Assembly: GCA_965203555.1 (NCBI GenBank)
Contig: CBDBCY010000004.1
Span: forward strand, 2,240,001-2,304,000
Direction: 5' to 3'
Length of the DNA stretch: 64,000 nucleotides
Source of the DNA: Acidimicrobiia bacterium
Lineage (GTDB): Bacteria; Actinomycetota; Acidimicrobiia; Spongiisociales; ZC4RG35
Every line of letters starts with the position of its first letter. Position 1 is the first letter of the stretch. Below are positions 1 through 64,000 of this stretch, in pieces. The notes beneath the pieces are model-generated. The model ran no database searches and had not been told where the DNA came from. It was given only the letters and a program-made list of their open reading frames with translations. The translations under genes and the position numbers were made by a program.

Positions 1-30
1 TGCATGGTCGGCGCCGATCGCCACCCTCAT
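1..30 (-). CDS. rpiB: Ribose-5-phosphate isomerase B (RpiB/LacAB family), N-terminal fragment running off the window edge
   Basis: Reverse strand reads MRVAIGADHA from ATG at 30, preceded by an AGGAGAG RBS. This is the typical RpiB N-terminus (IGxDHAG). Confidence 0.75.
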   Translation of the reverse strand, partial: MRVAIGADHA

Positions 31-157
31 AAGTCTCTCCTGTCGGGAAGGCTTTCTAAGAGAGGCTAACGGCCGAGCAACGGATTTCTGAGCAACTGGA
101 CCGGCGAGGCGCGAGAGTGCTCCGATTCCGGCGGCTCATCTTCGTACAATCAATGTC

Positions 158-1447
158 GTGACCGATGAGATTGTTGTGGAGGGTGGGGTTCCCTTGCGAG
201 GATCGGTGGGCGTGGTGGGGGCTAAGAACGCGGTGCTCCAGCAGATCATCAGCACCCTGCTGTGTGCGGGATGGCACCGTCTTTCCAATGTACCGGACAT
301 AGCGGATGTGCGAGCTTTGATACTCGTGCTGGAACATCTGGGCGTCAAGTCCGAGCTTTCAGGGAGGGACTTGGCCATGGTCGTACCCGAGCGTGTCAGT
401 GTGAAGGCGCCGCTCGAGTTGGTCCGGACCATGCGGGCTTCCATCTTGTTGTTGGGACCGCTCTTGACCCGGTTCGGTGAGGCCCAGATCCCTCTGCCCG
501 GCGGGGACGACCTGGGCGCCCGTCCGGTGGACATGCATTTGAACGGCCTCCGGAAAATGGGCGCCAAGTTGGACCTGGTGCATGGAGTGCTGGTGGGAAA
601 GGCGCCGAGGGGTCTTACCGGACAGGAGATGGAATTGCCTTTCCCGAGTGTCGGCGCCACCCAGAATCTGATGATGGCTGCGGTTATGGCCAAGGGGGAG
701 TCGGCCATTATCAATGCGGCCCGCGAACCTGAAATAATAGATTTGGGCAACCAGTTGAAGAAGATGGGCGCCCGGCTTACGGGTTTGGGAAGCCCCATAA
801 TTCGTGTCAAAGGCACCAGGAAGTTGCAGCCGGCGGCGCACCGGGTGCTGCCTGATCGGATTGCGGCGGGCACGTATGCAATGGCGGGGGCGATCACCGG
901 GGGGGAGGTAACCATCACCGGATGTGAACCCTCCCATCTTCGTATGGAACTGGCCAAGCTGGAGGCGGCCGGCTGCGAGGTCGAGAGGGGGGAGGGATGG
1001 CTCCGTCTGGCAGGCCCTGCGCGTCCTCTGTCAGTGGATTTCGCAACCCTTCCCTATCCGGGTTTTCACACGGATCTTCATCCTCAGATGGTATCGGTGC
1101 TCTCGGTTGCCGACGGCACCGCGGTCATCACCGAGAACCTCTATGACGGACGCTTCCGGTACGTTGGGGAATTGGCTCGCATGGGCGCTGACATCTACAC
1201 CGAGTGGCAGCATGCGGTGGTGCGAGGCGTGGAAAGACTGTCGGGATGCCCGGTTGTGGCGACCGACATACGGGCAGGAGCGGCCCTGGTAATCGCCGGT
1301 CTGGCGGCCGACGGCGTCACCTCCATTGCAGGGGTGGAACACATTGACCGCGGATATGCTGATCTGGTGGCCGATTTGACAGGTTTGGGCGCATCCATTG
1401 AGCGAAGGGATTCCGAGGACGGCGGGCTACGGCTATTCGGCTGGTAA
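158..1447 (+). CDS. murA: UDP-N-acetylglucosamine 1-carboxyvinyltransferase
   Basis: GAKNA, MRASIL, LPGGDDLGARPVD, PSVGAT, NAAREPEI, DIRAGAAL and HIDRGY motifs. Confidence 0.97.
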   Translation: MTDEIVVEGGVPLRGSVGVVGAKNAVLQQIISTLLCAGWHRLSNVPDIADVRALILVLEHLGVKSELSGRDLAMVVPERVSVKAPLELVRTMRASILLLGPLLTRFGEAQIPLPGGDDLGARPVDMHLNGLRKMGAKLDLVHGVLVGKAPRGLTGQEMELPFPSVGATQNLMMAAVMAKGESAIINAAREPEIIDLGNQLKKMGARLTGLGSPIIRVKGTRKLQPAAHRVLPDRIAAGTYAMAGAITGGEVTITGCEPSHLRMELAKLEAAGCEVERGEGWLRLAGPARPLSVDFATLPYPGFHTDLHPQMVSVLSVADGTAVITENLYDGRFRYVGELARMGADIYTEWQHAVVRGVERLSGCPVVATDIRAGAALVIAGLAADGVTSIAGVEHIDRGYADLVADLTGLGASIERRDSEDGGLRLFGW

Positions 1448-1498
1448 CTTTCGGAATGATCCGTTTACGATGCGGGTTGTAGGTACTAAGAGGCTGAG

Positions 1499-1789
1499 AT
1501 GACCGAGACAATCCTGGAACTTCCCAAGCGAGCGCCCGATTCCAAGAAGACGTCCGCTCCCCGCATCGATTTGAGTCTTCTCCAATCTGCGCTCGACTAC
1601 ATCCGTCCGGCAGTGCAGGCGGATGGAGGGGACCTCATTCTGCTGGGAGTGGAGGACGGAGTGGTGAACATCCAGATGGTGGGCGCTTGCGGAGGGTGTC
1701 CGCTGTCGATGATGACTCTCAAGGCGGGGATCGAGCGGATCCTCAAGGCCAAGGTGCCGGGAGTCCTCTCGGTCCAAGCCGAGGCCTAG
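1499..1789 (+). CDS. NifU/NfuA C-terminal domain Fe-S carrier protein
   Basis: IRPAVQADGGD and GACGGCP (CxxC), TLKAGIE. Confidence 0.92.
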   Translation: MTETILELPKRAPDSKKTSAPRIDLSLLQSALDYIRPAVQADGGDLILLGVEDGVVNIQMVGACGGCPLSMMTLKAGIERILKAKVPGVLSVQAEA

Positions 1790-1796
1790 GCGGCGA

Positions 1797-2591
1797 TTGG
1801 CTTTAGTGGGCATCCATCGCCCGGAACTTTCCCGTCTGTTGGACGATCTTCGCAGAGGCGATCGTCGCGCCCTGGCTCGGGCCATAACCCTGGTGGAGAA
1901 CCACCTGCCCGCCCACCCCGGTATAAGAGAGATGTGGGAGTCTGCTCTGGTGGAAGACCACCGTTCTGCGCGCCTGGTGGGTATCACCGGCCCCCCGGGG
2001 GCGGGGAAGAGCACCCTGGTCTCTTCTCTGGTGGAATGCATTCGGGAGGCAGGTCTGACGGTGGGAGTGGTAGCTGTGGATCCGGCCAGTCCACTCACCG
2101 GAGGGGCCATGCTGGGGGACCGGATTCGCATGCAGCACCATTTCACGGATCCAGGGGTGTTCATCCGTTCCATGTCCACCCGCGGTCATCTTGGCGGAGT
2201 GGCCAGGGCGACGCAGGCGGTCACCGAGTTGCTGGCTTTGGCAGGATTCGGCGTGGTGTTGGTGGAGACGGTGGGAGTGGGGCAGTCGGAAGTGGAGGTG
2301 ATGCGGGTGACCCCCACGGTGGTGGTGGTCGTGAATCCCGGCATGGGAGATTCGGTGCAAGCGGACAAGGCCGGTCTGTTTGAAATAGGAGGGGTCTTTT
2401 GCGTCAACAAAGCCGACCAGGACGGCGCCGACCGGGTGGTGAGGGTGCTCCGCCAGATGCTCTCTATGGGCTATCGCCCCGGTCCCGCCCCGCAAGTGCT
2501 CAAGACCATCGCCACCGAAGGTGAGGGCGTTCCTCGACTTTGGGAAGCTATTGTTTCCTACGGCGACCGCCTCTCAGCCGGGACACAATGA
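1797..2591 (+). CDS. meaB: MeaB/ArgK family GTPase (methylmalonyl-CoA mutase chaperone type), short form
   Basis: GITGPPGAGKST, AVDPASP, GGAMLGDRIRM, ETVGVGQSE, NKAD. Confidence 0.88.
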   Translation: MALVGIHRPELSRLLDDLRRGDRRALARAITLVENHLPAHPGIREMWESALVEDHRSARLVGITGPPGAGKSTLVSSLVECIREAGLTVGVVAVDPASPLTGGAMLGDRIRMQHHFTDPGVFIRSMSTRGHLGGVARATQAVTELLALAGFGVVLVETVGVGQSEVEVMRVTPTVVVVVNPGMGDSVQADKAGLFEIGGVFCVNKADQDGADRVVRVLRQMLSMGYRPGPAPQVLKTIATEGEGVPRLWEAIVSYGDRLSAGTQ

Positions 2592-2663
2592 GGTTGCGCC
2601 GTCAAGTCCCCAACGACTTGGGCGCCGCTCGTCCGGTACAAATGAGGGGTTACCCGGCCGGGA

Positions 2664-3587
2664 TCAGGTCCATAAGGCGGAGGTGAAAGCCAGGCTCAGC
2701 GCTACCCCCATCTGTAACCGGGACGTAGCTTTGAGGACGCTGATCAATGCCACACCGTGGGCGCCCGCCAATACGGCTCGCAAAGGGACAGCAGCCAAAG
2801 GCGCCAGCACGAGTGTGACCAGGGTTGCCGGCGGGGTTATGCCCAAGGCGGCGGCGCCGGCTGTCGCCACGAAGGAGACTCCCACCAGTACCGCATAGAA
2901 GATCCTGGAGCGAGGCGCCCCCATCATCACCGCCAGGGTCCGCTTTCCCGCTCTGGCGTCGGTCTTGATGTCCCTCAGGTTGTTGGCGACCAGGATGGCG
3001 GATGCCATCGTCCCCATCGGGATTGCCAGCGCCCAGGCGGCGGCCGGAGCGGTCATGTCGTGCACGAATCTGGTACCCACCGTGGCCACCAACCCGAAGA
3101 AGACAAATACGAACAATTCGCCCATTCCCCGATATCCGTACGGCAGGGGCCCACCCACATAGGTGAACATGGCCAGCACGGAAAGCAGGCCTACCCACAC
3201 CAGTATCCACCCGGCGATCAGGACCAGGTACAAACCCGCCAAAAGCGCAACCGCCACCGATGCCCAGGCCGCGATCCACATGTTCCGGGGAGAGATGACG
3301 CCTTCGGCCACCATCCGGCGGGGGCCTACCCGGTCGGCGGTGTCGGCTCTTCGGGCTGCGTCGGAGACGTCGTTGGCGAAATTGGCCGCTACCTGGATAG
3401 CCACTCCCACAACCAGGGTCATCCAGAAAGCGTCCCATCTGAATACCCCGTCCCCGACGGCCAATCCGGTCCCTACCGTGACCGGCGCCACCGAAGCCCA
3501 CAGAGTATGAGGCCGGGCGGCGGTTTTCCAGGCTTGGAAACGGGTCAACCGGGAAGAGGAGCTGCTAATAGTGCCAGGGGAATTCAT
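2664..3587 (-). CDS. menA: 1,4-dihydroxy-2-naphthoate prenyltransferase
   Basis: ARPHTL, NFANDVSD, NNLRDIKTDARAGKRTLAV, multiple TM helices. Adjacent to menB. Start moved to ATG 3587. Confidence 0.93.
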   Translation of the reverse strand: MNSPGTISSSSSRLTRFQAWKTAARPHTLWASVAPVTVGTGLAVGDGVFRWDAFWMTLVVGVAIQVAANFANDVSDAARRADTADRVGPRRMVAEGVISPRNMWIAAWASVAVALLAGLYLVLIAGWILVWVGLLSVLAMFTYVGGPLPYGYRGMGELFVFVFFGLVATVGTRFVHDMTAPAAAWALAIPMGTMASAILVANNLRDIKTDARAGKRTLAVMMGAPRSRIFYAVLVGVSFVATAGAAALGITPPATLVTLVLAPLAAVPLRAVLAGAHGVALISVLKATSRLQMGVALSLAFTSALWT

Positions 3588-4464
3588 CGAAGCGGGGTCG
3601 CCGCTTCTCCAAGAAAGCGTCTCTTCCCTCCGCCGCCTCGTCGGTGCCGTAGCCCAACCGGGTGGCTTCCCCGGCAAATATCTGTTGACCGACCAGGCCG
3701 TCATCTATGAGGTTGAAGGCATATTTGAGCATCCTCTGGGCAGTCGGGCTCTTGGAGGTGATGATCCGGGCCCACTCCAGAGCAACCTCCTCCAACCGCT
3801 GGTGAGGTATGACATCGTTCACCATCCCCATCTGCTTGGCTTCTTCGGCCCGATAGTCCATACCCAGGAAAAAGAGCTCCCGTGCCCGCTTCTGGCCGAT
3901 CATCCTGGTCAGGTAAGCCGATCCGTAGCCGGCGTCGTAGCTGGCCACATCGGGATCGGTCTGCTTGAAGATGGCGTGTTCGGCACAGGCCAGAGTGAGA
4001 TCGCATACCACATGCAAGCTGTGTCCTCCGCCCACAGCCCACCCCGGAACCACCGCCATCACAACTTTCGGCATAAACCTGATAATGCGCTGTGCCTCGA
4101 GGATGTGAAGTCTCCCCAGGCGAGCGGGATCGATGGATGGGCTATCCTCCCCGCCGGCGTACTTGTATCCGTCCCGCCCCCTTATCCGCTGGTCTCCGCC
4201 GGAGCAGAACGCCCACCCCCCGTCCCGAGGAGAGGGTCCGTTGCCGGTGAGCAGCACGCAACCGACGCGGCTCCACTGCCGGGCGTGCTCCAAGGCGGTG
4301 ATCAACTCGTCAACGGTGTGGGGCCGGAAAGCGTTCCGCACTTCGGGACGATCGAAGGCAATTCGCACCGCTGCAGTCCCAACCGCGCGGTGATACGTGA
4401 TATCTGTGAAAGAAAAGCCCGGTACAATTTCCCAGGCTGAGGGGTCATAATGCTCCGAAACCAC
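3565..4464 (-). CDS. menB: 1,4-dihydroxy-2-naphthoyl-CoA synthase
   Basis: RPEVRNAFRP, FCSGGDQ, GWAVGGGHSLHVVCDLT, EGRDAFLEKR. Confidence 0.96.
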   Translation of the reverse strand: MVSEHYDPSAWEIVPGFSFTDITYHRAVGTAAVRIAFDRPEVRNAFRPHTVDELITALEHARQWSRVGCVLLTGNGPSPRDGGWAFCSGGDQRIRGRDGYKYAGGEDSPSIDPARLGRLHILEAQRIIRFMPKVVMAVVPGWAVGGGHSLHVVCDLTLACAEHAIFKQTDPDVASYDAGYGSAYLTRMIGQKRARELFFLGMDYRAEEAKQMGMVNDVIPHQRLEEVALEWARIITSKSPTAQRMLKYAFNLIDDGLVGQQIFAGEATRLGYGTDEAAEGRDAFLEKRRPRFDEFPWHY

Positions 4465-4508
4465 GTCAAAGACGAGGTTACTTCGGAGACCACCCGGCGA
4501 TCAATTAG

Positions 4509-5750
4509 ATGACGACCCCCGCCAGGAGGGCCGCGATGCAGATTCTGATGGCAGACAGGTTTCCCGAGGCGTTCCTGCCGCAAATAGAGAAGCTTGGCTT
4601 CCAGTGCCACCTCCGCCCCGATCTCAAGGACTCGGCGCTGCGGGAGGCTCTGGCAGGTATGCATGTTTTGCTGGTGCGTTCCACCAGGATCACCGACCAC
4701 ACATTGGAGTGCGCCACCGATCTGGGGTGGATCATCCGCGCCGGCGCCGGCTACAACACCATCGATTGCGAGGCCGCCGCCCGCCGGGCCATATGGGTGT
4801 CCAATGTTCCGGGTCGCAACTCGATTGCGGTAGCGGAATTGACCGTGGGTCTGATCCTCGCTGTCGACCGACGCATACCGGACAACGTGATCGCTATCCG
4901 CCAAAAACAATGGCGCAAGAAGGACTTCTCCAAGTCCCGCGGGCTGCTGGGCAAGACACTGGGCATCGTGGGAATGGGCCGGATCGGTATCGAGGTGGCC
5001 AGACGGGCCCATGGGTTCGGTCTGAAACTGCTGGCCGTGGAGAAAACCCGTTCGCTGGAGATGAGGGAGCAGATGGACGAGTTGGGGGTGACCTCGGTTT
5101 CCCGACTGGAGGACCTGTTCGCTGCCTCGGACATAGTCACTCTCCACGTACCGGCCACCCCGGCCACGGCAGGTATGGTCTCCGACGACTTGCTGTCCCG
5201 AATGAAGCCGGGCAGCTTTTTGATCAACACCTCCCGGGCCACGGTCATCGATGAAGCAGCCCTCCTCCGGGCCCTTGATCGACAGGACCTGTGGGCGGGA
5301 GTAGATGTATTCGCCGACGAGCCGGCTTCGGCGGGGGAGTCTTGGGACTCTCAACTCGTGAGTCATCCCCGGGTATACACGACCCACCATATCGGGGCGT
5401 CCACCCTCCAGGCACAGGACTCCATTGCATCAGAAGTGGTGAATATGTTGGGGGATTATGCCCGAGGCCGGGTGCGCAACGTTGTGAATCTGGGAGTCCT
5501 CCCTCCCAGTGGGACTTTTCTCACGATTCGTCACATCGATCGGGTGGGAGTGCTGTCCGCAGTCCTGACGGCCATCCGATCATTGGGGCTCAACGTCCAG
5601 AACATGAGCAACCAAATCTTCAGTGGTGCCGGAAGCGCGGTGGCGGTTATACAGGTTCAAGGAAATGCGCCGGACAACCTGGTCTCCGAGTTGGAGAGCT
5701 TGCCCCACATTATGGGAGTGGCAGCCCACCACAGCGGAGACTCGGGATGA
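4509..5750 (+). CDS. serA: D-3-phosphoglycerate dehydrogenase-like 2-hydroxyacid dehydrogenase with C-terminal ACT domain
   Basis: RAGAGYNTID, GIVGMGRIG, INTSR, DVFADEP, HIGAST and ACT motif HIDRVGVL. Confidence 0.8.
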   Translation: MTTPARRAAMQILMADRFPEAFLPQIEKLGFQCHLRPDLKDSALREALAGMHVLLVRSTRITDHTLECATDLGWIIRAGAGYNTIDCEAAARRAIWVSNVPGRNSIAVAELTVGLILAVDRRIPDNVIAIRQKQWRKKDFSKSRGLLGKTLGIVGMGRIGIEVARRAHGFGLKLLAVEKTRSLEMREQMDELGVTSVSRLEDLFAASDIVTLHVPATPATAGMVSDDLLSRMKPGSFLINTSRATVIDEAALLRALDRQDLWAGVDVFADEPASAGESWDSQLVSHPRVYTTHHIGASTLQAQDSIASEVVNMLGDYARGRVRNVVNLGVLPPSGTFLTIRHIDRVGVLSAVLTAIRSLGLNVQNMSNQIFSGAGSAVAVIQVQGNAPDNLVSELESLPHIMGVAAHHSGDSG

Positions 5751-6928
5751 ATGCCTGGCTGAGGCCGGCCCAGGCTCGGCTGGTCTCTCCCGAGTATGCA
5801 TGGCGGGTGGTTTCTCCCGATTACGACGCCCTCACGCCCTACGAGCGCTACCGGTGGGCTTCGGAAAACCCCGACTCGTTCTTCAACGCCTTTACTCCTT
5901 CGGTTAGCTGGCCCAACCGCTCCTTCCGCCAACTGGTGAAACAGGCGGCCGATTACCTGGACGGTCAACTCCAAAAGGGCGCCTTCGGTCCGTTGCTGGA
6001 GGGCCTGTTCATCTATCGGATCACTGACAAGGAGCACCAACAGACCGGAGTGGTGGGAGACGCCCCGGTGGCAGCCATGCCCCGACGGCTGATTCCTCAC
6101 GAGACAACCCGCACCGATCGGGAGGAAGAACTGTACAACTACATGGCGGAAGTGCCGTACAGTTCAAACCCGATGAAGTTGGGTTACCAGCCTCGGGAGG
6201 GTATCCACCGGATAGTGGAGACGATCTGTCGAGAGACACCCGACGTGTCGGTCACGCTTGAGGACGGCGCTCAACACCAGGTCTGGGTGGTACCCGAACA
6301 CGCGGCAGCGGGACTGCTGGGGGAGTTTGCCCAGGTTCCCAAGGCTTACATTGTGGACGGCCACCACCGGGCCGCCGCCTCGGTCCGTCATGCAGATCGG
6401 TGCGGGGCCGACGAGAGGCATCCGGCCGGAAGGATGCTGGTCGTGGCTGTCCCGACCAACCAGCTTCGGATTGACCCCTATCACCGTTGGATGTCCGAAG
6501 AGGTGTCGGCGGAGCACTTGGAGGGAAAGCTCGGGGGGGTGAGGACCGAGGCGCGGGCGGCGCGCCGAGGGGAGGCGGTAGCGGTGACCGCTGAAGGTTG
6601 CTGGTCGATCGCATTGTCACCCCGGCAAGGCGAGATGGACGCCGCCGCCCTCTACCGAACGGTACTGAATCCACTGATGGGAGTAACGGACGAGCGAACC
6701 GATTCACGGATGGACTTCATCGCGGACCGGGAAGGCCTAAAGAAAGTCATCGACCGGGTGGCAGAACACGGCGGCGTCGGGTTCATGTTGGCGCCCGCCT
6801 CCATACGCCAGGTGATCCACGCCGCTGACCGTCAGGAGGCGCTTCCTCCCAAGGCCACCTTCTTCGTTCCCAAGCCCCGATCAGGTTTTTTCTTATCCCC
6901 TCGACACGGAGACGTGCTTCCTGATTAG
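5747..6928 (+). CDS. DUF1015 family protein (ParB/Srx-like)
   Basis: VSPDYD, IPHETT, YIVDGHHR, LPPKATFFVPKPRSG. ATGA overlap with serA puts the true start at 5747. Confidence 0.85.
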   Translation: MNAWLRPAQARLVSPEYAWRVVSPDYDALTPYERYRWASENPDSFFNAFTPSVSWPNRSFRQLVKQAADYLDGQLQKGAFGPLLEGLFIYRITDKEHQQTGVVGDAPVAAMPRRLIPHETTRTDREEELYNYMAEVPYSSNPMKLGYQPREGIHRIVETICRETPDVSVTLEDGAQHQVWVVPEHAAAGLLGEFAQVPKAYIVDGHHRAAASVRHADRCGADERHPAGRMLVVAVPTNQLRIDPYHRWMSEEVSAEHLEGKLGGVRTEARAARRGEAVAVTAEGCWSIALSPRQGEMDAAALYRTVLNPLMGVTDERTDSRMDFIADREGLKKVIDRVAEHGGVGFMLAPASIRQVIHAADRQEALPPKATFFVPKPRSGFFLSPRHGDVLPD

Positions 6929-6953
6929 GAAGCAACCGAGAGCTGAGCGCCGG

Positions 6954-8114
6954 TCACAGTTGTTCCCACAAGCCTCTCGCGGCCATATCAATGACGGTCC
7001 ATGCCATTGTGACCGCACCGTCGAAAATGGCTCGATGTCCTTCTGCGGTGATGGTCTGCCGGGTGAAGCCGGGCTGGTGATTGCCGATCGGAGCGCAATT
7101 GAGGGAGAGCATGGGGTGGATTGAGGGGACCTCGAGGGAAACGTTGCCCATATCGGTGGAGCCGGCTTCCGAGGGGGAGAGGTCGGCGCCGCGACCGAGA
7201 GGCCTCCCCAGAGCTTCGGAGTTGGCGGCATACAACTCTGTCAGCAGGGGATTGCTGATCAACTCGGTGTATCCGTGGCCCAAGGTCTCGACCTCGACCC
7301 GGCATCCGGTGGCCGTAGCCGCAGCCTCGAAGCAGGACACTACTCGCCCTTTCAACACCTCCAGTCGCTCGAATTCCAGGGATCTCACATACCACTTGGA
7401 CCGGGTTAGGGCCGGGACGATGTTGGGCGCCTGGCCCCCCTCGGTGATGATGCCGTGAATCTTGTCGGTGGGCAGTATGTGCTGGCGGAGGGTGGAGAGG
7501 TTGACGTAAGCCTGAACGAATGCGTCGAGGGCATTCAGACCTCGGTGGGGATATGCGGAGGCGTGGGCTTCCTTGCCGTGGTACGTCACGTCCAGTTGGG
7601 TGATGGCGAGAAAGGGAGCATCCACCACATCCCGGGGTGAGGGATGGATCATCATGGCCGCCGAAGCCCCCGCGAATGCCTGGGCGTTGATCAGATCCAC
7701 CTTCCCGCCATAGGCTTCCTCGGCCGGCGTGCCCAGCACGGTGAGCCGAAAGCCGAGCGACTCGACCAGGGGACGCAGAGCCAATCCGGCGCCCACCGCG
7801 GCCGAGGCGATGATGTTGTGACCGCAGGCATGGCCGATATCGGGGAGTGCGTCATATTCGCAGCAGATAATCAATTCTGGACCTTCGGTTCCGGCCCGGG
7901 CCGCGAAGGCGGTCTCCAGGCCGTAGGCGGGATACTCCACCGAGAACCCGTATCCCTCCAGCACTTGCGCGATCCGCCGGGAGGAGTCGTGTTCTTGATA
8001 GGCCAGTTCGGGATGGTCATACATCCAGCGGTTCAAGTTTTCCAGACGAGGTTGCTCATCAGCGACTCGTTCTTTGGCTTGTTCCTTCAGGACGGCAAGT
8101 GCCTGCTCGCTCAT
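6954..8114 (-). CDS. M20D family amidohydrolase (AbgB/ACY1L2-like)
   Basis: HPELAYQE, EYDALP, GHACGHN, GTPAEE, GSTDMGNVS. Confidence 0.9.
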   Translation of the reverse strand: MSEQALAVLKEQAKERVADEQPRLENLNRWMYDHPELAYQEHDSSRRIAQVLEGYGFSVEYPAYGLETAFAARAGTEGPELIICCEYDALPDIGHACGHNIIASAAVGAGLALRPLVESLGFRLTVLGTPAEEAYGGKVDLINAQAFAGASAAMMIHPSPRDVVDAPFLAITQLDVTYHGKEAHASAYPHRGLNALDAFVQAYVNLSTLRQHILPTDKIHGIITEGGQAPNIVPALTRSKWYVRSLEFERLEVLKGRVVSCFEAAATATGCRVEVETLGHGYTELISNPLLTELYAANSEALGRPLGRGADLSPSEAGSTDMGNVSLEVPSIHPMLSLNCAPIGNHQPGFTRQTITAEGHRAIFDGAVTMAWTVIDMAARGLWEQL

Positions 8115-8250
8115 GACTGCAGTCTCCTCTCTGGTTTCGGGGAGGCTAAGGTGCTGGTCTATCGCTGTCCAGCCAGATTACCAAGGAGACCGGATCCGCT
8201 CTCTGTCTCACTGCTTCGGGGTGGGCTAACCTCGGTTCGGTGGGAGCGAT

Positions 8251-8721
8251 TTGATGGATTTGTCGGAGATGGGACTTTCCGGGCTGAAGCCCTCGGTCGA
8301 GTTCGCCTTTCTGGCCGATGCAGTCCAGGTGGTGGGAGGAAAGCTGTTCGCCCTGGGGGGTGGTTGGGATCAGTTGCTGGTCAGCCGTTTTCCGACTCGG
8401 CACTCGTCGATGGGTATAGGAATGCGCATCACCTTTCCATGGGGTTGGGACAAGTCTCCGGTGAGTATGGGAGTCGATCTCCAGGACGAGGACGGAAGGA
8501 GCATCCTGGGAAAACGGATGCCGCACCGCAAACTTCCGGTCAAGTCACCTCCCGGATTCTCGCCAGGTTCCGTATTCGGATATCCGATGGCATTCACTTT
8601 CAACTCCCTGCCTTTCGAGGCGGCCGGTGACTATTCATTTGTGATCTATTTGGATGATGAGCCTGTGCATCGCCTGAGATTCACGGTGCGGGAGCGCAAG
8701 AGACGCTCGCCCCGCCAATGA
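8251..8721 (+). CDS. Hypothetical beta-rich protein (DUF6941-like)
   Basis: FAFLADAVQVVGGKLFALGGGW ... GDYSFVIYLD pattern. Overlaps the next gene's start (ATGA). Confidence 0.6.
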   Translation: MMDLSEMGLSGLKPSVEFAFLADAVQVVGGKLFALGGGWDQLLVSRFPTRHSSMGIGMRITFPWGWDKSPVSMGVDLQDEDGRSILGKRMPHRKLPVKSPPGFSPGSVFGYPMAFTFNSLPFEAAGDYSFVIYLDDEPVHRLRFTVRERKRRSPRQ

Positions 8722-9350
8722 ATGCCGGGGGAGCGGCTGGAATAGAGGCGGTGCTGTTTGATCTGGGGGGCGTGGTCTTCGACTCTCCGTTGCACAGGAT
8801 CGCGGCCTTCGAGGAGGACCAGGGTCTTGCGGCAGGTACGGTGGGGCAGATCGTGACGGCTGCGGGCAGTGATGGCGCCTGGGCTCGCCATGAACGGGGA
8901 GAGATCGACTACGAGGTCTTCGTCAAGTTCTTGCGAGAAGAAGCTCGAGAATGGGGAGTGGACCTGGACGTTGCGGAGATGATGAGGCGAATCGAATCCG
9001 ACATCGGGACTCGGCCTCAGATGTTGGAAGCGGTCCGCCGCCTGCGGCGCAACGGCGTCGCGGTAGCCGCTGTCACCAACAATTGGAAGGGGTTGATGAC
9101 ACCTGCGGTGGATCGGCATTTCGACGTTGTCGTCGAGTCCTATTTGGAGGGAGTGCGCAAACCCGAGCCGGAAATCTACCGGCGAACTCTCGCCCGGCTG
9201 AGAGTGGCGCCGCGCCAGGCAGCGATGCTGGATGATATAGGCGCCAACCTCAAGACCGCCCGGAACATGGGCATGTCGACCATCAAGGTGACTGACCCCG
9301 ACGCCGCCTTGGAAGAACTGGGAGCGCTGGTGGGGCTTTCGCTTCTCTAG
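8718..9350 (+). CDS. HAD-IA family phosphatase (sEH/ACAD10 N-terminal-like)
   Basis: FDLGGV, VTNN, RKPEPEIY, LDDIGANL. Confidence 0.9.
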   Translation: MNAGGAAGIEAVLFDLGGVVFDSPLHRIAAFEEDQGLAAGTVGQIVTAAGSDGAWARHERGEIDYEVFVKFLREEAREWGVDLDVAEMMRRIESDIGTRPQMLEAVRRLRRNGVAVAAVTNNWKGLMTPAVDRHFDVVVESYLEGVRKPEPEIYRRTLARLRVAPRQAAMLDDIGANLKTARNMGMSTIKVTDPDAALEELGALVGLSLL

Positions 9351-9368
9351 GAAAGGAATGCCTTTCAA

Positions 9369-10502
9369 ATGACTCTTCCTCCACTGCCCATCGCATACCG
9401 GGACCAGTTCTGCGAACCTGCGGGTTTCATGAATTCGGCAGCCATATCGACAGTTTCCCGACTTGTACAGAGCCGAGTGGCCGCCTACGAAACGGACTTG
9501 TGTTCCGGGACCAAGAATCTGAGCATCCTGCTGATGGAGGCTATGCAGCAGGGCCGGCAGGCAATCGCCGAGCTTTTGAATGTGGAGGCGTCCAGGGTGG
9601 GCATAACCCACAGCACCGGAGCGGCTCTATTCCATGTGGCTTTCGGCTTGAGGGGCGGAAACGTGGTGGCGCCGGCGGCCGAGTTCCCCACCAACCTCTA
9701 CCCGTGGATCCGCGCCAGGGAAGCGGGTTTGGTCGATGAGGTGCGACGGGTCCCGCTGCCGGACCATCGTCTCACCGTGGACCACCTGCGGCCTTTCATC
9801 GACCCCTCCACCAGGGTGGTGGCCGTCAGTCATGTGGATTTTGCCACCGGGTACCGGACGGACCTGGGGAAACTGCGTGAAGCCTTCCCGGCGCCGTTGC
9901 TGGTGGTGGACGCCATCCAGTCTCTGGGAGCTTTCGAGGTGGACGCCACCGCCGCCGACGTGGTGGCCGCCGGCAGCCACAAGTGGCTGAGAGCGGGATT
10001 CGGCGGAGCGGCCATGATCGCGTCTGATCGCGCCATGGAGCGCTTGGAGACCACTCTCACCGGATGGCTGGGGGTGGTCGATCCCTTGGACTTCGAGGCT
10101 CCACCTCCCCATCTTCCCTCTCCCACCGCCTCCCGCTACCAGATGAGCAGTGAGCCGGTGATGGGGGCGGTGGCGCTGCGTGCCGCCTGCGAAGTGATCG
10201 AGATGGCCGGTCTGGAAGCTGTCAGCCGGCACATCTCGGCAGCGATGGACCGTCTGGAAGAAGAACTGGGCAGGTCGGGATGCCAATTGCGGAGACCATG
10301 GAAGAGTGACGAGGAGAGGGCGGGGATTCTCACCTTCCAAGTCCCGGGACAGGCATCGGCGCCGATGGTGGAGTCACTCCGTGAACGAGGAGTGGTGCTG
10401 GCCGATCGAGCCGGATGGCTGAGAGCCTCCCCCCATGCCACCACCACCGAAGAGTCGGTGGCCAGACTCCTGGAGGTGCTGTCATCCTTCCTGCGCCGAT
10501 AG
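9369..10502 (+). CDS. Class V PLP-dependent enzyme (cysteine desulfurase/kynureninase fold)
   Basis: EFPTNLYPW, SHVDFATG, VDAIQSLG, GSHKWL (PLP lysine), LRASPH. Confidence 0.88.
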   Translation: MTLPPLPIAYRDQFCEPAGFMNSAAISTVSRLVQSRVAAYETDLCSGTKNLSILLMEAMQQGRQAIAELLNVEASRVGITHSTGAALFHVAFGLRGGNVVAPAAEFPTNLYPWIRAREAGLVDEVRRVPLPDHRLTVDHLRPFIDPSTRVVAVSHVDFATGYRTDLGKLREAFPAPLLVVDAIQSLGAFEVDATAADVVAAGSHKWLRAGFGGAAMIASDRAMERLETTLTGWLGVVDPLDFEAPPPHLPSPTASRYQMSSEPVMGAVALRAACEVIEMAGLEAVSRHISAAMDRLEEELGRSGCQLRRPWKSDEERAGILTFQVPGQASAPMVESLRERGVVLADRAGWLRASPHATTTEESVARLLEVLSSFLRR

Positions 10503-10629
10503 GGAACAGCGCGCACCCTCCCGTGTGGCGATCGTCGAGCAACCGGCGCATTTCCCTCTTGAAAGCCTTTTGGTTTCCGGTCGACCGATCGGAGCAACCG
10601 GCAAACCTACAATTCGATTCGAGCGCATC

Positions 10630-11070
10630 ATGAGCCATCCAAAGCCTGATCTCGCCGATCCCAGCACGTGGCCGTTCGACGACTACGACTACTGGCTGGA
10701 GAACCATCGCGAGCCGGAGGTGGATATGGAGGATCCCCTGCCCACCGTGGACGACGCGGTGCGCTTGGCCGCGGAGGTTGCCCAAAAGGCCAAGGAGGTT
10801 TACAGCGAGAGGCTGGGTCGGGTGTGGCTGCACGGTTCCCGGGCCCGGGGTGATCACCTGCCCCAATCCGACCTCGACCTCGTGTTGGAAAGAGACCGCC
10901 TGGAAGAGGGGTTCAGCCATATCGACGACGAGTTGCTGCGGTATCAGCAGGAACTGTTGCTCGACCGGATGGTGTGGGTGCAGACCTGGTTTATCGAGCA
11001 TGGTCGATGGGACCGTCTTGACGATTACCAGCTAAAAGGGGTCCGACCGTACGCCATCCGGGTGCTGTGA
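10630..11070 (+). CDS. Minimal nucleotidyltransferase (MNT) antitoxin
   Basis: GSRARGDHLPQSDLD matches GSx10DxD. Overlaps the downstream HEPN gene. Start taken at ATG 10630. Confidence 0.85.
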   Translation: MSHPKPDLADPSTWPFDDYDYWLENHREPEVDMEDPLPTVDDAVRLAAEVAQKAKEVYSERLGRVWLHGSRARGDHLPQSDLDLVLERDRLEEGFSHIDDELLRYQQELLLDRMVWVQTWFIEHGRWDRLDDYQLKGVRPYAIRVL

Positions 11071-11471
11071 TGAACAACGGTGAGACCGCCTGGACGCAGA
11101 TGAGAAGAGCGCTGTCCTTCCTGGAGTATGCGGACGACGATCTCCACTCCGGACGCTGGGCGCGCGCTATCTCCAGTTCCTACTACGCAACCTTCCACGC
11201 GGCCAAGGCAGTCCTGGCCTGGACCACAGCCACAGCCAAGACCCATGGCGGGGTGAAACGGTTGTTCTCAAAACACGCGGTGAAGCATTCGGATTTTCCC
11301 TCCGAGGTGGCCGGAACGTTGGGCCGGTTGGAGCAAATGCGCTTGACCGCCGACTACGACGCGGTGGAATGGGAGACCTTCACCATAAAGCAGGCCAGAG
11401 ATGCCACCGACGAGGCGCGGTCCTTTGTCGAGGAAGCCGAGAAGTGGCTGCAGCGTAGGGAGGGGATGTGA
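11067..11471 (+). CDS. HEPN domain protein (UPF0332-like), MNT partner
   Basis: SSSYYATFHAAKAVL, KTHGG, RLTADY. Confidence 0.85.
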   Translation: MMNNGETAWTQMRRALSFLEYADDDLHSGRWARAISSSYYATFHAAKAVLAWTTATAKTHGGVKRLFSKHAVKHSDFPSEVAGTLGRLEQMRLTADYDAVEWETFTIKQARDATDEARSFVEEAEKWLQRREGM

Positions 11472-11492
11472 GGGTTAGCCCGTCTTGACGGT

Positions 11493-12470
11493 TCATCCGT
11501 TGCTATCTACAGCAGGGTAGGGCGGCAGCTCTGAGACAACGTCCGAAGTCGCCTTTACCAACTCTGCCATGAACTCGGCGAGTTTCTGAGCGGTAAGGTG
11601 TTGTTCTGTTTCTTCGCTATTCCATCCGCCCTCAAGACTCCGGATCAGCTTGGCGGCTTTTCGATCGGGTTTGTGATCTTCCTTGAGGGACAGATTTGTG
11701 GGGAGGCGGTCCTGGAATTCTTGGAGATAGCTCTGATTTCCTTTTGCGTTGGGCCCATCTACATACAGATCCACGTATGTTTTATGCTTGTTGCTTCTAA
11801 TCACCCAAGTTGTGTAGGTTGCCAAGGGTACCTTCACAGATGCCCAATGGCTCTTCGGTATCGACGTGTACTGCCAAACATCGAAAGATCGACAGGCTGC
11901 CGCAACCTGAGGAAGGATCAAGCCCCAGTAGGCCGCTAATTTCCTGTCCTGGACCGAATCGGCTTGACGAGCGGCTTTCGCCCGCTGTGACAGTTCCGAC
12001 GGCCCCACAATCTGGGTAAACATCGGCGCGGGCCGTGAGTTGTCAATCTTTATGGCTTCGACCTGAAACAGGTAGGCGTCGATGTTGGCATTGTCGTTGA
12101 GCCACTGGATGGCCTTGGCATGTTCAGGACGCGCCTTTCCGGCAATCCAGATCACTTTGTCTGCCTGGTATGCGGCCAGGTACGTCAGCAATTTGCCGAG
12201 ATGATCGTGGTCGGTGCCTTCCAGTTGGTTTTCGATGACCACCTTGCCGGGCTCGCCGCGATCGGTGCTGGAGTCACCCACGATATCCACCGAGAATCCG
12301 CCGGCGGCCGCCTCGCGCTCGATTGAGTCGGGATCTATGTCGAAGGGCAGGTTCTCGTTGAGCAGGTCGATATTCCCGGCTAACCAAGGGGTGAAGTCGT
12401 TGGCTTCGTGGGGCCAGACGGTGCGTAGGGCCACCCGCTCCATCTGACCCAGTTCGATTCGCTCTCCCAT
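11493..12470 (-). CDS. DUF4268-associated PD-(D/E)XK endonuclease-like protein
   Basis: VWPHEANDFTPWL, VDIVG, VVIENQL, TDHDHLGKLLTY, IQWLN. Confidence 0.75.
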   Translation of the reverse strand: MGERIELGQMERVALRTVWPHEANDFTPWLAGNIDLLNENLPFDIDPDSIEREAAAGGFSVDIVGDSSTDRGEPGKVVIENQLEGTDHDHLGKLLTYLAAYQADKVIWIAGKARPEHAKAIQWLNDNANIDAYLFQVEAIKIDNSRPAPMFTQIVGPSELSQRAKAARQADSVQDRKLAAYWGLILPQVAAACRSFDVWQYTSIPKSHWASVKVPLATYTTWVIRSNKHKTYVDLYVDGPNAKGNQSYLQEFQDRLPTNLSLKEDHKPDRKAAKLIRSLEGGWNSEETEQHLTAQKLAEFMAELVKATSDVVSELPPYPAVDSNG

Positions 12471-12482
12471 GGTCGGGCCAGT

Positions 12483-12926
12483 TTAGATAGCTACGGCGTC
12501 GTCCAATTCGGCGACCTGTTCGGCTAATTCCGGGAGCGGAAGGGAGTCGCTCACTGTTGCCTGCTCCGGTACGGAGGCGGTGGGGACCGGGTGGTCGGCG
12601 ACCCAGATCACCCTTCGCACCCCTGCTTCCGCAACGGCTTGCGCCCACTGCTCGAAGAGTTCACGGGCGTCGGATGCAAAGGAAATCTCCCGGCCGTCGT
12701 GGGCGGCCTGGCAGACCAGGACCGCGGTGTGGCAGCGAAGGCAGGCGCCTGACACGTGCGAGGTATCCGAGACATCACCCAACGCCACCTTGATGCCCCG
12801 CTCCTTGAGCCGCGCTCCATGCGAAGGCTCGGAGACAAATGCTCTCACTTCCCGATCGGGACCGGCCACCCGGTCGATGATCCGCTCCCCGATGGCAGTG
12901 TCGGCCCCGACCACGATCACCGGCAT
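12483..12926 (-). CDS. Short NAD(P)-binding Rossmann (NmrA-like) protein
   Basis: VIVVGADTAIG, VRAFV, VALGDVSD, AGVRRVIW. Confidence 0.7.
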   Translation of the reverse strand: MPVIVVGADTAIGERIIDRVAGPDREVRAFVSEPSHGARLKERGIKVALGDVSDTSHVSGACLRCHTAVLVCQAAHDGREISFASDARELFEQWAQAVAEAGVRRVIWVADHPVPTASVPEQATVSDSLPLPELAEQVAELDDAVAI

Positions 12927-13032
12927 CCCGATGGCTCCCTACCGAAGGTCTTCTGGCTGTTCAATCCGGTATCCGGGTTTTTGACATAGGCGATTTCCGT
13001 TAGGTTAATGGTTTCCTGGCATCGGGGGGCCT

Positions 13033-16000
13033 TTGGAGAAATCAGGTCTAGTCAACAAACCGGGTCACCGCTTCCATCATGACGCCTGCGGGGTGGGATT
13101 GATCGCGGCCCGCAATAGAACGCCTTCCTTCGGGATGACCAGGTTGGCGGTGGAATGCCTGGTGCGGCTCGATCATCGCGGCGCCAGGACCGCCGACGGC
13201 ACGGGCGACGGCGCCGGCATTTTGACCCAGGTTCCCCACCGTTTGCTGAGAAGGCATCTGACCGGCATCGGAATCTCCCCACCCGAACGCCTGGGTGTGG
13301 TCATGGCATTTCTCCCTGCACGCGATACCGAGGCCGGGGAGGAGGTCGTCACGGACGCCCTGGCGCAGGAGGGCATTTCCTTCCTGGCGTGGCGTTCCGT
13401 TCCCAACGATCCCGAGGTGCTCAGCCCTCGCGCCCGAGGTTTGATGCCGGTGATTCGCCAGGCTCTGGTGGAGGTCCCCGAGTATCTCGATTCGGAGGAA
13501 TTCGAGAGGAGGATGCTGCTGGCCAGAAAGCGCATGGAGAGGGAGGGTGAGGGCCTCGAATCCTTCTCGATTCCCAGCGCCTCGGCCGGTACCGTGGTCT
13601 ACAAGGGCCTTTTCACCGCCAAGCGGATCAGTGATTTCTACTGGGATCTGATGGATCCCGACTTTGAGACCTCGTTCGCCATCTTTCACCAGCGGTACTC
13701 GACCAACACCTCTCCTGCCTGGGAGATCGCCCAGCCCTTCCGGTCTCTGGCTCACAACGGGGAGATCAACACCATCTCGGCTAACCGGAGTTGGATCAAG
13801 GGGCGGGAACGCAACGCAAGATCGGAGATCTGGGGAGACCGGTTGAAGGACCTCCGGCCATTCGTGCAGGCCGGCCTCTCGGACTCCGCCAGCCTGGACA
13901 ACGTATTCGAGATACTGTTGCGCTCCGGTCGGTCGTTGGCTCATGTCAAGGAAATGCTCATTCCGCCCGCCCTGGATCGATCCTTCACCCTCAAGTCCGA
14001 GATCCAGGACTTCTACGAATACCACGCCTCTCTGACGGAACCCTGGGACGGCCCGGCAGCGGTGGCGGTCACTGACGGGATCTCGCTTCTGGCCGGAATG
14101 GACCGCAACGGATTGCGTCCGGCTCGTTGGACGATCACTCCCGACATTCTGATAGTGGCTTCGGAAGCAGGCGTATGCCCCGCCGAAGAGGCAAAGGCGG
14201 AGCGGACCGGGCAACTGGGACCGGGAGAGGCTCTGCTCTTTGATGGGCGCAGTGGCGAGATCCGTTTCAGCGACGAGATACGCTCTGAATTGTCACAACT
14301 CCACCCCTACGGGGAGTGGACCCAGCACCAAACTCTGTACGTCCAAAAGCCATTCTCGGCCCAGGTCCGCTTCGAGTTGGAACATGAGCGGCTGTGCCGG
14401 GTTTTCGGATACACCGCCGAAGAGCGGCGCTTGATTCTCACTGAGATGGCACTGGGGAAGAGCCCTCTTGGATCCATGGGCAATGACACTCCTCTGGCTG
14501 CCTTCTCGGGACGTCCCCGCCGGCTGAGCCACTATTTCCATCAACTCTTCGCCCAGGTGACCAATCCCCCCATGGACCCCATCCGGGAGAAGGCGGTGAT
14601 GTCGCAACGCACCTATCTGGGAGGACGGGGGTCGTTCCTGGAAGATACCTACCGGCCATTTGCCCGCATAGAGCTGATGTCCCCGGTGCTTTCCCTGGCC
14701 GAGTTGGAGACTGTGGTCAGATCAGGCGATTCTCGTCTTTTCTCTCATTGGATTCCATGCGTTTGGCCGGTTACCGAGGGCCGGGGGGGGATGAAACGAA
14801 GGTTGGACGAGATCTGCGAGGAGGCGGTGCAGGCGACCGAACAGGGGGCCAGCATCATTGTCCTTTCCGATCGGGAGGTGGATGCAGACCATGCCCCCAC
14901 TCCCATGATGCTGGCGGTGGGGGCGGTCCACAAACGCCTGATAGAGACAGGGCTTCGGCTGCAGGTCTCCATAGTGGCCGTGTCCGGGGAAACCCGGGAC
15001 AGTCACGATCTGGCCTGCCTGGTGGCTTACGGCGCCTCGGCCGTGAACCCGTACCTGGCTATTCGTGAGGTCATGCAGATGGCCCGTGACCGGGTGTTGA
15101 AGGTGAATCCGGTGGAAGCCCAGGAGAATTACCGAAACGCTTTGCAGAACGGTCTGTTGAAGGTGATGTCCAAGATGGGGATCTGCACGGTTTCGGCATA
15201 CCGGGGAGGCGAATTGTTCGAAGCCCTGGGTCTGGATGCGGAGGTGTTGGAATACGCCTTTCCCAACACGCCCAGCAGGCTTTCGGGCCGCAGCTTCGAT
15301 CACCTCGCTTGGAATGTGCTCAGATTGCACTCGCAGTACGGGTCGGGAGTGGAGGCGCCGGGCGGTTTCTACAAACAGCGGGGCCGGGGAGAGTTCCATG
15401 TAACGAGCCCCAGCGTGGTGCTGGCCCTGCAAAAGGCCGCCCGGGCAGGGGACCATCACAATTGGGATCGCTACCTGCAAACCATCCAGCGCAGACCGGT
15501 AACTCACATACGGGACTTGCTCACCTTCGTGGAACGAACTCCGGTGCTGCTGTCGGAAGTCGAGCCGGCCGAGGAGATCATGCGCCGCTTCGTCACCTCG
15601 GCGATGTCTCACGGCGCGCTTTCCAAGGAAGCGCACGAAGCCTTGGCCCAGGCGATGACCCTGATCGGCGGGAATTCCAACTCCGGAGAAGGAGGGGAAG
15701 GCACCGACCGGTACGACACGCCTCGCAACTCTTCGATCAAGCAGGTCGCCAGCGGTCGGTTCGGGGTTACGCCCGGTTATCTCCACTCCGCCAGCGAACT
15801 GCAGATCAAGATGGCGCAGGGTTCCAAGCCCGGGGAAGGAGGCCAGCTACCCGGCCATAAGGTATCTCCGGAGATTGCCCGCCTGCGCCACACCAAACCG
15901 GGGGTGACTCTCATCTCCCCTCCGCCACACCACGACATCTATTCCATCGAAGATCTTGCCCAACTCATCTACGACCTGAAGACCTTCAAGCCGTCGGTGA

Positions 16001-17424
16001 GGGTCTCGGTAAAGCTGGTGTCCGAGCCTGGTGTGGGGACCATTGCCGCCGGAGTGGTCAAAGCCCAAGCCGATGTGGTGCTCATCTCCGGCGCCGAGGG
16101 AGGAACCGGCGCCTCGCCGCTTGAATCCATAAAGCACGCGGGTTCTCCCTGGGAACTGGGATTGGCGGAAGCACATCAGACATTGATGGCCAACGGACTG
16201 CGGGAAGGAGTACGGTTGGAGACCGATGGAGGGTTGCGGACCGGACGGGATGTGGTGATCGCCGCCTTGCTGGGAGCTGATCGCTTCGGGTTCGGGACTT
16301 TGCCTCTACTGGCGTTGGGCTGCAAGATGGTGCGGCAGTGCCATCTGAACACCTGTCCGGTGGGTATAGCCACCCAACGAGAAGATCTGCGGGCCAAGTA
16401 CACCGGGAAGGTGGAGCAGGTGGTGGCGGTCTTCGAGCTATTGGCCGAGGAAGTGAGGCGTTACCTGGCCCTATTGGGCGCTCGACGCCTGGGGGAAGTG
16501 GTCGGACGGTCGGATCTGCTGGCACCGGTGGACCATTCCCTGGCTGCCAGTCTCGGCCCTCTGCTGGTGCGATCCGATGCTCGGCGACGACATCCGGGAT
16601 TCCGGGTGTTCAGAGTTTCCAATCTGTCCCGGCGGCTGGCCGAGGAGGCCGAGGAGGCAATCGAGACTGCCACCCCGATTCGCCTCTCCTACCCCATCTC
16701 CAATACGGATCGAACGGTTGGGGCTCGCCTGTCGGGGATGGTGACCGACCGGTGGGGAGAGAAGGGTTTGGAGGAGGACTGTGTCTCGGTGACACTTTCG
16801 GGAACGGCGGGACAGAGTTTCGGTGCATGGCTGGCGCCGGGCATCTCCCTACGACTGGACGGAGTGGCCAACGATTACGTGGGCAAGGGTATGGGAGGCG
16901 GCAGGATTGTAGTGGCGCCGCGGCGCAGCCCACACCATCCCGACGCCTCGGTCCACGCCGCCGGCAATGCCGTGTTGTACGGCGCCACCGGAGGGATGCT
17001 GTTCATTTCGGGAACCGTGGGACAGCGGTTTGCGGTCCGGAATTCGGGAGGAACCGCGGTGGTGGAGGGCTGCTCTGACCACGGATGCGAATACATGACC
17101 GGGGGGAGGGTAGTGATTCTCGGTCCGGTCGGAGGCAACTTCGCGGCGGGAATGACCGGGGGGGTGAGTTACGTATGGGATCCGGAATTCCGGCTTCAGG
17201 GTTTTTTGGCCGATACCTCTCCGGCGGTGCGCCGACCAACCAGCCAGGACCAGGAAAACATTCGTGACCTGGTACTGCTCCATCTCCAACACACCAACAG
17301 CCCGGTTGCAAGGCAGGTCTTGGAATGGTGGTCGCGAGAGGCAAGTCGTTTCTGGGTCTTGGAGGCCGCCCGCCGGGTCCCGCTCGGTCCCACGCAGCCA
17401 CTGGTGGCGTCGGTCCGTCCCTGA
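13033..17424 (+). CDS. gltB: Glutamate synthase large subunit
   Basis: HDACGVG (N-terminal catalytic Cys), HQRYSTNT, HNGEINT, FAQVTNPP, IKQVASGRFGV, CKMVRQCHLNTCPVG (3Fe-4S), GXGXG domain. Confidence 0.97.
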   Translation: MEKSGLVNKPGHRFHHDACGVGLIAARNRTPSFGMTRLAVECLVRLDHRGARTADGTGDGAGILTQVPHRLLRRHLTGIGISPPERLGVVMAFLPARDTEAGEEVVTDALAQEGISFLAWRSVPNDPEVLSPRARGLMPVIRQALVEVPEYLDSEEFERRMLLARKRMEREGEGLESFSIPSASAGTVVYKGLFTAKRISDFYWDLMDPDFETSFAIFHQRYSTNTSPAWEIAQPFRSLAHNGEINTISANRSWIKGRERNARSEIWGDRLKDLRPFVQAGLSDSASLDNVFEILLRSGRSLAHVKEMLIPPALDRSFTLKSEIQDFYEYHASLTEPWDGPAAVAVTDGISLLAGMDRNGLRPARWTITPDILIVASEAGVCPAEEAKAERTGQLGPGEALLFDGRSGEIRFSDEIRSELSQLHPYGEWTQHQTLYVQKPFSAQVRFELEHERLCRVFGYTAEERRLILTEMALGKSPLGSMGNDTPLAAFSGRPRRLSHYFHQLFAQVTNPPMDPIREKAVMSQRTYLGGRGSFLEDTYRPFARIELMSPVLSLAELETVVRSGDSRLFSHWIPCVWPVTEGRGGMKRRLDEICEEAVQATEQGASIIVLSDREVDADHAPTPMMLAVGAVHKRLIETGLRLQVSIVAVSGETRDSHDLACLVAYGASAVNPYLAIREVMQMARDRVLKVNPVEAQENYRNALQNGLLKVMSKMGICTVSAYRGGELFEALGLDAEVLEYAFPNTPSRLSGRSFDHLAWNVLRLHSQYGSGVEAPGGFYKQRGRGEFHVTSPSVVLALQKAARAGDHHNWDRYLQTIQRRPVTHIRDLLTFVERTPVLLSEVEPAEEIMRRFVTSAMSHGALSKEAHEALAQAMTLIGGNSNSGEGGEGTDRYDTPRNSSIKQVASGRFGVTPGYLHSASELQIKMAQGSKPGEGGQLPGHKVSPEIARLRHTKPGVTLISPPPHHDIYSIEDLAQLIYDLKTFKPSVRVSVKLVSEPGVGTIAAGVVKAQADVVLISGAEGGTGASPLESIKHAGSPWELGLAEAHQTLMANGLREGVRLETDGGLRTGRDVVIAALLGADRFGFGTLPLLALGCKMVRQCHLNTCPVGIATQREDLRAKYTGKVEQVVAVFELLAEEVRRYLALLGARRLGEVVGRSDLLAPVDHSLAASLGPLLVRSDARRRHPGFRVFRVSNLSRRLAEEAEEAIETATPIRLSYPISNTDRTVGARLSGMVTDRWGEKGLEEDCVSVTLSGTAGQSFGAWLAPGISLRLDGVANDYVGKGMGGGRIVVAPRRSPHHPDASVHAAGNAVLYGATGGMLFISGTVGQRFAVRNSGGTAVVEGCSDHGCEYMTGGRVVILGPVGGNFAAGMTGGVSYVWDPEFRLQGFLADTSPAVRRPTSQDQENIRDLVLLHLQHTNSPVARQVLEWWSREASRFWVLEAARRVPLGPTQPLVASVRP

Positions 17425-17502
17425 GCAGGGAATTCGCGGATGCGACATCTCCCGCGGGGTGGTACCATTTGAAAGACCAACGGTCATTGGTGAAAGAGGT
17501 GA

Positions 17503-18918
17503 GTGGTGGCAACCGTCGATATTGATTTGGGCGCCTACAAGCTGGGATGGCATGATTCCGAGGAAGACTATGTCTTCAAGCCCCAGAAGGGGCTGTCGGA
17601 GGAGATCATCCGACAGATGTCGGCCATGAAAGAAGAGCCGGAGTGGATGCTTAAATTCCGGTTGCGGGCCTACAAGCGATTCCAGGCCAGGCCTATTCCC
17701 ACTTGGGGTGGGGGAGGCTTGCTCGACGAGATCGACTTTGACAACATCTACTACTACGTCAAACCCACCGAGGAGCAGGCCGACACTTGGGACATGGTTC
17801 CCGAGGAGATCAAGGACACCTATGAGAAGTTGGGGATTCCGGAGGCGGAGCGTAAGTTCCTGGCCGGGGTGACCGCTCAGTACGAGTCGGAGGTCGTGTA
17901 CCACCGCAACCGGGACGACCTTGAGGAAATGGGTGTGCTGTTCTGCGACATGGACACCGCGGTCCGCGAATACCCCGACCTGGTGCGAAAGTACTTCGGG
18001 ACAGTCATTCCGCCCAACGACAATAAGTTCGCTGCCCTCAATTCGGCGGTTTGGTCGGGCGGTTCTTTCATCTACGTGCCCCCGGGTGTGCATGTGGAAC
18101 AACCGCTTCAGGCCTATTTCCGCATCAACTCCGAGAACATGGGCCAATTCGAGCGGACCCTGATCATTGTTGACGAGGGCGCCTACTGCCACTACGTGGA
18201 AGGTTGCTCGGCGCCGCTGTACACCACCGATTCGCTCCACTCGGCAGTGGTGGAGATCGTGGTGCTGCGCGGAGGCCGGTGTCGCTACACCACCATCCAG
18301 AACTGGTCGAACAACGTGTTCAACCTGGTCACCAAACGAGCCGCCGCCTACGCCGACGCCACCATGGAATGGGTCGACGGCAATTTAGGATCGAGGCTTA
18401 CTATGAAGTATCCGGCGGTCTGGTTGATGGAGCCGGGCGCCCACGGGGAGGTACTGTCGATCGCCTTCGCCAATTCGGGCCAGCACCAGGATGCGGGGGC
18501 CAAGATGGTGCATGTCGCCCCCGACACCACGTCCACCATCGTTTCCAAATCCATCTCCCGGGCCGGCGGCCGGGCGGGATACCGGGGGCTGGTCAGAGTG
18601 GAACCGGGAGCGGAGCGGTCGAAGAGCTTCGTCCGCTGCGATGCCCTGATCCTGGACGAAGAGTCACGCTCCGACACCTATCCGTACATGGAGATCGAGG
18701 AAAACGACGCCGAAATCGGCCACGAAGCGACCGTCTCCAAGGTGGGGGAGGAGCAGTTGTTCTATTTGATGAGCCGAGGGCTCACCGAGGACCAGGCCAC
18801 ATCGATGGTGGTGGCCGGGTTCATCGAACCGATCGTGAAGGAACTCCCCATGGAGTATGCGGTCGAGATGAACCGGCTCATCGAGTTGAACATGGTGGAG
18901 GCAGGCGCCATCGGCTGA
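17503..18918 (+). CDS. sufB: Fe-S cluster assembly protein SufB
   Basis: [60 protein letters not shown]. Confidence 0.97.
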
Positions 18919-18930
18919 CCGGGGCGGGAT

Positions 18931-19206
18931 TCAGGCCGAGTGACGGTGGCGGTTGTCACGTCCGCTCAGCAGGTTGAGCAACGCCACAAACAGTGCTGCG
19001 CCGAGAATCGCCCAGATCACCGGGAAGTCCGCCACCTCCCACAGGGTGGGCCATCCCAGCAGGCCAGCCAGCCAGGAACCCAGCAGGGAACCGATCCAGC
19101 CCAGGGCGATGGATGCCCAGCAGCCCGTCGATTGACGACCGGCCAGCCGGGCGCCGATCGCCCCGGCCAACGCCGCGATCACTACCGACAGCAGGAAACC
19201 GAACAT
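18931..19206 (-). CDS. GlsB/YeaQ/YmgE family small membrane protein
   Basis: MFGFLLSVVIAALAGAIGARL ... GWIGSLLG ... AILGAALFV. Start at ATG 19206. Confidence 0.8.
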   Translation of the reverse strand: MFGFLLSVVIAALAGAIGARLAGRQSTGCWASIALGWIGSLLGSWLAGLLGWPTLWEVADFPVIWAILGAALFVALLNLLSGRDNRHRHSA

Positions 19207-19251
19207 GGGACATACCTTAACCCAACGGGTACCTAATCTCGGCCAATAGAG

Positions 19252-20742
19252 ATGTCTTGGCGCAGGCTCTGGGTCCGCAGGTTGCTTACCTTGATGACGC
19301 TGGGGTGGGTTCTGTGGATGCTGTGGCTGATCTTTGACGACGACCAGCCCTTCGTTCTCTATGTACTGGACCGCGACGGCCTGGGATTGGGGGATGTCAC
19401 CGTACTCCGTGACGGGGAGGTGGTGAAAGTCACCGACCTTGAGGGATCGGTTGAGCTCGATTGGGCGCCGCACGGGCGGCGGTATGTGCTGGTGTCCCCC
19501 GGCCACCTACCGAAAACGGTTACGGTGGCCGGCCCGCCCCAGGACTCGATGGTGGTCCATCTCCGACCGAGAACGCTGCGGGGCAGGGTGACGGACTCGA
19601 ATCTGGTTCCGGTGGAGGGAGCTCTGGTCAGCGCCGGATCGACCAGGACTTTCACGGACGCGGACGGTTATTTCTTGTTGGAGAAGGTGGAGGAGGGTGA
19701 GGTGGAAGTGACCCGTCCGGCTTGGATCCCCACCTCCTACCAATGGGACGGGGGTCCCGGTGACGCACAGTTGACAATCGAACCCCTGGTAATCAGAGCG
19801 GCTCATGTTTCGGGAGAAGTTGCCGGAGACCGGCTGAAGTGGGACGCGATGGTCAGGTTGGTGCAAGATTCGGAACTGAACGGTGTGATGCTGGACATCA
19901 AGGACGAAACGGGACAGGTCTTTTATAACTCTCAAGTGGAATTGGTCCGGCAGGTGAGGGCCGTGAATCCTCAATACGACCTGGCCGGGCTTGCGGATCA
20001 ACTGGAACGGTTGGACATCTATTTGATCGGGAGAATCGTGGCTTTCCAAGACCCCATCGCCAGCATCAGAGCGCCCACCAGCGCAGTGTGGGACTCATAC
20101 CTGGGGCAGCCGTACCGACAGGGTGATCAGTATTTTTTGGATCCCACAGATTCTCAAGCTCGCGCCTATGCCTTGGCCTTGGCTGTGGAGGTGTGTGAAC
20201 TGGGGGTGGATGAGATCCAGTTCGACTACATTCGCTTCCCCGACTCCCGGCGGCCATCCGCCACTTTCGATGGACCGATCGACCCCGATTCCCGGGTGGA
20301 GACCATCACTTCCTTCCTGGAGGAGGCCCGCGCCCTGCTCTGGCCGATGGGTTGTGCAGTGGCGGCCGACATCTTCGGGTTCCTGACTACCGTGCCCGAT
20401 GACGGCGGAATCGGGCAACAGTGGGAGAGAATCACCGAGGTGTTGGATGTCGTGTCTCCCATGTTGTACCCCAGCCACTACGACGATGGGTGGTATGGAT
20501 TCGACCGGCCCAATGATCATCCGGGCGGTGTGGTGAAGTCCGCCCTCGAGGACGCGGTGGCGAGGATGCACACCGCAGTGGTCATCCGTCCCTGGCTCCA
20601 GGACTTCGGTCATCGGGACGACCAGGTTCGGTCTTCGATCAACGCGGCGGAGGATTTCGATCTCGGCTGGATGCTGTGGAATCCGGTCAGCGAGGTGTCG
20701 GTGGGAGCGCTCAAGTCCAATAGTGAAGAGACCGGCGGCTGA
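19252..20742 (+). CDS. Membrane-anchored putative glycoside hydrolase (DUF4015-like) with carboxypeptidase-regulatory-like domains
   Basis: N-terminal TM, GRVTDSNLVPVEGA, DIKDETG, GRIVAFQD, DEIQFDYIRFP, SPMLYPSHY, RPWLQDF. Confidence 0.85.
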   Translation: MSWRRLWVRRLLTLMTLGWVLWMLWLIFDDDQPFVLYVLDRDGLGLGDVTVLRDGEVVKVTDLEGSVELDWAPHGRRYVLVSPGHLPKTVTVAGPPQDSMVVHLRPRTLRGRVTDSNLVPVEGALVSAGSTRTFTDADGYFLLEKVEEGEVEVTRPAWIPTSYQWDGGPGDAQLTIEPLVIRAAHVSGEVAGDRLKWDAMVRLVQDSELNGVMLDIKDETGQVFYNSQVELVRQVRAVNPQYDLAGLADQLERLDIYLIGRIVAFQDPIASIRAPTSAVWDSYLGQPYRQGDQYFLDPTDSQARAYALALAVEVCELGVDEIQFDYIRFPDSRRPSATFDGPIDPDSRVETITSFLEEARALLWPMGCAVAADIFGFLTTVPDDGGIGQQWERITEVLDVVSPMLYPSHYDDGWYGFDRPNDHPGGVVKSALEDAVARMHTAVVIRPWLQDFGHRDDQVRSSINAAEDFDLGWMLWNPVSEVSVGALKSNSEETGG

Positions 20743-20800
20743 GTACCGTCCCGCCTGTTCTGGTGGGGATAGCCCTGATCTCAGGTTGACTTGGCGGCGA

Positions 20801-21769
20801 TCACTCGCCGAATTCGGGTAGCACCCACTCGGCCAACCATTCCAACTGTTGCATGTAGCCGCTGAATCCCAGTCGGACATCGAGGATTACCATCTCAAGG
20901 CCCAACTCAGCGAAGGTTTCGATGGAGCGCAAACAGTCGGACCGGTCTCCCGCCACCAACAGTCCATCCAGGTCGTCGACAGTGTCGAACCCCCCCGAGG
21001 CAGGAGTCACCCAATGTCGGGCGCCCGCCGAACTGACACCCAGAGCCTTGATGTCTATGGAGTCCCTGGCCCGGCGCCGATCCGGGTCAGCCAGCACCAG
21101 AGGGATGGTTCCCAGCAGGATCTGCTTTTGCTGTTCTTCGCACAGTCGGTCAATGTATGCGAGTCGATCTTTCAAGGTGTCGATGGGAATCCGACCCGGA
21201 ATCCATCCGTCCGTGAGGGTGACCGCTCGTCGCGCGGCTGCGCGGGTGCTGCCCCCGTAAAGAAAGGGGATGGGCGCCAAGGGCTTGGGTCTGAGGGTGA
21301 AGTCCTGGAACTGGAAGATCTCTCCTTTATAGGAGACGTTGTCTTCTTGCCAGACCCGCCGACAGATATCCAGAGTTTCGCCGAGAATGGGGATACGACG
21401 ATCCTTGTCGAGCCCCGCGGCCGCGAATTCGGCCTCGTTGCTGCCAAGTCCCATCCCGGCCATAACCCGTCCGTTGGAGAGAAAACTGAGTGTTGCCAGG
21501 TTCTGGGCTAGTTTCAGGGGCCAGCGGATCGGAATCAGCACCGCGGTTCCCAGCATCATCCGGGCGGTGACCGAGGAAAGGGCCGCCAAAGTCAAAAGCG
21601 GCTCCAAGAAGGTCCGGTCTTCTCCTTCCATTTCGTGAGGCTTCCACACCAGGTGATCGCGAACCCACAGCGAATGAAAACCCATCTGTTCTATTACTGG
21701 TGCGTTGTCAATCAGCGTTTCCCTGGATGTCCACTGGCCGAAGTGCGGCGCCAGCACACCGAATTTCAT
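20801..21769 (-). CDS. LLM-class (luciferase-like) flavin/F420-dependent oxidoreductase
   Basis: GFHSLWVRDH, EPLLTLAALSSVT, LGTAVL, SNGRV, YGGS. Confidence 0.9.
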   Translation of the reverse strand: MKFGVLAPHFGQWTSRETLIDNAPVIEQMGFHSLWVRDHLVWKPHEMEGEDRTFLEPLLTLAALSSVTARMMLGTAVLIPIRWPLKLAQNLATLSFLSNGRVMAGMGLGSNEAEFAAAGLDKDRRIPILGETLDICRRVWQEDNVSYKGEIFQFQDFTLRPKPLAPIPFLYGGSTRAAARRAVTLTDGWIPGRIPIDTLKDRLAYIDRLCEEQQKQILLGTIPLVLADPDRRRARDSIDIKALGVSSAGARHWVTPASGGFDTVDDLDGLLVAGDRSDCLRSIETFAELGLEMVILDVRLGFSGYMQQLEWLAEWVLPEFGE

Positions 21770-21829
21770 TAGCTCTCTCCTCGATATTCCCAGGCCCTCA
21801 GATCGAGGGGTCGTCCACTAATGAATCGG

Positions 21830-23266
21830 TCAAGACCGAGGCTGTAGGTAGAGGCCCGGGTGCATATCGGCAGGTCGGTCGGTGGCCGGTTTCTGGGGGA
21901 CCCCGGCGATGTACCGACCGTATCCAGGCTCTGCGGTTACCTCGCCGTCCCGGAAGATGACCGCTCCACGCAACATGGTCATCACGGGCTTGCCTATAAA
22001 GTCGCGCCCGTGGTATGGAGTCCAGTTGCTCTTGCACTCCATCTGCCCGTCTTGAGGCTGGTAGGCCAGATCGGGATCGACGATGACCAGATCGGCGTCC
22101 GATCCGGGTTGCAGCGCCCCCTTCCGTGGATAGAGGCCCAGGATCCGGGCGGGCGCCTCGGTCAGGGCGTGCACCAGCCGACTCAGACGAAGGTTTCCGG
22201 CCTGTACGTCCGACAGCATCAAAGAGAACAGGTGCTCGTAGTGCGGTGATCCGAACGGCCCGATCAACGGATCCTCCTCCATGAGGGTTAGGTCTTCCAG
22301 CAGGTGCGGAGCGTGATCAGAGTCGATGATGTCGATGACGCCGCTGTCCAGCGCTTCCCAGATGGCGGCCATCCGATCGGGGTCGGTGGTGACGGCGCCC
22401 CCCGGAATGGCCCGGGCCCCCTGGCGCTGGATGTCTTCTTCCCGCAGGTGGAAGTACTTGGGGTCGGTGGCGACCGTGACAGGAACCCCGTCGGCCTTGG
22501 CCTGGGCAAGGAGGCGCAGGCTGCCGGGAGCATGGGTGTGGACCACCTGCATCCGCATGCCGGTTTCTCTTTGCACCTCCAGCAGGATTGCCACCGCCAG
22601 CCGCCAAACGACGTCCCGGGTATAGACATCGCTGAAAGTAAAGATGTCTCCCGGTTTGCCTTTGGCAACTTCCCGGTGATAGAGGCTCTCGAAGAGGGTC
22701 TGGGCGAAGGGATGCACCACGCACAGCAAACCCGTCTCCGCAATGGCCTCAAAGGTCTCCAGCAATCGGGCGGGGTCGGCGATTGCAAGCCGCGGATCGT
22801 GAGGGTATCCGCCAGTGACCTGGAAGAACTTGAAGCCGGTCGCTCCTGCCTTGGCCATTTTGGGGATCTCTTCCAACTGGGTCGGGCCGACGAAGTGACC
22901 CCAGTCGACTACGCACAATTCGTCGGCCACCGCCCGCTTCTCTTCGAACAGTTCCACGGTCACGGTGGGGGGTTCAACATTGGGCATATCCACAAAGGTG
23001 GTGTAGCCTCCGGCCGCCGCCGCCCGAGAGGCGGTGAGAAAGTCCTCTTTCTGCTCGTACCCGGGAGAGCGGGTATGGGCGTGAAGATCGATGAGCCCGG
23101 GGAGTACCCACTTTCCTTGCGCGTCCATCTCCCGGTCAGCCGAGACAGGACTGGAAGGATCCAATAACGCGGCGACCTTTTCTCCTGAAATCAGCAGGTC
23201 GGCCTTCATTCCTCCAGAAGACGTCTGGATCGTCCCGCCCCTGATTCTGGTGGTTGTTTCGGTCAT
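21830..23266 (-). CDS. Cyclic amidohydrolase (dihydroorotase/allantoinase/hydantoinase family)
   Basis: PGLIDLHAH, AAAAGGYTT, DMPN, FKFF, SDHAPH, KGALQPGSDADLVIVD. Confidence 0.9.
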   Translation of the reverse strand: MTETTTRIRGGTIQTSSGGMKADLLISGEKVAALLDPSSPVSADREMDAQGKWVLPGLIDLHAHTRSPGYEQKEDFLTASRAAAAGGYTTFVDMPNVEPPTVTVELFEEKRAVADELCVVDWGHFVGPTQLEEIPKMAKAGATGFKFFQVTGGYPHDPRLAIADPARLLETFEAIAETGLLCVVHPFAQTLFESLYHREVAKGKPGDIFTFSDVYTRDVVWRLAVAILLEVQRETGMRMQVVHTHAPGSLRLLAQAKADGVPVTVATDPKYFHLREEDIQRQGARAIPGGAVTTDPDRMAAIWEALDSGVIDIIDSDHAPHLLEDLTLMEEDPLIGPFGSPHYEHLFSLMLSDVQAGNLRLSRLVHALTEAPARILGLYPRKGALQPGSDADLVIVDPDLAYQPQDGQMECKSNWTPYHGRDFIGKPVMTMLRGAVIFRDGEVTAEPGYGRYIAGVPQKPATDRPADMHPGLYLQPRS

Positions 23267-23434
23267 CTGCGCTGCTGTCCTTTCTTGTGCGGAATGCCGA
23301 CGGGTGGGATTCCCGCAAGTGTTACACGCAAAGCTCTACCTGCTCAAACGTCTCGAAGGGTAACTATCAGCGTCCTTCTTTGTCAATACCCTCGTATCAA
23401 GCCAGTGTGACCTACCGTTGCAATCGTACCGGTA

Positions 23435-24655
23435 TCACTCCCGGCGGAGCGGCGGCAACTGACCGATGATTCCTGCCAGGAGGGCGGCGCGGGAGACGAG
23501 ACTGTCAAGTTGGATATATTCGTTGCGGGTCATCAGGTCGCCGCCCACCGGGCCCAGCCCATCCAAGGTGGCGGCTGACGGGCTACGAAAGGAGACGCTG
23601 CCCGCTGCCGCCGACTCGAAGGCATCGATTCGGATAGACAGGTCCCTTCCCACCCGTTCCGCAATGGAAAGCAGCAGTTCGGTACCGTGGTCTGGCCGGA
23701 CCCCCGGTCGATGATTGTGGGCTAGCAGTTCCACCGTGACTCCGCAGTCCTGTTCCACGGTCCGGGCAAGGGAGCGCATGCGGGAGGTCACAGCCTCCCA
23801 ATATTCGGGACCGCGAGTCCGGATGTCCACCACTGCCGAGGCGTGAGCGGGGGTAATGCTGCGCCGTCGACCTGCCTTGGCCATTGTCACCGTGATGTAG
23901 GTGCCTTCCTCCTCATTGGTGAGACGATTGAATCCGATGACCAGTCTTGCCAGGCCGTCGAGGGCGTTGCGGCCCTGGGCGTGGGCGGACCCGGTGTGCG
24001 ATTCCCGTCCTCTCAGGATCAGTCTGCCCACGCCGATGTGTCCGCGCCCGGACATGAGCTTGCCGCCCTGGCGGGCACACTCCAGACCCAGGCACCAGTC
24101 CGCTCCCACTCCCGCCTTTTCGACGGTCTGGCGGGACCCGAGACTGCCGGCTTGTTCATCTCCGGATAGGACAACGGCGACATCGGGTAGACCTACCTCC
24201 AGGTGGCGCAGGGCCTGCAAGGCGGCGACCATCACCACCAGCCCTCCCTTCATGTCCGCCACCCCCGGGCCGAACACCTTTCCACCCTCGATTCGAAAGC
24301 CGCCGCCGGTCGGACTACCGGGCGGGAAGGCCGTGTCAAGATCTCCCAGCAGGAGAAGCCGGCCATGTTGCTCTCCCCTCCGAAATCCTGAGTGGGTGGC
24401 CCCCAATTGGCTGTATGGGATACTGGGCGACATCAGCTCCGCCAGCCAATCGAGGGACTCGGGAAGGGGACGCTGAGCAACCTCCGTGAAACAGAACCCG
24501 AGGGGGCTCAATTGCTCGATAACCAAAGAGGCGACTCTGGCTACCCCGGCGGGTTGAGCGGCGTGACTCTCGGTGACAACCAACTGCCCGAGCAATTCCA
24601 CCAATGCGGTCTGGCGCTTCTCCAGCCAGGCTTGGGCCAACGGTCCTATCTTCAT
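23435..24655 (-). CDS. M20 family (carboxypeptidase G2-like) protein with substituted metal ligands
   Basis: GPGVADMKGG, GRESHTG, DGLGPVG. Has GDLDT, DEQ and LMT in place of HLDT, DEE and H. Confidence 0.82.
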   Translation of the reverse strand: MKIGPLAQAWLEKRQTALVELLGQLVVTESHAAQPAGVARVASLVIEQLSPLGFCFTEVAQRPLPESLDWLAELMSPSIPYSQLGATHSGFRRGEQHGRLLLLGDLDTAFPPGSPTGGGFRIEGGKVFGPGVADMKGGLVVMVAALQALRHLEVGLPDVAVVLSGDEQAGSLGSRQTVEKAGVGADWCLGLECARQGGKLMSGRGHIGVGRLILRGRESHTGSAHAQGRNALDGLARLVIGFNRLTNEEEGTYITVTMAKAGRRRSITPAHASAVVDIRTRGPEYWEAVTSRMRSLARTVEQDCGVTVELLAHNHRPGVRPDHGTELLLSIAERVGRDLSIRIDAFESAAAGSVSFRSPSAATLDGLGPVGGDLMTRNEYIQLDSLVSRAALLAGIIGQLPPLRRE

Positions 24656-24721
24656 TCCTGCCCAGATTACGTGAGGTGCCCGAATGTAGAATCCGCTCGG
24701 ACATCAAACAGGAGTGGCTGA

Positions 24722-25747
24722 ATGGCAAAAGCGACAGAGTTCGGAGTCCGGCTTCCGGTGGCAGGACCCTTGGCGAATACCGCGGACATCCGACGGTCGG
24801 CCGTGCGTTGCGAGGAGTTGGGCTACGACGCGGTTTGGGTGCACGACTTTTTGGCTTGGACCACCTTTCAGGATCGCTACCACGTCTCTTGCGGTTCCCG
24901 CGAGGCAGTGGAAGCTGCTGACTCTCCTCCCGTTTTTTTCGAATCGCTGACCAACATGGCTTTCTTGGCGGGGGTCACCAATCGGATCCGCATCGGAGTA
25001 GCGGTCCTGTGTCTTCCCTACCGGAATCCCCTGGTAGCGGCTAAGCAAGTTGCCAACATCGACCAACTGAGCAACGGTCGCGTGATTTTTGGGATCGGCA
25101 CCGGAGCCCCCAAGAGCACCCACAATGTCGATTTTGAGGTGCTGGGAATTCCCCGTAAGACGAAATATCACGTTACGAGGGACTACCTGCGGGCTATGAA
25201 GACCATCTGGACCGAGGACTATCCCTCTTACCAGGGTGAGTACTTCAGTTTTCCCGAGACCGAGATCTGGCCGAAGCCGGCGCAAAAGCCTTACCCTCCG
25301 ATCTGGACCGGTGGCCACGGACCCACCGCCATGGACATAACCGCCGAGTTTTCGACCGGGTGGATCCCGCCCTGGATCCCACCTGATGAGTACCCGGGTC
25401 GTATTCGAAACCTGGACAGGCTTGCTGTTGAGAAGGGGCGGGGAGGAACCGAATTCGATATCGCTACCGAAGTGTATGTTTCCCTGGCCGAAACCAGACA
25501 GGAGGCGGTCTCCAGCGCCCAGAAGACCCTCGGGGTCCTGACCGAAGGGTTTGATCACACGGCCACCCAAGAGGCCATCCAAGCAGCGGGATTGATCGGA
25601 AGCGCCGACGACGTTGGCGAGAAGATCGGTCGTTACGTGGAAGCAGGCGTCAACCACTACGAGATGAAGTTCGTCTATCACACGGTTGATCATCTGCTTG
25701 AACAACTCGAACACTTTGCTGCGGCGGTGGCGCCTGCCTTCCGCTAG
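24722..25747 (+). CDS. LLM-class probable F420-dependent oxidoreductase
   Basis: EELGYDAVWVHD, LAGVTNRIRIG, RNPLVAAKQVANIDQLSNGR, PKPAQKPYPPIWTGG. Confidence 0.9.
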   Translation: MAKATEFGVRLPVAGPLANTADIRRSAVRCEELGYDAVWVHDFLAWTTFQDRYHVSCGSREAVEAADSPPVFFESLTNMAFLAGVTNRIRIGVAVLCLPYRNPLVAAKQVANIDQLSNGRVIFGIGTGAPKSTHNVDFEVLGIPRKTKYHVTRDYLRAMKTIWTEDYPSYQGEYFSFPETEIWPKPAQKPYPPIWTGGHGPTAMDITAEFSTGWIPPWIPPDEYPGRIRNLDRLAVEKGRGGTEFDIATEVYVSLAETRQEAVSSAQKTLGVLTEGFDHTATQEAIQAAGLIGSADDVGEKIGRYVEAGVNHYEMKFVYHTVDHLLEQLEHFAAAVAPAFR

Positions 25748-25795
25748 CCGGGGAGGCGATACCTGGCGGCATAACCCGGAAAGAATGCCTTACTC

Positions 25796-26689
25796 ATGAA
25801 GACGTTGAGCTTTCCTTCCCCTGCCGGAGTTACCCTGGCGGCGGACCTGTATCTTCCCTCCGGAGACCCGCCTCCCAGTGGGCATCCGGTGGTGGTGGTG
25901 TGTCTGGGATGGGGGAGCGTCAAGGAACTGATGCCCCAGTGGGGGGATGCTCTATCTTGTGCGGGCTTGGCGGTGTTGATCCCTGACTACCGGGGATTCG
26001 GCGCCAGCGGTGGGGAACGGGGCCGCTGCTTTCCTGACGAGCACGTTGACGACATCCGGGCGGTGATGGGCTATGTGGAGAGAAGGTCTGACCTGGACAC
26101 CGGACGACTGGCATTGCTGGGGGTGAGTTACGGCGGGGCCGTGGCGGTGGCGGCAGGGGTTGACAGTCGCTGTCGGACCGTCATCTCGGTGGTGGGTTAT
26201 GGAAGTGGGGAACGTCACCTTGCGGCGGTGCGGACACCGGAGCAATGGAAAGTCTTTAGCGGCCGGCTGGCAGAGGACCGCCGCCGTAGATGCGACGGAA
26301 TCCCCAGTGAGATGGTGGACCCTGATGAGATACTGCTCCGGGACCGAGAAGCCCGAGAGTGGCGACAGCGGGTGGAGCGACAGTACCCCCACATGGCGTT
26401 TGTCACCACCCTGGAGTCGGCCGAGAAGATAGTAGCCTTCAGTCCCGAGCTAACCCTGCCTTACGAGCCGTCCAAGCCTGTCATGTTTATCCATGCCGGA
26501 GGAGATGCGATGATTCCAGTGGAAGAATCACGACGTATGTGGCAGAGATCGAGAGAACCCAAGCGATTGGTGATTATCCCTGGCATCGGTCACCATGAAG
26601 TACATCATGGTGACGCCTTTCGGCAGGTCATTACCGAGGTGAGCGACTGGTTGGAACGCTACCTGACCGCAGGTTCCGATGGCTGTTAG
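25796..26689 (+). CDS. Alpha/beta hydrolase
   Basis: DYRGFGASGG, GVSYGG nucleophile elbow, D (GDAMIP), H (IGHHE). Confidence 0.88.
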   Translation: MKTLSFPSPAGVTLAADLYLPSGDPPPSGHPVVVVCLGWGSVKELMPQWGDALSCAGLAVLIPDYRGFGASGGERGRCFPDEHVDDIRAVMGYVERRSDLDTGRLALLGVSYGGAVAVAAGVDSRCRTVISVVGYGSGERHLAAVRTPEQWKVFSGRLAEDRRRRCDGIPSEMVDPDEILLRDREAREWRQRVERQYPHMAFVTTLESAEKIVAFSPELTLPYEPSKPVMFIHAGGDAMIPVEESRRMWQRSREPKRLVIIPGIGHHEVHHGDAFRQVITEVSDWLERYLTAGSDGC

Positions 26690-27644
26690 GTTCGCGACTC
26701 GTTTCGGGCTTGTGCTCCCCCATTTCGGCGCCGATCCGCAGGTATCCGAGATGCTGGAGGTGGCGCAGTTGGCAGAGGAGGCTGGATTCGACTCCCTGTG
26801 GGTACGGGACCGCTTGGCGGCGGGGGCCCCGCACGGATTGCTGCTTGAGGCGGGCGGCACTACTTTTTTCGAGCCCCTCCTGAGCCTGGCCGCGGTGGCC
26901 GCGGTAACCCGACGGATCACTTTGGGTACGGCGGTGTTACTGCCCAACCGCCATCCCCTGCGTGTGGTGCAGGAGGTTGGGACCCTCTGGCGCCTGGCCG
27001 AGGGCCGGTTGGCGATTGGACTGGGGCTAGGCGTGGGGCCGAAGAACTTTCAATCGCTGGGGTTGAGCTATGGGAGCAGAGTGGAATTGTTCGAAGAGAC
27101 AGTGAAGGCTTTGCGGGACGCCACTTCGGCCAGTGCCGAGGTGGAGATCGATCCGGTGCCTGGCGAGCAACTGATGCTCTACTACGGGGGTGTAAGTCGA
27201 GCGGCGGTGCGCCGGGCCTTCGAGCACACCGACGGATGGATAGCCGGACGTCTTCCTCGCGATACGTTTTTGGCGCGTATGGAATTGGCCGGTCGTTACC
27301 GCGCCAAGACGGGGCGCCGTCTGGATGTCGCCAGCATGCCTATCACTCTGGTCGACTCGGGAGATGGGAGGCATCTGGATGCCGCCCGGGCGGCTGTCAG
27401 CATGCTGGCCCGCAGTGCCGAGGGCGCCACCGATTGGATCAAGCCGCCTTCGGGTCGGTTCGAAACCGTCGAGGATCTGGCCGGTCTGCTGATCACCGGC
27501 TCTCCGGCGCAATGCGCGGAACAGACAGCCGAGATGCTCAAGTCCGGCGTGAAACATCTGATCTTTGATCTTCGACTTGTGTTCGCTGACTGCCACCGAC
27601 AGGTAACCATGTTGGCGGAGGAAGTGCTCCCGGCGCTTCGTTGA
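26679..27644 (+). CDS. LLM-class oxidoreductase, paralog of 20801-21769
   Basis: AEEAGFDSLWVRDR, EPLLSLAAVAAVT, LGTAVL, YGG, DGWIAGR. Confidence 0.85.
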   Translation: MAVRFATRFGLVLPHFGADPQVSEMLEVAQLAEEAGFDSLWVRDRLAAGAPHGLLLEAGGTTFFEPLLSLAAVAAVTRRITLGTAVLLPNRHPLRVVQEVGTLWRLAEGRLAIGLGLGVGPKNFQSLGLSYGSRVELFEETVKALRDATSASAEVEIDPVPGEQLMLYYGGVSRAAVRRAFEHTDGWIAGRLPRDTFLARMELAGRYRAKTGRRLDVASMPITLVDSGDGRHLDAARAAVSMLARSAEGATDWIKPPSGRFETVEDLAGLLITGSPAQCAEQTAEMLKSGVKHLIFDLRLVFADCHRQVTMLAEEVLPALR

Positions 27645-27785
27645 CGACATCTATAACTGCAAGGATTGACTCCCTGTTTTTGAGGCCCGCTGTGAGATCA
27701 GGTGCTAGGGTTGCCGAAAAGATGCCGGCGAATGGCGAAAGCTGGATCCGGTCGGTAATAACTATTTATGCGGAAAGGTTTCTAT

Positions 27786-28913
27786 ATGAATCGTCTAAGG
27801 ACACTTCTTGCGGCGTTGGCAGTCCTGGCACTGATCGCGGCCGCTTGCGCAGACCCCTCCACTGACGAAGCAGCAGATGACGGAGGGGTGGATCAAGTCT
27901 TCTTCATTCTCGACTGGGTACCCAAGGGCCAGACGTCTCCCTTCTACGTGGCATTGGACAAGGGATTTTGGGCCGAGCGCAACATTGCGGTGCAGATCAC
28001 CCGTGGCTACGGGTCCGGTGACACCTCTGCCCGTATCGGACTGGGCGAGGGTGACTTCGGGTTTGCCGGAGTTGGCGCAGTGATGCGTACCATCAGTGAA
28101 GGGTTGCCGTTGGTTGAGATCGCAGCCATCGCCTCCACCGCCCCCACCGCGGTGTATGCGGGGCCTGACGCTGGAGTGAGTGGTGACGACCCCTCCAGCT
28201 TGGTGGGTCTGCGGGGCGCGGTTGACGCTGGTGATGAGAATGACCAGTTGTTCAAGGCCTTTGCCGGCTCGGTGGGGATCAGCTACGACGACATCGATTG
28301 GCAGTACGTAGACGGCGCCGGAATCGGCTCCATAGCCACCGGACAGGCCGACTTCGTCATGGACTGGATCACCAACCTGCCCGAGTGGTGGCTGGCCGAT
28401 CCGCCGATCGAGCCCGACACTTACTGGGTGGGCCGCGCCGTGGACATCTACGGCAACGGTCTCATCACCCGTCCCGAGATGCTGGAAAGCAATCGTGATC
28501 TTGTCAGGCGGTTCATCGAGGGCGCTCTGGCCGGGTACGAGTACGTGATCGAAGGCGGCGTAAGCGCTCACAACGAGTCCATCGACGCTCTCTTCAAGTA
28601 CAACCCTGAGTTGGAGGAGCAGCCCAATGCCCGTGAGTTCCACCTCGGTAACCTGCAGTTGTTCCTCACGCTGATGCTCACCGAGGATGTTCGGGACGAC
28701 GGAATCGGCTACTTTGATCCGGACAAGAAGCAGCGAAGCCTCGACTTCATCAACGACTACCTGCTGGATGCGCCTTTGACCCTTGATCAGGCGTTTATCT
28801 CCGATCTGATCATCGACAGCGGTGACGTGCCTATCGACGACTTCGACGCGGCCCGCGACGCGCTCGCCACCGTGCTGGGCAGGTCTAATCCGCTCACCCC
28901 ATTCCTGGGCTGA
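27786..28913 (+). CDS. NMT1/THI5 (SsuA/TauA-type) ABC substrate-binding lipoprotein
   Basis: Lipobox IAAAC, LDWVPKG, FYVALDKG, GYGSGD, YGNGL. GAAAGG RBS before ATG 27786. Confidence 0.88.
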   Translation: MNRLRTLLAALAVLALIAAACADPSTDEAADDGGVDQVFFILDWVPKGQTSPFYVALDKGFWAERNIAVQITRGYGSGDTSARIGLGEGDFGFAGVGAVMRTISEGLPLVEIAAIASTAPTAVYAGPDAGVSGDDPSSLVGLRGAVDAGDENDQLFKAFAGSVGISYDDIDWQYVDGAGIGSIATGQADFVMDWITNLPEWWLADPPIEPDTYWVGRAVDIYGNGLITRPEMLESNRDLVRRFIEGALAGYEYVIEGGVSAHNESIDALFKYNPELEEQPNAREFHLGNLQLFLTLMLTEDVRDDGIGYFDPDKKQRSLDFINDYLLDAPLTLDQAFISDLIIDSGDVPIDDFDAARDALATVLGRSNPLTPFLG

Positions 28914-28931
28914 GCGAGGTTCATTAGGTAA

Positions 28932-28973
28932 AGGTTGTCCGGAACCTGCTTGGTAGTGGGTTCCGGACAACCT
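28932..28973 (+). terminator. Strong intergenic stem-loop (mRNA stabiliser or partial terminator)
   Basis: AGGTTGTCCGGAACC (28932-28946) pairs perfectly with GGTTCCGGACAACCT (28959-28973), between the binding-protein and ATPase genes. Confidence 0.75.
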
Positions 28974-28995
28974 CCCTTGTAAGAAATACTCTCGG

Positions 28996-29796
28996 ATGGG
29001 TATAGAACTCCAGGATCTGGGTAAGGTTTTCCAAACCACCGATCTCACAGTGGAGGCTCTGCGGGACATCTCTGTAACGGTCTCCGACAGCGAATTCGTA
29101 AGCATCATCGGACCTAGCGGATGTGGTAAGAGCACCTTGTTGCGCTTGGTCTCAGGTCTGATTCCGCCGACCCAAGGTACGGTGTCCATTGATGGTGTTC
29201 CGGTTCAGGGTCCCGCGGGAAACATCGGTTTCGTCTTCCAGGCCCCCACCTTGCTGAAGTGGCGCACCGTGTTCAAGAACGTGATGTTCCCCTACGAGGT
29301 GCTGGCTTCCCAGAAGCGAGCGATCATGTCTCGCCAGGAGTACGAGAACCGGGCCGAACTGTTGCTGAAAATGGTCGGGATCGAGGACTTCCGCGACGCC
29401 TATCCCAAGCAACTCTCCGGCGGGATGCAGCAGCGGGTGTCCATTTGCCGGGCGCTTCTCCATGACCCGACCCTCCTTTTGATGGATGAACCGTTCGGCG
29501 CATTGGACGAGTTCACGCGGGAGCGTATGAACGAAGAGTTGATGCGTATCTGGAGGGAGACCCAGAAGACCGTGCTGTTCGTGACCCACCACATTCCGGA
29601 GGCGGTGTTTCTATCGGATCGGATCCTGGTGCTTTCGGCCCGCCCTGGCACCATTCTTGGAGAGATTGTTGTGGATCTTCCCCGCCCACGCATCGCTGAG
29701 ATGCGCGACAGCGTTGCATTCCTGGAGCAGGTGGTGATCACCCGCCGGATGATCGGCACAGCCGATGGAGGTGAGAACTCCAAGGGGTCCTTGTGA
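28996..29796 (+). CDS. ABC transporter ATP-binding protein (SsuB/TauB type)
   Basis: GPSGCGKST, LSGGMQQR, LLMDEPFGALD, FVTH. Confidence 0.95.
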   Translation: MGIELQDLGKVFQTTDLTVEALRDISVTVSDSEFVSIIGPSGCGKSTLLRLVSGLIPPTQGTVSIDGVPVQGPAGNIGFVFQAPTLLKWRTVFKNVMFPYEVLASQKRAIMSRQEYENRAELLLKMVGIEDFRDAYPKQLSGGMQQRVSICRALLHDPTLLLMDEPFGALDEFTRERMNEELMRIWRETQKTVLFVTHHIPEAVFLSDRILVLSARPGTILGEIVVDLPRPRIAEMRDSVAFLEQVVITRRMIGTADGGENSKGSL

Positions 29797-30599
29797 GTTC
29801 CCGAGTGAGCGAGACGGCTGCCGAAGCGGTAGCCCCTGTTCTGGGCAGCAAGACGGGGCGTATCCGTCGGTTCCTCGATCCCATTGTCTTTGCCCTTTTC
29901 TTCATAGCAGCTTGGCAGGCATTCATCTGGATCACCGGGTTCCATTCGGTTGTACTGCCGCCGCCTTCGAAAGTATGGGGGGTGCTATGGAACCAGGGAG
30001 ATTTCTTGGTTGGCAACATGCTCACCACCGCGGTAACCATCGGCTGGGGGTTCTTTCTGGGAGGGGTGATGGGGTTCGTGTCCGGGGTGCTGATCAACCA
30101 CTTTGAAGGGGTGAAAAGAGCGATCCACCCCATCCTGGTGTCCCTTTATGTGATCCCCAAGGCGGTGTTCATACCGCTTTTCATCCTTTGGTGGGGGGTG
30201 GGGTTCGAATACAAACTGGTGGTCACGGTCCTTCTTGCATTCTTCCCGGTGACCGAGAACACTATCACCGGACTGAACGGCGTGGAACTTGAAATGGTGG
30301 AACTCACCCGGTCACTGCGGGGTAGCAGGTGGTTTGGATTCCGGAAAGTCTCATTGCCGTTCGCCCTGCCTTTTGTGCTGGCCGGGCTGCGCATTGCGCT
30401 CACCGAGTCGTTCATCGGGGGAGTGCTGAGTGAGATACTGGTTCCGGGTAGCACTGGCATCGGTTCCCGGATCGTGGAGGCGGCTGCGTTTTCCAACACC
30501 GAGTTCATTATCGCCTCCATCATGGTGATCGCCGCCTTCGGGGTTGTCAGCTACTTTTCGTTTCTCTGGCTGGAGCGGAGGTTGACGTTTTGGGTGTAG
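29793..30599 (+). CDS. ABC transporter permease (SsuC/TauC type)
   Basis: VLPPPSKV, IPKAVFIPLF, EAA-like loop, ALPFVLAGLRIA. Confidence 0.92.
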   Translation: MSSRVSETAAEAVAPVLGSKTGRIRRFLDPIVFALFFIAAWQAFIWITGFHSVVLPPPSKVWGVLWNQGDFLVGNMLTTAVTIGWGFFLGGVMGFVSGVLINHFEGVKRAIHPILVSLYVIPKAVFIPLFILWWGVGFEYKLVVTVLLAFFPVTENTITGLNGVELEMVELTRSLRGSRWFGFRKVSLPFALPFVLAGLRIALTESFIGGVLSEILVPGSTGIGSRIVEAAAFSNTEFIIASIMVIAAFGVVSYFSFLWLERRLTFWV

Positions 30600-31405
30600 A
30601 AAACAACCTCGCCCCTGGCCGGTCGGCCTGGCGATTGGAGAGGGCCGGTCGGCGCCTCCTGTATCACTGGCCGTTGCTGGCGGTGCTGGTAGGGATCGTC
30701 GTTTTCTGGATCGTGATGATCGAATGGCGGGATTTCCATCCGATCGTGCTGCCCCCACCCGAATCGGTTGTTGAAGCGCTGATCGAGAACCGGGTCGAGT
30801 ACGTGGAGGCGGGGTTCGTCACTTTCTATGAGATGATTCTTGGTTTCATGGCCGGCGGAGCACTGGGGTTCTTCTCAGCGATCGGGATCTTTTATTCACC
30901 CTTCTTGCGGCGCTCCCTCTATCCGTTGTTGTTGGGGTTCCGAATCGTTCCCAAAGTGGCTTTCGTCCCGCTGTTCCTGGTCTGGTTCGGTATCGGTGTG
31001 GGCGTGAAGGTGGCCCTGGCCAGCTTCGCGATCTTCTTTCTCATCCTTATCCAGACCGGTCTGGGCCTGGCTGGCGTGGATCCGGCGCTGGTCGAGCTGG
31101 GCCGGTCGCTTAGGATGAGCGAGTTTGCCCTGTTGCGTCGGATCCGTTTACCGGCTGCCCTTCCTGCCATCATGGTGGGGGTGAAGCTGGGGATTACCTA
31201 CGCTCTCACCAACGTCGTGGTAGCCGAAATGGTGGTGGCTACCGAGGGACTGGGTTTTCTGGTGGTGGAGGCCCGGTCCTTTATCAAGACCCACGAGATG
31301 ATTGCCGCCATCTTCGTGGTTGCCTTTATCGGCCTCATAGTGTTCGCCGCTGGTTTGTGGGTGGAGCGCAAGACGGTCTTCTGGTACATGGAGGCTGACC
31401 AGTAG
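30590..31405 (+). CDS. ABC transporter permease (SsuC/TauC type), second subunit
   Basis: VLPPPESV, VPKVAFVPLF, ALPAIMVGVK, EGLG. Confidence 0.92.
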   Translation: MGVENNLAPGRSAWRLERAGRRLLYHWPLLAVLVGIVVFWIVMIEWRDFHPIVLPPPESVVEALIENRVEYVEAGFVTFYEMILGFMAGGALGFFSAIGIFYSPFLRRSLYPLLLGFRIVPKVAFVPLFLVWFGIGVGVKVALASFAIFFLILIQTGLGLAGVDPALVELGRSLRMSEFALLRRIRLPAALPAIMVGVKLGITYALTNVVVAEMVVATEGLGFLVVEARSFIKTHEMIAAIFVVAFIGLIVFAAGLWVERKTVFWYMEADQ

Positions 31406-31431
31406 GTAGAGGACCGCGTGGGCGGGCCGGT

Positions 31432-32568
31432 TTAGGACCGGGGTAGGGCCTTGATCGCCAAGGAGAGGGGCGCGGGACGGGTACAGGTGCTTTCCACGTC
31501 AACATGGGCGCCGGATTCCGCTGCCTCCGCAATGGACAGGGCGATGTCCAGCACATGGTAGGCGACTTCGGCTGCTACCCGATGGGGACGGTCGTCGATG
31601 ATCCCTCGGGCGAGGTCCTCTACCCCGATACCTCGCAGTCCGGGGATGGGCTCTGAGGACCGGAAAGTCGTCCAAGGCACGTTGCGTTCCAGATCGAGCA
31701 TGGCCTTCTCCTCCTCGCCGTACTGCCTTATTTGGGGGGTTCCCGACCACAGATCGGGATCGGTCGTGCTGAGGGTGCCCTTGGTCCCGTACACCTCTAT
31801 GAAAGGCAGCCGGGTGGCCTGGACGTCGAACGTGGCGAGTAGGGGTCCGCTGATGCCGGACTCGAACTCGAGGATCGAAGTGATGTAGGTGGGAGTTTCC
31901 ACTTTGATCCGGGCGCCGTACTGCTCCGGCGAGGTAATCATCCGCTCCCCGAAGGTGATCCGGGAAATGGCTGCCACCCTGGCCATGGGACCGAGAAGAT
32001 TGATGAGGGCGGTCAGGTAATAGGGACCCACATCCAGCATCGGGCCCCCCGCCGGTCCATAGAAGAACGCCGGGCTTGGGTGAAAATGCTCCACTCCGTT
32101 GGACAAGAAGAAAGTGCCCATCCCCACCGGGGACCCGATCCAGCCGTCGTCGAGCAGTTTGCGGGAAGTCTGGAGGCCGCTGCCCAGGAAGGTGTCCGGG
32201 GCGCATGCCAGCCTGACGTCATTGTGGGCAGCCAAGTCGAGAAGATGCCTCGCCTGTTCCCGAGTCGGCGCCAGGGGCTTCTCCGAGAACACATGCTTTC
32301 CCGCTTCCAGAGCAGTCTGGGAGATTCCATAGTGCACTAGGGGTGGGGTGATATTGAGAACGATTTCGACCAGTGGGTCGCTCAGCAATTCTTCCAAGGT
32401 CCGATAAATCCGCGGGACACCGAAAGCCGCTGCCCGTTGGCGGGATTGGTTCTGGTCGACGTCGAAGCATCCCACCACCTCGATGGACGGCAGTGTCTTG
32501 AATCCCTCCAGGTACTGGAGGCTGACATGGCCGCAGCCCACGATCCCAACCCCGACCCTGCGAATCAT
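31432..32568 (-). CDS. Gfo/Idh/MocA family NAD(P)-dependent oxidoreductase
   Basis: GIVGCG, AGKHVFSEKP, APDTFLG, GGPMLDVGPYY. Start at 32568 overlaps the upstream stop (ATGA). Confidence 0.9.
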   Translation of the reverse strand: MIRRVGVGIVGCGHVSLQYLEGFKTLPSIEVVGCFDVDQNQSRQRAAAFGVPRIYRTLEELLSDPLVEIVLNITPPLVHYGISQTALEAGKHVFSEKPLAPTREQARHLLDLAAHNDVRLACAPDTFLGSGLQTSRKLLDDGWIGSPVGMGTFFLSNGVEHFHPSPAFFYGPAGGPMLDVGPYYLTALINLLGPMARVAAISRITFGERMITSPEQYGARIKVETPTYITSILEFESGISGPLLATFDVQATRLPFIEVYGTKGTLSTTDPDLWSGTPQIRQYGEEEKAMLDLERNVPWTTFRSSEPIPGLRGIGVEDLARGIIDDRPHRVAAEVAYHVLDIALSIAEAAESGAHVDVESTCTRPAPLSLAIKALPRS

Positions 32569-34784
32569 CGACGGATCCCCTTTGCCCGGGCCAAGAAGTT
32601 GTCGAGGACATTGCGGGTGACCTTTGCCACATTGCTGTTGCCGTCCTGGGTGGCGAGGAACGGGATCCAGTTCATCGAACCAACGGAGAAGACGCATCCG
32701 CCCTTGGGCCGTTCGATCAGCACCATGTCGGCCCGCACATCCGGGTCTCGGGCCGAGCCGAAGAAGTTATTCGTTTGCATGATGTCCTCGATGGCGCGCT
32801 GGAACTGTCCGTGGCGGCCTGAAGAAGTGGCCAGCAATTTAGTCTGGATCGGGGTACCCAATGCATAGTCCATTCGGTCAATTTCATCGCCTGCCGCTCC
32901 CATCAATGCCCCGCCGAGTCCGCTGTCGAACCCACCGATTATCTCATCCTTCCCTATCCCTTCGAAGACGAAGGCGACGTTGTTGTCGAACGAGTCGGGA
33001 CATCGCCGATAGCCGGCGGAGGTGCCCCAACCCATGGCGGTGAATCCCACGCCCACCAGCCTTTGCGGAGCCGTGCCCCGGTGCCGCCAGAGTCCTCCGA
33101 CTCTGTCCTCGAAACTGAGCCATTCCTCCCCCACCTCCGACGTCCAGTCCCGTGATCCGGCAAAGCCGCGTCGCATTTCGATGACCCCCGGCATATCGGG
33201 ATGGGTGGCGGTTACCCAGAAGAGACCGTTTCCTCCCAGGTACATCAGGCGCCCCCCGCACTCCAGCCAGTCTTCCACTGCTGCCATCCAATTGGGAGAT
33301 ACGTATTCAGGGTGACTTCCGGTGATCACCACCGAGTAGGAGGAGAGTAGATCGACTCCGTATGTATCCAGGTCCTCATCGGTAATCACATCGAATCGGT
33401 GGCCCTCGGATCGCAGCCACCGGAGAAGAGTGATGTCGGTGGAGAAGTGGCGAGGACCTCTGGTCCCCCACCAGTGGTATTCCGATGCGAAGGTTACGAT
33501 GGGGCGGTTGCGGGTGGCGTAGCAGATGCCACTGGCATCAGCGTGCAGGTTGTAGACCGAGGCGCCCAGATCAGGGCGTTCGGCCAGAAAGCTGTCGAAG
33601 GGATTCGACTCGTCGTAGGGGTGCATACCCACATCGGCGTGTGCTTCCTCGATGGCCACCGAGTCGGGATTGGGGTCCGGCCGGAGGTTCCCGTAGGCCA
33701 GATATGTGAAGGTGGGCATCAATACGGCTATATCAGGCTTGTCAGTTCTGCTGTGGACAAAGAACGGCAGTTCTGCCGAAGTCCCCCTGCTTTCGATCTG
33801 CATGGCATAGGCGCCGGGTTCCAGGTCCCGGGGAAGAGCGACGACCGCCGATACGTCCCAGTTCTTATCACCCACGTCATCACTATGGAAGTGGATGGCG
33901 TTTCGATGCACCGCCTGCTCCGTTAGTGACTGACGCCAGCTCCAGGAGTGGCCTTTCATCCGCAGGGCGGGAAGGTTGACGGTCCGACCGTGGCGATCCC
34001 CCGGACCGCGGTCGGGTACCCGGGTGGTGGCCTGCATCCGGGCGAAATCCCAGCATCCGATCACAGCAGCGCCTGGGACGTTGGCATGGCGTCCGCCCTC
34101 GTCCGGGGATCCTTCCACCCAGGACCGGTAGATAGCAGGCTGTTCGATCTTGCCGTCGTAGCAGCGGTCTACGGAAAAAGTACCGGCCGTGTCCTGGCCT
34201 CCAACCGCAGCTATGGTGATAGGACCATCAATGACAAGCGGCGTATTCTCCGGGGCTTGGTGGACAACCGCGGTTTCTTCCGAAGACTGCCGGCCGAGTT
34301 CTTCGACCTCGATAGCCTGTCGCCCGGTGGCCGTGTCGAATCCGGCGAAGATCCGATACCAGATCCTTTCCGAAAGAGCTACTTCGGAAACGACTTTCCA
34401 TCGGCGCCGGGCCCAGGATAGGTTGAAACAGGGACGGCCGGCTACATCAAGCGCCAGGGTCACGCCCTCGTTGGTGTTTGAGTCCCGCCAGTTCACCAGT
34501 GTCTGCTCTTCGCCGCGCCGGGGAAGGGTGGGCCAAACCCAAAGCCGCACGCTCACCTGTGTCAGGTGTTCAGGACCGGCGGCGGGGACGAAAACCATGG
34601 ATCCGACGGGTGACGGCGGCTGGCTTCCCGGGATCTGATCCTGACCGATTGACGGTACTCCTTCTCCTGGTGAATCGAGGGATATCAGATTGAAGGAGAA
34701 CGGATGAGCCTCGGTGTCGAGATGCATGCGAACCTCGTCACCGGGCATGTAGGACCATTGGTCAAGATACCCGCAAACCGCCAC
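32565..34784 (-). CDS. N,N-dimethylformamidase large (beta) subunit family protein with LamG-like domain
   Basis: GYLDQWSY, AIHFHSDD, PTFTYLAYGN, SVYNLHAD, GSHPEY, LMYLGGNG, GGLWR, VGVGF, AAGDEID, VRADMV, TRNVL. Confidence 0.88.
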   Translation of the reverse strand: MAVCGYLDQWSYMPGDEVRMHLDTEAHPFSFNLISLDSPGEGVPSIGQDQIPGSQPPSPVGSMVFVPAAGPEHLTQVSVRLWVWPTLPRRGEEQTLVNWRDSNTNEGVTLALDVAGRPCFNLSWARRRWKVVSEVALSERIWYRIFAGFDTATGRQAIEVEELGRQSSEETAVVHQAPENTPLVIDGPITIAAVGGQDTAGTFSVDRCYDGKIEQPAIYRSWVEGSPDEGGRHANVPGAAVIGCWDFARMQATTRVPDRGPGDRHGRTVNLPALRMKGHSWSWRQSLTEQAVHRNAIHFHSDDVGDKNWDVSAVVALPRDLEPGAYAMQIESRGTSAELPFFVHSRTDKPDIAVLMPTFTYLAYGNLRPDPNPDSVAIEEAHADVGMHPYDESNPFDSFLAERPDLGASVYNLHADASGICYATRNRPIVTFASEYHWWGTRGPRHFSTDITLLRWLRSEGHRFDVITDEDLDTYGVDLLSSYSVVITGSHPEYVSPNWMAAVEDWLECGGRLMYLGGNGLFWVTATHPDMPGVIEMRRGFAGSRDWTSEVGEEWLSFEDRVGGLWRHRGTAPQRLVGVGFTAMGWGTSAGYRRCPDSFDNNVAFVFEGIGKDEIIGGFDSGLGGALMGAAGDEIDRMDYALGTPIQTKLLATSSGRHGQFQRAIEDIMQTNNFFGSARDPDVRADMVLIERPKGGCVFSVGSMNWIPFLATQDGNSNVAKVTRNVLDNFLARAKGIRR

Positions 34785-34845
34785 GGTCTTCTCTCCTTTC
34801 AGATCTGGTTCAACCGGCGGGCAAAGTGTTTACTTCCGGTCAGAA

Positions 34846-35856
34846 TCAGGGGCCACTGGGGTTGGCGCCTCCGCCTTCCTCCTCCTCTTCCAAGGCTTCC
34901 GCCAGCGCCGATCGGGTTACGGCTCTCTCCCTCCTTTCTTCGGAGAATTGGTTGAGGGCCACGGCGCCGATCAGGAGGGCGCCTATCACGACATTGGTCC
35001 ACGTCACTTCGAATCCGATGGCTATCAGGCCTGATCGGATCGAGCCGATCAGGAATACGGCCAACAGGACCCCCCCAATGGGCGCCACCCCCCCGGTGAA
35101 CAGCACACCACCCAACAGGACAGCTGTCAACACCTGCAATTCATAACCGATGCCGGCGGTGGGAGCGGCGGTCCCGAATCGGCTGGCGCTCAACGTGGAG
35201 GCCAGGCCCACCAGGATGCCGTTGACGATGAACACGCCGATCACATACTTTCGGATCGGAATTCCCACTGACGCGGCCGCCCTGACGTTGGAGCCCACTG
35301 CCAGCAAACGACGGCCGATGTCAATCCGGTTTGCAAAGGCGAAGGCCAGCAAAGCCAGACCGATGAAAATCAGGACGTTGACCGGAATGGCGAAGAACTG
35401 ACCCCGACCCACCGTCCGGAATTCCTGTGGAACCCCTGCCACCGTTCTGCCTCTGGTGATCAGTATGACCACCCCGGCATACAGAGTCAGGGCGCCCAGG
35501 GTCACGACGATGGGAGACACCGCCAAACGGTGGACCATCACACCATTGATCCCGCCCAGGACGGCCCCCATCAGTGGTCCCAGCAAGAGCGCCAACGGCC
35601 AAGGCACACCGGCGGCGGCCGCCATGGATGCCACCACCCCGCATAGGGAAAACATCGAGCCGATCGAGATATCGATATTGCCCGAGGCCACCACGAAGGC
35701 GGATCCCAACGCTCCGATGCCCAATGACACCAATTGAATTGCTAGCACCCGGATGTTGGAAGGGGTTAGATAGTGGCTGGCCTGTAACTGCACGACGGTG
35801 ACCACAATGATCAACCCCAGCGCGAGCGCGCTACTCCGACCTACCCTGGTAGGCAC
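34846..35856 (-). CDS. Sugar ABC transporter permease (RbsC type)
   Basis: IDISIGS, IVVTLG, GRRLLAVGSN, GYELQVLTAVLLGG. Confidence 0.92.
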   Translation of the reverse strand: MPTRVGRSSALALGLIIVVTVVQLQASHYLTPSNIRVLAIQLVSLGIGALGSAFVVASGNIDISIGSMFSLCGVVASMAAAAGVPWPLALLLGPLMGAVLGGINGVMVHRLAVSPIVVTLGALTLYAGVVILITRGRTVAGVPQEFRTVGRGQFFAIPVNVLIFIGLALLAFAFANRIDIGRRLLAVGSNVRAAASVGIPIRKYVIGVFIVNGILVGLASTLSASRFGTAAPTAGIGYELQVLTAVLLGGVLFTGGVAPIGGVLLAVFLIGSIRSGLIAIGFEVTWTNVVIGALLIGAVALNQFSEERRERAVTRSALAEALEEEEEGGGANPSGP

Positions 35857-35863
35857 AGTTCCC

Positions 35864-36631
35864 TCATTCTTTATGACCCATCATGGCGGCCAGAAGTTTA
35901 TCTCTGCGAATGGCGCTGGCCGGTTCATCGAGCGTGATCCTTCCCTGGAACATGGTTACCAGGCGATCACTGACGTTGAGAACGTGATCGAGGTTGTGGG
36001 AGATGATCACCACCCCGATCCCGCGTTCGACCATCCGCCTGATGCTCTTCAGAATGGTGTTCGCCTGACGGATTCCCAGTGCCGCGGTCGGTTCGTCCAT
36101 CAGCACCAGGCGGGGGTCTCCCCGCAGAGACCGGGCAATGGCAATGGCCTGCCGCTGCCCGCCGGAAAGCCGTTCGACCTTGGTTGCGCTGTGCGGTACG
36201 GATGCGCCCATACTTGCCAAGAGGTCCTTGGTTTCATTGCGGATCCGGCGACGATCCATCCAACCGATCGGCCCGAAACGCCACTTGGGTGTTTCGGCGT
36301 TTAGGAAGACGTTGCCAGGGACATCCAGTTCATCGCACAGATCCAGGTTCTGGGCGACCGTGGCGATTCCGACTCGGCGAGCATTACGAACCGACCACTC
36401 TTTCACTCGGTCGCCATGCACGCGGATCTCACCGATGTCGGGCGCCAACTCTCCGTTCATGACCCGCAGCAGCGTGGTCTTTCCCGCTCCGTTGTCTCCT
36501 ACCAGCCCTAAGCATTCGCCGGCTCTCAACGAGAGGCTCACCCCGTGGAGTGCCCGTACTCGCTCGTAGAATTTTGATATACCGGAGACACTGATGATGG
36601 TGGACCCGCTGTCTGCCGAATCCACCATCAT
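35864..36631 (-). CDS. Sugar ABC transporter single-domain ATPase
   Basis: GDNGAGKTT, LSGGQRQ, MDEPTAALG, ISHN. Confidence 0.93.
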   Translation of the reverse strand: MMVDSADSGSTIISVSGISKFYERVRALHGVSLSLRAGECLGLVGDNGAGKTTLLRVMNGELAPDIGEIRVHGDRVKEWSVRNARRVGIATVAQNLDLCDELDVPGNVFLNAETPKWRFGPIGWMDRRRIRNETKDLLASMGASVPHSATKVERLSGGQRQAIAIARSLRGDPRLVLMDEPTAALGIRQANTILKSIRRMVERGIGVVIISHNLDHVLNVSDRLVTMFQGRITLDEPASAIRRDKLLAAMMGHKE

Positions 36632-36659
36632 CGTAAGCTATCCAGTCCTTTCGGGTTCT

Positions 36660-38753
36660 CTAATTACTCGGGGTGGTTTGGGGTTCGTCCCGGTATTCGA
36701 TCACACTGTCGATCAGATCCTCAACATACTGGGGGTACTCGCCGGAACTGTCCAGATCCTGGAGCAGCTGTTGGATGTCTGCCAGGTTGTTGGGGTCCAC
36801 CACTTGGCCGAGCATGTACACGGTGGGTGGTCTGGTCTCGCCTCTGGCGCAAGCTAGGGCATCCCGGAACATCTGGATCGAGGCCAGGTTGTTCTTGGAG
36901 TACATGTAAGCAGCCTGCAGTGGGGTGTCGCCTCGGGCCAGCACCTCGAGGCCGGCTTCGGAGACGTTGGTCACCGCTAGGAACACCTGTTCGGGATCGT
37001 CCAGGCCCTGTTCCGCCAGGGCCGCCAGTCCGGCCACTCCCGAGTCGATCTCTGGAGCGAACCAGATCCGGGCGTCAGGGTTGGCGGCTGCCATGTTGGC
37101 GAAGGCGGCGGCAATCGCCTCAGGACCCATCGCCTGAGCCTCGGCCACCACCTCGGCGCCGGGGACGACACTCTTCACGCCGTCGACAAAGCCGTTGCTC
37201 CGGGCCAGGATTGGCGGGTTGTCAGGACGTGCGATCAAGGCGATCTTGGGCGAGTCGTAACCGCGGGCGGCTGCCCACTCGCCAGCGTGAACACCTACCC
37301 CGTAGCCGCCCTGGTAGTTGTCCTCGTTCCAGTTCTGCGCTCCGGTCAGAGGAGTCTGGGACTCGTTGAGCACGCAAACGCCTCTCGATGCCGCTTCCAC
37401 CTGGAAGTCGAGGAAGGGCTCAGGGTTGATGTACTCCATGATGATCGCGTCAACGCCCGATTCCAGTAGGGCATAGGCGTCATCGAGCATCTGTACCTCA
37501 TTGACTTCCTTGGTGGGGGCGCTGTCCACTATCACCAGTTCGGCGCCCTGCCGGTCCGCCTCATGCTGGAAGTAGCGATACTGCTCCACATAGAACGGAT
37601 GGGTTGCGATGAGCGCCGGCACCCCAACCACAATCGGATCCTCGGGCCCGGGGGTGGTTTGGGGTTCGTCCCGGTATTCGATCACACTGTCGATCAGATC
37701 CTCAACATACTGGGGGTACTCGCCGGAACTGTCCAGATCCTGGAGCAGCTGTTGGATGTCTGCCAGGTTGTTGGGGTCCACCACTTGGCCGAGCATGTAC
37801 ACGGTGGGTGGTCTGGTCTCGCCTCTGGCGCAAGCTAGGGCATCCCGGAACATCTGGATCGAGGCCAGGTTGTTCTTGGAGTACATGTAAGCAGCCTGCA
37901 GTGGGGTGTCGCCTCGGGCCAGCACCTCGAGGCCGGCTTCGGAGACGTTGGTCACCGCTAGGAACACCTGTTCGGGATCGTCCAGGCCCTGTTCCGCCAG
38001 GGCCGCCAGTCCGGCCACTCCCGAGTCGATCTCTGGAGCGAACCAGATCCGGGCGTCAGGGTTGGCGGCTGCCATGTTGGCGAAGGCGGCGGCAATCGCC
38101 TCAGGACCCATCGCCTGAGCCTCGGCCACCACCTCGGCGCCGGGGACGACACTCTTCACGCCGTCGACAAAGCCGTTGCTCCGGGCCAGGATTGGCGGGT
38201 TGTCAGGACGTGCGATCAAGGCGATCTTGGGCGAGTCGTAACCGCGGGCGGCTGCCCACTCGCCAGCGTGAACACCTACCCCGTAGCCGCCCTGGTAGTT
38301 GTCCTCGTTCCAGTTCTGCGCTCCGGTCAGAGGAGTCTGGGACTCGTTGAGCACGCAAACGCCTCTCGATGCCGCTTCCACCTGGAAGTCGAGGAAGGGC
38401 TCAGGGTTGATGTACTCCATGATGATCGCGTCAACGCCCGATTCCAGTAGGGCATAGGCGTCATCGAGCATCTGTACCTCATTGACTTCCTTGGTGGGGG
38501 CGCTGTCCACTATCACCAGTTCGGCGCCCTGCCGGTCCGCCTCATGCTGGAAGTAGCGATACTGCTCCACATAGAACGGATGGGTTGCGATGAGCGCCGG
38601 CACCCCAACCACAATCGGATCCTCGGGTGCGTCAGTAGGCGCTGGCGCAGCAACCGCAGTGGTGGTGGTGGCTTCCTCTGCCTCACCGCAGGCTGCGGCC
38701 ACCAACCCCAGGACTAGGAGTCCCGTCAACAGGATATTGGTACGTAATCTCAT
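36660..38753 (-). CDS. Sugar ABC substrate-binding lipoprotein with two identical periplasmic-binding domains
   Basis: Lipobox VAAAC, Thr/Ala/Pro linker, HPFY, DNYQGG and ARSNGF class I binding-protein motifs, all occurring twice. Confidence 0.88.
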   Translation of the reverse strand: MRLRTNILLTGLLVLGLVAAACGEAEEATTTTAVAAPAPTDAPEDPIVVGVPALIATHPFYVEQYRYFQHEADRQGAELVIVDSAPTKEVNEVQMLDDAYALLESGVDAIIMEYINPEPFLDFQVEAASRGVCVLNESQTPLTGAQNWNEDNYQGGYGVGVHAGEWAAARGYDSPKIALIARPDNPPILARSNGFVDGVKSVVPGAEVVAEAQAMGPEAIAAAFANMAAANPDARIWFAPEIDSGVAGLAALAEQGLDDPEQVFLAVTNVSEAGLEVLARGDTPLQAAYMYSKNNLASIQMFRDALACARGETRPPTVYMLGQVVDPNNLADIQQLLQDLDSSGEYPQYVEDLIDSVIEYRDEPQTTPGPEDPIVVGVPALIATHPFYVEQYRYFQHEADRQGAELVIVDSAPTKEVNEVQMLDDAYALLESGVDAIIMEYINPEPFLDFQVEAASRGVCVLNESQTPLTGAQNWNEDNYQGGYGVGVHAGEWAAARGYDSPKIALIARPDNPPILARSNGFVDGVKSVVPGAEVVAEAQAMGPEAIAAAFANMAAANPDARIWFAPEIDSGVAGLAALAEQGLDDPEQVFLAVTNVSEAGLEVLARGDTPLQAAYMYSKNNLASIQMFRDALACARGETRPPTVYMLGQVVDPNNLADIQQLLQDLDSSGEYPQYVEDLIDSVIEYRDEPQTTPSN
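36670..38627. repeat. Direct tandem duplication, 2 x 977 bp (36670-37646 and 37651-38627), period 981 bp
   Basis: Identical sequence wherever compared. Alternative-frame ORFs also repeat identically at +981 (36827/37808, 36925/37906, 37287/38268). Confidence 0.97.
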
Positions 38754-38948
38754 GGGCAATTCTCCATTCACTCGGCTCTTACAAGTTCGGCGCTTCGGAC
38801 TCCCGTTGAGCGGGAGGTTACATCACTAAAACTCCGGTGAGACTCTCAAACAGCCATTTGTTTGGTGATGGGTTTTGGCTTTCACAGGAGCATTTGACCC
38901 CATCGATCTAAGATAAGTTGTCTAATCATCGCATCTAGGTGGTGGCCT

Positions 38949-40097
38949 TTGACTGGAATCGGAATGATCGGAATGGGTCTGATGGGATCCAAACACTGCC
39001 AGGCAATCCTGAGTGCCGCCACTCGTTTTGATGAATTGCGTTCTGATCCTCCCCGCCTGGTTGTTTGTGTGGATGAGTCCCTCGATCAGGTGGAAAGAGC
39101 CAGAGCTCTATACGGGTTCGAGCGGGGCGCCACTTCCTGGCAGGAGGTGATCGAGGCCGATGATGTGGACCTGGTGATGATCTGTTCCCCAAACGCCACC
39201 CACGCCCGGTTTGCTCAAGCCGCCGGCGAGGCGGGAAAGAATGTTTTCTGCGAGAAACCGGTGGGCCGCTCACCTGAGGAGACCCGTCGTATTGCTGAAT
39301 CGGCTTCCCGAAACGGTGTCCGGTCCATGGTGGGCTATGTCTATCGATGGGCGCCGATGGCGAGATATGCTCAACAGTTGGTGGCGGAGGGCGCGATCGG
39401 CGAGGTGACCCATTATCGAGGTCGTTTTCTAGTGGGATACGGCAAAGACCCGGCCACGCCCCTGTCCTGGCGGTTCGATGGAGACGCGGCGGGGTTCGGG
39501 GCGCTGGGCGACCTGATGTCTCATGTGCTGGACATGTCCCACTTCATCGCCGGAAAGGTCCATGAGGTGGTGGCCGACACGCACACCTTTATCAGGGAGC
39601 GCCCAGTACCCGACCGCTCGGATAGTCATGTATTCGGCGCTCAAGCCACTGCCACCAGGGGCCCCGTTACCAACGATGACTACGCGACAGCCCTGATCCG
39701 TCTGAGCAACGGCGGGCGAGGGTATCTGGAAGCCTGTCGGATAATCAACGGTCCCGTTTGCCGGATGGCTTTTGATGTGCACGGAACCGAGGGGGCCGTC
39801 TCATGGAATCTGGAGCGCATGAACGAACTGGTGGTCATGCATGATTCCCATCCCGATAGCGAGCGGACCATTCTGAGCGGCCCCCGCCACCCGGGACAGG
39901 CGGGTTTCTGGCCCGGTCCCGGGGTGGGCATCGGCTACGAGGACATAGTCAGTATCCAGGCCGCGGCTATGATCCGCCACATGGAGACCGGGGAGGGCTG
40001 GGTTCCCACCTTCGAAGACGCCCGATATGTTGCTAACGCACAGGAAGCGATAATGAACTCGTCGACCAGACGCGGATGGGAAAGGATCCCCGACTGA
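38949..40097 (+). CDS. Gfo/Idh/MocA oxidoreductase (inositol 2-dehydrogenase/levoglucosan dehydrogenase-like)
   Basis: GMIGMGLMG, CSPNATH, FCEKP, SWRF, GALGDLMSH, NDD. Confidence 0.88.
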   Translation: MTGIGMIGMGLMGSKHCQAILSAATRFDELRSDPPRLVVCVDESLDQVERARALYGFERGATSWQEVIEADDVDLVMICSPNATHARFAQAAGEAGKNVFCEKPVGRSPEETRRIAESASRNGVRSMVGYVYRWAPMARYAQQLVAEGAIGEVTHYRGRFLVGYGKDPATPLSWRFDGDAAGFGALGDLMSHVLDMSHFIAGKVHEVVADTHTFIRERPVPDRSDSHVFGAQATATRGPVTNDDYATALIRLSNGGRGYLEACRIINGPVCRMAFDVHGTEGAVSWNLERMNELVVMHDSHPDSERTILSGPRHPGQAGFWPGPGVGIGYEDIVSIQAAAMIRHMETGEGWVPTFEDARYVANAQEAIMNSSTRRGWERIPD

Positions 40098-41167
40098 TTG
40101 TGGCTGCGGGGAACGAACCACTGCGCTGGGGTCTAATGAGCACGGCGCGAATCAACGACCGCATTGTCGAGGCGGTGGCCATGTCCGGGCGTTCGGTTGT
40201 CACCGCCATTGCCAGCCGGGACGAAGAACGGGCACGTACCTATGCACGGTCAATGGGGATTCCCCTTTCCTTTGGCAGCTATGACCGGATGCTTGCCTCC
40301 GACGAGGTGGATGTGGTGTACGTCTCCCTGCCCAACTGGCTGCATGTCCCTTGGGGAGTGAAAGCGGCAAGATCGGGTAAGCACGCACTGATCGAGAAGC
40401 CCATCGCTATTTATCCGGGTGAGGTTGAACGGCTGGTGCAGGCTGTCGAGGAGAATGAGGTGATCATCCAGGAAGCGTCGATGATGCGTTTCCACCCCCA
40501 GACCGCACTCCTTAGCCGGTTGGTATCGGAGGGAGTGATCGGAGTCCCCCGGTGGGCCCAGGGGACCTTCAGCTTCACTTTGCTGTACACCGATGACATC
40601 CGGCTCGATTCGAGGGGTGGAGGGTCGGTATGGGATCTGGGCTGCTATCCGGTCACCCTGTTCCAGGCCGTCTTGCAGAGACGACCCGTCGAGGTGGAGG
40701 GATTCATTAGAAGAGCGGGACAATCGGCGGACCTGACCTTTGCTGCCCAGATCCACTATGAAGGGGGAGTGATGGGACAATTCGTCACCAGCATGGAATC
40801 GCTGCCCTCCTGGTCGGGCGAGTTTGTCGGCTCCCGAGGCCGCATCCGTGTCTCATACCCCTGGCTCAGCCAGGTGGAACTCGCTTCCACGGTGGAGGTG
40901 GTCACCCATATGTCGGAGGTGGTCGGCCTTTCCAAGTCCGGGGACGACAACCGGGCGTTTGGTGACGAGGCTGATAATCAATCCACCAGCTATCACACCT
41001 TCGAAGGCACCAACGCCTATTTTGAAGAAGTAAAGGCCATGGAGAGAATGATTCTCGACGCCGAGCCGATGATTTTCCCGCTCCAGGAGAGCGCGGTGAA
41101 CATGGCCACCATCCGCGCTCTGATCGAGTCGGCGGACCGTCGAAAGGCGGTGACAGTAGATGAGTGA
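40076..41167 (+). CDS. Gfo/Idh/MocA oxidoreductase (xylose/scyllo-inositol dehydrogenase-like); start may be GTG 40100
   Basis: RWGLMSTARI, LPNWLH, IEKP, RFHPQ, GGSVWDLGCY. Confidence 0.88.
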   Translation: MGKDPRLIVAAGNEPLRWGLMSTARINDRIVEAVAMSGRSVVTAIASRDEERARTYARSMGIPLSFGSYDRMLASDEVDVVYVSLPNWLHVPWGVKAARSGKHALIEKPIAIYPGEVERLVQAVEENEVIIQEASMMRFHPQTALLSRLVSEGVIGVPRWAQGTFSFTLLYTDDIRLDSRGGGSVWDLGCYPVTLFQAVLQRRPVEVEGFIRRAGQSADLTFAAQIHYEGGVMGQFVTSMESLPSWSGEFVGSRGRIRVSYPWLSQVELASTVEVVTHMSEVVGLSKSGDDNRAFGDEADNQSTSYHTFEGTNAYFEEVKAMERMILDAEPMIFPLQESAVNMATIRALIESADRRKAVTVDE

Positions 41168-41549
41168 CAACGGCCTGTTCGGGCACCTCACCAGGTTGCA
41201 GCATGTGAACATCCCGTCGACTGACCTGGCCAGATCCAGAGAGTTCTATCTGGAAAAGCTCGGCCTGCCCGAACTCCCCCGTCCGCCGTTCGAATCCCCT
41301 GGTGTCTGGGTTGGCGCCGGACCTGAGAACGCTATCCACATCAGCAAGGTTCCGGCCCTGGGGCCGAATCCCAACAATCACTTGGCCTTGGAGGTGGAGA
41401 ATTTGGATGATCTTGTGAAGGTTCTCACAGCTCGAGGAGTGGATTGTCGCCTTCCTCCGCATGTGGCCGCCGCCGGACGCCAGGCGTTTCTCAGCGATCC
41501 GGACGGCAACATGATCGAGTTGAACCAGCCGCCGGGCCAGACCGGGTAA
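41160..41549 (+). CDS. VOC/glyoxalase family protein
   Basis: LQHVNI, SREFY, HLALEV, DPDGNMIEL. Confidence 0.9.
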   Translation: MSDNGLFGHLTRLQHVNIPSTDLARSREFYLEKLGLPELPRPPFESPGVWVGAGPENAIHISKVPALGPNPNNHLALEVENLDDLVKVLTARGVDCRLPPHVAAAGRQAFLSDPDGNMIELNQPPGQTG

Positions 41550-41565
41550 CAGGGATCATCGGAGA

Positions 41566-42543
41566 TTGATCGGCGCCGCGGTGAATGACTGTGCCCCCGG
41601 GGAGGTCCGCATCGAAATTCCTGCCGAGGCGCCCGCCGAGGTGCTCGCTTTCAATAACGCCTTGGGCCTGGCCTTCGCGCATCTTCCCAAGATCTATGAG
41701 GTGGGCCCGGCGGTTGCCCGACAGGCCCGAGAGGAGGGAAAGTCTGTGTTCGGCGCCTTGGTCTATTCGGAACGGGCTTGCGAAAAGACAGTGGAGGGGC
41801 CGTCGGGTCCGGTCCGTTTCCGGGTGATACCACCTGCCGGCGAATCCCGGGGGGTCTTTCTGCACATTCACGGCGGCGGATGGGTATTGGGCGGCGCCCA
41901 TCACCACGACCCGATGCTGGAGAGACTGGCCGACGCGACCGGTCTGACGGTGGTCTCCACCTATTACCGGTTGGCGCCCGAGAACCCCTATCCGGCCGGA
42001 CCGGACGACTGCGAGGCGGCCGCGTTATGGCTGTACAACAATTCTCTCCGGGCCTTTGGCGCAGAGTTGGTGGCCATCGGGGGCGAGTCGGCGGGGGCTC
42101 ATCTTGCCGCAGTCACCTGTCTTCGCCTCCGGGACCGTCACGGGCTCCAGCCCTTCCAAGCCGCCCTCCTGGCCTACGGCGCATACGACCTGCGGGGCAC
42201 GCCCTCGGTGCGAGAAGCGGGGGAGGAGACACTGATCCTCACCACCGGCGTAATCCGGTGGTTCACCGAGCAGTTCGCCGGGCGACAGGACCTGTCCGGC
42301 CCCGACATCTCCCCGATTTTCGCCGATCTGGCGGGACTGCCCCCTGCCTTATTCACCGTGGGGACCGTCGATCCGCTGTTCGATGACTCGCTTTTCATGT
42401 TCAGCCGGTGGCGTAAGGCCGGAAACGGGGCGGAACTGGCTATCTGGCCAGAGGGAATCCATGCTTTTGACTACTTCGACACCGAGTACGGCCGGGCGGC
42501 CCGAGATTGGATGCACACCTTCTTGAACCGAATTCTTGGCTGA
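41566..42543 (+). CDS. HSL-family esterase/lipase
   Basis: HIHGGGW, YRLAPE, GESAG, DPL, HAF. Confidence 0.92.
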   Translation: MIGAAVNDCAPGEVRIEIPAEAPAEVLAFNNALGLAFAHLPKIYEVGPAVARQAREEGKSVFGALVYSERACEKTVEGPSGPVRFRVIPPAGESRGVFLHIHGGGWVLGGAHHHDPMLERLADATGLTVVSTYYRLAPENPYPAGPDDCEAAALWLYNNSLRAFGAELVAIGGESAGAHLAAVTCLRLRDRHGLQPFQAALLAYGAYDLRGTPSVREAGEETLILTTGVIRWFTEQFAGRQDLSGPDISPIFADLAGLPPALFTVGTVDPLFDDSLFMFSRWRKAGNGAELAIWPEGIHAFDYFDTEYGRAARDWMHTFLNRILG

Positions 42544-42589
42544 AATCGCCTTTAATATCGGGAGGACGTAGCAAACAGAGGAGAACGGA

Positions 42590-43642
42590 ATGGATCTCTT
42601 GAGTGGAGTAAGGGCACAGACGGTCAGCACCGATCGTCTCGAGACTTTCGTGTACGAGTCCGGCCCCGAAGATGGAATCCCGGTGGTGATGATTCACGGC
42701 AACCTTTCCACTGGACGTTTCTTTGAACACCTTTGGTCCGGTGCGCCCGAGCGCTACCGGTTCATTGCCCCCGATATGCGGTCGTTCGGGCGTTCGGAAC
42801 CGAAACCCATCGAAGCAACTCGGGGCTTGAGGGACTGGGCGGACGACACCCACGCACTGGTGCAAGCGCTGGGGATCCAGCGGCCTGTCCATCTGGTGGG
42901 CTGGTCGACCGGCGGCTCGGCGATCGCCGCTTACGCAAGGGATCGGCAAGTTGCCTCTCTGACGATGATCGATCCGGTGTCTCCCTATGGGTTCGGCGCC
43001 TGCCAACGGGACGGGACTCCCTGCTATACCGACTGGGCAGGTTCGGGGGGAGGAACCGGCAATCCGGATTTCACCGCTCGCCTGGCGGCGGGAGACCGAT
43101 CGACCGAGGACATGGTCTCGCCCCGCAACGTTATGAATTCCTCCTACTGGGCGCCCACTCATCGCGAGCCTCCCGAAAGGGAAGAGGTGTTGTTGGACGA
43201 GGTCTTGCTATCGGTCACCGGCGATGACGGGTATCCCGGCGACTTCACTCCGTCGGGAAACTGGCCGGGGGTGGCGCCCGGCAGGCGGGGCATTCTGAAC
43301 GCGCTGTCCGGCAAGTACAGCGATTGGTCGGACATCGTCGACGTCGACCCCAAGCCTCCGGTGCTTTGGACTCATGGCTCTGCCGACATTGTGGTCGCCG
43401 ATGGTTCGGCCTGGGAGATGGGGACTCTCGGGCAGGCGGGATTCGTTCCCGGCTGGCCGGGTGCGGAGGCGTTTCCTCCCCAGTTGATGGTGTCCCAGAT
43501 ACGCGATGTCTTGGAGCAGTACCAAGCGGCAGGTGGCCGGGTGGTTATGGAGATGTTCGAAGGATCAGGTCATGGCCCGCAATTCGACGCGGCTCAGGCC
43601 TGGTCGGAAGCCTTCTTCGATTTTCTGGCGTCGGTAGAGTAG
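42590..43642 (+). CDS. Alpha/beta hydrolase
   Basis: IHGNLS, APDMRSFG, GWSTGG, SGHGP. Confidence 0.9.
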   Translation: MDLLSGVRAQTVSTDRLETFVYESGPEDGIPVVMIHGNLSTGRFFEHLWSGAPERYRFIAPDMRSFGRSEPKPIEATRGLRDWADDTHALVQALGIQRPVHLVGWSTGGSAIAAYARDRQVASLTMIDPVSPYGFGACQRDGTPCYTDWAGSGGGTGNPDFTARLAAGDRSTEDMVSPRNVMNSSYWAPTHREPPEREEVLLDEVLLSVTGDDGYPGDFTPSGNWPGVAPGRRGILNALSGKYSDWSDIVDVDPKPPVLWTHGSADIVVADGSAWEMGTLGQAGFVPGWPGAEAFPPQLMVSQIRDVLEQYQAAGGRVVMEMFEGSGHGPQFDAAQAWSEAFFDFLASVE

Positions 43643-43659
43643 CAGTCCGGCTTCCCGCG

Positions 43660-43986
43660 CTACTCGGTGCCGCGGAAATTGCTTTCGTCTATCTGACCGC
43701 TCACAATCCAGATGACCCTCTTTGTGATGGCCGGGTCCACCTCCTTGCGATGTTTGGCCAACTGCTTTGAGAATCGGTGCTCATCCACGGCGGCCTCGTC
43801 GGCGTAGAGCTCGAACAGGGCGTAACGATTGGGGTTGCGGGCATCTACGAACACGTCGAAGACCAGGCAGCCCTCCTCGCCGTTCAGAGTGGCTTCGGAG
43901 TGATTCAGCATGTTGCCATGAAACTTGTCCCGCTGGGCGGGATCGATGTCCAATTCGACGTAGTAACCAATTTCTTTCATAGTCAT
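43660..43986 (-). CDS. ABM/LsrG-like cofactor-free monooxygenase or isomerase
   Basis: EEGCLVFDV, FELYADEAAVDEH. Confidence 0.85.
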   Translation of the reverse strand: MTMKEIGYYVELDIDPAQRDKFHGNMLNHSEATLNGEEGCLVFDVFVDARNPNRYALFELYADEAAVDEHRFSKQLAKHRKEVDPAITKRVIWIVSGQIDESNFRGTE

Positions 43987-44072
43987 TCCCTTCTCATGTT
44001 GCCGGCTTCACGTCCGCTTGCCGACCGCCCGGGATTCCAGAAGCCGATCAACACATCGAGTACCTGGCGTGA

Positions 44073-44873
44073 TCAGAGTTTGTCAGATGAGAAGTCGAAT
44101 TCGTCCATGTTCGGGCCATGGCCGAGCATCGCCCAGCCTCCATCCACATAGATGATCTGGCCGGTGATCATCTCAGCGGCGTCGCTGGTAAGGAAAGTCA
44201 CCACTCCCACATAATCGTCGGGCGTCATCACCCGACCGAGCGGCGTCACCCTGGACCAGTCGTCAGCGTAGCCTTCGCTGTACCGGAGGTTGCGGGCGGT
44301 GAGAGTGGCGCCCGGCGCTACTGCGTTCACCCTGACACCGGGGGCCAGATCCAGGGCCAACTGCCTGGTCATGGATTCCAGGCCACCCTTGGCCATGGTG
44401 TACGCGCCGTGGAAAGGCATGATCGCCTCCACCGCGATGCTTGAGATGTTGACTATCGATCCCCCTTCACTGTCGTTCATGATCTCCGAAGCCTTCAGAG
44501 ACAGGAAGAAGGGACCCTTCAGCACCGTATTGACCACGTCGTCAAAGTCCACCTCGGTAGTTTCGTGAATGGGTCCGAAGCGGGTGCGCGCCGCGTTGTT
44601 CACCAGGATGTCAAGTCTTCCGAAGCGCTCCGCCACCTCATCCACCGCGGCCAAACACCGGTTGAGGTCGGCGAGTTCCAGTTGTACCGGGCAGGCGTCG
44701 CCGCCTGCATCGGTTATGGCTGCGACGGTCTGCTCGGCCCCGTCGGCGTCGGTGTGGTACCCGATGGCCACCGAGGCGCCATGCCGGGCCAGTCCTATGG
44801 CGATCCCCTCTCCAATTCCCTTGCTCGCTCCGGTTACGAAGGCTGTCTTTCCTGCATGGCTGGGGGTACCCAT
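44073..44873 (-). CDS. SDR family oxidoreductase
   Basis: TGASKGIG, NNAA, NISS, YTMAK, VDGG. Confidence 0.93.
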   Translation of the reverse strand: MGTPSHAGKTAFVTGASKGIGEGIAIGLARHGASVAIGYHTDADGAEQTVAAITDAGGDACPVQLELADLNRCLAAVDEVAERFGRLDILVNNAARTRFGPIHETTEVDFDDVVNTVLKGPFFLSLKASEIMNDSEGGSIVNISSIAVEAIMPFHGAYTMAKGGLESMTRQLALDLAPGVRVNAVAPGATLTARNLRYSEGYADDWSRVTPLGRVMTPDDYVGVVTFLTSDAAEMITGQIIYVDGGWAMLGHGPNMDEFDFSSDKL

Positions 44874-44908
44874 GAAGAGATTATATTACCGGACAACCAG
44901 CGGACCGG

Positions 44909-45616
44909 TCAGGCTCGGATGGACTCCAAATAAACCAGGGAAGTTGCCAGGTGTTCTTCCATGGCGGCTCGGGCGCCCTCCACATCACGGTTGGTAACGG
45001 TCTTCATGATGCGTTCATGTTCGGGGAGGCTCCGCATGATGCGATGGTCGGGCCGGGCCAGAGGTCGCATGGCAGTTTGAAGCGCCTTCTGCAAAGGTTC
45101 CAGCATCTTGCCGAGCACCACGTTTCCGGTTGCCTTGAATATGGCCGAATGGAAGCTCGCGTCGGTTTTGAGATAGTTCCTCTCATCCAGTGGATTGACC
45201 ACGGCGGACTTGGCGGCGATCTCCAAGTTTTCGAAGGCATCCTTGATAACTTGGAGTTCCTCGTCCGACGCCCGCTGGGCGGCCAGCGCCACTGCTTCCA
45301 CTTCCAAAATCCGGCGGGCTTCCAAGAAATCTCCCAGAACCCGGTTGCTGCGGGCGGTGGCCAGGGTGATATCAAGGACATCGGCGTCAAGGATGTCCCA
45401 TTGCTCGGACGGTTGGACAACCGCTCCCACCCCGTGCGTGACTTTGACCAAGCCCCGCTCCTCGAGAGCCCGCACCGACTCCCGGATGGTGCCCCTGCTG
45501 GCCCCGAAGCGCTCCGTCAGATCATTCTCCTTGGGAAGCCGCTCTCCTTCGGAGTATCGACCCGAAATGATATCTCCCATCAGGACGCGCATCGCATCCC
45601 TGCTCAGCCTCGACAT
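44909..45616 (-). CDS. GntR/FadR family transcriptional regulator
   Basis: LPKENDL, SRGTIRE winged HTH, FCD domain (FHSAI, EHERI). Confidence 0.93.
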   Translation of the reverse strand: MSRLSRDAMRVLMGDIISGRYSEGERLPKENDLTERFGASRGTIRESVRALEERGLVKVTHGVGAVVQPSEQWDILDADVLDITLATARSNRVLGDFLEARRILEVEAVALAAQRASDEELQVIKDAFENLEIAAKSAVVNPLDERNYLKTDASFHSAIFKATGNVVLGKMLEPLQKALQTAMRPLARPDHRIMRSLPEHERIMKTVTNRDVEGARAAMEEHLATSLVYLESIRA

Positions 45617-45691
45617 GAGGTTCCTTTCTCTGCTGACACCTGGCCCGAACCGGATATTAGACGGATGAAAAGGTTTTCCAGCCGCCGGTAT

Positions 45692-47593
45692 TCACGCTCC
45701 TGCGTAGTAAAACCTCTGGGACTCGCGACCCTTGAGGTGCAATTCGGCAATCTGGCGCATCTCGGCCTTTTCGGACTCTTCGGCAATACCCACATCCCAC
45801 CAGGCCCCCCCGCCGGGCAGCATCCGGTAGGGCTCCACGGGGCAAACGATCACCACGGGGAGTGCGGTCCGGCGAGCTTCGGCAAGGGCATCTTCGAGGT
45901 CATCGACATCGGGAGCATGGAATACCCGGCAGCCAAGACTCTGAGCGTTGAGAACGAAGTCGACGGGAAGGACGCTGCCGGTGAGACGTTGCGTGTCGTC
46001 CTCCCGATACCGCAGTTCAGTGCCGAACAGAACGCCGGTCGTGCCCTCCTGAAGGGCTCTGATGGATTGGTACCCGTCGTTGGTGACCAGGATCACCGTA
46101 ACTTTGATTCCTTCTTGAACAGCCGAGACTATCTCTGGATTGGACAACAGCCACCCTCCCTCACCCTGGATAACGTATACCTCGGTGTCCCCCGGTCGAG
46201 CCATCTTGTATCCCATGGCCCCGGGCACCTCGTGGCCCATGCAGGAATAGCCGAACTCGAGATGCACCTCGGTCCCGTTCGAGTGATCCCACATCTTGTG
46301 CACGTCGGCCGGTGGGGATCCCGCCGCCGCCACCATCACATCCCCCGGTTGGGCCTGGCCGTTCACGGTCCGTAACACTTCACCCTGGCTCATGATCTGT
46401 CCCGGTGGACGTTCCAAGTGGTGGTCCATCAGGTCGGCCCAGACTCGGCCCTCGGCTGTGGTCTGGGTTCGGTACTCGTCGCTCGCTGTCCAGCCGGCTT
46501 GTTCCAGAATCTCGCCGAGCCTCTCCACCGACAGTTTGGCGTCGGCCACAATCGGTGCACCGCCCAGTTTGTAGGCGTCGCGGCCGGCGACATTTATACC
46601 GACAAACCGCACTCCGCGGTTTTGGAAGAGAGAGTTGGAAGCGGTGGTGAAGTCCTGCAGCCTGGTTCCTACGCAGATCACCAGGTCGGCGCGCGACGCC
46701 ATGGCATTGGCGCCACCAGTGCCCGTGACTCCCACCGCGCCCAAGTGATACGGTCCCGCCGGAACAGACGCCTTTCCGGCAAAGGTCTCACCCACCGGCA
46801 CCCCGAAACGCTCAGAGAACTCCGCTACCGTGGCGCCCGCCCGCGAGTAGCGAATCCCGCCACCGGCGATCAGGAACGGTCGTTCGGAAGCCCGGATCAA
46901 CTCGGCAGCCCGGGCGATCTGCTCTTCGGCCGGGGGCCTGCGAGGTATGTGCCACACCCGTGGTTCGAAAAAGCGTACCGGAAAGTCCCACGCTTCTCCT
47001 TCTGTGTCCTGGTGGAAAGAGATCGTCACTGCTCCCGTATCGGCTTGATCGGTCAACACTCGGCAGGCCTCGGGAAGCGCGGTGAGAAGATGCTCGGGAT
47101 AGCTGACCCGATCAAAGAACCGTGATACCGGCCGGAAGGAGTCGTTCACCGTGATATCCCCGCCCATCAGGTCCTCGATCTGCTGGAGCACTGGCCCTTG
47201 GCGCCGCCGAACGAAAGTGTCGGCCGGCAACAGCAGCACCGGTAACCGGTTGGAGGTGGCAGTGGCCGCACCCGTGACCATGTTGGTGGCGCCGGGACCG
47301 ATGGAGGCGGCACAGGCGAAGGTAGAAAGACGGTCTTTCGCCTTGGCGTAGCCCATGGCCTGATGCACCGCCGACTGCTCGTTCTTGGCCTGATAGAACG
47401 CGAGGTCGTGACCGTACTCCTCGAGCGCCTGCCCCAGTCCCACCACGTTGCCGTGTCCGAAGAGCCCGAATATCCCCCGGAACAGGCGCTCCCGCTCACC
47501 GTCGAATTCTGTCCATTGGGCCTGAAGGAATTTCACGATGGCTTGGGCAGTGGTAAGCCGGATCGTCCTGTCCATATCTTTGCCGTTCATCAT
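45692..47593 (-). CDS. iolD: 3D-(3,5/4)-trihydroxycyclohexane-1,2-dione acylhydrolase (ThDP-dependent)
   Basis: TIRLTTAQA, FGHGNV, NEQ, SIGPGATNMVT, PVLQQIE, GTRLQDFTTAS, EFGYSCMG, WWDV. Confidence 0.93.
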   Translation of the reverse strand: MMNGKDMDRTIRLTTAQAIVKFLQAQWTEFDGERERLFRGIFGLFGHGNVVGLGQALEEYGHDLAFYQAKNEQSAVHQAMGYAKAKDRLSTFACAASIGPGATNMVTGAATATSNRLPVLLLPADTFVRRRQGPVLQQIEDLMGGDITVNDSFRPVSRFFDRVSYPEHLLTALPEACRVLTDQADTGAVTISFHQDTEGEAWDFPVRFFEPRVWHIPRRPPAEEQIARAAELIRASERPFLIAGGGIRYSRAGATVAEFSERFGVPVGETFAGKASVPAGPYHLGAVGVTGTGGANAMASRADLVICVGTRLQDFTTASNSLFQNRGVRFVGINVAGRDAYKLGGAPIVADAKLSVERLGEILEQAGWTASDEYRTQTTAEGRVWADLMDHHLERPPGQIMSQGEVLRTVNGQAQPGDVMVAAAGSPPADVHKMWDHSNGTEVHLEFGYSCMGHEVPGAMGYKMARPGDTEVYVIQGEGGWLLSNPEIVSAVQEGIKVTVILVTNDGYQSIRALQEGTTGVLFGTELRYREDDTQRLTGSVLPVDFVLNAQSLGCRVFHAPDVDDLEDALAEARRTALPVVIVCPVEPYRMLPGGGAWWDVGIAEESEKAEMRQIAELHLKGRESQRFYYAGA

Positions 47594-47629
47594 CTTCCTG
47601 TTTCCTTTCTCCTCCGGATCTCATTTTTC

Positions 47630-49060
47630 CTAACCGGGATGGATCACCACCGTCTTGGACTCGGTCATCTCTTCAATGGCGTACTTGGGCCCCTCCTTGC
47701 CGATCCCGCTTCCCTTCAGCCCACCGTATGGCATAGGGTCTACCCGCCACAGCGGGCCCCAGTTAATGTGCACGTTTCCTGCGTCCACCTCCCGGGCGAA
47801 ACGGACGGCGGCGCCGATATCGCGGGTGAACACTCCTGCCCCCAATCCGTAGGAGGTCTGGTTGCACAGGGCTATAGCCTCATCGATACTGTCGACCGGA
47901 ACAACGCCCACGGCCGGACCGAACAGTTCCTCGGAAAAGAGAGTCGTGTCCCGCGGAACATCCGCCACCACGGTGGCTTGGTGCAATGCGCCGTTCACTT
48001 CCCCGCCCACCACTACTCTGGCGCCCTTGGATTCGGCGTCGGCTATAACTCTGCGTACCCGATCGGCCTCTCCGGAACTTATCATCGGACCCATGTCGGT
48101 GCTCTCGTCGATTGGATCACCGGGCTGAATCGCTGAGAATTGATCCCCCAGGGCATCCAGAAAGTCCTGATAGGAACGACGCTCCACCAGCACCCGCTGG
48201 GCAGAGATACACACCTGTCCGGCGTTGACCGTACCGGCTTTGGCCGTTGCCGAGGCAGCCAGGTCCAGATCAGCGTCAGGGAGGACCACCACGGGACAAT
48301 TGGCGCCCAATTCGAGCAGGAGCCTCTTCACCCCTGCGACTTCGGTAATGCTCTTACCCACCGCCGCGCTGCCGGTAAAACTGACCACCCTGACCCGATC
48401 GTCGGTGGATAGCCGGGCGCCCACCTCCCCGCCGGGTCCGGTGATGCACTGAACGGCGCCTTCGGGAAAGCCGATGTCCAGCAGAAGGCTCATGAAGGCA
48501 AGAGCGCTGAGGGGCGTGTAGGAGGCCGGCTTCACAATCACCGGGTTTCCTGCTGCCAGTGCAGGCCCTACCTTGTGGGCGACCAGCAGGAGGGGATAGT
48601 TGAAGGGAGTGATGGCGGCCACCACCCCGGCGGGCTGGCGAAGCGTGAAACCCAAGCGTCCTTCACCTCCCGGGCTGCCGTCGAGTGGGAGCACCTCACC
48701 CTCGATACGGCGAGCTTCACCTGCGCAATAGCGGAGCAAGGCGCCTAATCGCCCGGCTTCTCCACGCGCCTCGGTGACAGTCTTTCCCTGCTCGGCGACC
48801 ACCAGCCCGGCCAGATACTCGGTGGCTTCGTCGCATTTGAGAGCGGCTCTTTCCAGCAGGTCGGCCCGTTGGTGGGCGCTGAGTGCTCTCATCGGTTTGG
48901 CGGCCGCAGCCGCCGCCGTCAAAGTGGCTTCGATATCCTGCTCTGTGACCGAGGAGATCTCTGCGACCACCTCTCTGTTATAGGGATTCAAGACGCCCAT
49001 CGGGGTGCCTCGCGGCGCTTGGCCGGCGGAGAGCCGGGGATCCTGCAGAGTTTCAATCAT
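47630..49060 (-). CDS. Aldehyde dehydrogenase (lactaldehyde DH-like, not obviously IolA)
   Basis: ITPFNYP, FTGS, LELG, GQVCIS, EELFGP, PYGGLKGSG. Confidence 0.92.
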   Translation of the reverse strand: MIETLQDPRLSAGQAPRGTPMGVLNPYNREVVAEISSVTEQDIEATLTAAAAAAKPMRALSAHQRADLLERAALKCDEATEYLAGLVVAEQGKTVTEARGEAGRLGALLRYCAGEARRIEGEVLPLDGSPGGEGRLGFTLRQPAGVVAAITPFNYPLLLVAHKVGPALAAGNPVIVKPASYTPLSALAFMSLLLDIGFPEGAVQCITGPGGEVGARLSTDDRVRVVSFTGSAAVGKSITEVAGVKRLLLELGANCPVVVLPDADLDLAASATAKAGTVNAGQVCISAQRVLVERRSYQDFLDALGDQFSAIQPGDPIDESTDMGPMISSGEADRVRRVIADAESKGARVVVGGEVNGALHQATVVADVPRDTTLFSEELFGPAVGVVPVDSIDEAIALCNQTSYGLGAGVFTRDIGAAVRFAREVDAGNVHINWGPLWRVDPMPYGGLKGSGIGKEGPKYAIEEMTESKTVVIHPG

Positions 49061-49088
49061 ATTTGAAGCCTAGGGGTGCCCATCAGGC

Positions 49089-49979
49089 TTACAGCCCAAG
49101 GGCCCGCAAGTATTCGAAGGTCCGCCAGGCGGCAGGAAAGGGTTTGTCCGGTGGTGCGGGATACATGTCTTGTTCCACGGTGGCATGACCTTCGAAACCG
49201 GCGTCTTTCAAGGCTTTGGCCATCTCCGCAAAGTCGATCACCCCGTACACCGGCTCGCAGAACACGCCCATCTCGACTGCCTTGGCAAAGGTGATTCCCT
49301 CTCGGCGGACCCGTTGCAGAATCTCCCCATCCACGTTCTTGAGATGGAAGTATTCGGTGCGGTCGGCGTGTTTCTTATAGAACCCGACCGCGTCTCCCCC
49401 TAGATAGGCATGATGGCCGGTGTCCAGACACAGGGCGATCAGTCCCGGGTCGGTGTCAGCCAGGAATCGCTCGATCTGGTCCTCGGTTTCTACGTGGGTC
49501 TCTGCGTGAGGGTGGAACACGGCTCTGAGCCCGTGGTCTGCCGCGATCCCGGCAATTCGATGGGTGGTGTCAATCAGGGCTCGCCATTGGTCGTCGGTCA
49601 GCGTGTCGCTTCGTAATATCTCTCCGGTGAACAGGTCCGAGTAGGTACCGGCGATTACGATCAGGTACCCTGCCCCGACCGAGACCAGGGATTCGCAGGC
49701 GCCGGTGGTCTCCGCTTCCAGTGCGGGCCAATGATCCGGATCGTCCAGGAATCCCATGGTGAAGGTGCCAGAGACCCTCAAGCCGCGGCCAGCCAACTCT
49801 TTTCGCAGAATCTCGGTATCGGTTGGAAGGTATCCGTAAGGGCCAAGTTCAATCCATTCGTATCCCACTGCACTGATCTCATCAAGGCACCGCTCCCACG
49901 GCATCTGGCGCGGGTCGTCGGGAAACCAGATACCCCAAGAGTTGGGTGCGGTTCCAAGTTTTAGTCTTGAGTCGCCCAT
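49089..49979 (-). CDS. iolE: Inosose dehydratase-like TIM-barrel protein
   Basis: APNSWGIWF, ELGPYGYLP, FHPHA, LCLDTGH, HLK, VEQD. Upstream of iolD. Confidence 0.8.
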   Translation of the reverse strand: MGDSRLKLGTAPNSWGIWFPDDPRQMPWERCLDEISAVGYEWIELGPYGYLPTDTEILRKELAGRGLRVSGTFTMGFLDDPDHWPALEAETTGACESLVSVGAGYLIVIAGTYSDLFTGEILRSDTLTDDQWRALIDTTHRIAGIAADHGLRAVFHPHAETHVETEDQIERFLADTDPGLIALCLDTGHHAYLGGDAVGFYKKHADRTEYFHLKNVDGEILQRVRREGITFAKAVEMGVFCEPVYGVIDFAEMAKALKDAGFEGHATVEQDMYPAPPDKPFPAAWRTFEYLRALGL

Positions 49980-49982
49980 CGT

Positions 49983-50933
49983 TCACCTCCTTGGTGCTAC
50001 AGGGGTTTGGAGGAATTCAAGCAAGTTGTCTATGCATTGGTTCAGCATCAACCGGATGGATTTTCTGCTGAGCCCGGCAATGTGCGGAGACACGACGGTG
50101 TTGGGTAGCTGGAGCAGGGGGGAATCCTGTGGCGGTTCCTTCACGAAGACATCCAATCCGGCGCCGGCTACTCGCCCGGACCGGATCGCTTCGGCCAGGG
50201 CTTCCTCATCCACGATGGGTCCCCGAGCGGTGTTGATGAGAATCAATCCGGGTCGGGCTATCGCCAGCTGGCGGTTGCCGATCATGTTGCGGGTGGCCGG
50301 GGTCAAAGGACAGTGGATTGTGATGATCTCGCTCCACTTCATCAACTCCTCAAGGGTGACGAGCGGATAGGGAGAGGCATTGGTGATCTGGGGATCGCAC
50401 ACTCGGATGTCCACTTCAAAGCCCGCCAAGCGCCGGGCAACCGTTTTCCCGATTCGACCGTACCCGATCAGCCCGACACGAGCCCCGGTCAGTTCTCCGC
50501 CGGCAAGTCGGCCTGCCCTGTCCCACAAGCCCCTGCGCACCGCCGCATCGTTGTCCACCAGGCGCCGTACCACCGTCAGAATCAATGCCATTGTATGGTC
50601 GGCGCAGGAGTTGTGATTGGCGCCGGGCGTAGTGACGATTTTTACCCCTGCCTCCCCGGCGGCCTCGGTGTCGATGTTGTCCAAACCCACGCCGGTTCTC
50701 GCTACCACCCTCAGCATCGGAGAAGCGGCGAACACTTCTGCGGTGAACGGGTCGCCGCTGACAATGGCCCCCACGGACCCCGCCAACAGGTTGATCAGGT
50801 CGTCAGGACTCCGCCTTCCGTCGTAAGGGGCGTACCGGACGCGGTATCCGGCCGATTCAATCCGCCCAGCCATGGACGGATCGTCGGGGCGGAAACCGGG
50901 CGAGGTGATGAGGATGACCGGTCGGGCAGTCAC
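49983..50933 (-). CDS. D-isomer-specific 2-hydroxyacid dehydrogenase
   Basis: ARTGVGLDNID, GLIGYGRIG, INTARG, LDVF, SPHIAG. GTG start at 50933 overlaps the upstream stop. Confidence 0.88.
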   Translation of the reverse strand: MTARPVILITSPGFRPDDPSMAGRIESAGYRVRYAPYDGRRSPDDLINLLAGSVGAIVSGDPFTAEVFAASPMLRVVARTGVGLDNIDTEAAGEAGVKIVTTPGANHNSCADHTMALILTVVRRLVDNDAAVRRGLWDRAGRLAGGELTGARVGLIGYGRIGKTVARRLAGFEVDIRVCDPQITNASPYPLVTLEELMKWSEIITIHCPLTPATRNMIGNRQLAIARPGLILINTARGPIVDEEALAEAIRSGRVAGAGLDVFVKEPPQDSPLLQLPNTVVSPHIAGLSRKSIRLMLNQCIDNLLEFLQTPVAPRR

Positions 50934-51184
50934 GATGGGCCTGGGCGGTGGCGGTCGTCGGTAAGTTCCGCGTCGAAAACCCCGATGCCCCACAGGATCA
51001 TTCCTGGGCCCGAGAGGATGAGAATGAAAGGAATTATCAGCCTCTTGAATGAAAACGCACTGCCGGGTTCCTGCGAAGGTTCCCGGTTGAGATCGGTTTT
51101 GCCAGGCCGGGAGACGATGGTGTACAGCAGCAAGCCGATACCGGTCCCCAGCCATATCAGGCCGATCCATCCACCGCTGTCCAT
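50930..51184 (-). CDS. Small two-TM membrane protein, first gene of the iol-like operon
   Basis: AGGAG RBS, two hydrophobic segments, GTGA coupling to the next gene. Confidence 0.65.
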   Translation of the reverse strand: MDSGGWIGLIWLGTGIGLLLYTIVSRPGKTDLNREPSQEPGSAFSFKRLIIPFILILSGPGMILWGIGVFDAELTDDRHRPGPS

Positions 51185-51319
51185 TTTGATCTCCTACTAA
51201 CGGATGTCTAATGATAGGATGTCCTTTCCTATACTCGCCCTTGATGATGTCAGTAGTCGCCGGGGGTATTGACGGAGAGGTTGGGGACTCTTCCTCCCTG
51301 CTGAGCGAGAGGAGTTGGT

Positions 51320-52180
51320 ATGGCGCGATTAGGAGCTTCGATAACCGACTATCTGGGGCAGGTCGACCCCGATGAATATCTCAGGGAGTGTGCAGACCAG
51401 GGTTATCGGTCGGCGCCCTGCCCGGTCATCGACCCTGAGGACACCGAAGTTGTGCGACATGTCCGCCGGGAGTTCGCCAGGGCGGACGTGGTCATTTCGG
51501 AGGTGGCGGCCTGGGTTAACCCCATGGATCCCGATCCTGGCCTGAGAAAGGCGGCCCGAGCCGAAATCACACAAGCCATGGCATTGGCAGACGAGTTGGG
51601 GGCAGCGTGCTGCACTACGGTCTCTGGAGCTTTGGCGTCTGCTGACACGCCCGACTCCCACGTAGGGCATCATCCGGACAATTTCACTGCCGACGCCGTT
51701 GACGCGGTGATCGAGTGGATTCGCGATGTTCTGGCAGCAGTGAAACCCACCCAGAGTTTCCTGACACTGGAGATGTGTCCTTGGGCGATTGTGGACTGCC
51801 CCGAGGTTTATATTGATGTTCTGGATCGGGTGGATGACCCAGGGCTCGCCGTCCATCTCGACCCTGCCAACCACATGACTTCTCCTCGCGCTCTGTTCAA
51901 CTCCGGGGCGGTGATCGAGGATCTTTTCGATCAATTGGGCAAGTGGACCAAGGCCTGCCATGCGAAGGACGTCACCTTCGTGGGGAGTCCTTCCATTGTG
52001 GCGATGAAAGAGGTGCCACCCGGCACCGGATACCTGGATTACGATGCCTTTCTCCGTTGCATGTCACGGCTCGACGGCAATGTCCCTCTGATAATGGAAC
52101 ACCTGCCTGACCGGGAGACATACGCTCGAAGCGGCGCCCGTATCAGGGAAGTGGCCGATGTCCATGGAGTCGCTCTGTAG
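51320..52180 (+). CDS. Sugar phosphate isomerase/epimerase (xylose isomerase-like TIM barrel)
   Basis: LEM, HLDPAN, CHAKD, PGTGYLDY, IMEH. Confidence 0.88.
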   Translation: MARLGASITDYLGQVDPDEYLRECADQGYRSAPCPVIDPEDTEVVRHVRREFARADVVISEVAAWVNPMDPDPGLRKAARAEITQAMALADELGAACCTTVSGALASADTPDSHVGHHPDNFTADAVDAVIEWIRDVLAAVKPTQSFLTLEMCPWAIVDCPEVYIDVLDRVDDPGLAVHLDPANHMTSPRALFNSGAVIEDLFDQLGKWTKACHAKDVTFVGSPSIVAMKEVPPGTGYLDYDAFLRCMSRLDGNVPLIMEHLPDRETYARSGARIREVADVHGVAL

Positions 52181-52261
52181 AACCCGACCGTAAATCTCTC
52201 CAACGTGACATGCACTTTCACGGATCTCTGACACTGCGGATGGGGCGACGCCGGGAAAGGG

Positions 52262-52984
52262 GTGGACTTGAGACCTGAGGCGCAACAAAGGAGGAATGCA
52301 TTGGTAGACCTTGCAGGGGCCTTGGCCGAATGCCGCAGATGTGAACGGCTGGTGGCATGGCGGGAGAAAGTAGCCAGGGAAAAGAGAGCCGCCTATCGCG
52401 ACGAGACCTACTGGGGACGTCCGGTGCCCGGCTTCGGAGATCCGGATGCGCGGCTGGTCTTGGTGGGTCTGGCGCCGGCCGCCCACGGCGCCAACCGCAC
52501 GGGGCGCATGTTCACCGGTGACCGGTCCGGGGATTGGCTGTACCGGGCGCTGCACAAGGCGGGGTTTGCCAATCAGGCCCACTCGACGGGGATTGATGAC
52601 GGGTTGAGTCTTCGGGACGTTTGGGTGACTGCCTCGGTGCACTGCGCGCCGCCGCAAAACCGTCCGCTCGCTGCGGAGACCGCCAACTGCTCTGACTGGT
52701 TGATCGGAGAGTTGAACGAGCTGAAGCGGATGGCAGTGATAGTGGCCTTGGGGGGACTCTCTCACGCCAATCTGCTGCGCCAGGGGCCCCGTTTGGGTTG
52801 GTCGGTCCCCCGGCCGCGGCCAGCGTTCGGCCATGGGACGGTGACACCATTGGAGGGTGGTCCCACCCTGGTCTCCTCTTATCACCCCAGCCAGCAGAAC
52901 ACTTTCACGGGGCGTTTGACGGAGCAGATGTTTGACAGGGTGTTTGCGGTGGTTCGTAGGCTGCTGCAAGGAACAGCCGGATAA
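52262..52984 (+). CDS. udgB: Family 5 uracil-DNA glycosylase (4Fe-4S)
   Basis: CRRC, GLAPAAHGANRTGRMFTGD, HCAPP, YHPSQQN. Confidence 0.9.
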   Translation: MDLRPEAQQRRNALVDLAGALAECRRCERLVAWREKVAREKRAAYRDETYWGRPVPGFGDPDARLVLVGLAPAAHGANRTGRMFTGDRSGDWLYRALHKAGFANQAHSTGIDDGLSLRDVWVTASVHCAPPQNRPLAAETANCSDWLIGELNELKRMAVIVALGGLSHANLLRQGPRLGWSVPRPRPAFGHGTVTPLEGGPTLVSSYHPSQQNTFTGRLTEQMFDRVFAVVRRLLQGTAG

Positions 52985-53069
52985 GCATAATTAGCAATAC
53001 CCGTTTCTTGTAAATGGCGGATTCCCGATAGCATTCGTGCTCGGAACTGCAGGAAAGATCCTTCAAATC

Positions 53070-54332
53070 ATGCTTAGTCTCGACAACCGAACCCTTGAGC
53101 GGTTGAACTCCGAAGCACCCTCGACCTTGACCTCCCAACGCCGAAGGGCGCTGGAGGAGTACCGTCGGCTGGGGATGCCCTCCTCGAAGGAGGAGAACTG
53201 GAAATACGTGGAACTGGGGTTCGACCTGGACGAGATGGGTCTGCCCAGTGGCCCGGGGGATCCCCTCCCTGAGAATGAGTTCGTGGCGGCGTTGAGTAAC
53301 CAGGCGGGCTCAGCGGTGATGGTGGATGGGCGACTGGTGGAGGTTGACAACGACTCGGAAGCCTGGCTCGGATCGGCGATCGAGGCAGGCGGGACCGGCT
53401 CTGCCCTTGACCTTCTGGCCGCCGACACCGACAAGTTCGCCGCCGCCGCTCTGGCGTTCTCGGTGGATGACATCACCCTGCGCATCCCCCGGAACAGGGC
53501 GGTGGACTCGCCGTTTGTGATCGACATCCAATCCACCTGCCCGAATACGGTTACCTTTCCGAATCTGAGCATCCGCGCCGAGGAGAACTCCGAGGCCACC
53601 GTGGTGGTGCTGTTCCGGTCACCGGAGGGAGTGTCAAGTGTTCTCGTGCCCAGCCTGCAGGCTACGGTGGGGCATGGAGCTCGTCTTTCCGTAACCACAG
53701 TGGGTCTCATGGGATCCGAGGGAGCAAACGTCATGCATCATCGGTCGAAGATAGGTCGGGACGCCACTTTGCGGATCGGAGAGATCGGCTTGGGAGGCCG
53801 GCTGGCCCGGATGGATTTGCGCACCTCACTGGCGGGAAGGGGAGGAAGCGTTGAGGTAGTGGGTCTCTACTACGGGGAGATGCGACAGGTGCTGGATTAC
53901 CGGCTGGTGGTTAACCATGTGGGTCCTTCCACCAGTTCGGATGTGTTCCTGAAGGGAGGAGTGCAGGACCATGCCCAGTCGATCTTCACCGGCCTGTTGA
54001 GAATTGAGGAAGATGCGGCGGGCTCGTCGGCGTTCGAGACCAACCGCAACCTGGTGTTTTCCGATGGGGCAAAGGCCAACTCGGTACCCAACCTGGAGAT
54101 CCTGTGCAACGACGTCATCTGCGGACACGGGTCGAGCGTGGGGCCACTGGAGACCGAGCCGCTGTTTTACCTGATGAGTCGGGGCATCAGCAAGGCGCGG
54201 GCCGAGCGAGTCCTTGTGCGAGGGTTCTTTGAGGAGGCGATCGGCCGCCTGCCGCTCGACGACCTCGACGAACCGGCCCGCCAGGCCGTCAACCGGCGTT
54301 TCGCCCTGGCCCAGGAAGGGGGAAGAGTCTGA
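53070..54332 (+). CDS. sufD: Fe-S cluster assembly protein SufD
   Basis: EENWKY, beta-helix, PNLEI, DVICGHG, FYLMSRGI. Confidence 0.92.
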   Translation: MLSLDNRTLERLNSEAPSTLTSQRRRALEEYRRLGMPSSKEENWKYVELGFDLDEMGLPSGPGDPLPENEFVAALSNQAGSAVMVDGRLVEVDNDSEAWLGSAIEAGGTGSALDLLAADTDKFAAAALAFSVDDITLRIPRNRAVDSPFVIDIQSTCPNTVTFPNLSIRAEENSEATVVVLFRSPEGVSSVLVPSLQATVGHGARLSVTTVGLMGSEGANVMHHRSKIGRDATLRIGEIGLGGRLARMDLRTSLAGRGGSVEVVGLYYGEMRQVLDYRLVVNHVGPSTSSDVFLKGGVQDHAQSIFTGLLRIEEDAAGSSAFETNRNLVFSDGAKANSVPNLEILCNDVICGHGSSVGPLETEPLFYLMSRGISKARAERVLVRGFFEEAIGRLPLDDLDEPARQAVNRRFALAQEGGRV

Positions 54333-54661
54333 TGGCCTGGGTCAAAGTGGCCGGACTGGCGGATATGGAGGAGGGGCAAGGCGTGAGGATCTGCCACCAG
54401 GGTCGGGTGGTGGCGGTGTTCCTGGCCGAAGGGGAGTTGTACGCGGTTGATGATCGATGCACCCACGCCGAGGCTTCGCTGTCGGAGGGAGAGGTGTTCG
54501 ACACCGAAGTGGAGTGCCCCCTGCACGGCGCCGTTTTTGATCTGGTCACCGGGGAAGCATTGACCTTTCCGGCCACTCGACCGGTCGCCACCTATCCCAC
54601 CCGGGTGGAGGACGGAAGAGTGCAGGTGCAAGTACCTGAAGACGGACCGGGGGCAGTCTGA
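54332..54661 (+). CDS. Rieske-type ferredoxin
   Basis: CTH ... CPLHG. Confidence 0.93.
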   Translation: MAWVKVAGLADMEEGQGVRICHQGRVVAVFLAEGELYAVDDRCTHAEASLSEGEVFDTEVECPLHGAVFDLVTGEALTFPATRPVATYPTRVEDGRVQVQVPEDGPGAV

Positions 54662-55464
54662 TGGGCGTAGCTCTGAAGGTGCAGGGCTTGCGGGCCTCGG
54701 TGGGGTCGGTCGAGATTCTTCGCGGTGTCGACCTGGAGATTCCCTTTGGACAGATGCATGCCCTGATGGGCCCCAACGGTTCGGGAAAGAGTACGTTGTG
54801 TCATGTCCTGTCCGGTCATCCCGACTTCGTTGCGGAAGGCAAAGCCTGGGTGGACGGTGAAGAGATTCTGGAGTTGGATGCGGATCAACGGGCCCGGCTC
54901 GGTTTGGTCCAGGCTTTCCAGAACCCGGTGGCGGTTCCCGGCGTGGAGTTGGAAGAAATCATGAAGGAGGCGGCCGAGGAGCGAGGCATGGATCCGGAAG
55001 AGACCGATCGGCGGATAGCCGAGGCTTCCAGGCGCTTCGATATGGATTCTTTTTTGGGGCGGTCGGTTAACGATGATCTCTCGGGGGGAGAGAAGAAGCG
55101 CTCGGAGATATTCCAGATCTCGGTTCTGTCACCCAAGGCGGCTCTGTTGGATGAGACCGATTCAGGTCTGGATATCGACATGGTCCGAACGGTGGCCGCC
55201 GCGGTGGAGGAGATGCGTCGCCCTGACATGGGTGTACTGATGATCACCCACCACTCTCGGATTCTCAGCTTTGTAAAGCCCGACCGGGTGCATGTCATGA
55301 TGGGGGGAAAGATCGTCACCTCCGGGGGGCCGGCTCTGGCCCAGGAATTAGAGCAATCCGGCTATGAGGGTTTGCGAAAACGACTGGGGATATCTTCTCC
55401 CGGCGTTGATACGACCACCAAGCCTGCTTTCGACTCCTTTACCGACCTTCCCTTTATCGACTGA
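54661..55464 (+). CDS. sufC: Fe-S cluster assembly ATPase SufC (copy 1)
   Basis: MGPNGSGKST, AFQNP, LSGGEKKR, LDETDSGLDID. Confidence 0.93.
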   Translation: MGVALKVQGLRASVGSVEILRGVDLEIPFGQMHALMGPNGSGKSTLCHVLSGHPDFVAEGKAWVDGEEILELDADQRARLGLVQAFQNPVAVPGVELEEIMKEAAEERGMDPEETDRRIAEASRRFDMDSFLGRSVNDDLSGGEKKRSEIFQISVLSPKAALLDETDSGLDIDMVRTVAAAVEEMRRPDMGVLMITHHSRILSFVKPDRVHVMMGGKIVTSGGPALAQELEQSGYEGLRKRLGISSPGVDTTTKPAFDSFTDLPFID

Positions 55465-55711
55465 CCGCCGCGCCTCGGTTTCCCGGATACTGGGATAGAA
55501 CTCGCACCACAGGATGGTGATCGGCGGGGGTTTGCGGGTACCGCCCCCGTGATGGCTGTGGACGTCCGCCGGCAAGGATGGATCTTGGTTCCCGCCGGTT
55601 CAATGCTTGGAAAGTTGCAATCGTCGCGGCAGAATAGGGAACCAAGGTGAAACGTTTCTTCAGGGTTGACCATAGGTATGAGTTGCCGGTAATGACGATT
55701 GAGGTGTGACG

Positions 55712-57451
55712 ATGGCCCTACCAAGCGAAGGCCAACATGTCCGATACGAGCCACATGAGGACCCGCCGCTTGCGGTAGCCGTCGGCGCCGGCCTGCAAGC
55801 CGCGGCAATAATCGTGACGCCGGTGGTTTTGACTGTTGTGATTGTGGCCCGGATCGCCCAGCAGCCCGAGAGCTACATTTCGTGGGCTGTCTTTGCCGCA
55901 CTGGTCATCAGCGGACTCACCACCGCTGTTCAGGCCAAGCGGATCGGACGGATCGGATCCGGGCATGTGCTGATCATGGGAACGTCCGGCGCCTTCATAG
56001 CGGTGTGCGTGGCGGCTCTGGTAACAGGTGGACCTTCCATGATGGCCGGTCTCATCGTCGTGTCTTCGCTTTTTCAATTCCTGATGGCCAATCGGCTTTC
56101 CCTGTTGCGCAGGGTCTTTACTCCTGTTGTCTCCGGCACGGTGATCATGCTTATCGCTGCCACAGTGGTGCCCGTCGTTTTTGACACTCTGACCGACGTT
56201 CCGGCTGACGTATCCTCGGGTGCTGCTCCCCTTGCGGCGATCGCCACTCTGTTGACCGTTGGGGGGCTGGTATTGCGTGCCCCGCCGGCCTGGAGGCTTT
56301 GGTCGCCGGTGATAGGGATTGCGGTAGGTTGCGCGGTGGCGGTGCCGTTTGGCATCTATGACGTACAACCGATCTTGGATGCCCCCTGGGTGGGCGTGCC
56401 CATCTCGTCCTGGCCGGGATTCGACTTTACTCCAGATGCGGAATTCTGGGCACTGGCGCCGGCATTCGTGGTGGTTACCCTGGTCGGGGCGATCGAAACC
56501 CTGGGCGACGGCGTCGCTATCCAAAGGGTGTCGCGACGCAATCCTGTGGCTACCGACTTTCGGGTGGTTCAGGGCGCCCTCAACGCGGACGGTGTCGGGA
56601 ATCTGCTGTCCGGCATTGCGGGGACCCTTCCCAACACAACCTATTCAACCAGCATCTCGCTCGCCGAGGTCACGGGAATCGCCGCCCGACGAGTGGGTGT
56701 CGTCATTGGTGCGATCTTTGTCGGGGTGGCGTTCTTTCCCAAGATCGGGGCGTTGCTGATTTCGATTCCACCACCGGTGGCAGCCGCCTACATCGTTGTG
56801 TTGGTGGGGATGCTGTTTGTCCAGGGGATGAAGATCATTGTCCAAGACGGGGTCGATCATCGCAAGGCAGTCGTTGCAGGACTGTCGTTTTGGATGGGTG
56901 TGGGTTTCCAGAACGAATGGATCTTTCCGGATCTGTTGGGCGAAGGATTCCTGGGGGTGCTATTCGGCAACGGGATGACTGCCGGCGCGATAGTGGCGAT
57001 CGCGATGATGTTGTTCATGGAGGCGACCGGTCCTAAACGGAAACGGTTGGAAACGGAGCTCGAGTGGGGAGCTTTGCCGAAGTTGGAGGCGTTGTTGCGC
57101 GACTTCGGCGCCGGATGCCGGTGGGATTCCGCTTCTGTGGAGCGGCTGGTACTGGTGGGAGAGGAAACTCTGTCAAGCCTTCTGTCAGAAGAAAGCGATC
57201 CTCAGCATAAGCCCCGCCACATGGTGGTAGGTGTCCGCTTGGGAGGGGAAGGCGCCGAGTTGGAGTTCCTGTGCGCCTCCGGGCGGGAGAATCTGGAGGA
57301 TCGGCTGTCGTTTATGGGAGAACCGCCCGACATACCCGACAGCCGGGAGATGTCGTTCCGGTTGCTGCGGCACTACGCTTCTTCGGTGCGTCATCAAAAA
57401 TATCATGATGTCGACATCGTCACTGTTAATGTGGCGGGATCCCGTGGATAG
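55712..57451 (+). CDS. NCS2 nucleobase permease with C-terminal soluble domain
   Basis: Many TM helices, GTSGAF, FTPVVSGTVI, ETLGD, ADG, PNTTYS, FFPK, plus a tail of about 140 aa. GAGGT RBS before ATG 55712. Confidence 0.88.
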   Translation: MALPSEGQHVRYEPHEDPPLAVAVGAGLQAAAIIVTPVVLTVVIVARIAQQPESYISWAVFAALVISGLTTAVQAKRIGRIGSGHVLIMGTSGAFIAVCVAALVTGGPSMMAGLIVVSSLFQFLMANRLSLLRRVFTPVVSGTVIMLIAATVVPVVFDTLTDVPADVSSGAAPLAAIATLLTVGGLVLRAPPAWRLWSPVIGIAVGCAVAVPFGIYDVQPILDAPWVGVPISSWPGFDFTPDAEFWALAPAFVVVTLVGAIETLGDGVAIQRVSRRNPVATDFRVVQGALNADGVGNLLSGIAGTLPNTTYSTSISLAEVTGIAARRVGVVIGAIFVGVAFFPKIGALLISIPPPVAAAYIVVLVGMLFVQGMKIIVQDGVDHRKAVVAGLSFWMGVGFQNEWIFPDLLGEGFLGVLFGNGMTAGAIVAIAMMLFMEATGPKRKRLETELEWGALPKLEALLRDFGAGCRWDSASVERLVLVGEETLSSLLSEESDPQHKPRHMVVGVRLGGEGAELEFLCASGRENLEDRLSFMGEPPDIPDSREMSFRLLRHYASSVRHQKYHDVDIVTVNVAGSRG

Positions 57452-57528
57452 CTCTATTTGGTTCTCTCCTGCGGCCCCGTGGCCTATGCCGCCCTTACCT
57501 CACCCTGGGTAACTGCCTGCAGCACCGA

Positions 57529-58770
57529 TTAATGCAAAGAACTGGTCGGTCGGATTCCCAGACGGTGGGCGCCCAGCGCTCCGAATGCCTCGACAGTTCT
57601 TGACCATGAACCCTTCAAAGCGGCTTGGCGCCAACGTTCCAGGTCTGGATCGAGCAGCCGGTCGGCCACCGGCACGACCTGCATTACGGTACGGTCCACC
57701 CAGGTGGGGGTGTAGGTCATGTCCCTAACCGCCAAGCCATCGGGACTGTCATCGATTACCACATGCAGGATGGCGCCATCCCCGCTTGATGGTGTACAGC
57801 ACGTGGGAGTCTGGTTGGAGAGAAAGTTCCCCAGTCCGTAGACCACCCACATGTCATCGATCCGATCGACGGGCTGGATGACATGGGCGTGATGGCCTAT
57901 CACAAGGTCCACCGTCCCCTTCTCGGCAATCGCCTGGGCGACCTGGCGTTGTCGGGAGTCGGGCATACGTCGGTACTCGGTCCCCCAGTGCAGGGAGACG
58001 ATGATGAACTCTGCCCCCTCATTCCGGGCAGTCGCCGCGTCGGCGGCGATGCTCTCCACGTCGATGAGGTTGACCCACCAGTCCTCTCCCCTGGGCAGCT
58101 TCAATCCGTTCAAACCATGGGTGTAGGACAAGTGAGCCAGGTGAATGCCGTTGACCTGATAATGGGCGGCGCCCGGGGATTGTGGGCCGGTGGCCGTCCC
58201 GGCGAAGCCCAGACCGTGTTCCTCCATGGCGCCGATGGTTTGCGCCACCCCGGCGGTGCCTTGGTCCATGGAGTGATTGGAAGCCAGAGAACACCCGTCC
58301 CATCCGGTCTGGGCTATCGCTTCCACCAACTCCGATGGGGTGCGAAATCGCGGGTAGCCCCGCGGGCTTTGCGACGAAATGACAGTTTCCAGGTGACAAA
58401 TGGCCAGGTCGGCGGCCTGCAGCTTCGGAGCGACCTGCTCGAACATCGGCGAGAAGTCGTATTGGCGGTCACGGTACGTTTCCGTTGGTTGGTACATCTC
58501 CGGGGGTTGAACGATGGATGCCAGGCTTGCGGGGTCATGGGCGGTTCGAGCGTAATGTCGGGCGAACCTGATGACCCGTAGATGCGGCAGAATGTCGCCG
58601 GTGAAGGCTAGCTCAACCCGGCGGGACGACGGGGTGGAGGACGGCGCCTCTCGCTCTTCAGCAGGGGACGTTCCGCACAGCATGAGGACCGCAAGGGCCA
58701 GAGCACCCACGGCCATGCACCTCCGAGGGGACCGTGTCGAGGGTCTCAGTTGAACGGGACGTTCGACCAT
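57529..58770 (-). CDS. CapA/PgsA family metallophosphoesterase
   Basis: FTGD, CHLET, ASNHSMD, SLHWGTEY, GHHAH, YGLGNF. Start uncertain. Confidence 0.88.
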   Translation of the reverse strand: MVERPVQLRPSTRSPRRCMAVGALALAVLMLCGTSPAEEREAPSSTPSSRRVELAFTGDILPHLRVIRFARHYARTAHDPASLASIVQPPEMYQPTETYRDRQYDFSPMFEQVAPKLQAADLAICHLETVISSQSPRGYPRFRTPSELVEAIAQTGWDGCSLASNHSMDQGTAGVAQTIGAMEEHGLGFAGTATGPQSPGAAHYQVNGIHLAHLSYTHGLNGLKLPRGEDWWVNLIDVESIAADAATARNEGAEFIIVSLHWGTEYRRMPDSRQRQVAQAIAEKGTVDLVIGHHAHVIQPVDRIDDMWVVYGLGNFLSNQTPTCCTPSSGDGAILHVVIDDSPDGLAVRDMTYTPTWVDRTVMQVVPVADRLLDPDLERWRQAALKGSWSRTVEAFGALGAHRLGIRPTSSLH

Positions 58771-58994
58771 CGCAGTCTCATATGTGAGCAAATTACCGGC
58801 TCCAGGGCCACTTTGCCCCGATATGGACCCGAGATTTGTCTTCAAGTTGCCCAGTGGCCCTGAAACGGGCTGCATCTTCACCACCGCGGGTATGTAGCCT
58901 GCTGTGCGACAGACACTTTTTAGCACGATGACCACAGGGGCGGCGCCGGGCAACGGAGACCGCCTGCCGAAACCGACACAAGGGGAGTGAAGCC

Positions 58995-60386
58995 ATGGAG
59001 TACCGGTCCGAGAGAGACTCGATGGGGGAGGTGCTGGTTCCCGCCGAGGCCTATTACGGCGCTTCCACCCAGCGGGCGGTGGAGAATTTTCCCATCTCCG
59101 GCACGGGGTTCGAGAGACGGTTCATCTGGGCGCTGGGTCTGATCAAGAGATCGGTGGCGGAGGCTGCGTCGGAGGAGGGGCATCTCGACTCCCGGATCGC
59201 CGGTGCAGTGAAGCAGGCAGCTTCGGAAGTCATGGAGGGCAACTGGGACGATCACTTTCCGGTGGATGTCTTCCAGACCGGTTCAGGCACTTCCACCAAC
59301 ATCAATGCCAACGAGGTGATCGCCGGCCGAGCCACCGAATTACTGGGAGGACCTCGACAGGAACGACTGGTGCATCCCAACGATCACGTCAACTTCGGAC
59401 AGTCGTCCAACGACGTCATCCCCACCGCAATTCATGTGGCGGCGGCCGCGGCCATTCATGAGTCCCTGCTCCCTTCCTTGGAGACATTGTCGAATTCACT
59501 GACCTCCAAGTCGGATGAGTTCTCCGGGCTGGTGAAGTCGGGTCGTACCCATTTGATGGACGCCACTCCGGTGACCTTGGGACAGGAGTTTTCCGGCTAC
59601 GCGGCAGCAGTGAGCAAGGGCGCGCGGAGGGTGAGGAAGGTTCTGCCGGAGTTGGAGGAGTTACCTCTGGGTGGCACGGCGGTGGGCACCGGGATCAACT
59701 GTCCCGATGGTCTGGCGGCTGCCGCCATCTCGATGATTGCCGAAAACTCGGGGATACCTTTCACTGAGGCGGCCAATCACTTCGAGGCACAGGCCGGAAA
59801 GGATGCGACCGTCAATGCTTCGGGATCTTTGAAGACGGTGGCTGTGTCCCTGTTCAAGATCGCCAACGATCTGCGTTGGTTGTCGTCGGGGCCCGTCACC
59901 GGGATTGCCGAGATACGCCTACCGGCGCTGCAGCCGGGATCTTCGATCATGCCCGCCAAGGTCAATCCGGTGATTCCTGAGATGGTCATGCAGGTGGTGG
60001 CACAGGTGATCGGCAATGATTCAGCCATCACCTGGGCGGGCGCCAACGGCAATTTCGAGTTGAACGTGATGATGCCGGTTATCGCCCGCAATCTCCTCGA
60101 GTCCATAAGGCTGCTGGCCAACGCCGCCCGGGGGCTGGCCCGAAAGTGCGTGGACGGGATCGAGGCCGACTCGGAAAGAGCGAGGAGGTTGGTCGAACGA
60201 AATGTGATAGTTGTCACTGCGCTCAATCCCCACATCGGCTATGACGCCGGGGCTTCGGTCGCCAAGGAAGCCTTCGCCACCGGTCGCACCGTCCGGGAGG
60301 TCGCCCTGGAACGCGGCCTACTGACCGAAAGGGAATTGGACGAGATGCTCGACTTGCAGAAGATGACCGAGGGAGGTCTTTCCTAG
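58995..60386 (+). CDS. fumC: Class II fumarate hydratase
   Basis: [37 protein letters not shown]. Confidence 0.93.
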
Positions 60387-60814
60387 CTGTCTCCCAGAGC
60401 CTGCTCCAAGGTTATCCAGGGCAGGGTGGCGCATTTGATCCTGACCGGATAGCGTCTCACCCCGGCCAGGGCGATCAGGTCGCCGAGGTCTGCATAACCG
60501 TTTTCGCTGGAGTCGGCGGGCGCCTGCATCAGCCCGTGGAACCGATTCGACAGACCCAGCACATCCGGGATGGGATGACCGGAAACGGCCTCACCCATCA
60601 AAGAGGCGCTTGACTGGCTGATCGAACAACCCTTTCCGGTCACGGAGATGGCGCTGACCCGTCCCTCCCGCAGTTGCAATTGGACTTTCACCTCGTCACC
60701 GCACAGGGGGTTGGCGCCTTCGGATGACACGTCGGGATCGGACAGGGGAGTCCGGTAACGTGGATTACGGTAGTGATCCAAGATCACTTGGCGGTAGACC
60801 TCTTGCAGAGCCAT
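60383..60814 (-). CDS. sufU: SUF system NifU-family protein SufU
   Basis: [32 protein letters not shown]. Confidence 0.93.
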
Positions 60815-60850
60815 TTCTCTATAGGTTAGAAAAGCTGATCGGCCCTGTTG

Positions 60851-61600
60851 CTAGCGAAAGGATTCGTACCCTTGCGACTCGAGCTGGGCGGTTAGTTCCG
60901 CGCCACCTGTCTTTACCAGTTTTCCTCTTACCAATACGTGTACGTAATGGGGGATGACGTAGTCCAGCAGACGCTGGAAGTGGGTGATTATCAGAAACCC
61001 CCGTTCGGGGCCGATCATGCGTTTGACTCCGTCGGACACCGTACGCAGCGCGTCAATATCCAGACCGGAGTCGGTTTCGTCCATGATCGCCAGTTTGGGT
61101 TCGAGCACGGTCATCTGCAGTATCTCGTTCCGTTTACGCTCCCCACCCGAAAAGCCTTCGTTGAGATAGCGGTCTGCGAAGTTACCGGGAATGCCGAGTT
61201 GAGCCATGGCGTCCATCACCTTGAGGCGAAGCTCGATTATCGAATAATCGATCCCGGTGCGATTGGAAAGAGCCTGGCGGAGGAACTGCACGACAGGCAC
61301 GCCGGGGATCTCGGTGGGATGCTGGAAAGCCATGAAGATCCCCCGGTTGGCCCGCTTGTCGGGTGCGTCCCCGGTGATGTCCTCTCCGTCGAAATAGATC
61401 GCCCCGTCCGTTACCTGCAACCCCGGGTGGCCCATCAGCACTGAAGCCAGGGTGGTCTTGCCGGACCCGTTGGGGCCCATCACCGCATGGATCTCGTTGT
61501 AGTGGACGTCCAGGTCGATGCCGCGGAGGATGGCTGTGTCATCGGCCGACACATGAAGGTTCTCAATGCGGAGCAGAGGGGTTTCGGACACGATCAACAC
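60851..61600 (-). CDS. sufC: Fe-S cluster assembly ATPase SufC (copy 2)
   Basis: MGPNGSGKTT, AFQHP, RYLNEGFSGGERKR, MDETDSGLDID, ITHFQRLL. Confidence 0.94.
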   Translation of the reverse strand: MLIVSETPLLRIENLHVSADDTAILRGIDLDVHYNEIHAVMGPNGSGKTTLASVLMGHPGLQVTDGAIYFDGEDITGDAPDKRANRGIFMAFQHPTEIPGVPVVQFLRQALSNRTGIDYSIIELRLKVMDAMAQLGIPGNFADRYLNEGFSGGERKRNEILQMTVLEPKLAIMDETDSGLDIDALRTVSDGVKRMIGPERGFLIITHFQRLLDYVIPHYVHVLVRGKLVKTGGAELTAQLESQGYESFR

Positions 61601-61688
61601 ACTAATGAAGAGAAGAGAGCAATGAAAAACCCGTTTATGAACGCCTCAAAATATTGCAAAGGCCCATTCAGGCGTTATTGTCCGACCC

Positions 61689-63230
61689 ATGACCGATTTG
61701 TCTGTACGGAAAGCGGGTGAGGAGCCCAAGATTCCTCCCTTTCCGGCCGCCTTGTTGGGGTACCAGCGCAGAGCTGTCGATCGGTACCTGAAGGGCCTCA
61801 TTGAATCCAAGGCTACGGGGTCACAAGTACTTGGATTGCGTCCCGACGCCATTCTCCCCGCCGAAAATTTGAACCGCTACCAGGACTTGGGGAGGGAGAT
61901 AGGAGAACTCCTTTCGGCCGTTCAGCAAACAGCGACCGCGATTAAGGAACAGGCGGAAATGGACGCCGCCCAGTGGCGGGGAGAAGCCACCATCGAAGTG
62001 CAAAAGAGAATTGCCGAGGCGCAGACCGCCGCCGAGGAACTGCGGGCAGCTGCCTGGGAAGTCTCCACTCAGATGATCGTCCAGATCCAAGAGGTGGAGA
62101 GGGACGCGTATCGAAGCATACGAAAGCACTCCCAGGAGGTCCTCGCCGAGGCCGAGAACGAATCTCACCGTATCCGAGAGGACGCCCGACGTAGAGCAGA
62201 AGCTATTCGAAGCAACGCTCACGTGGAGTCACTGGAGGTGGAGGAGCGGACGAGAAACCTCTGCGATCAGATGATTGAGTCCGCCGAACAGCAGGTCTCC
62301 GCCATTCAGGAACGAGTATTGGCCCTTGAGCGTCATCGCGACCAACTTCTGGAAGAGATCGGGGGGATTCGTTCGGGGGTGGCGCCTATTGGAGTGAAGC
62401 TGGTTGACCAGACCGGTGGCCTAATCTACCCGTCCACTCCCGCCGAGGAGGCGCCCAGCCATGTGACTCCTCAACACGAAATGTCGGGACTGGTGAAAGT
62501 CATCTCTCCAACCGGAGAGTCTGAGGACGTCTCTCCCCAAGACTCCCCTGGCAAGACCTCTGAACAAACCACCACGGGTTCCACCGAGGAGAAAGTGAAA
62601 GAAGAGCCGACAAAGCAACTCGACAGTCCTGTCCACCCGGACTTTGAAGATCTCTTCGCGTCCCTTCGCGAGATATCCGTTCCTGTGCCCGGGCCTGCTG
62701 TCGGGGGTACAGAGGCATCCCGACCTCCGATGGTGACCCACATGGGAAAGGACGAGGCCGTCGAATTGAGGGAGGCGATGTTGCTTCCCATCTCCAACCA
62801 GTTTGTCCGCCTTTTCAAGAGGCTGCTGACCGAGGAGCAGAATCGAGTACTGGAAGGGATAAGAACCAGCCAGTTGAACTGGGGTGAGGAGGAAGTCAGC
62901 AATCGACTGCGGTCTCATCTGGAGATGCTGGCCGAACAGAGTTGGCAGGCGGGCCACGGCGCCGCGGAGCGGATGGCCGGCCGGAGCATTCCCAGGCCAG
63001 GCATGGCTTTGGAGGAAGAACCAGGCTTTACTTCCCGGTTGGTGGCCGATGTGAATGAGGCCATAGACCTCCAGGGTGAGGAGGGCGACACCCCGAGGAG
63101 CCTGATGGTGTCCCGGATGTTCCGGGTCTGGAGGAGCGAAAGATTGGAACGCCACTTGCAGGAACTGAGCGAAAAGTATTACGAGCAGGGCTTGGCGGAA
63201 TCCCTGGAAGCGGTGGGCGCCTCCAAATGA
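61689..63230 (+). CDS. DivIVA-domain coiled-coil protein
   Basis: LLGYQRRAVDRYL DivIVA-like motif, long A/E/R-rich coiled coil, low-complexity linker, helical C-terminal domain. Confidence 0.65.
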   Translation: MTDLSVRKAGEEPKIPPFPAALLGYQRRAVDRYLKGLIESKATGSQVLGLRPDAILPAENLNRYQDLGREIGELLSAVQQTATAIKEQAEMDAAQWRGEATIEVQKRIAEAQTAAEELRAAAWEVSTQMIVQIQEVERDAYRSIRKHSQEVLAEAENESHRIREDARRRAEAIRSNAHVESLEVEERTRNLCDQMIESAEQQVSAIQERVLALERHRDQLLEEIGGIRSGVAPIGVKLVDQTGGLIYPSTPAEEAPSHVTPQHEMSGLVKVISPTGESEDVSPQDSPGKTSEQTTTGSTEEKVKEEPTKQLDSPVHPDFEDLFASLREISVPVPGPAVGGTEASRPPMVTHMGKDEAVELREAMLLPISNQFVRLFKRLLTEEQNRVLEGIRTSQLNWGEEEVSNRLRSHLEMLAEQSWQAGHGAAERMAGRSIPRPGMALEEEPGFTSRLVADVNEAIDLQGEEGDTPRSLMVSRMFRVWRSERLERHLQELSEKYYEQGLAESLEAVGASK

Positions 63231-63387
63231 CTGATTGAAATGAGCGGTTCTCTGTCCAACACGGAGGCAGGCAAGATCGGGTCGTGACCATCTTTGGCGT
63301 TGTCGGCATTGATCGTGTTACGCAGCCGTTTTTGGTTTATCGACTCCCTCCCGCATAGCTTTGCGCCATTGCTAAGGTGGGTGAGGG

Positions 63388-64000
63388 TTGGTCCGCAGGT
63401 TGCTATCGGGGTTCTTGGTCGTCGTGGCGTTGGTCGCCTGTGTCGAGGCGGAAGAGTCGGTGCAAGTCCCGAACCGGTCCTCTGCGGGGGCCGAGCAGCA
63501 ATCAAAGACAGGACCAGAGGCGGGGGTGACAGACTCTCCCGGCTCCGTTGCCGGTGAGGGAGTCGTAGAACAGGAAGAACTGGCGGAGCAGGTTGCAGGG
63601 GAACAGGATCTTCTCCTGGTAACTGGTTCCGGAGGGGAAGTGACGGTGATGAGACCTGATGGAAGGCCGGTCCGAGCGCTTCGAGCCTCCACTGGAATCG
63701 GAGGACCGAGCCTGCAGCCCACCTGGGCGCCGGTCTCGTTGAAGGGTCGTCACCGGGTGGCATGGACCGAACTCGCCGAGGACGGGACGTTTCACATCAC
63801 GCTGGCCGATGTGGTGGACGGCAGCATGACAAGACACGAGTCGCCGATAGCCCCTTTCTACTACTACTGGAGTCCTGATGCCACACTGCTGGGGTTCTTG
63901 GGTCAGAATGCTTTTTCCCCGTTGCAGATGGGGGTGGTGGACGTACAACGTGACACATTGGAATTGGTTGGCGAAGGCCGGCCTTTCTACTTCGATTGGC
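63388..64000 (+). CDS. Lipoprotein with TolB/PD40-like beta-propeller, truncated by the window edge
   Basis: Open frame from TTG 63388: MVRRLLSGFLVVVALVAC lipobox, then QPTWAP, PFYYYWSPD, PFYFDW. Confidence 0.72.
   Translation, partial: MVRRLLSGFLVVVALVACVEAEESVQVPNRSSAGAEQQSKTGPEAGVTDSPGSVAGEGVVEQEELAEQVAGEQDLLLVTGSGGEVTVMRPDGRPVRALRASTGIGGPSLQPTWAPVSLKGRHRVAWTELAEDGTFHITLADVVDGSMTRHESPIAPFYYYWSPDATLLGFLGQNAFSPLQMGVVDVQRDTLELVGEGRPFYFDW

Follow-up and report, generated by a model that had tools for sequence, protein, structure and literature searches.

The question raised by this locus is what chemistry is served by ten clustered genes for three luciferase-like oxidoreductases (LLM), a cyclic amidohydrolase (AMH), an M20-like protein, an alpha/beta hydrolase (ABH), and an ABC importer. 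The original prediction was a route of N-heterocycle catabolism, analogous to reductive pyrimidine catabolism, in which the LLM proteins act on the ring with F420 or flavin. In the window, by which we mean the whole 64,000-nucleotide stretch analyzed, ORF and Pfam checks placed all ten genes (20801-31405) at the coordinates and on the divergent strands that had been claimed:

20801-21769, minus strand: LLM1, 322 aa, luciferase-like oxidoreductase of the F420-associated TIGR03619 class (Pfam Bac_luciferase, 144 bits)
21830-23266, minus strand: AMH, cyclic amidohydrolase, 478 aa (Amidohydro_1, 80 bits)
23435-24655, minus strand: M20-like protein, 406 aa (Peptidase_M20, 60.5 bits; M20_dimer, 40 bits)
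24656-24721, no strand: divergent spacer from the M20 start codon to the LLM2 start codon, 66 bp, read directly
24722-25747, plus strand: LLM2, 341 aa, luciferase-like oxidoreductase of the TIGR03619 class (Bac_luciferase, 195.7 bits)
25796-26689, plus strand: ABH, alpha/beta-fold serine hydrolase, 297 aa (Hydrolase_4 and Abhydrolase families)
26679-27644, plus strand: LLM3, 321 aa, luciferase-like oxidoreductase (Bac_luciferase, 137.5 bits)
27768-28913, plus strand: NMT1/THI5-type substrate-binding lipoprotein of an ABC importer, 381 aa (NMT1, 98.7 bits)
28996-29796, plus strand: ABC transporter ATPase of the nitrate/sulfonate/taurine-type group, 266 aa (ABC_tran, 122.6 bits)
29793-30599, plus strand: ABC permease 1, 268 aa (BPD_transp_1, 70.2 bits)
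30590-31405, plus strand: ABC permease 2, 271 aa (BPD_transp_1, 78.1 bits)

Three gene pairs (ABH/LLM3, ATPase/permease 1, and permease 1/permease 2) overlap by 4-11 bases. The 66-bp spacer contains AGGAG 7 bases 5' of the LLM2 ATG, and a consensus promoter scan of the spacer gave no match. Pfam showed no domain of a flavin reductase or of a regulator in any of the ten cluster proteins, in agreement with the original prediction; the two Flavin_Reduct genes of the genome both lie outside the cluster.

The genes were found together in other genomes, as had been expected if they form one system, and this in three different arrangements. The ten-gene order is kept in four related MAG loci (L007-L010), and L011 has nine of the ten genes, a full-length LLM1 not being found there by BLAST; the set recurs, rearranged, in two further layouts, one in L019 and L022 and the other in L021. 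Identity of LLM2 in the related clusters L007-L011, L019, and L022 is 85-94%. Because the set recurs in this way, the grouping of the ten genes is more than a chance neighborhood. The taxon labels of MAGs were unreliable; in one locus labeled Gammaproteobacteria, the PEP carboxylase shares 57% identity with that of this genome.

Neighbors within 5 kb of AMH were counted in the 69 loci that have an ORF for it. These were an LLM (48 loci), an ABC ATPase (33), a permease (30), an NMT1-type binding protein (21), the M20 (19), and an ABH homologue (7). LLM1, the conserved partner of AMH, follows immediately downstream of it, and in 39 of 73 loci an LLM of the LLM1 type adjoins AMH in the same orientation. 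LLM2, ABH, and LLM3 were found with this core in close kin only. The AMH and LLM1 pair is the evolutionary core of the system; LLM2, ABH, LLM3, and M20 are lineage-specific additions.

Such a distribution could also be produced by two unrelated adjacent units, a conserved M20-AMH-LLM1 module and an LLM2-hydrolase-LLM3-importer operon acting on a different compound. Beyond close kin, AMH and LLM recur alone, with or without an ABC transporter, loci L012-L018 have AMH and LLM1 (83-87% identity) without the remaining cluster genes, and few loci have ABH (10/69) or the window-type SBP cluster (11/73). We nevertheless consider two units rather improbable. The halves stay together through all three gene orders; an ABC transporter and an NMT1-type binding protein are frequent neighbors of AMH in distant lineages too; and the same genome has a further, paralogous alpha/beta hydrolase-AMH2-LLM trio approximately 20 kb past the window.

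The F420-specific model TIGR03619, which was itself derived from co-occurrence with F420 genes, was passed by LLM1 (179.3 bits) and LLM2 (176.1 bits; cut-off 166.9). The predicted F420 class thus stood for these two proteins and not for LLM3, which scored 123.6 bits and is 37.6% identical to LLM1. TIGR03619 was also the best family for all 27 AMH-adjacent LLM proteins tested, out of 42 from other loci, with 15 above the cut-off and 12 under it. For F420 biosynthesis, whose genes were to be looked for, the genome has cofD, cofE, and cofH, all exceeding their cut-offs, and it also has an Fgd-family F420 dehydrogenase (TIGR03557, 216.5 bits; cut-off 210.4); Fno (TIGR01915) was not found in the search. 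In L019 an Fgd-family F420 dehydrogenase (232.3 bits) lies inside the cluster itself. CofD was above its cut-off in 40 of the 50 AMH-carrying genomes searched, a co-occurrence that is in part phylogenetic because the AMH-carrying phyla mostly make F420 anyway; four more of the genomes had truncated copies at contig ends. In a background of 151 genomes, from the phylum of one AMH-carrying genome, seven had CofD, and the sole genome with the AMH family was one of them. Judged from sequence, including the lack of a flavin reductase in the cluster, the link of the cluster to F420 holds.

The AlphaFold model of LLM1 (pLDDT 91.3) had Mer, which uses F420, as its first fold neighbor, and the FMN monooxygenases SfnG, RutA, and SsuD at nearly equal scores; FMN monooxygenases are also among the sequence neighbors of LLM2. 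These neighbors would suit an oxygen-dependent ring cleavage in the style of Rut or type II Baeyer-Villiger enzymes, with the LLM proteins as FMNH2-dependent monooxygenases inserting oxygen, with AMH, ABH, and M20 hydrolyzing the products, and with reduced flavin supplied by a reductase encoded elsewhere, a role open to the two Flavin_Reduct genes. Like the Rut pathway (RutA to RutG), in which an LLM-fold enzyme acts on the pyrimidine ring, the cluster pairs LLM with an alpha/beta hydrolase (compare RutA and RutD), and related clusters L019 and L021 add an isochorismatase-family hydrolase, the family of RutB. However, scores on the RutA model were only 32.8 and 45.4 bits (cut-off 498.3), and the isochorismatase scored 58 against 378 on the RutB model. 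The cluster has no RutF reductase, RutC, or RutE, and at least one of the genomic reductase genes (C4:1761896-1762336) sits between two other LLM genes. The metal-dependent cyclic amidohydrolase that is central here is absent from Rut. With the F420-class scores of LLM1 and LLM2 and the occurrence of CofD also against it, we regard oxygen-dependent cleavage as unlikely.

The binding protein of the importer matched no NCBIfam family. Its N-terminus ends in ...LIAAAC, a lipoprotein-type signal that we read as a lipobox. It is weakly similar to PDB 4NMY (46.7 bits) and to the formylaminopyrimidine-binding protein ThiY (3IX1, 39.8 bits), THI5 is among its solved relatives, and its Atlas neighbors are NMT1 clusters throughout, some auto-named thiamine pyrimidine synthase. 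These relatives would be expected if the cluster served salvage and not catabolism, that is, uptake of a thiamine-pyrimidine breakdown product or other vitamin fragment in the manner of ThiY, followed by deacylation by M20 in the manner of YlmB. We think this very improbable, as the similarity to ThiY and THI5 is weak, the metal site of M20 is atypical, and salvage gives no role to three LLM proteins or a ring-opening amidohydrolase. Moreover, AMH at 69% identity or more was present in 4 of 121 genomes sampled from the order, a patchy distribution that fits an accessory nutrient route.

For the ATPase and permeases the closest models are TauB, SsuC, and Sao-type ones, the best NCBIfam matches of the ATPase both being below cut-off (SaoA, 223 against 360; TauB, 219 against 357), and a second binding-protein type, found in other loci, gave a weak SsuA_fam match (65.9 against 163.5). 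Sulfur scavenging from sulfonates by an Ssu/Tau-like system, with the LLM proteins as desulfonating monooxygenases, had been named at the outset as the finding that would speak against heterocycle catabolism. It is extremely improbable: SsuD scores were 47 and 82 bits against 518 and SfnG scores 68 and 84 against 383, SsuA and TauA models did not match the window's binding protein, and desulfonation has no place for a cyclic amidohydrolase or an M20 protein.

AMH scored under every NCBIfam equivalog cut-off, including those of the dihydropyrimidinase model (236.8; cut-off 393.25) and the pyrC models (230.3; cut-off 279.05). Its closest solved relative is the L-hydantoinase 1GKR (244 bits), and in alignment the binuclear-metal ligands of the two match. 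AMH also has the dihydroorotase motifs HxHxR, MPN, and DHAPH, with R66, N96, and H321 as substrate-motif residues of the dihydroorotase type. HxHxR and MPN align with those of dihydroorotases 3GRI, 3D6N, and 2GWN, and the three residues are invariant in 15 relatives; 1GKR has Ile at the position of the Arg in HxHxR. The failed model score and the Arg/Asn/His motifs ruled out AMH as a dihydropyrimidinase. The genome has 11 paralogous cyclic amidohydrolases, of which only three carry all three motifs: AMH, a second copy linked to an LLM, and housekeeping PyrC. Because AMH keeps these motifs, and the HxHxR Arg of dihydroorotase is described as essential for substrate binding (PMC12524618), the AMH substrate probably bears a carboxylate.

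The original analogy set the M20-like protein beside an M20 ureidopropionase. We rejected the ureidopropionase (AmaB/PydC) type: the protein is nearest to carboxypeptidase G2 (CPG2, 1CG2, 99 bits), and alignment with CPG2, using the zinc-ligand list in Table 1 of PMC5082436, showed three of the five ligands changed (H112 to D, E176 to Q, and H385 to L). The altered pattern was present in all 20 sequences compared, the window protein and 19 orthologues. The protein is probably a one-metal hydrolase; with three of five canonical metal ligands lost, it may even have no hydrolase function. ABH has the nucleophile motif GVSYG, scored 145 bits on the UilS lactonase model (cut-off 400), and matched PDB 7QJM at 169 bits; it may be an esterase, a lactonase, or a deformylase.

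We give an even chance to the reading that these genes form an accessory cluster for the catabolism of a small N-heterocycle taken up by the importer, or for scavenging nitrogen from it, combining F420-using LLM proteins with dihydroorotase-like ring opening. We infer every step of the corresponding pathway, with gene content and family assignments as its direct support. The NMT1-type lipoprotein and ABC transporter would import the compound, for which a carboxylated cyclic ureide or amide, comparable to dihydroorotate, is the likeliest identity. The LLM proteins, using F420 and not FMN plus O2, would then exchange a hydride, in either direction, with the ring or a side chain; the likeliest reaction would be an F420H2-dependent reduction of a conjugated ring, making the ring hydrolysable. 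AMH would hydrolyze the ring open, the M20-like protein would strip a remaining N-carbamoyl or N-acyl group, and the serine hydrolase would strip an ester or formyl group, to leave an amino acid, ammonia, and CO2.

Reductive pyrimidine catabolism (the reductase PydA, the dihydropyrimidinase PydB, and the ureidopropionase PydC) shares the overall logic of ring reduction, opening by a cyclic amidohydrolase, and decarbamoylation, and to that extent the predicted analogy stands. The analogy is loose, since AMH fails the dihydropyrimidinase model and carries dihydroorotase motifs, M20 is CPG2-like, and a PydA-type protein is missing from the cluster. The sole DHO_dh domain in the genome is at the pyrimidine biosynthesis locus. 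Variants in the redox partner of the first step are already known, such as the ferredoxin-dependent PydA (PMC7332683). Taken as a whole, the original interpretation was borne out in its co-occurrence and F420 components and fell short in its pyrimidine analogy and M20 type.

In dihydroorotase the Arg, Asn, and His motifs are spaced as they are in AMH, and the redox enzyme and dihydroorotase-like hydrolase of the cluster mirror PyrD and PyrC. The pair of dihydroorotase and dihydroorotate dehydrogenase and the orotate fermentation of Clostridium oroticum thus serve as comparison systems; ureidosuccinase would be mirrored by an M20 that decarbamoylates an acidic amino acid. The cluster differs in having an LLM in place of DHODH as redox partner and in including an importer, and AMH scores too low for the pyrC models; housekeeping pyrC/pyrD and pyrB are located elsewhere in the genome. 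Hydantoin utilization (L-hydantoinase, carbamoylase, and racemase) likewise pairs a ring-opening enzyme with an M20-family enzyme, and its L-selective hydantoinase is the best solved relative of AMH, but that enzyme lacks the HxHxR Arg, and the window has no racemase or AmaB-type carbamoylase. LLM proteins are not known to play a part in Hyu systems.

The nearest published precedent is the reductive uric acid pathway (XdhD, YgfK, SsnA, HyuA, YgeW, YgeY, and YgeX), which comprises reduction, two ring openings by cyclic amidohydrolases, and an M20 step, together with a Chloroflexota variant that is itself only predicted (Li et al. 2025, PMC12507026). In contrast, the cluster has one amidohydrolase, of a different subfamily, and no Xdh, YgeW, or YgeX, and the YgeY model gave 27.5 against a cut-off of 321. 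A molybdenum hydroxylase lies outside the window beside the paralogous trio, whose other neighbors are a TctA carboxylate transporter and a GntR regulator.

The ten genes described here form a real, conserved F420-associated catabolic module that has not been characterised before. ORF calling and domain profiles returned every gene with the coordinates and domains of the original prediction:

20801-21769, minus strand: LLM1, luciferase-like oxidoreductase
21830-23266, minus strand: AMH, cyclic amidohydrolase
23435-24655, minus strand: M20-like protein
24722-25747, plus strand: LLM2, luciferase-like oxidoreductase
25796-26689, plus strand: ABH, alpha/beta hydrolase with a GVSYG nucleophile motif
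26679-27644, plus strand: LLM3, luciferase-like oxidoreductase
27768-28913, plus strand: NMT1-type binding protein with a lipoprotein-type N-terminal signal
28996-29796, plus strand: ABC ATPase
29793-30599, plus strand: permease 1
30590-31405, plus strand: permease 2

The two divergent operons are separated by a 66-bp spacer, and overlaps of 4-11 bases at three gene pairs fit co-translation. As had been claimed, neither a regulator nor a flavin reductase domain was detected by domain profiles in any cluster protein. The lipoprotein-type signal, as read from the sequence, makes the binding protein extracytoplasmic, and the transporter is therefore an importer. No NCBIfam model matched the binding protein at 1e-5, and the Protein Atlas returned NMT1 clusters only, without a clue to the ligand. 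Consensus scans of positions 20000-32500 gave two promoter-like sites (3.0 expected) and seven terminator-like sites (10.1 expected), none of them at the operon ends.

Conservation of the cluster was examined with an alignment of AMH relatives (A1), which yielded 73 loci from species-representative genomes, all MAGs. The nearest of these are labelled Acidimicrobiia; the labels of the whole set are Acidimicrobiia, Chloroflexota/Limnocylindria, Dormibacterota, Deltaproteobacteria, Acidobacteria, Binatia and Nitrososphaerota. Such labels are not uniformly reliable, as the PEP carboxylase of the "Gammaproteobacteria" locus L019 is 57% identical to that of the window's genome (G000). Both L019 and L022 come from records labelled uncultured Gammaproteobacteria and encode cluster proteins up to 87% identical to those of the window, which points to a mislabelled taxon or to transfer of the region.

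BLAST comparison of the window proteins with the ORFs of these loci showed that the genes co-occur elsewhere, in three layouts. The window-type layout, ten genes in identical order flanked by the same DUF4015 and sufB genes, was found in L007-L010, with identities in L007 between 75% (ABH) and 98% (binding protein). Nine of these genes also occur in L011, a full-length LLM1 not being found there by BLAST; a second contig of the same MAG (L013) carries a separate pair of AMH (87%) and LLM1 (86%) with its own ABC transporter. The second layout, in L019 and L022, is reordered and contains AMH (69%), M20 (60-62%), LLM2 (85-87%) and LLM1 (55-58%); L019 additionally has ABH (68%), LLM3 (68%), the binding protein (84%) and the ATPase (81%), where the locus ends. 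A third order, in L021, comprises AMH (70%), M20 (45%), LLM1 (61%), LLM2 (72%), ABH (44%) and the transporter (58-68%); this order and the accessory genes of L021 rest on one genome, G007, flagged unpublished. The recurrence of genes from both operons in these layouts argues against the alternative that two unrelated units lie side by side, which we consider improbable.

Neighbours of AMH were counted in 69 of the 73 loci, those with an AMH ORF spanning 50% or more of the query; L067, L068, L075 and L076 fell short of this coverage.

Neighbours of AMH, as loci with the gene at most 5 kb from AMH and loci with the gene anywhere
LLM: 48/69; 51/69
ABC ATPase: 33/69; 41/69
Permease: 30/69; 38/69
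Cupin_2 protein (not in the window): 26/69; 33/69
NMT1-type binding protein: 21/69; 26/69
M20: 19/69; 19/69
ABH: 7/69; 10/69

These numbers are lower bounds, because just 48/69 loci have at least 1.5 kb on both sides of AMH. An LLM gene lies on the same strand within 500 bases of AMH in 39/73 loci. All counts are BLAST-based; those from single-linkage ORF clusters (LLM in 65/73, adjacent in 59/73) were inflated by out-of-frame ORFs and were discarded. Among 121 genomes sampled in the window's order, AMH at 69% identity or more occurs in four, G000 included, and 17 more have only relatives of 35-40% identity, so the distribution is patchy. From the locus counts and this patchy distribution, we conclude that AMH and an LLM make up the evolutionary core of the module, usually accompanied by an NMT1-type ABC importer, and that M20, LLM2, ABH and LLM3 are additions of the window's lineage. 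Related versions have accessory genes for a Cupin_2 protein and an isochorismatase-family hydrolase; L021 alone also has genes for an EamA exporter and an EutA/arylmalonate-decarboxylase-like protein.

AMH scored below every equivalog cut-off of the NCBIfam models that it matched.

Scores of AMH against equivalog models (bits; cut-off)
Allantoinase (AllB): 257.3; 357.85
Dihydroorotase: 249; 452
Dihydroorotase TIGR00857: 230.3 (230.4 in the scan of the genome); 279.05
Dihydropyrimidinase/D-hydantoinase (PydB) TIGR02033: 236.8; 393.25
ErtD: 227; 600

AMH thus failed the dihydropyrimidinase model, and its relatives are annotated merely as "dihydroorotase family protein" or "amidohydrolase family protein". 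Of the solved structures, the L-hydantoinase 1GKR comes closest (244 bits); AMH keeps its metal-binding residues (His, Lys, His, His and Asp) at aligned positions. Residues 40-130 gave their best alignments to dihydroorotases and a single allantoinase. In HxHxR and MPN, AMH matches the dihydroorotases 3GRI, 3D6N and 2GWN; R66 aligns with R65 of the Aquifex aeolicus enzyme (3D6N), the equivalent residue being Asn in allantoinase 3HM7 and Ile in hydantoinase 1GKR. The Arg of dihydroorotase HxHxR is described as essential in substrate binding (PMC12524618). The SDHAPH motif of AMH resembles the dihydroorotase TDHAPH. In dihydroorotase, the Asn of MPN and the last His of DHAPH presumably also contact the substrate carboxylate. 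Across 15 members of the AMH family, down to 56% identity, R66, N96 and H321 do not vary. AMH thus has intact catalytic residues together with dihydroorotase-type substrate motifs, and from the latter we infer that the ring it opens would carry a carboxylate placed as in dihydroorotate. With these active-site residues, the probable substrates narrow to cyclic ureides or amides that carry a carboxylate.

A housekeeping or replacement role of AMH as biosynthetic dihydroorotase was rejected, because G000 has pyrB (C4:2544535) and pyrD (C4:702253-703017) elsewhere, the latter adjoining another dihydroorotase gene (C4:703358-704392). All three motifs are present in three of the 11 cyclic amidohydrolase paralogues of G000: AMH, the LLM-linked AMH2 and the housekeeping enzyme beside pyrD. 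The 3.4-Mb genome is thus rich in paralogues of both core families, with 25 matches to an LLM-type model besides these 11; several of them cluster around C4:1.29-1.32 Mb.

AMH2 belongs to a second locus (L080, C4:2316001-2332000), about 20 kb past the window, whose genes are co-directional. It encodes a TctA-type carboxylate transporter, CoxG, a three-subunit hydroxylase (FAD, 2Fe-2S and molybdopterin subunits) and a GntR regulator, as well as a trio of alpha/beta hydrolase (28% identical to ABH), AMH2 (37% to AMH) and LLM (38%). Molybdenum hydroxylases acting on N-heterocycles are well known. That the trio recurs beside such an enzyme and a carboxylate transporter speaks for a common chemistry, with carboxylated N-heterocycles as its targets. 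The same locus contains an 891-aa ORF (10362-13037 of L080) with GPP34 (Golgi phosphoprotein 3-like) and cytochrome P450 domains, which may represent one gene or two.

By analogy with reductive pyrimidine catabolism, the M20 protein would be of the ureidopropionase type. This was not borne out: among the AmaB, PydC and AllC carbamoylase models, only the NF006769 allantoate amidohydrolase model matched, with 25 bits against a cut-off of 452, and the nearest relative was carboxypeptidase G2 (CPG2; 99 bits). The best models, PRK06133 (188.9 vs 349) and PRK07338 (188.4 vs 357), were not passed either; the closest models bear the names "glutamate carboxypeptidase" and "hydrolase". Alignment with 1CG2 showed that the M20 keeps D141, E200 and the neighbouring E175 of CPG2, the last of which we take to be the general base, and has Asp for H112, Gln for E176 and Leu for H385. 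The zinc ligands of CPG2 are H112, D141, E176, E200 and H385 (PMC5082436 Table 1), and the window protein lacks this five-ligand set of dinuclear CPG2-type M20 peptidases. The resulting pattern (GDLDT or ADLD, ADMKGG, DEQ, EC, LMT/LLT) is present in the window protein and in 19/19 AMH-linked orthologues of 40-82% identity, which indicates selection and not decay. AbgA is also listed with Asp at the H112 position (PMC5082436 Table 1). By these residues, one zinc site is gone, and a metal might still bind at the second; we read the M20 as a putative one-metal hydrolase, the alternative being a non-catalytic role. If the former is true, this would be an M20 subfamily working with a reduced metal site. 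The altered site argues against salvage of vitamin fragments as a reading of the cluster, which we regard as very improbable.

To our knowledge, the majority of F420-dependent LLMs encoded by bacteria lack an assigned substrate. Scoring the LLMs against F420-specific models had been suggested as a check: LLM1, at 179.3 bits, and LLM2, at 176.1, pass the TIGR03619 cut-off of 166.9, and LLM3 (123.6 bits) does not. TIGR03619 was also the best family for 27/27 tested LLMs adjacent to AMH in other loci (27 of 42, near-identical sequences omitted); 15/27 exceeded the cut-off and the lowest scored 151.2 bits, with the caveat that the model itself is derived from co-occurrence, which counts against the F420 reading. 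Three cof genes scored above their cut-offs in G000: cofE (248.7 vs 180.65), cofH (474.2 vs 374.1) and cofD (271.5 vs 257.45). An Fgd-family F420 dehydrogenase was found as well (TIGR03557, 216.5 vs 210.4), and the L019 cluster holds a gene of that family within it (232.3 bits). In G000, which is 95% complete, Fno (TIGR01915) was not found, and the cut-off for a true Fgd equivalog was not reached (171 vs 420).

CofD was searched for in the genomes behind 50 of the 73 AMH loci. The other 23 (L009-L011, L013, L014, L016-L018, L025, L028, L047, L053-L056, L061, L064, L067, L069-L071, L074 and L076) are mostly near-duplicates, second loci of an included MAG, or short. CofD exceeded the cut-off in 40/50 genomes, and four more have truncated copies at contig ends; many of the carrier phyla are F420 makers anyway. 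In a sample of 151 genomes from the phylum of one carrier, G028, CofD was over the cut-off in seven, and the AMH family (E <= 1e-100) occurred in one, G028, itself among the seven. By these results, LLM1 and LLM2 are assigned to the F420 class, and the hosts have F420 capacity.

A fold search with the LLM1 model (pLDDT 91.3) placed the F420-dependent Mer first (2.6e-21) and the FMN-dependent SfnG nearly equal (6.1e-21); FMN-dependent RutA and SsuD also had scores almost equal to that of Mer. The search thus does not separate F420 from FMN use, and its scores speak for oxygenolytic FMN chemistry as a rival. Against this rival stand the TIGR03619 scores and the position of the two flavin reductase genes of G000, which sit outside the cluster, at least the one at C4:1761896-1762336 lying between two other LLM genes. 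We consider it unlikely. Sulfonate use, for which SsuD-like LLMs had been offered as an alternative, was tested and failed: the SsuD model TIGR03565 gave 47.2 and 82.3 against 518.2, and the binding protein had no NCBIfam match at 1e-5. It is the least credible of the readings.

The cluster follows the logic of the reductive ring-cleavage pathways (Pyd and reductive uric acid), to which, in our view, it adds a further variant. Tested for membership, it does not belong to Pyd, Rut, Ssu, Hyu or the reductive uric acid pathway. The RutA model (cut-off 498.3) gave 32.8 for LLM1 and 45.4 for LLM2, and the cluster, unlike Rut, has no isochorismatase (RutB family) or flavin reductase. It differs from the reductive uric acid pathway in its YgeY score (27.5 vs 321), in falling short of the HyuA-type TIGR02033, and in having no Xdh; SsnA was absent among the best 25 of the 46 families matched. 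Li et al. 2025 (PMC12507026) predict that in Chloroflexota clusters a putative F420 "luciferase family" reductase replaces YgfK, with amidohydrolase families (SsnA, HyuA) other than that of AMH. No description of an AMH-LLM module, and no paper combining F420, a luciferase-like protein and a dihydropyrimidinase, was found in the literature searched, which lies outside subscription journals. Among the matches listed, no such cluster appeared for F420 and hydantoinase (by title and start of abstract), no mention of F420 for pyrimidine catabolism, and no functional study for Rv2161c/TIGR03619 (by title).

We propose that the importer would take up a compound, that an F420H2-dependent LLM would reduce its conjugated ring or otherwise adjust the ring's redox state, that AMH would open the ring, and that the M20 and the serine hydrolase would remove leftover acyl, carbamoyl or ester groups. 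We give this reading as a whole about an even chance of being correct. The original interpretation, F420- or flavin-dependent N-heterocycle catabolism modelled on pyrimidine degradation, is supported in part: the co-occurrence of the genes and the F420 class and capacity held, and the Pyd-type models for AMH and M20 failed. By gene order, a whole LLM subfamily is tied to one partner enzyme. A pathway open to testing thereby stands behind many annotations that read "LLM class F420-dependent oxidoreductase" or "dihydroorotase family protein". If true, the proposal would give F420 a new role, in the turnover of nutrient N and C by marine and soil bacteria and ammonia-oxidising archaea, and would provide an experimentally tractable case of the F420 replacement merely predicted by Li et al. 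2025.

A more specific and speculative version is that the AMH-LLM pair would be an F420H2-dependent reductase of orotate (or an analogue) plus a catabolic dihydroorotase, followed by the lineage-specific one-metal M20 as a "ureidosuccinase"; driven by F420, this route would convert an orotate-like ring into aspartate, ammonia and CO2. We think this unlikely to be right in full. It would be the F420-driven counterpart of clostridial orotate fermentation, and, if true, would operate in F420-making lineages labelled Actinomycetota, Chloroflexota, Dormibacterota, Binatia and Deltaproteobacteria, and also in soil ammonia-oxidising archaea, with a possible supply of ammonia.

Several other features of the window were observed. 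Directly past the cluster, five genes on the minus strand (31432-38771) encode a GFO/IDH/MocA oxidoreductase, a 739-aa N,N-dimethylformamidase-beta-like protein (DMFA2_C), a BPD_transp_2 permease, an ABC ATPase and a 703-aa protein with a periplasmic-binding domain; they seem to form an uptake and catabolic unit of their own. The suf genes are split, with sufB at 17503-18918 and, about 34 kb away, sufD (53037-54332), a Rieske protein gene (54332-54661) and a sufC-like ABC ATPase gene (54661-55464); the whole catabolic region lies between them, without a clear G+C shift, and sufB adjoins the cluster in L007-L011 too. At 10435-11471, adjoining genes encode an NTP_transf_2 nucleotidyltransferase and a HEPN-domain protein, an arrangement typical of small modules of the toxin-antitoxin-like kind.

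Follow-up and report, generated by a model that had tools for sequence, protein, structure and literature searches.

Does the locus examined here, in which a homologue of N,N-dimethylformamidase (DMFase) lies among genes of a sugar-type importer and of inositol ring opening, encode one catabolic pathway or two that merely share an address? The genes occupy positions 31432-52180 of the window (i.e., the whole 64,000-nucleotide stretch of DNA that was analysed), which originates from an uncultured, sponge- and coral-associated genus of Acidimicrobiia. ORF calling combined with Pfam and NCBIfam searches located every gene that an earlier note on this DNA had named. The arrangement is not a product of chance, because other genomes show synteny across the entire block, and it constitutes an accessory, mobilisable catabolic island.

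The first minus-strand operon comprises five genes in the order given below, separated by 28, 7 and 61 nt and, finally, joined by a 4-nt overlap:

SBP, 36660..38771, minus strand: substrate-binding protein of the importer (PF13407 Peripla_BP_4, 75.9 bits, in two stretches)
ABC ATPase, 35864..36631, minus strand: single ABC domain, 255 aa (PF00005, 104.4 bits)
ABC permease, 34846..35856, minus strand: BPD_transp_2 (ribose/sugar) type (PF02653, 108.1 bits)
DMFL, 32565..34784, minus strand: single-subunit iron amidohydrolase of the DMFase/N-acetyl-beta-Phe acylase family (PF20254, 268.9 bits)
GfoA, 31432..32568, minus strand: Gfo/Idh/MocA NAD(P) dehydrogenase (PF01408 and PF22725)

A start of GfoA at 32697 was rejected; the gene starts at 32568, with an ATG overlapping the DMFL stop codon as ATGA. 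The tight operon of sugar importer, DMFase homologue and Gfo dehydrogenase described earlier was confirmed, and its last two genes are translationally coupled. The closest PDB relatives of GfoA are scyllo-inositol and sugar dehydrogenases (E about 4e-19).

DMFL aligns over its full length with two solved structures: 8huy (E 4.6e-88, residues 2-733), its best solved relative, an N-acetyl-(R)-beta-Phe acylase that strips a bulky amine of its acetyl group, and 6lvb (E 8.9e-82, residues 2-732), a DMFase with which it can be aligned end to end. The existence of the former activity qualifies the earlier statement that natural substrates of DMFase homologues are largely unknown. DMFL retains each iron ligand and catalytic residue that PMC7686228 names for DMFase. 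In the alignment, its Y364, Y411, E493, H491, N519 and E634 correspond to Y399, Y440, E521, H519, N547 and E657 of DMFase, respectively, and these six residues are invariant across nine orthologues; judging from them, the enzyme looks catalytically intact.

The 703-aa ORF of SBP, whose N-terminus is a probable lipoprotein signal, contains an entire binding-protein unit twice, as an in-frame tandem duplication (period of 981 nt, 977 identical bases). The duplication is also present in five congeners, with halves 91-100% alike. At E <= 1e-10 only eight relatives were found, and the best PDB match reached E 3.9e-4; the island SBP forms an orphan clade within its own family, and its ligand class is not readable because the protein is too divergent. 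Against the NCBIfam models of sugar-type ATPases with two domains, the ATPase aligns to the first half only. The top NCBIfam models of the permease are allose and arabinose permeases, both under cut-off.

Divergently from SBP, a plus-strand run of five genes was found:

GfoB, 38949..40097, plus strand: levoglucosan/scyllo-inositol dehydrogenase type (NF052479, 308 bits, cut-off 650)
GfoC, 40076..41167, plus strand: Gfo/Idh/MocA dehydrogenase (Pfam)
VOC, 41160..41549, plus strand: VOC/glyoxalase-fold protein (PF00903, 50 bits)
HSL-type esterase, 41566..42543, plus strand (PF07859, 174.7 bits)
Alpha/beta hydrolase, 42590..43642, plus strand (PF00561 and PF12697)

GfoB matches 4h3v (6.8e-76), 6a3f (2.8e-74) and 5ya8 (3.7e-63) in the PDB, and shares 43% identity with the Gfo protein of a canonical iol cluster of the same genome. 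The two esterases, which the earlier note listed among the nearby genes, are also found in congeners that have no island, at the corresponding chromosomal position. The HSL-type gene is present in six of seven island-less regions and missing from the relocated block of the congeners G010 and G013, and orthologues of the alpha/beta hydrolase (83-92% identity) adjoin UDG-sufD in island-less congeners; both are resident genes and probably stand outside the island pathway. GfoC and VOC belong to both settings: they lie inside the movable block in G010 and G013, but a paralogous GfoC (73-80% identity) resides at the suf site in six of the seven island-less regions examined, and a VOC gene accompanies GfoC at either location.

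The remaining genes form a second minus-strand operon, again listed in transcriptional order, and the divergent gene TIM2:

2-Hydroxyacid dehydrogenase, 49983..51170, minus strand: D-2-hydroxyacid type (PF02826, 188.8 bits), with a hydrophobic N-terminal extension and a catalytic domain from near residue 104
IolE2, 49089..49979, minus strand: IolE-like TIM-barrel dehydratase (TIGR04379, 170.9 bits, cut-off 290)
ALDH, 47630..49060, minus strand: aldehyde dehydrogenase between IolE2 and IolD2 (PF00171, 500 bits; no NCBIfam equivalog reached)
IolD2, 45692..47593, minus strand: TPP-dependent ring-opening dione hydrolase (TIGR04377, 788.2 bits, cut-off 715)
GntR/FCD regulator, 44909..45616, minus strand: FadR subfamily (PF07729, 101.7 bits; PF00392, 59.6 bits)
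SDR, 44073..44873, minus strand: short-chain dehydrogenase (PF13561, 210 bits)
ABM/LsrG-like protein, 43660..43986, minus strand: ABM fold (PF03992, 46.7 bits; NF007791, 32.9 bits, cut-off 135)
TIM2, 51320..52180, plus strand: xylose-isomerase-like TIM barrel (PF01261, 67.6 bits; no NCBIfam match and no PDB match at E <= 1e-5)

The PDB matches of IolE2 are IolE proteins only (9zmu, 5.4e-28; 3cny, 1e-27). Its failure to reach the TIGR04379 cut-off is not diagnostic in this lineage, since the IolE of the canonical cluster lacks any NCBIfam match at E <= 1e-50. That cluster, located 1.3 Mb away, carries iolD1 (830 bits), iolB (296.7 bits, cut-off 205) and iolC (298.2 bits, cut-off 300); hence, the absence of iolB and iolC noted earlier is true of the window but not of the genome. 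IolD2 shares 41.5% identity with IolD1. In G002 (one contig) and G012 the island is present with no match to iolB or to IolD1-type proteins, and therefore the ring-opening branch of the island is independent of IolB there.

We tentatively propose, as a reading somewhat short of an even chance, a two-module island in which an amide-bearing polar compound is imported, split by DMFL, oxidised and passed to a lower module for ring opening, under common regulation. The lipoprotein-anchored, tandem-duplicated SBP, the sugar-type permease and the half-size ATPase would import the compound, and DMFL, a putative cytoplasmic single-subunit Fe(III) amidohydrolase, would cleave its amide, most likely taking a small acyl group off a larger amine, by analogy with its closest solved relative. 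GfoA, made in step with DMFL, and GfoB may then oxidise ring or sugar hydroxyls, after which IolE2 would eliminate water, or amine, adjacent to the new ketone, and IolD2 would open the resulting dione ring. ALDH may turn the aldehyde product into an acid, which in this proposal makes IolB and IolC dispensable, whereas the 2-hydroxyacid dehydrogenase, SDR, ABM protein and TIM2 would trim the product.

The alternative that survives best, and that we regard as possible but somewhat doubtful, is that two independent pathways share the island, perhaps with a common regulator, and hand over no metabolite: the importer, DMFL and GfoA (plus GfoB) would act on an amide-bearing sugar-like compound, and the IolE2-ALDH-IolD2 branch on a plain inositol isomer or a related cyclitol. 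Orthologues of DMFL and IolD2 were found in an identical set of 8 of the 16 congeners and neither in the other eight, although such co-occurrence of physically linked genes among kin counts as one event; this joint presence or absence in all 16 speaks against independence. So does their movement, as in G010 and G013 the block from TIM2, its outer edge, to GfoA lies away from the suf site and adjoins a tyrosine integrase gene, i.e., the amidase and iolD/iolE operons travel as one block. Whole-block synteny was observed in six of eight orthologous loci, those with enough contig, while the contigs of the other two end within the block. Moreover, the island holds a single importer in the window, G003, G010 and G013, but a second, sugar-type one lies beside TIM2 in G002 and G012, so that the lower module may have its own cargo.

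Further evidence of coupling came from the promoter regions, in which two copies of a rare box are located:

Box GTCTAATCAT, 38920..38929, plus strand: candidate operator in the divergent SBP/GfoB promoter region
Second box copy GTCTAATGAT, 51206..51215, plus strand: in the promoter region between the divergent genes of the 2-hydroxyacid dehydrogenase and TIM2, where it precedes the start of the former by 36 nt

The box GTCTAATNAT has two matches in the window (0.08 expected), both at the two divergent promoters of the island, and four occurrences, this pair included, in the whole genome (3.4 Mb). The SBP/GfoB-side copy is retained at its position in six congeners and the other one, as GTCTAATCATAGAATGTC, in five; the box was not found at island-less sites of congeners. 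The operons are probably co-regulated, and the presence of one rare box at both promoter regions speaks against unconnected pathways. The GntR/FCD protein, an orthologue of which remains in the island-less G008, is the presumed regulator of the island and would control both divergent promoters via GTCTAATCAT boxes.

Several observations favour two pathways, however. The earlier tie between the amidase operon and iolD/iolE, which stands on the joint distribution, joint block and common box, is loosened by G702, a member of another Acidimicrobiia family, where the IolE2-ALDH-IolD2 order is kept (70/68/72% identity) without the amidase operon, together with a peptide-type importer and an HpcH/HpaI aldolase gene directly after the triad; the locus is therefore modular. 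G005 has retained DMFL and its operon and lost IolE2 and the 2-hydroxyacid dehydrogenase, and IolD2 falls into a broad actinobacterial group, many relatives in which (53-59% identity) are source-annotated as IolD. The linkage is kept only among close relatives (75-88% identity): a search for recurring neighbourhoods of DMFase homologues, sugar importers and iolDE, as suggested in the earlier note, yielded none among 79 family loci outside the genus, as none had an IolD or IolE orthologue (three matches of 26-32% identity are at the superfamily level only), nor did 400 further genomes from the order contain one. Lack of conservation in other genomes, named in the earlier note as a refutation, therefore applies by half: as far as these searches reach, the linkage is limited to the genus, to which DMFL orthologues are confined among 401 genomes of the order.

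A more specific version of the proposed pathway, in which an N-formyl or N-acyl aminocyclitol (inosamine) serves as the cargo and is deacylated by DMFL, oxidised, deaminated by beta-elimination and then processed by IolD2, is chemically coherent but, in our view, unlikely. The acetyl-stripping relative of DMFL, the resemblance of GfoB to scyllo-inositol dehydrogenases and the cyclitol-ring enzymes IolE2 and IolD2 are consistent with it. No aminotransferase or deaminase for the amine was found in the island with Pfam and NCBIfam; a ketone beside the amine would permit elimination without an aminotransferase, a step that we infer. On the other hand, the rhizopine (inosamine) model NF052284 recognises, with 313 bits, the binding protein encoded in the canonical iol cluster and not the island SBP (E <= 1e-3), no island protein reaches a known inosamine-pathway equivalog of NCBIfam, and the data would be equally compatible with an amino sugar or some other N-linked polyol. 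The N-acyl aminocyclitol idea of the earlier note is plausible but conjectural.

Least probable is that the substrate of DMFL is a small non-carbohydrate amide (a formamide or N-acetyl amino acid), as may be true of most DMFase-family members, and that the "sugar" label of the importer misleads: of the two characterised relatives, one acts on DMF and the other on N-acetyl-beta-Phe, no neighbour of the family is commoner than a peptide-type (Opp) permease (13 of the 79 loci outside the genus, with a Gfo gene within 10 kb in one), the DMFL paralogue of this very genome adjoins an Opp-type importer, a phosphotriesterase-family and an enolase-superfamily protein, and the SBP is an orphan, but the permease and SBP belong to sugar-type families (BPD_transp_2 and Peripla_BP_4) and DMFL is translationally coupled to the sugar/cyclitol-type GfoA.

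A weak hint of expression came from a coral metatranscriptome, in which contigs of RNA libraries, where DNA may be present, fell on 19 of 30 bins, with 16 of 22 records at least 99% alike. With its sugar-type importer, iron amidase and second set of inositol ring-opening enzymes, the island offers a testable natural setting for the DMFase family.

The earlier note had listed the genes of the locus at 31432–52180, and all of them were found there by ORF listing and by Pfam and NCBIfam scans. The operon of the DMFase-like amidohydrolase (DMFL, 32565..34784, minus strand) encodes also a binding protein, an ATPase, a permease and the Gfo/Idh/MocA dehydrogenase GfoA. The importer has sugar-type (CUT2-like) traits (Pfam matches to PF13407, 75.9 bits, and PF02653, 108.1 bits), but its ATPase of 255 aa, matching only positions 2–243 of the two-domain models of 492–513 positions, is not of the two-domain type of about 500 aa. 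All named sugar equivalog cut-offs of NCBIfam were missed, and the ligand class of the binding protein could not be read from its matches (best PDB match with an E-value of 3.9e-4; only the generic Peripla_BP_4 label in the Atlas), its more distant relatives being P0123–P0127 (57–71% identity).

The binding-protein ORF (36660–38771, 703 aa) is an exact in-frame tandem duplication of the whole Peripla_BP_4 unit, i.e., two complete units fused, with one signal peptide. The 981-nt duplication period is common to six genomes, that of the window included, and the halves are 100% identical in three of them, 99.8% identical in one and 91–93% identical in two, while orthologous units differ by 5–15% between genomes. 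Judged from sequence, the duplication looks like an old one kept uniform by gene conversion. A single-unit binding protein is present in the congeners G005 and G001, and an RNA-library contig joining 37268 to 38254 corresponds to this single-unit form. As regards the other enzymes, GfoB scored 308.1 bits with the levoglucosan dehydrogenase model NF052479, below its cut-off of 650, and TIM2, the second TIM barrel, had neither a PDB match at E ≤ 1e-5 nor an NCBIfam match. The 2-hydroxyacid dehydrogenase (49983–51170) carries an N-terminal extension of about 100 aa before its catalytic domain, with a hydrophobic start and a GGAG ribosome-binding site; the hydrophobic stretch suggests that the enzyme may be membrane-anchored.

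The assignment of DMFL, a large three-domain polypeptide, to the DMFase family is supported by a PF20254 (DMFA2_C) match of 268.9 bits (cut-off 27) and by the PDB search, in which residues 2–733 of 739 aligned with 8huy, the best solved relative (E 4.6e-88), and residues 2–732, thus the full length, with 6lvb, the DMFase large subunit DmfA2 of Paracoccus sp. DMF (E 8.9e-82). In the consulted part of PMC7686228, Y399, Y440 and E521 are given as iron ligands of DMFase and H519, N547 and E657 as its catalytic residues, and activity is said to require a 15-kDa small subunit. The alignment places Y364, Y411 and E493 of DMFL at the ligands of the mononuclear iron site and H491, N519 and E634 at the catalytic positions, so that the 2-Tyr-1-Glu set and the His, Asn and Glu of DmfA2 are all kept. 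All six residues are invariant among nine DMFL orthologues, and five of the six in a family alignment of 25 sequences, where N519 is kept in at least 90%. Direct reading of the sequence revealed no signal peptide in DMFL.

With an interval of only 61 nt between the permease stop and the DMFL start, there is no small-subunit gene next to DMFL; on its other side, GfoA (start corrected to 32568) overlaps the DMFL stop codon as ATGA. The 37-aa tail of the permease, considered as a fused small subunit, was rejected (no PDB match at E ≤ 10). DMFase proper (alpha2beta2, EC 3.5.1.56) possesses a small subunit of about 15 kDa, whereas DMFL has no such gene alongside and thus resembles rather the single-chain acylase of 8huy, 8i59 and 8i5a. 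This enzyme, N-acetyl-(R)-beta-phenylalanine acylase according to the PDB molecule names, is one large polypeptide with no small subunit listed, and the printed alignment shows that 8huy and DMFL have the YxxY, GSHPEY and GGNG motifs in common. However, the acylase substrate is an N-acetyl amino acid, while DMFL shares its operon with a sugar-type importer and a Gfo dehydrogenase. Phe693, which narrows the DMFase pocket, aligns with a Gln of DMFL, within a poorly aligned loop.

The genome analyzed (3.4 Mb in four contigs) belongs to the same order as a Candidatus Spongiisociaceae MAG, and the stretch is represented in coral, sponge and marine metagenome runs. DMFL orthologues (75–88% identity) were identified in 8 of 16 congeners, most of the others having only a paralogue of 34–35%. 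Exactly the same eight congeners carry IolD2 orthologues (82–91% identity); the other eight have only the type of IolD1, the IolD of the canonical iol cluster (42–44%). The block from TIM2 to GfoA is whole in six of the eight orthologous loci, and in the remaining two the contigs end inside it. An assembly chimera was ruled out, as the block occurs in eight other assemblies and DNA contigs of run X1 cover 30 of 30 bins. Moreover, a tyrosine integrase adjoins the block in G010 and G013 (the two integrases are 92% alike), with a transposase and an OLD-like ATPase also at the G013 site; no tRNA gene was found beside the block linked to the integrase. The amidase-importer-dehydrogenase operon and the IolD2 operon thus behave as one co-inherited, co-mobilised island. 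In a midpoint-rooted tree of a single gene, sufD, island-bearing and island-less genomes occur in both main clades, and the island-less G008 retains an orthologue of the GntR regulator, which makes repeated loss of the island look likely. The content of the locus varies as well: in G002 and G012 a further importer of the sugar type lies between the 2-hydroxyacid dehydrogenase and TIM2, and G005 has neither IolE2 nor the 2-hydroxyacid dehydrogenase.

Resident genes were distinguished by comparison with seven regions, i.e., the sufB–sufD intervals of six island-less congeners and of G013, in which the island lies elsewhere. Their common order is sufB-DUF4015-(variable genes)-GfoC-VOC-esterase-hydrolase-UDG-sufD, the esterase, the hydrolase and GfoC being each present in six of the seven intervals and VOC in five. 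The two esterases, earlier counted as members of the cluster, are therefore resident genes. GfoC and VOC occur both as resident copies and inside the block.

The suf operon itself is split, with sufB at 17503–18918 and sufD/Rieske/sufC at 53037–55464, sufB and sufD being 34 kb apart. In all congeners whose interval was read, the two are separated by accessory genes (DUF4015, the GfoC-VOC-esterase-hydrolase operon, and UDG), and the interval acts as a hotspot for such genes. Between DUF4015 and the island lies a 10-kb block (20801–31405) that only part of the congeners possess; it encodes three luciferase-like monooxygenases, an amidohydrolase, an M20 peptidase, an S33 hydrolase and an NMT1-type ABC importer. 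A nucleotidyltransferase/HEPN pair at 10435–11471 forms a toxin-antitoxin-like module.

Outside the genus the picture is different. A sample of 401 genomes of the order (107 genera) yielded DMFL orthologues in the genus of the window alone; 20 other genomes of the family gave no DMFL match, and of 24 genomes belonging to other families of the order, one had a relative of 37% identity. A survey of the wider family (tblastn, E ≤ 1e-8, at least 50% query cover) gathered 80 loci with 10-kb flanks, one of them congeneric. In the flanks of the other 79, Opp-type permeases were present at 13 loci, a BPD_transp_2 permease at six and a Gfo gene at one, and none had an IolD or IolE orthologue within 10 kb. 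More distant DMFL relatives exist (P0011 at 65%, P0012 at 58% and P0013, all within 58–68%). No more distant orthologous loci were found on JGI metagenome contigs. No longest-contig size was common to the 65% DMFL cluster and the IolD2 clusters of 69–75% (relatives P0136–P0145), a weak comparison that uses the longest contig of each member and covers 15 of the 21 members of one cluster. The proposed conserved linkage of the amidase operon with iol genes holds in half of the congeners and was not found beyond the genus, to which it is confined, and the locus is modular. The literature, searched mostly at the level of abstracts, yielded nothing connecting DMFase-like genes with iol genes.

The same genome has a second DMFase-family gene 150 kb upstream (G000:C4:2078000-2097999). 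An SDR gene and a phosphotriesterase-family gene come after it, and it faces an Opp-type importer; a diaminopentanoate-dehydrogenase-like protein and an enolase-superfamily protein are encoded there too. Six of the 79 loci of other lineages, several of these six being sponge-associated, likewise have a phosphotriesterase-family gene no more than 10 kb from the DMFase-family gene.

The canonical myo-inositol pathway runs through IolG, IolE, IolD, IolB, IolC and an aldolase, the last three of which are missing from the island; unlike the canonical system, the island has an ALDH between IolE2 and IolD2 and an attached amidohydrolase. The absence of iolB and iolC, emphasized in the earlier note, is true of the window but not of the genome, since both lie at C4:917.7–919.5 kb. 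They belong to a canonical iol cluster (C4:902–922 kb, 1.3 Mb from the island) that encodes IolD1, an IolE-type barrel, IolB, IolC, a Cgl0159-like protein and its own importer, together with paralogues of GfoB, IolE2, the 2-hydroxyacid dehydrogenase and the SDR (31–43% identity). IolD2, 41.5% identical to IolD1, passes the IolD equivalog TIGR04377 (788.2 bits, cut-off 715). IolE2 scored 170.9 bits with TIGR04379 (cut-off 290), but the IolE of the canonical cluster scored no better, and the PDB hits of IolE2 are IolE proteins only. All three Gfo proteins missed the IolG equivalog TIGR04380 (GfoA 64.7, GfoB 113.3 and GfoC 62.1 bits; cut-off 355). In the island-bearing G002 and G012, no iolB match and no IolD1-type match were found. 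This suggests that the ALDH stands in for IolB/IolC and would oxidise the IolD2 product.

The triad IolE2-ALDH-IolD2 occurs also outside the genus. IolD2 relatives form three tiers, 82–91% (the genus), 69–75% and 53–59%, the last being a broad actinobacterial set annotated at source as IolD. A relative of 72% is carried by G702, the Candidatus Spongiisociaceae chromosome (OZ253564.1) of sponge-type lifestyle, in which the triad has the same gene order and orientation as in the island (70/68/72% identity). There, a peptide-type importer (SBP_bac_5) precedes the triad and an HpcH/HpaI aldolase follows it, whereas the island has no aldolase; relatives of the G702 aldolase in the genome of the window reach only 30–34%, none of them near the island. 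G702 has no DMFL orthologue; 27 kb from its triad there is a DMFase-family member of 38% identity, the closest to DMFL outside the genus. Within 60 kb of the triad, no Gfo gene was found. The surrounding region (G702:C1:2520001-2580000) encodes a sulfatase, a PhyH-type dioxygenase, a phosphotriesterase-family protein, an SMP-30-type lactonase and two Opp-type importers.

A known parallel in gene content is the moc locus of Sinorhizobium for rhizopine (3-O-methyl-scyllo-inosamine), which comprises a binding-protein importer, a Gfo/Idh/MocA dehydrogenase, an IolE-like TIM barrel and a GntR regulator, and acts on an aminocyclitol feeding the iol pathway. The island has the same cast but lacks oxygenases for demethylation; to our knowledge, the moc locus includes no DMFase-family enzyme. 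The island binding protein did not match the rhizopine binding-protein model NF052284 at E ≤ 1e-3, while the binding protein of the canonical iol cluster scored 313 bits with it (cut-off 420).

A candidate operator, the box GTCTAATNAT, was found at both divergent promoter regions of the island.

Occurrences of the box GTCTAATNAT in the island
38920, box site 1, divergent promoter region, 29 nt upstream of GfoB, kept in six congeners
51206, box site 2, divergent promoter region, 36 nt upstream of the 2-hydroxyacid dehydrogenase, kept in five congeners

These two occurrences in the window compare with 0.08 expected, and two matches were obtained in none of 100 shuffles; the whole genome has four. 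A looser copy lies between GntR and IolD2. The box was not found in the sufB–sufD interval of island-less genomes; the single GTCTAAT match of these regions is upstream of sufB. A third genomic site resembling the box, at C4:308082, falls within an AAA-domain gene that has Fic and serpin genes as neighbours and was taken as chance. The GntR/FCD protein may act at the box, and the two operons are probably co-regulated. Scans for promoter and terminator consensus sequences gave results at or below chance (4 found versus 4.6 expected, and 9 versus 14.2, respectively). RNA-library contigs covered 19 of 30 island bins in a coral metatranscriptome and 11 and 9 of 30, mostly over the importer genes, in two sponge metatranscriptomes; such contigs are no proof of transcription, and island parts without them are no evidence of silence.

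The interpretation offered in the earlier note, i.e., a pathway uniting the amidase, the importer and the iol genes, is thus retained only partly: the two operons behave as one island, yet their linkage is seen in one genus, the locus is modular, and part of the listed cluster is resident. In a more specific version, the island would serve salvage of host metabolites, with the DMFase-family enzyme catalysing the committed step, on a natural N-acylated or N-linked cyclitol of the sponge/coral holobiont, and, at the same time, the triad constituting a non-phosphorylative ring-opening branch without IolB/IolC; taken as a whole, we consider this an improbable reading. The substrate of DMFL, in this version, could be an N-acyl inosamine or, as a bolder option, an enaminone-linked compound of the mycosporine type. 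If the reading is true, isomerisation and phosphorylation of the IolD product would give way to its oxidation, yielding a deoxy-aldaric acid; on the oxidative fate of 5-deoxyglucuronate, nothing was found in the literature, again mostly at abstract level.

Among the solved structures of the DMFase family only two activities are documented, whose substrates are DMF, a synthetic solvent, and, going by PDB titles, an N-acetyl amino acid. Genes of this family are common, being present in 4.5% of complete genomes according to the part of the preprint 10.1101/2021.03.18.435917 that was available. Here, an apparently intact member is found together with an importer, a translationally coupled dehydrogenase, a regulator that has candidate operators, and a ring-opening branch. 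This defined setting provides a short list of proteins for ligand screening. Inositols and related compounds of the host are considered important in sponge and coral habitats (PMC12008989, consulted in part). The triad, conserved across two families and present in genomes with no iolB match, points to a possible variant lower cyclitol pathway in sponge and coral symbionts.
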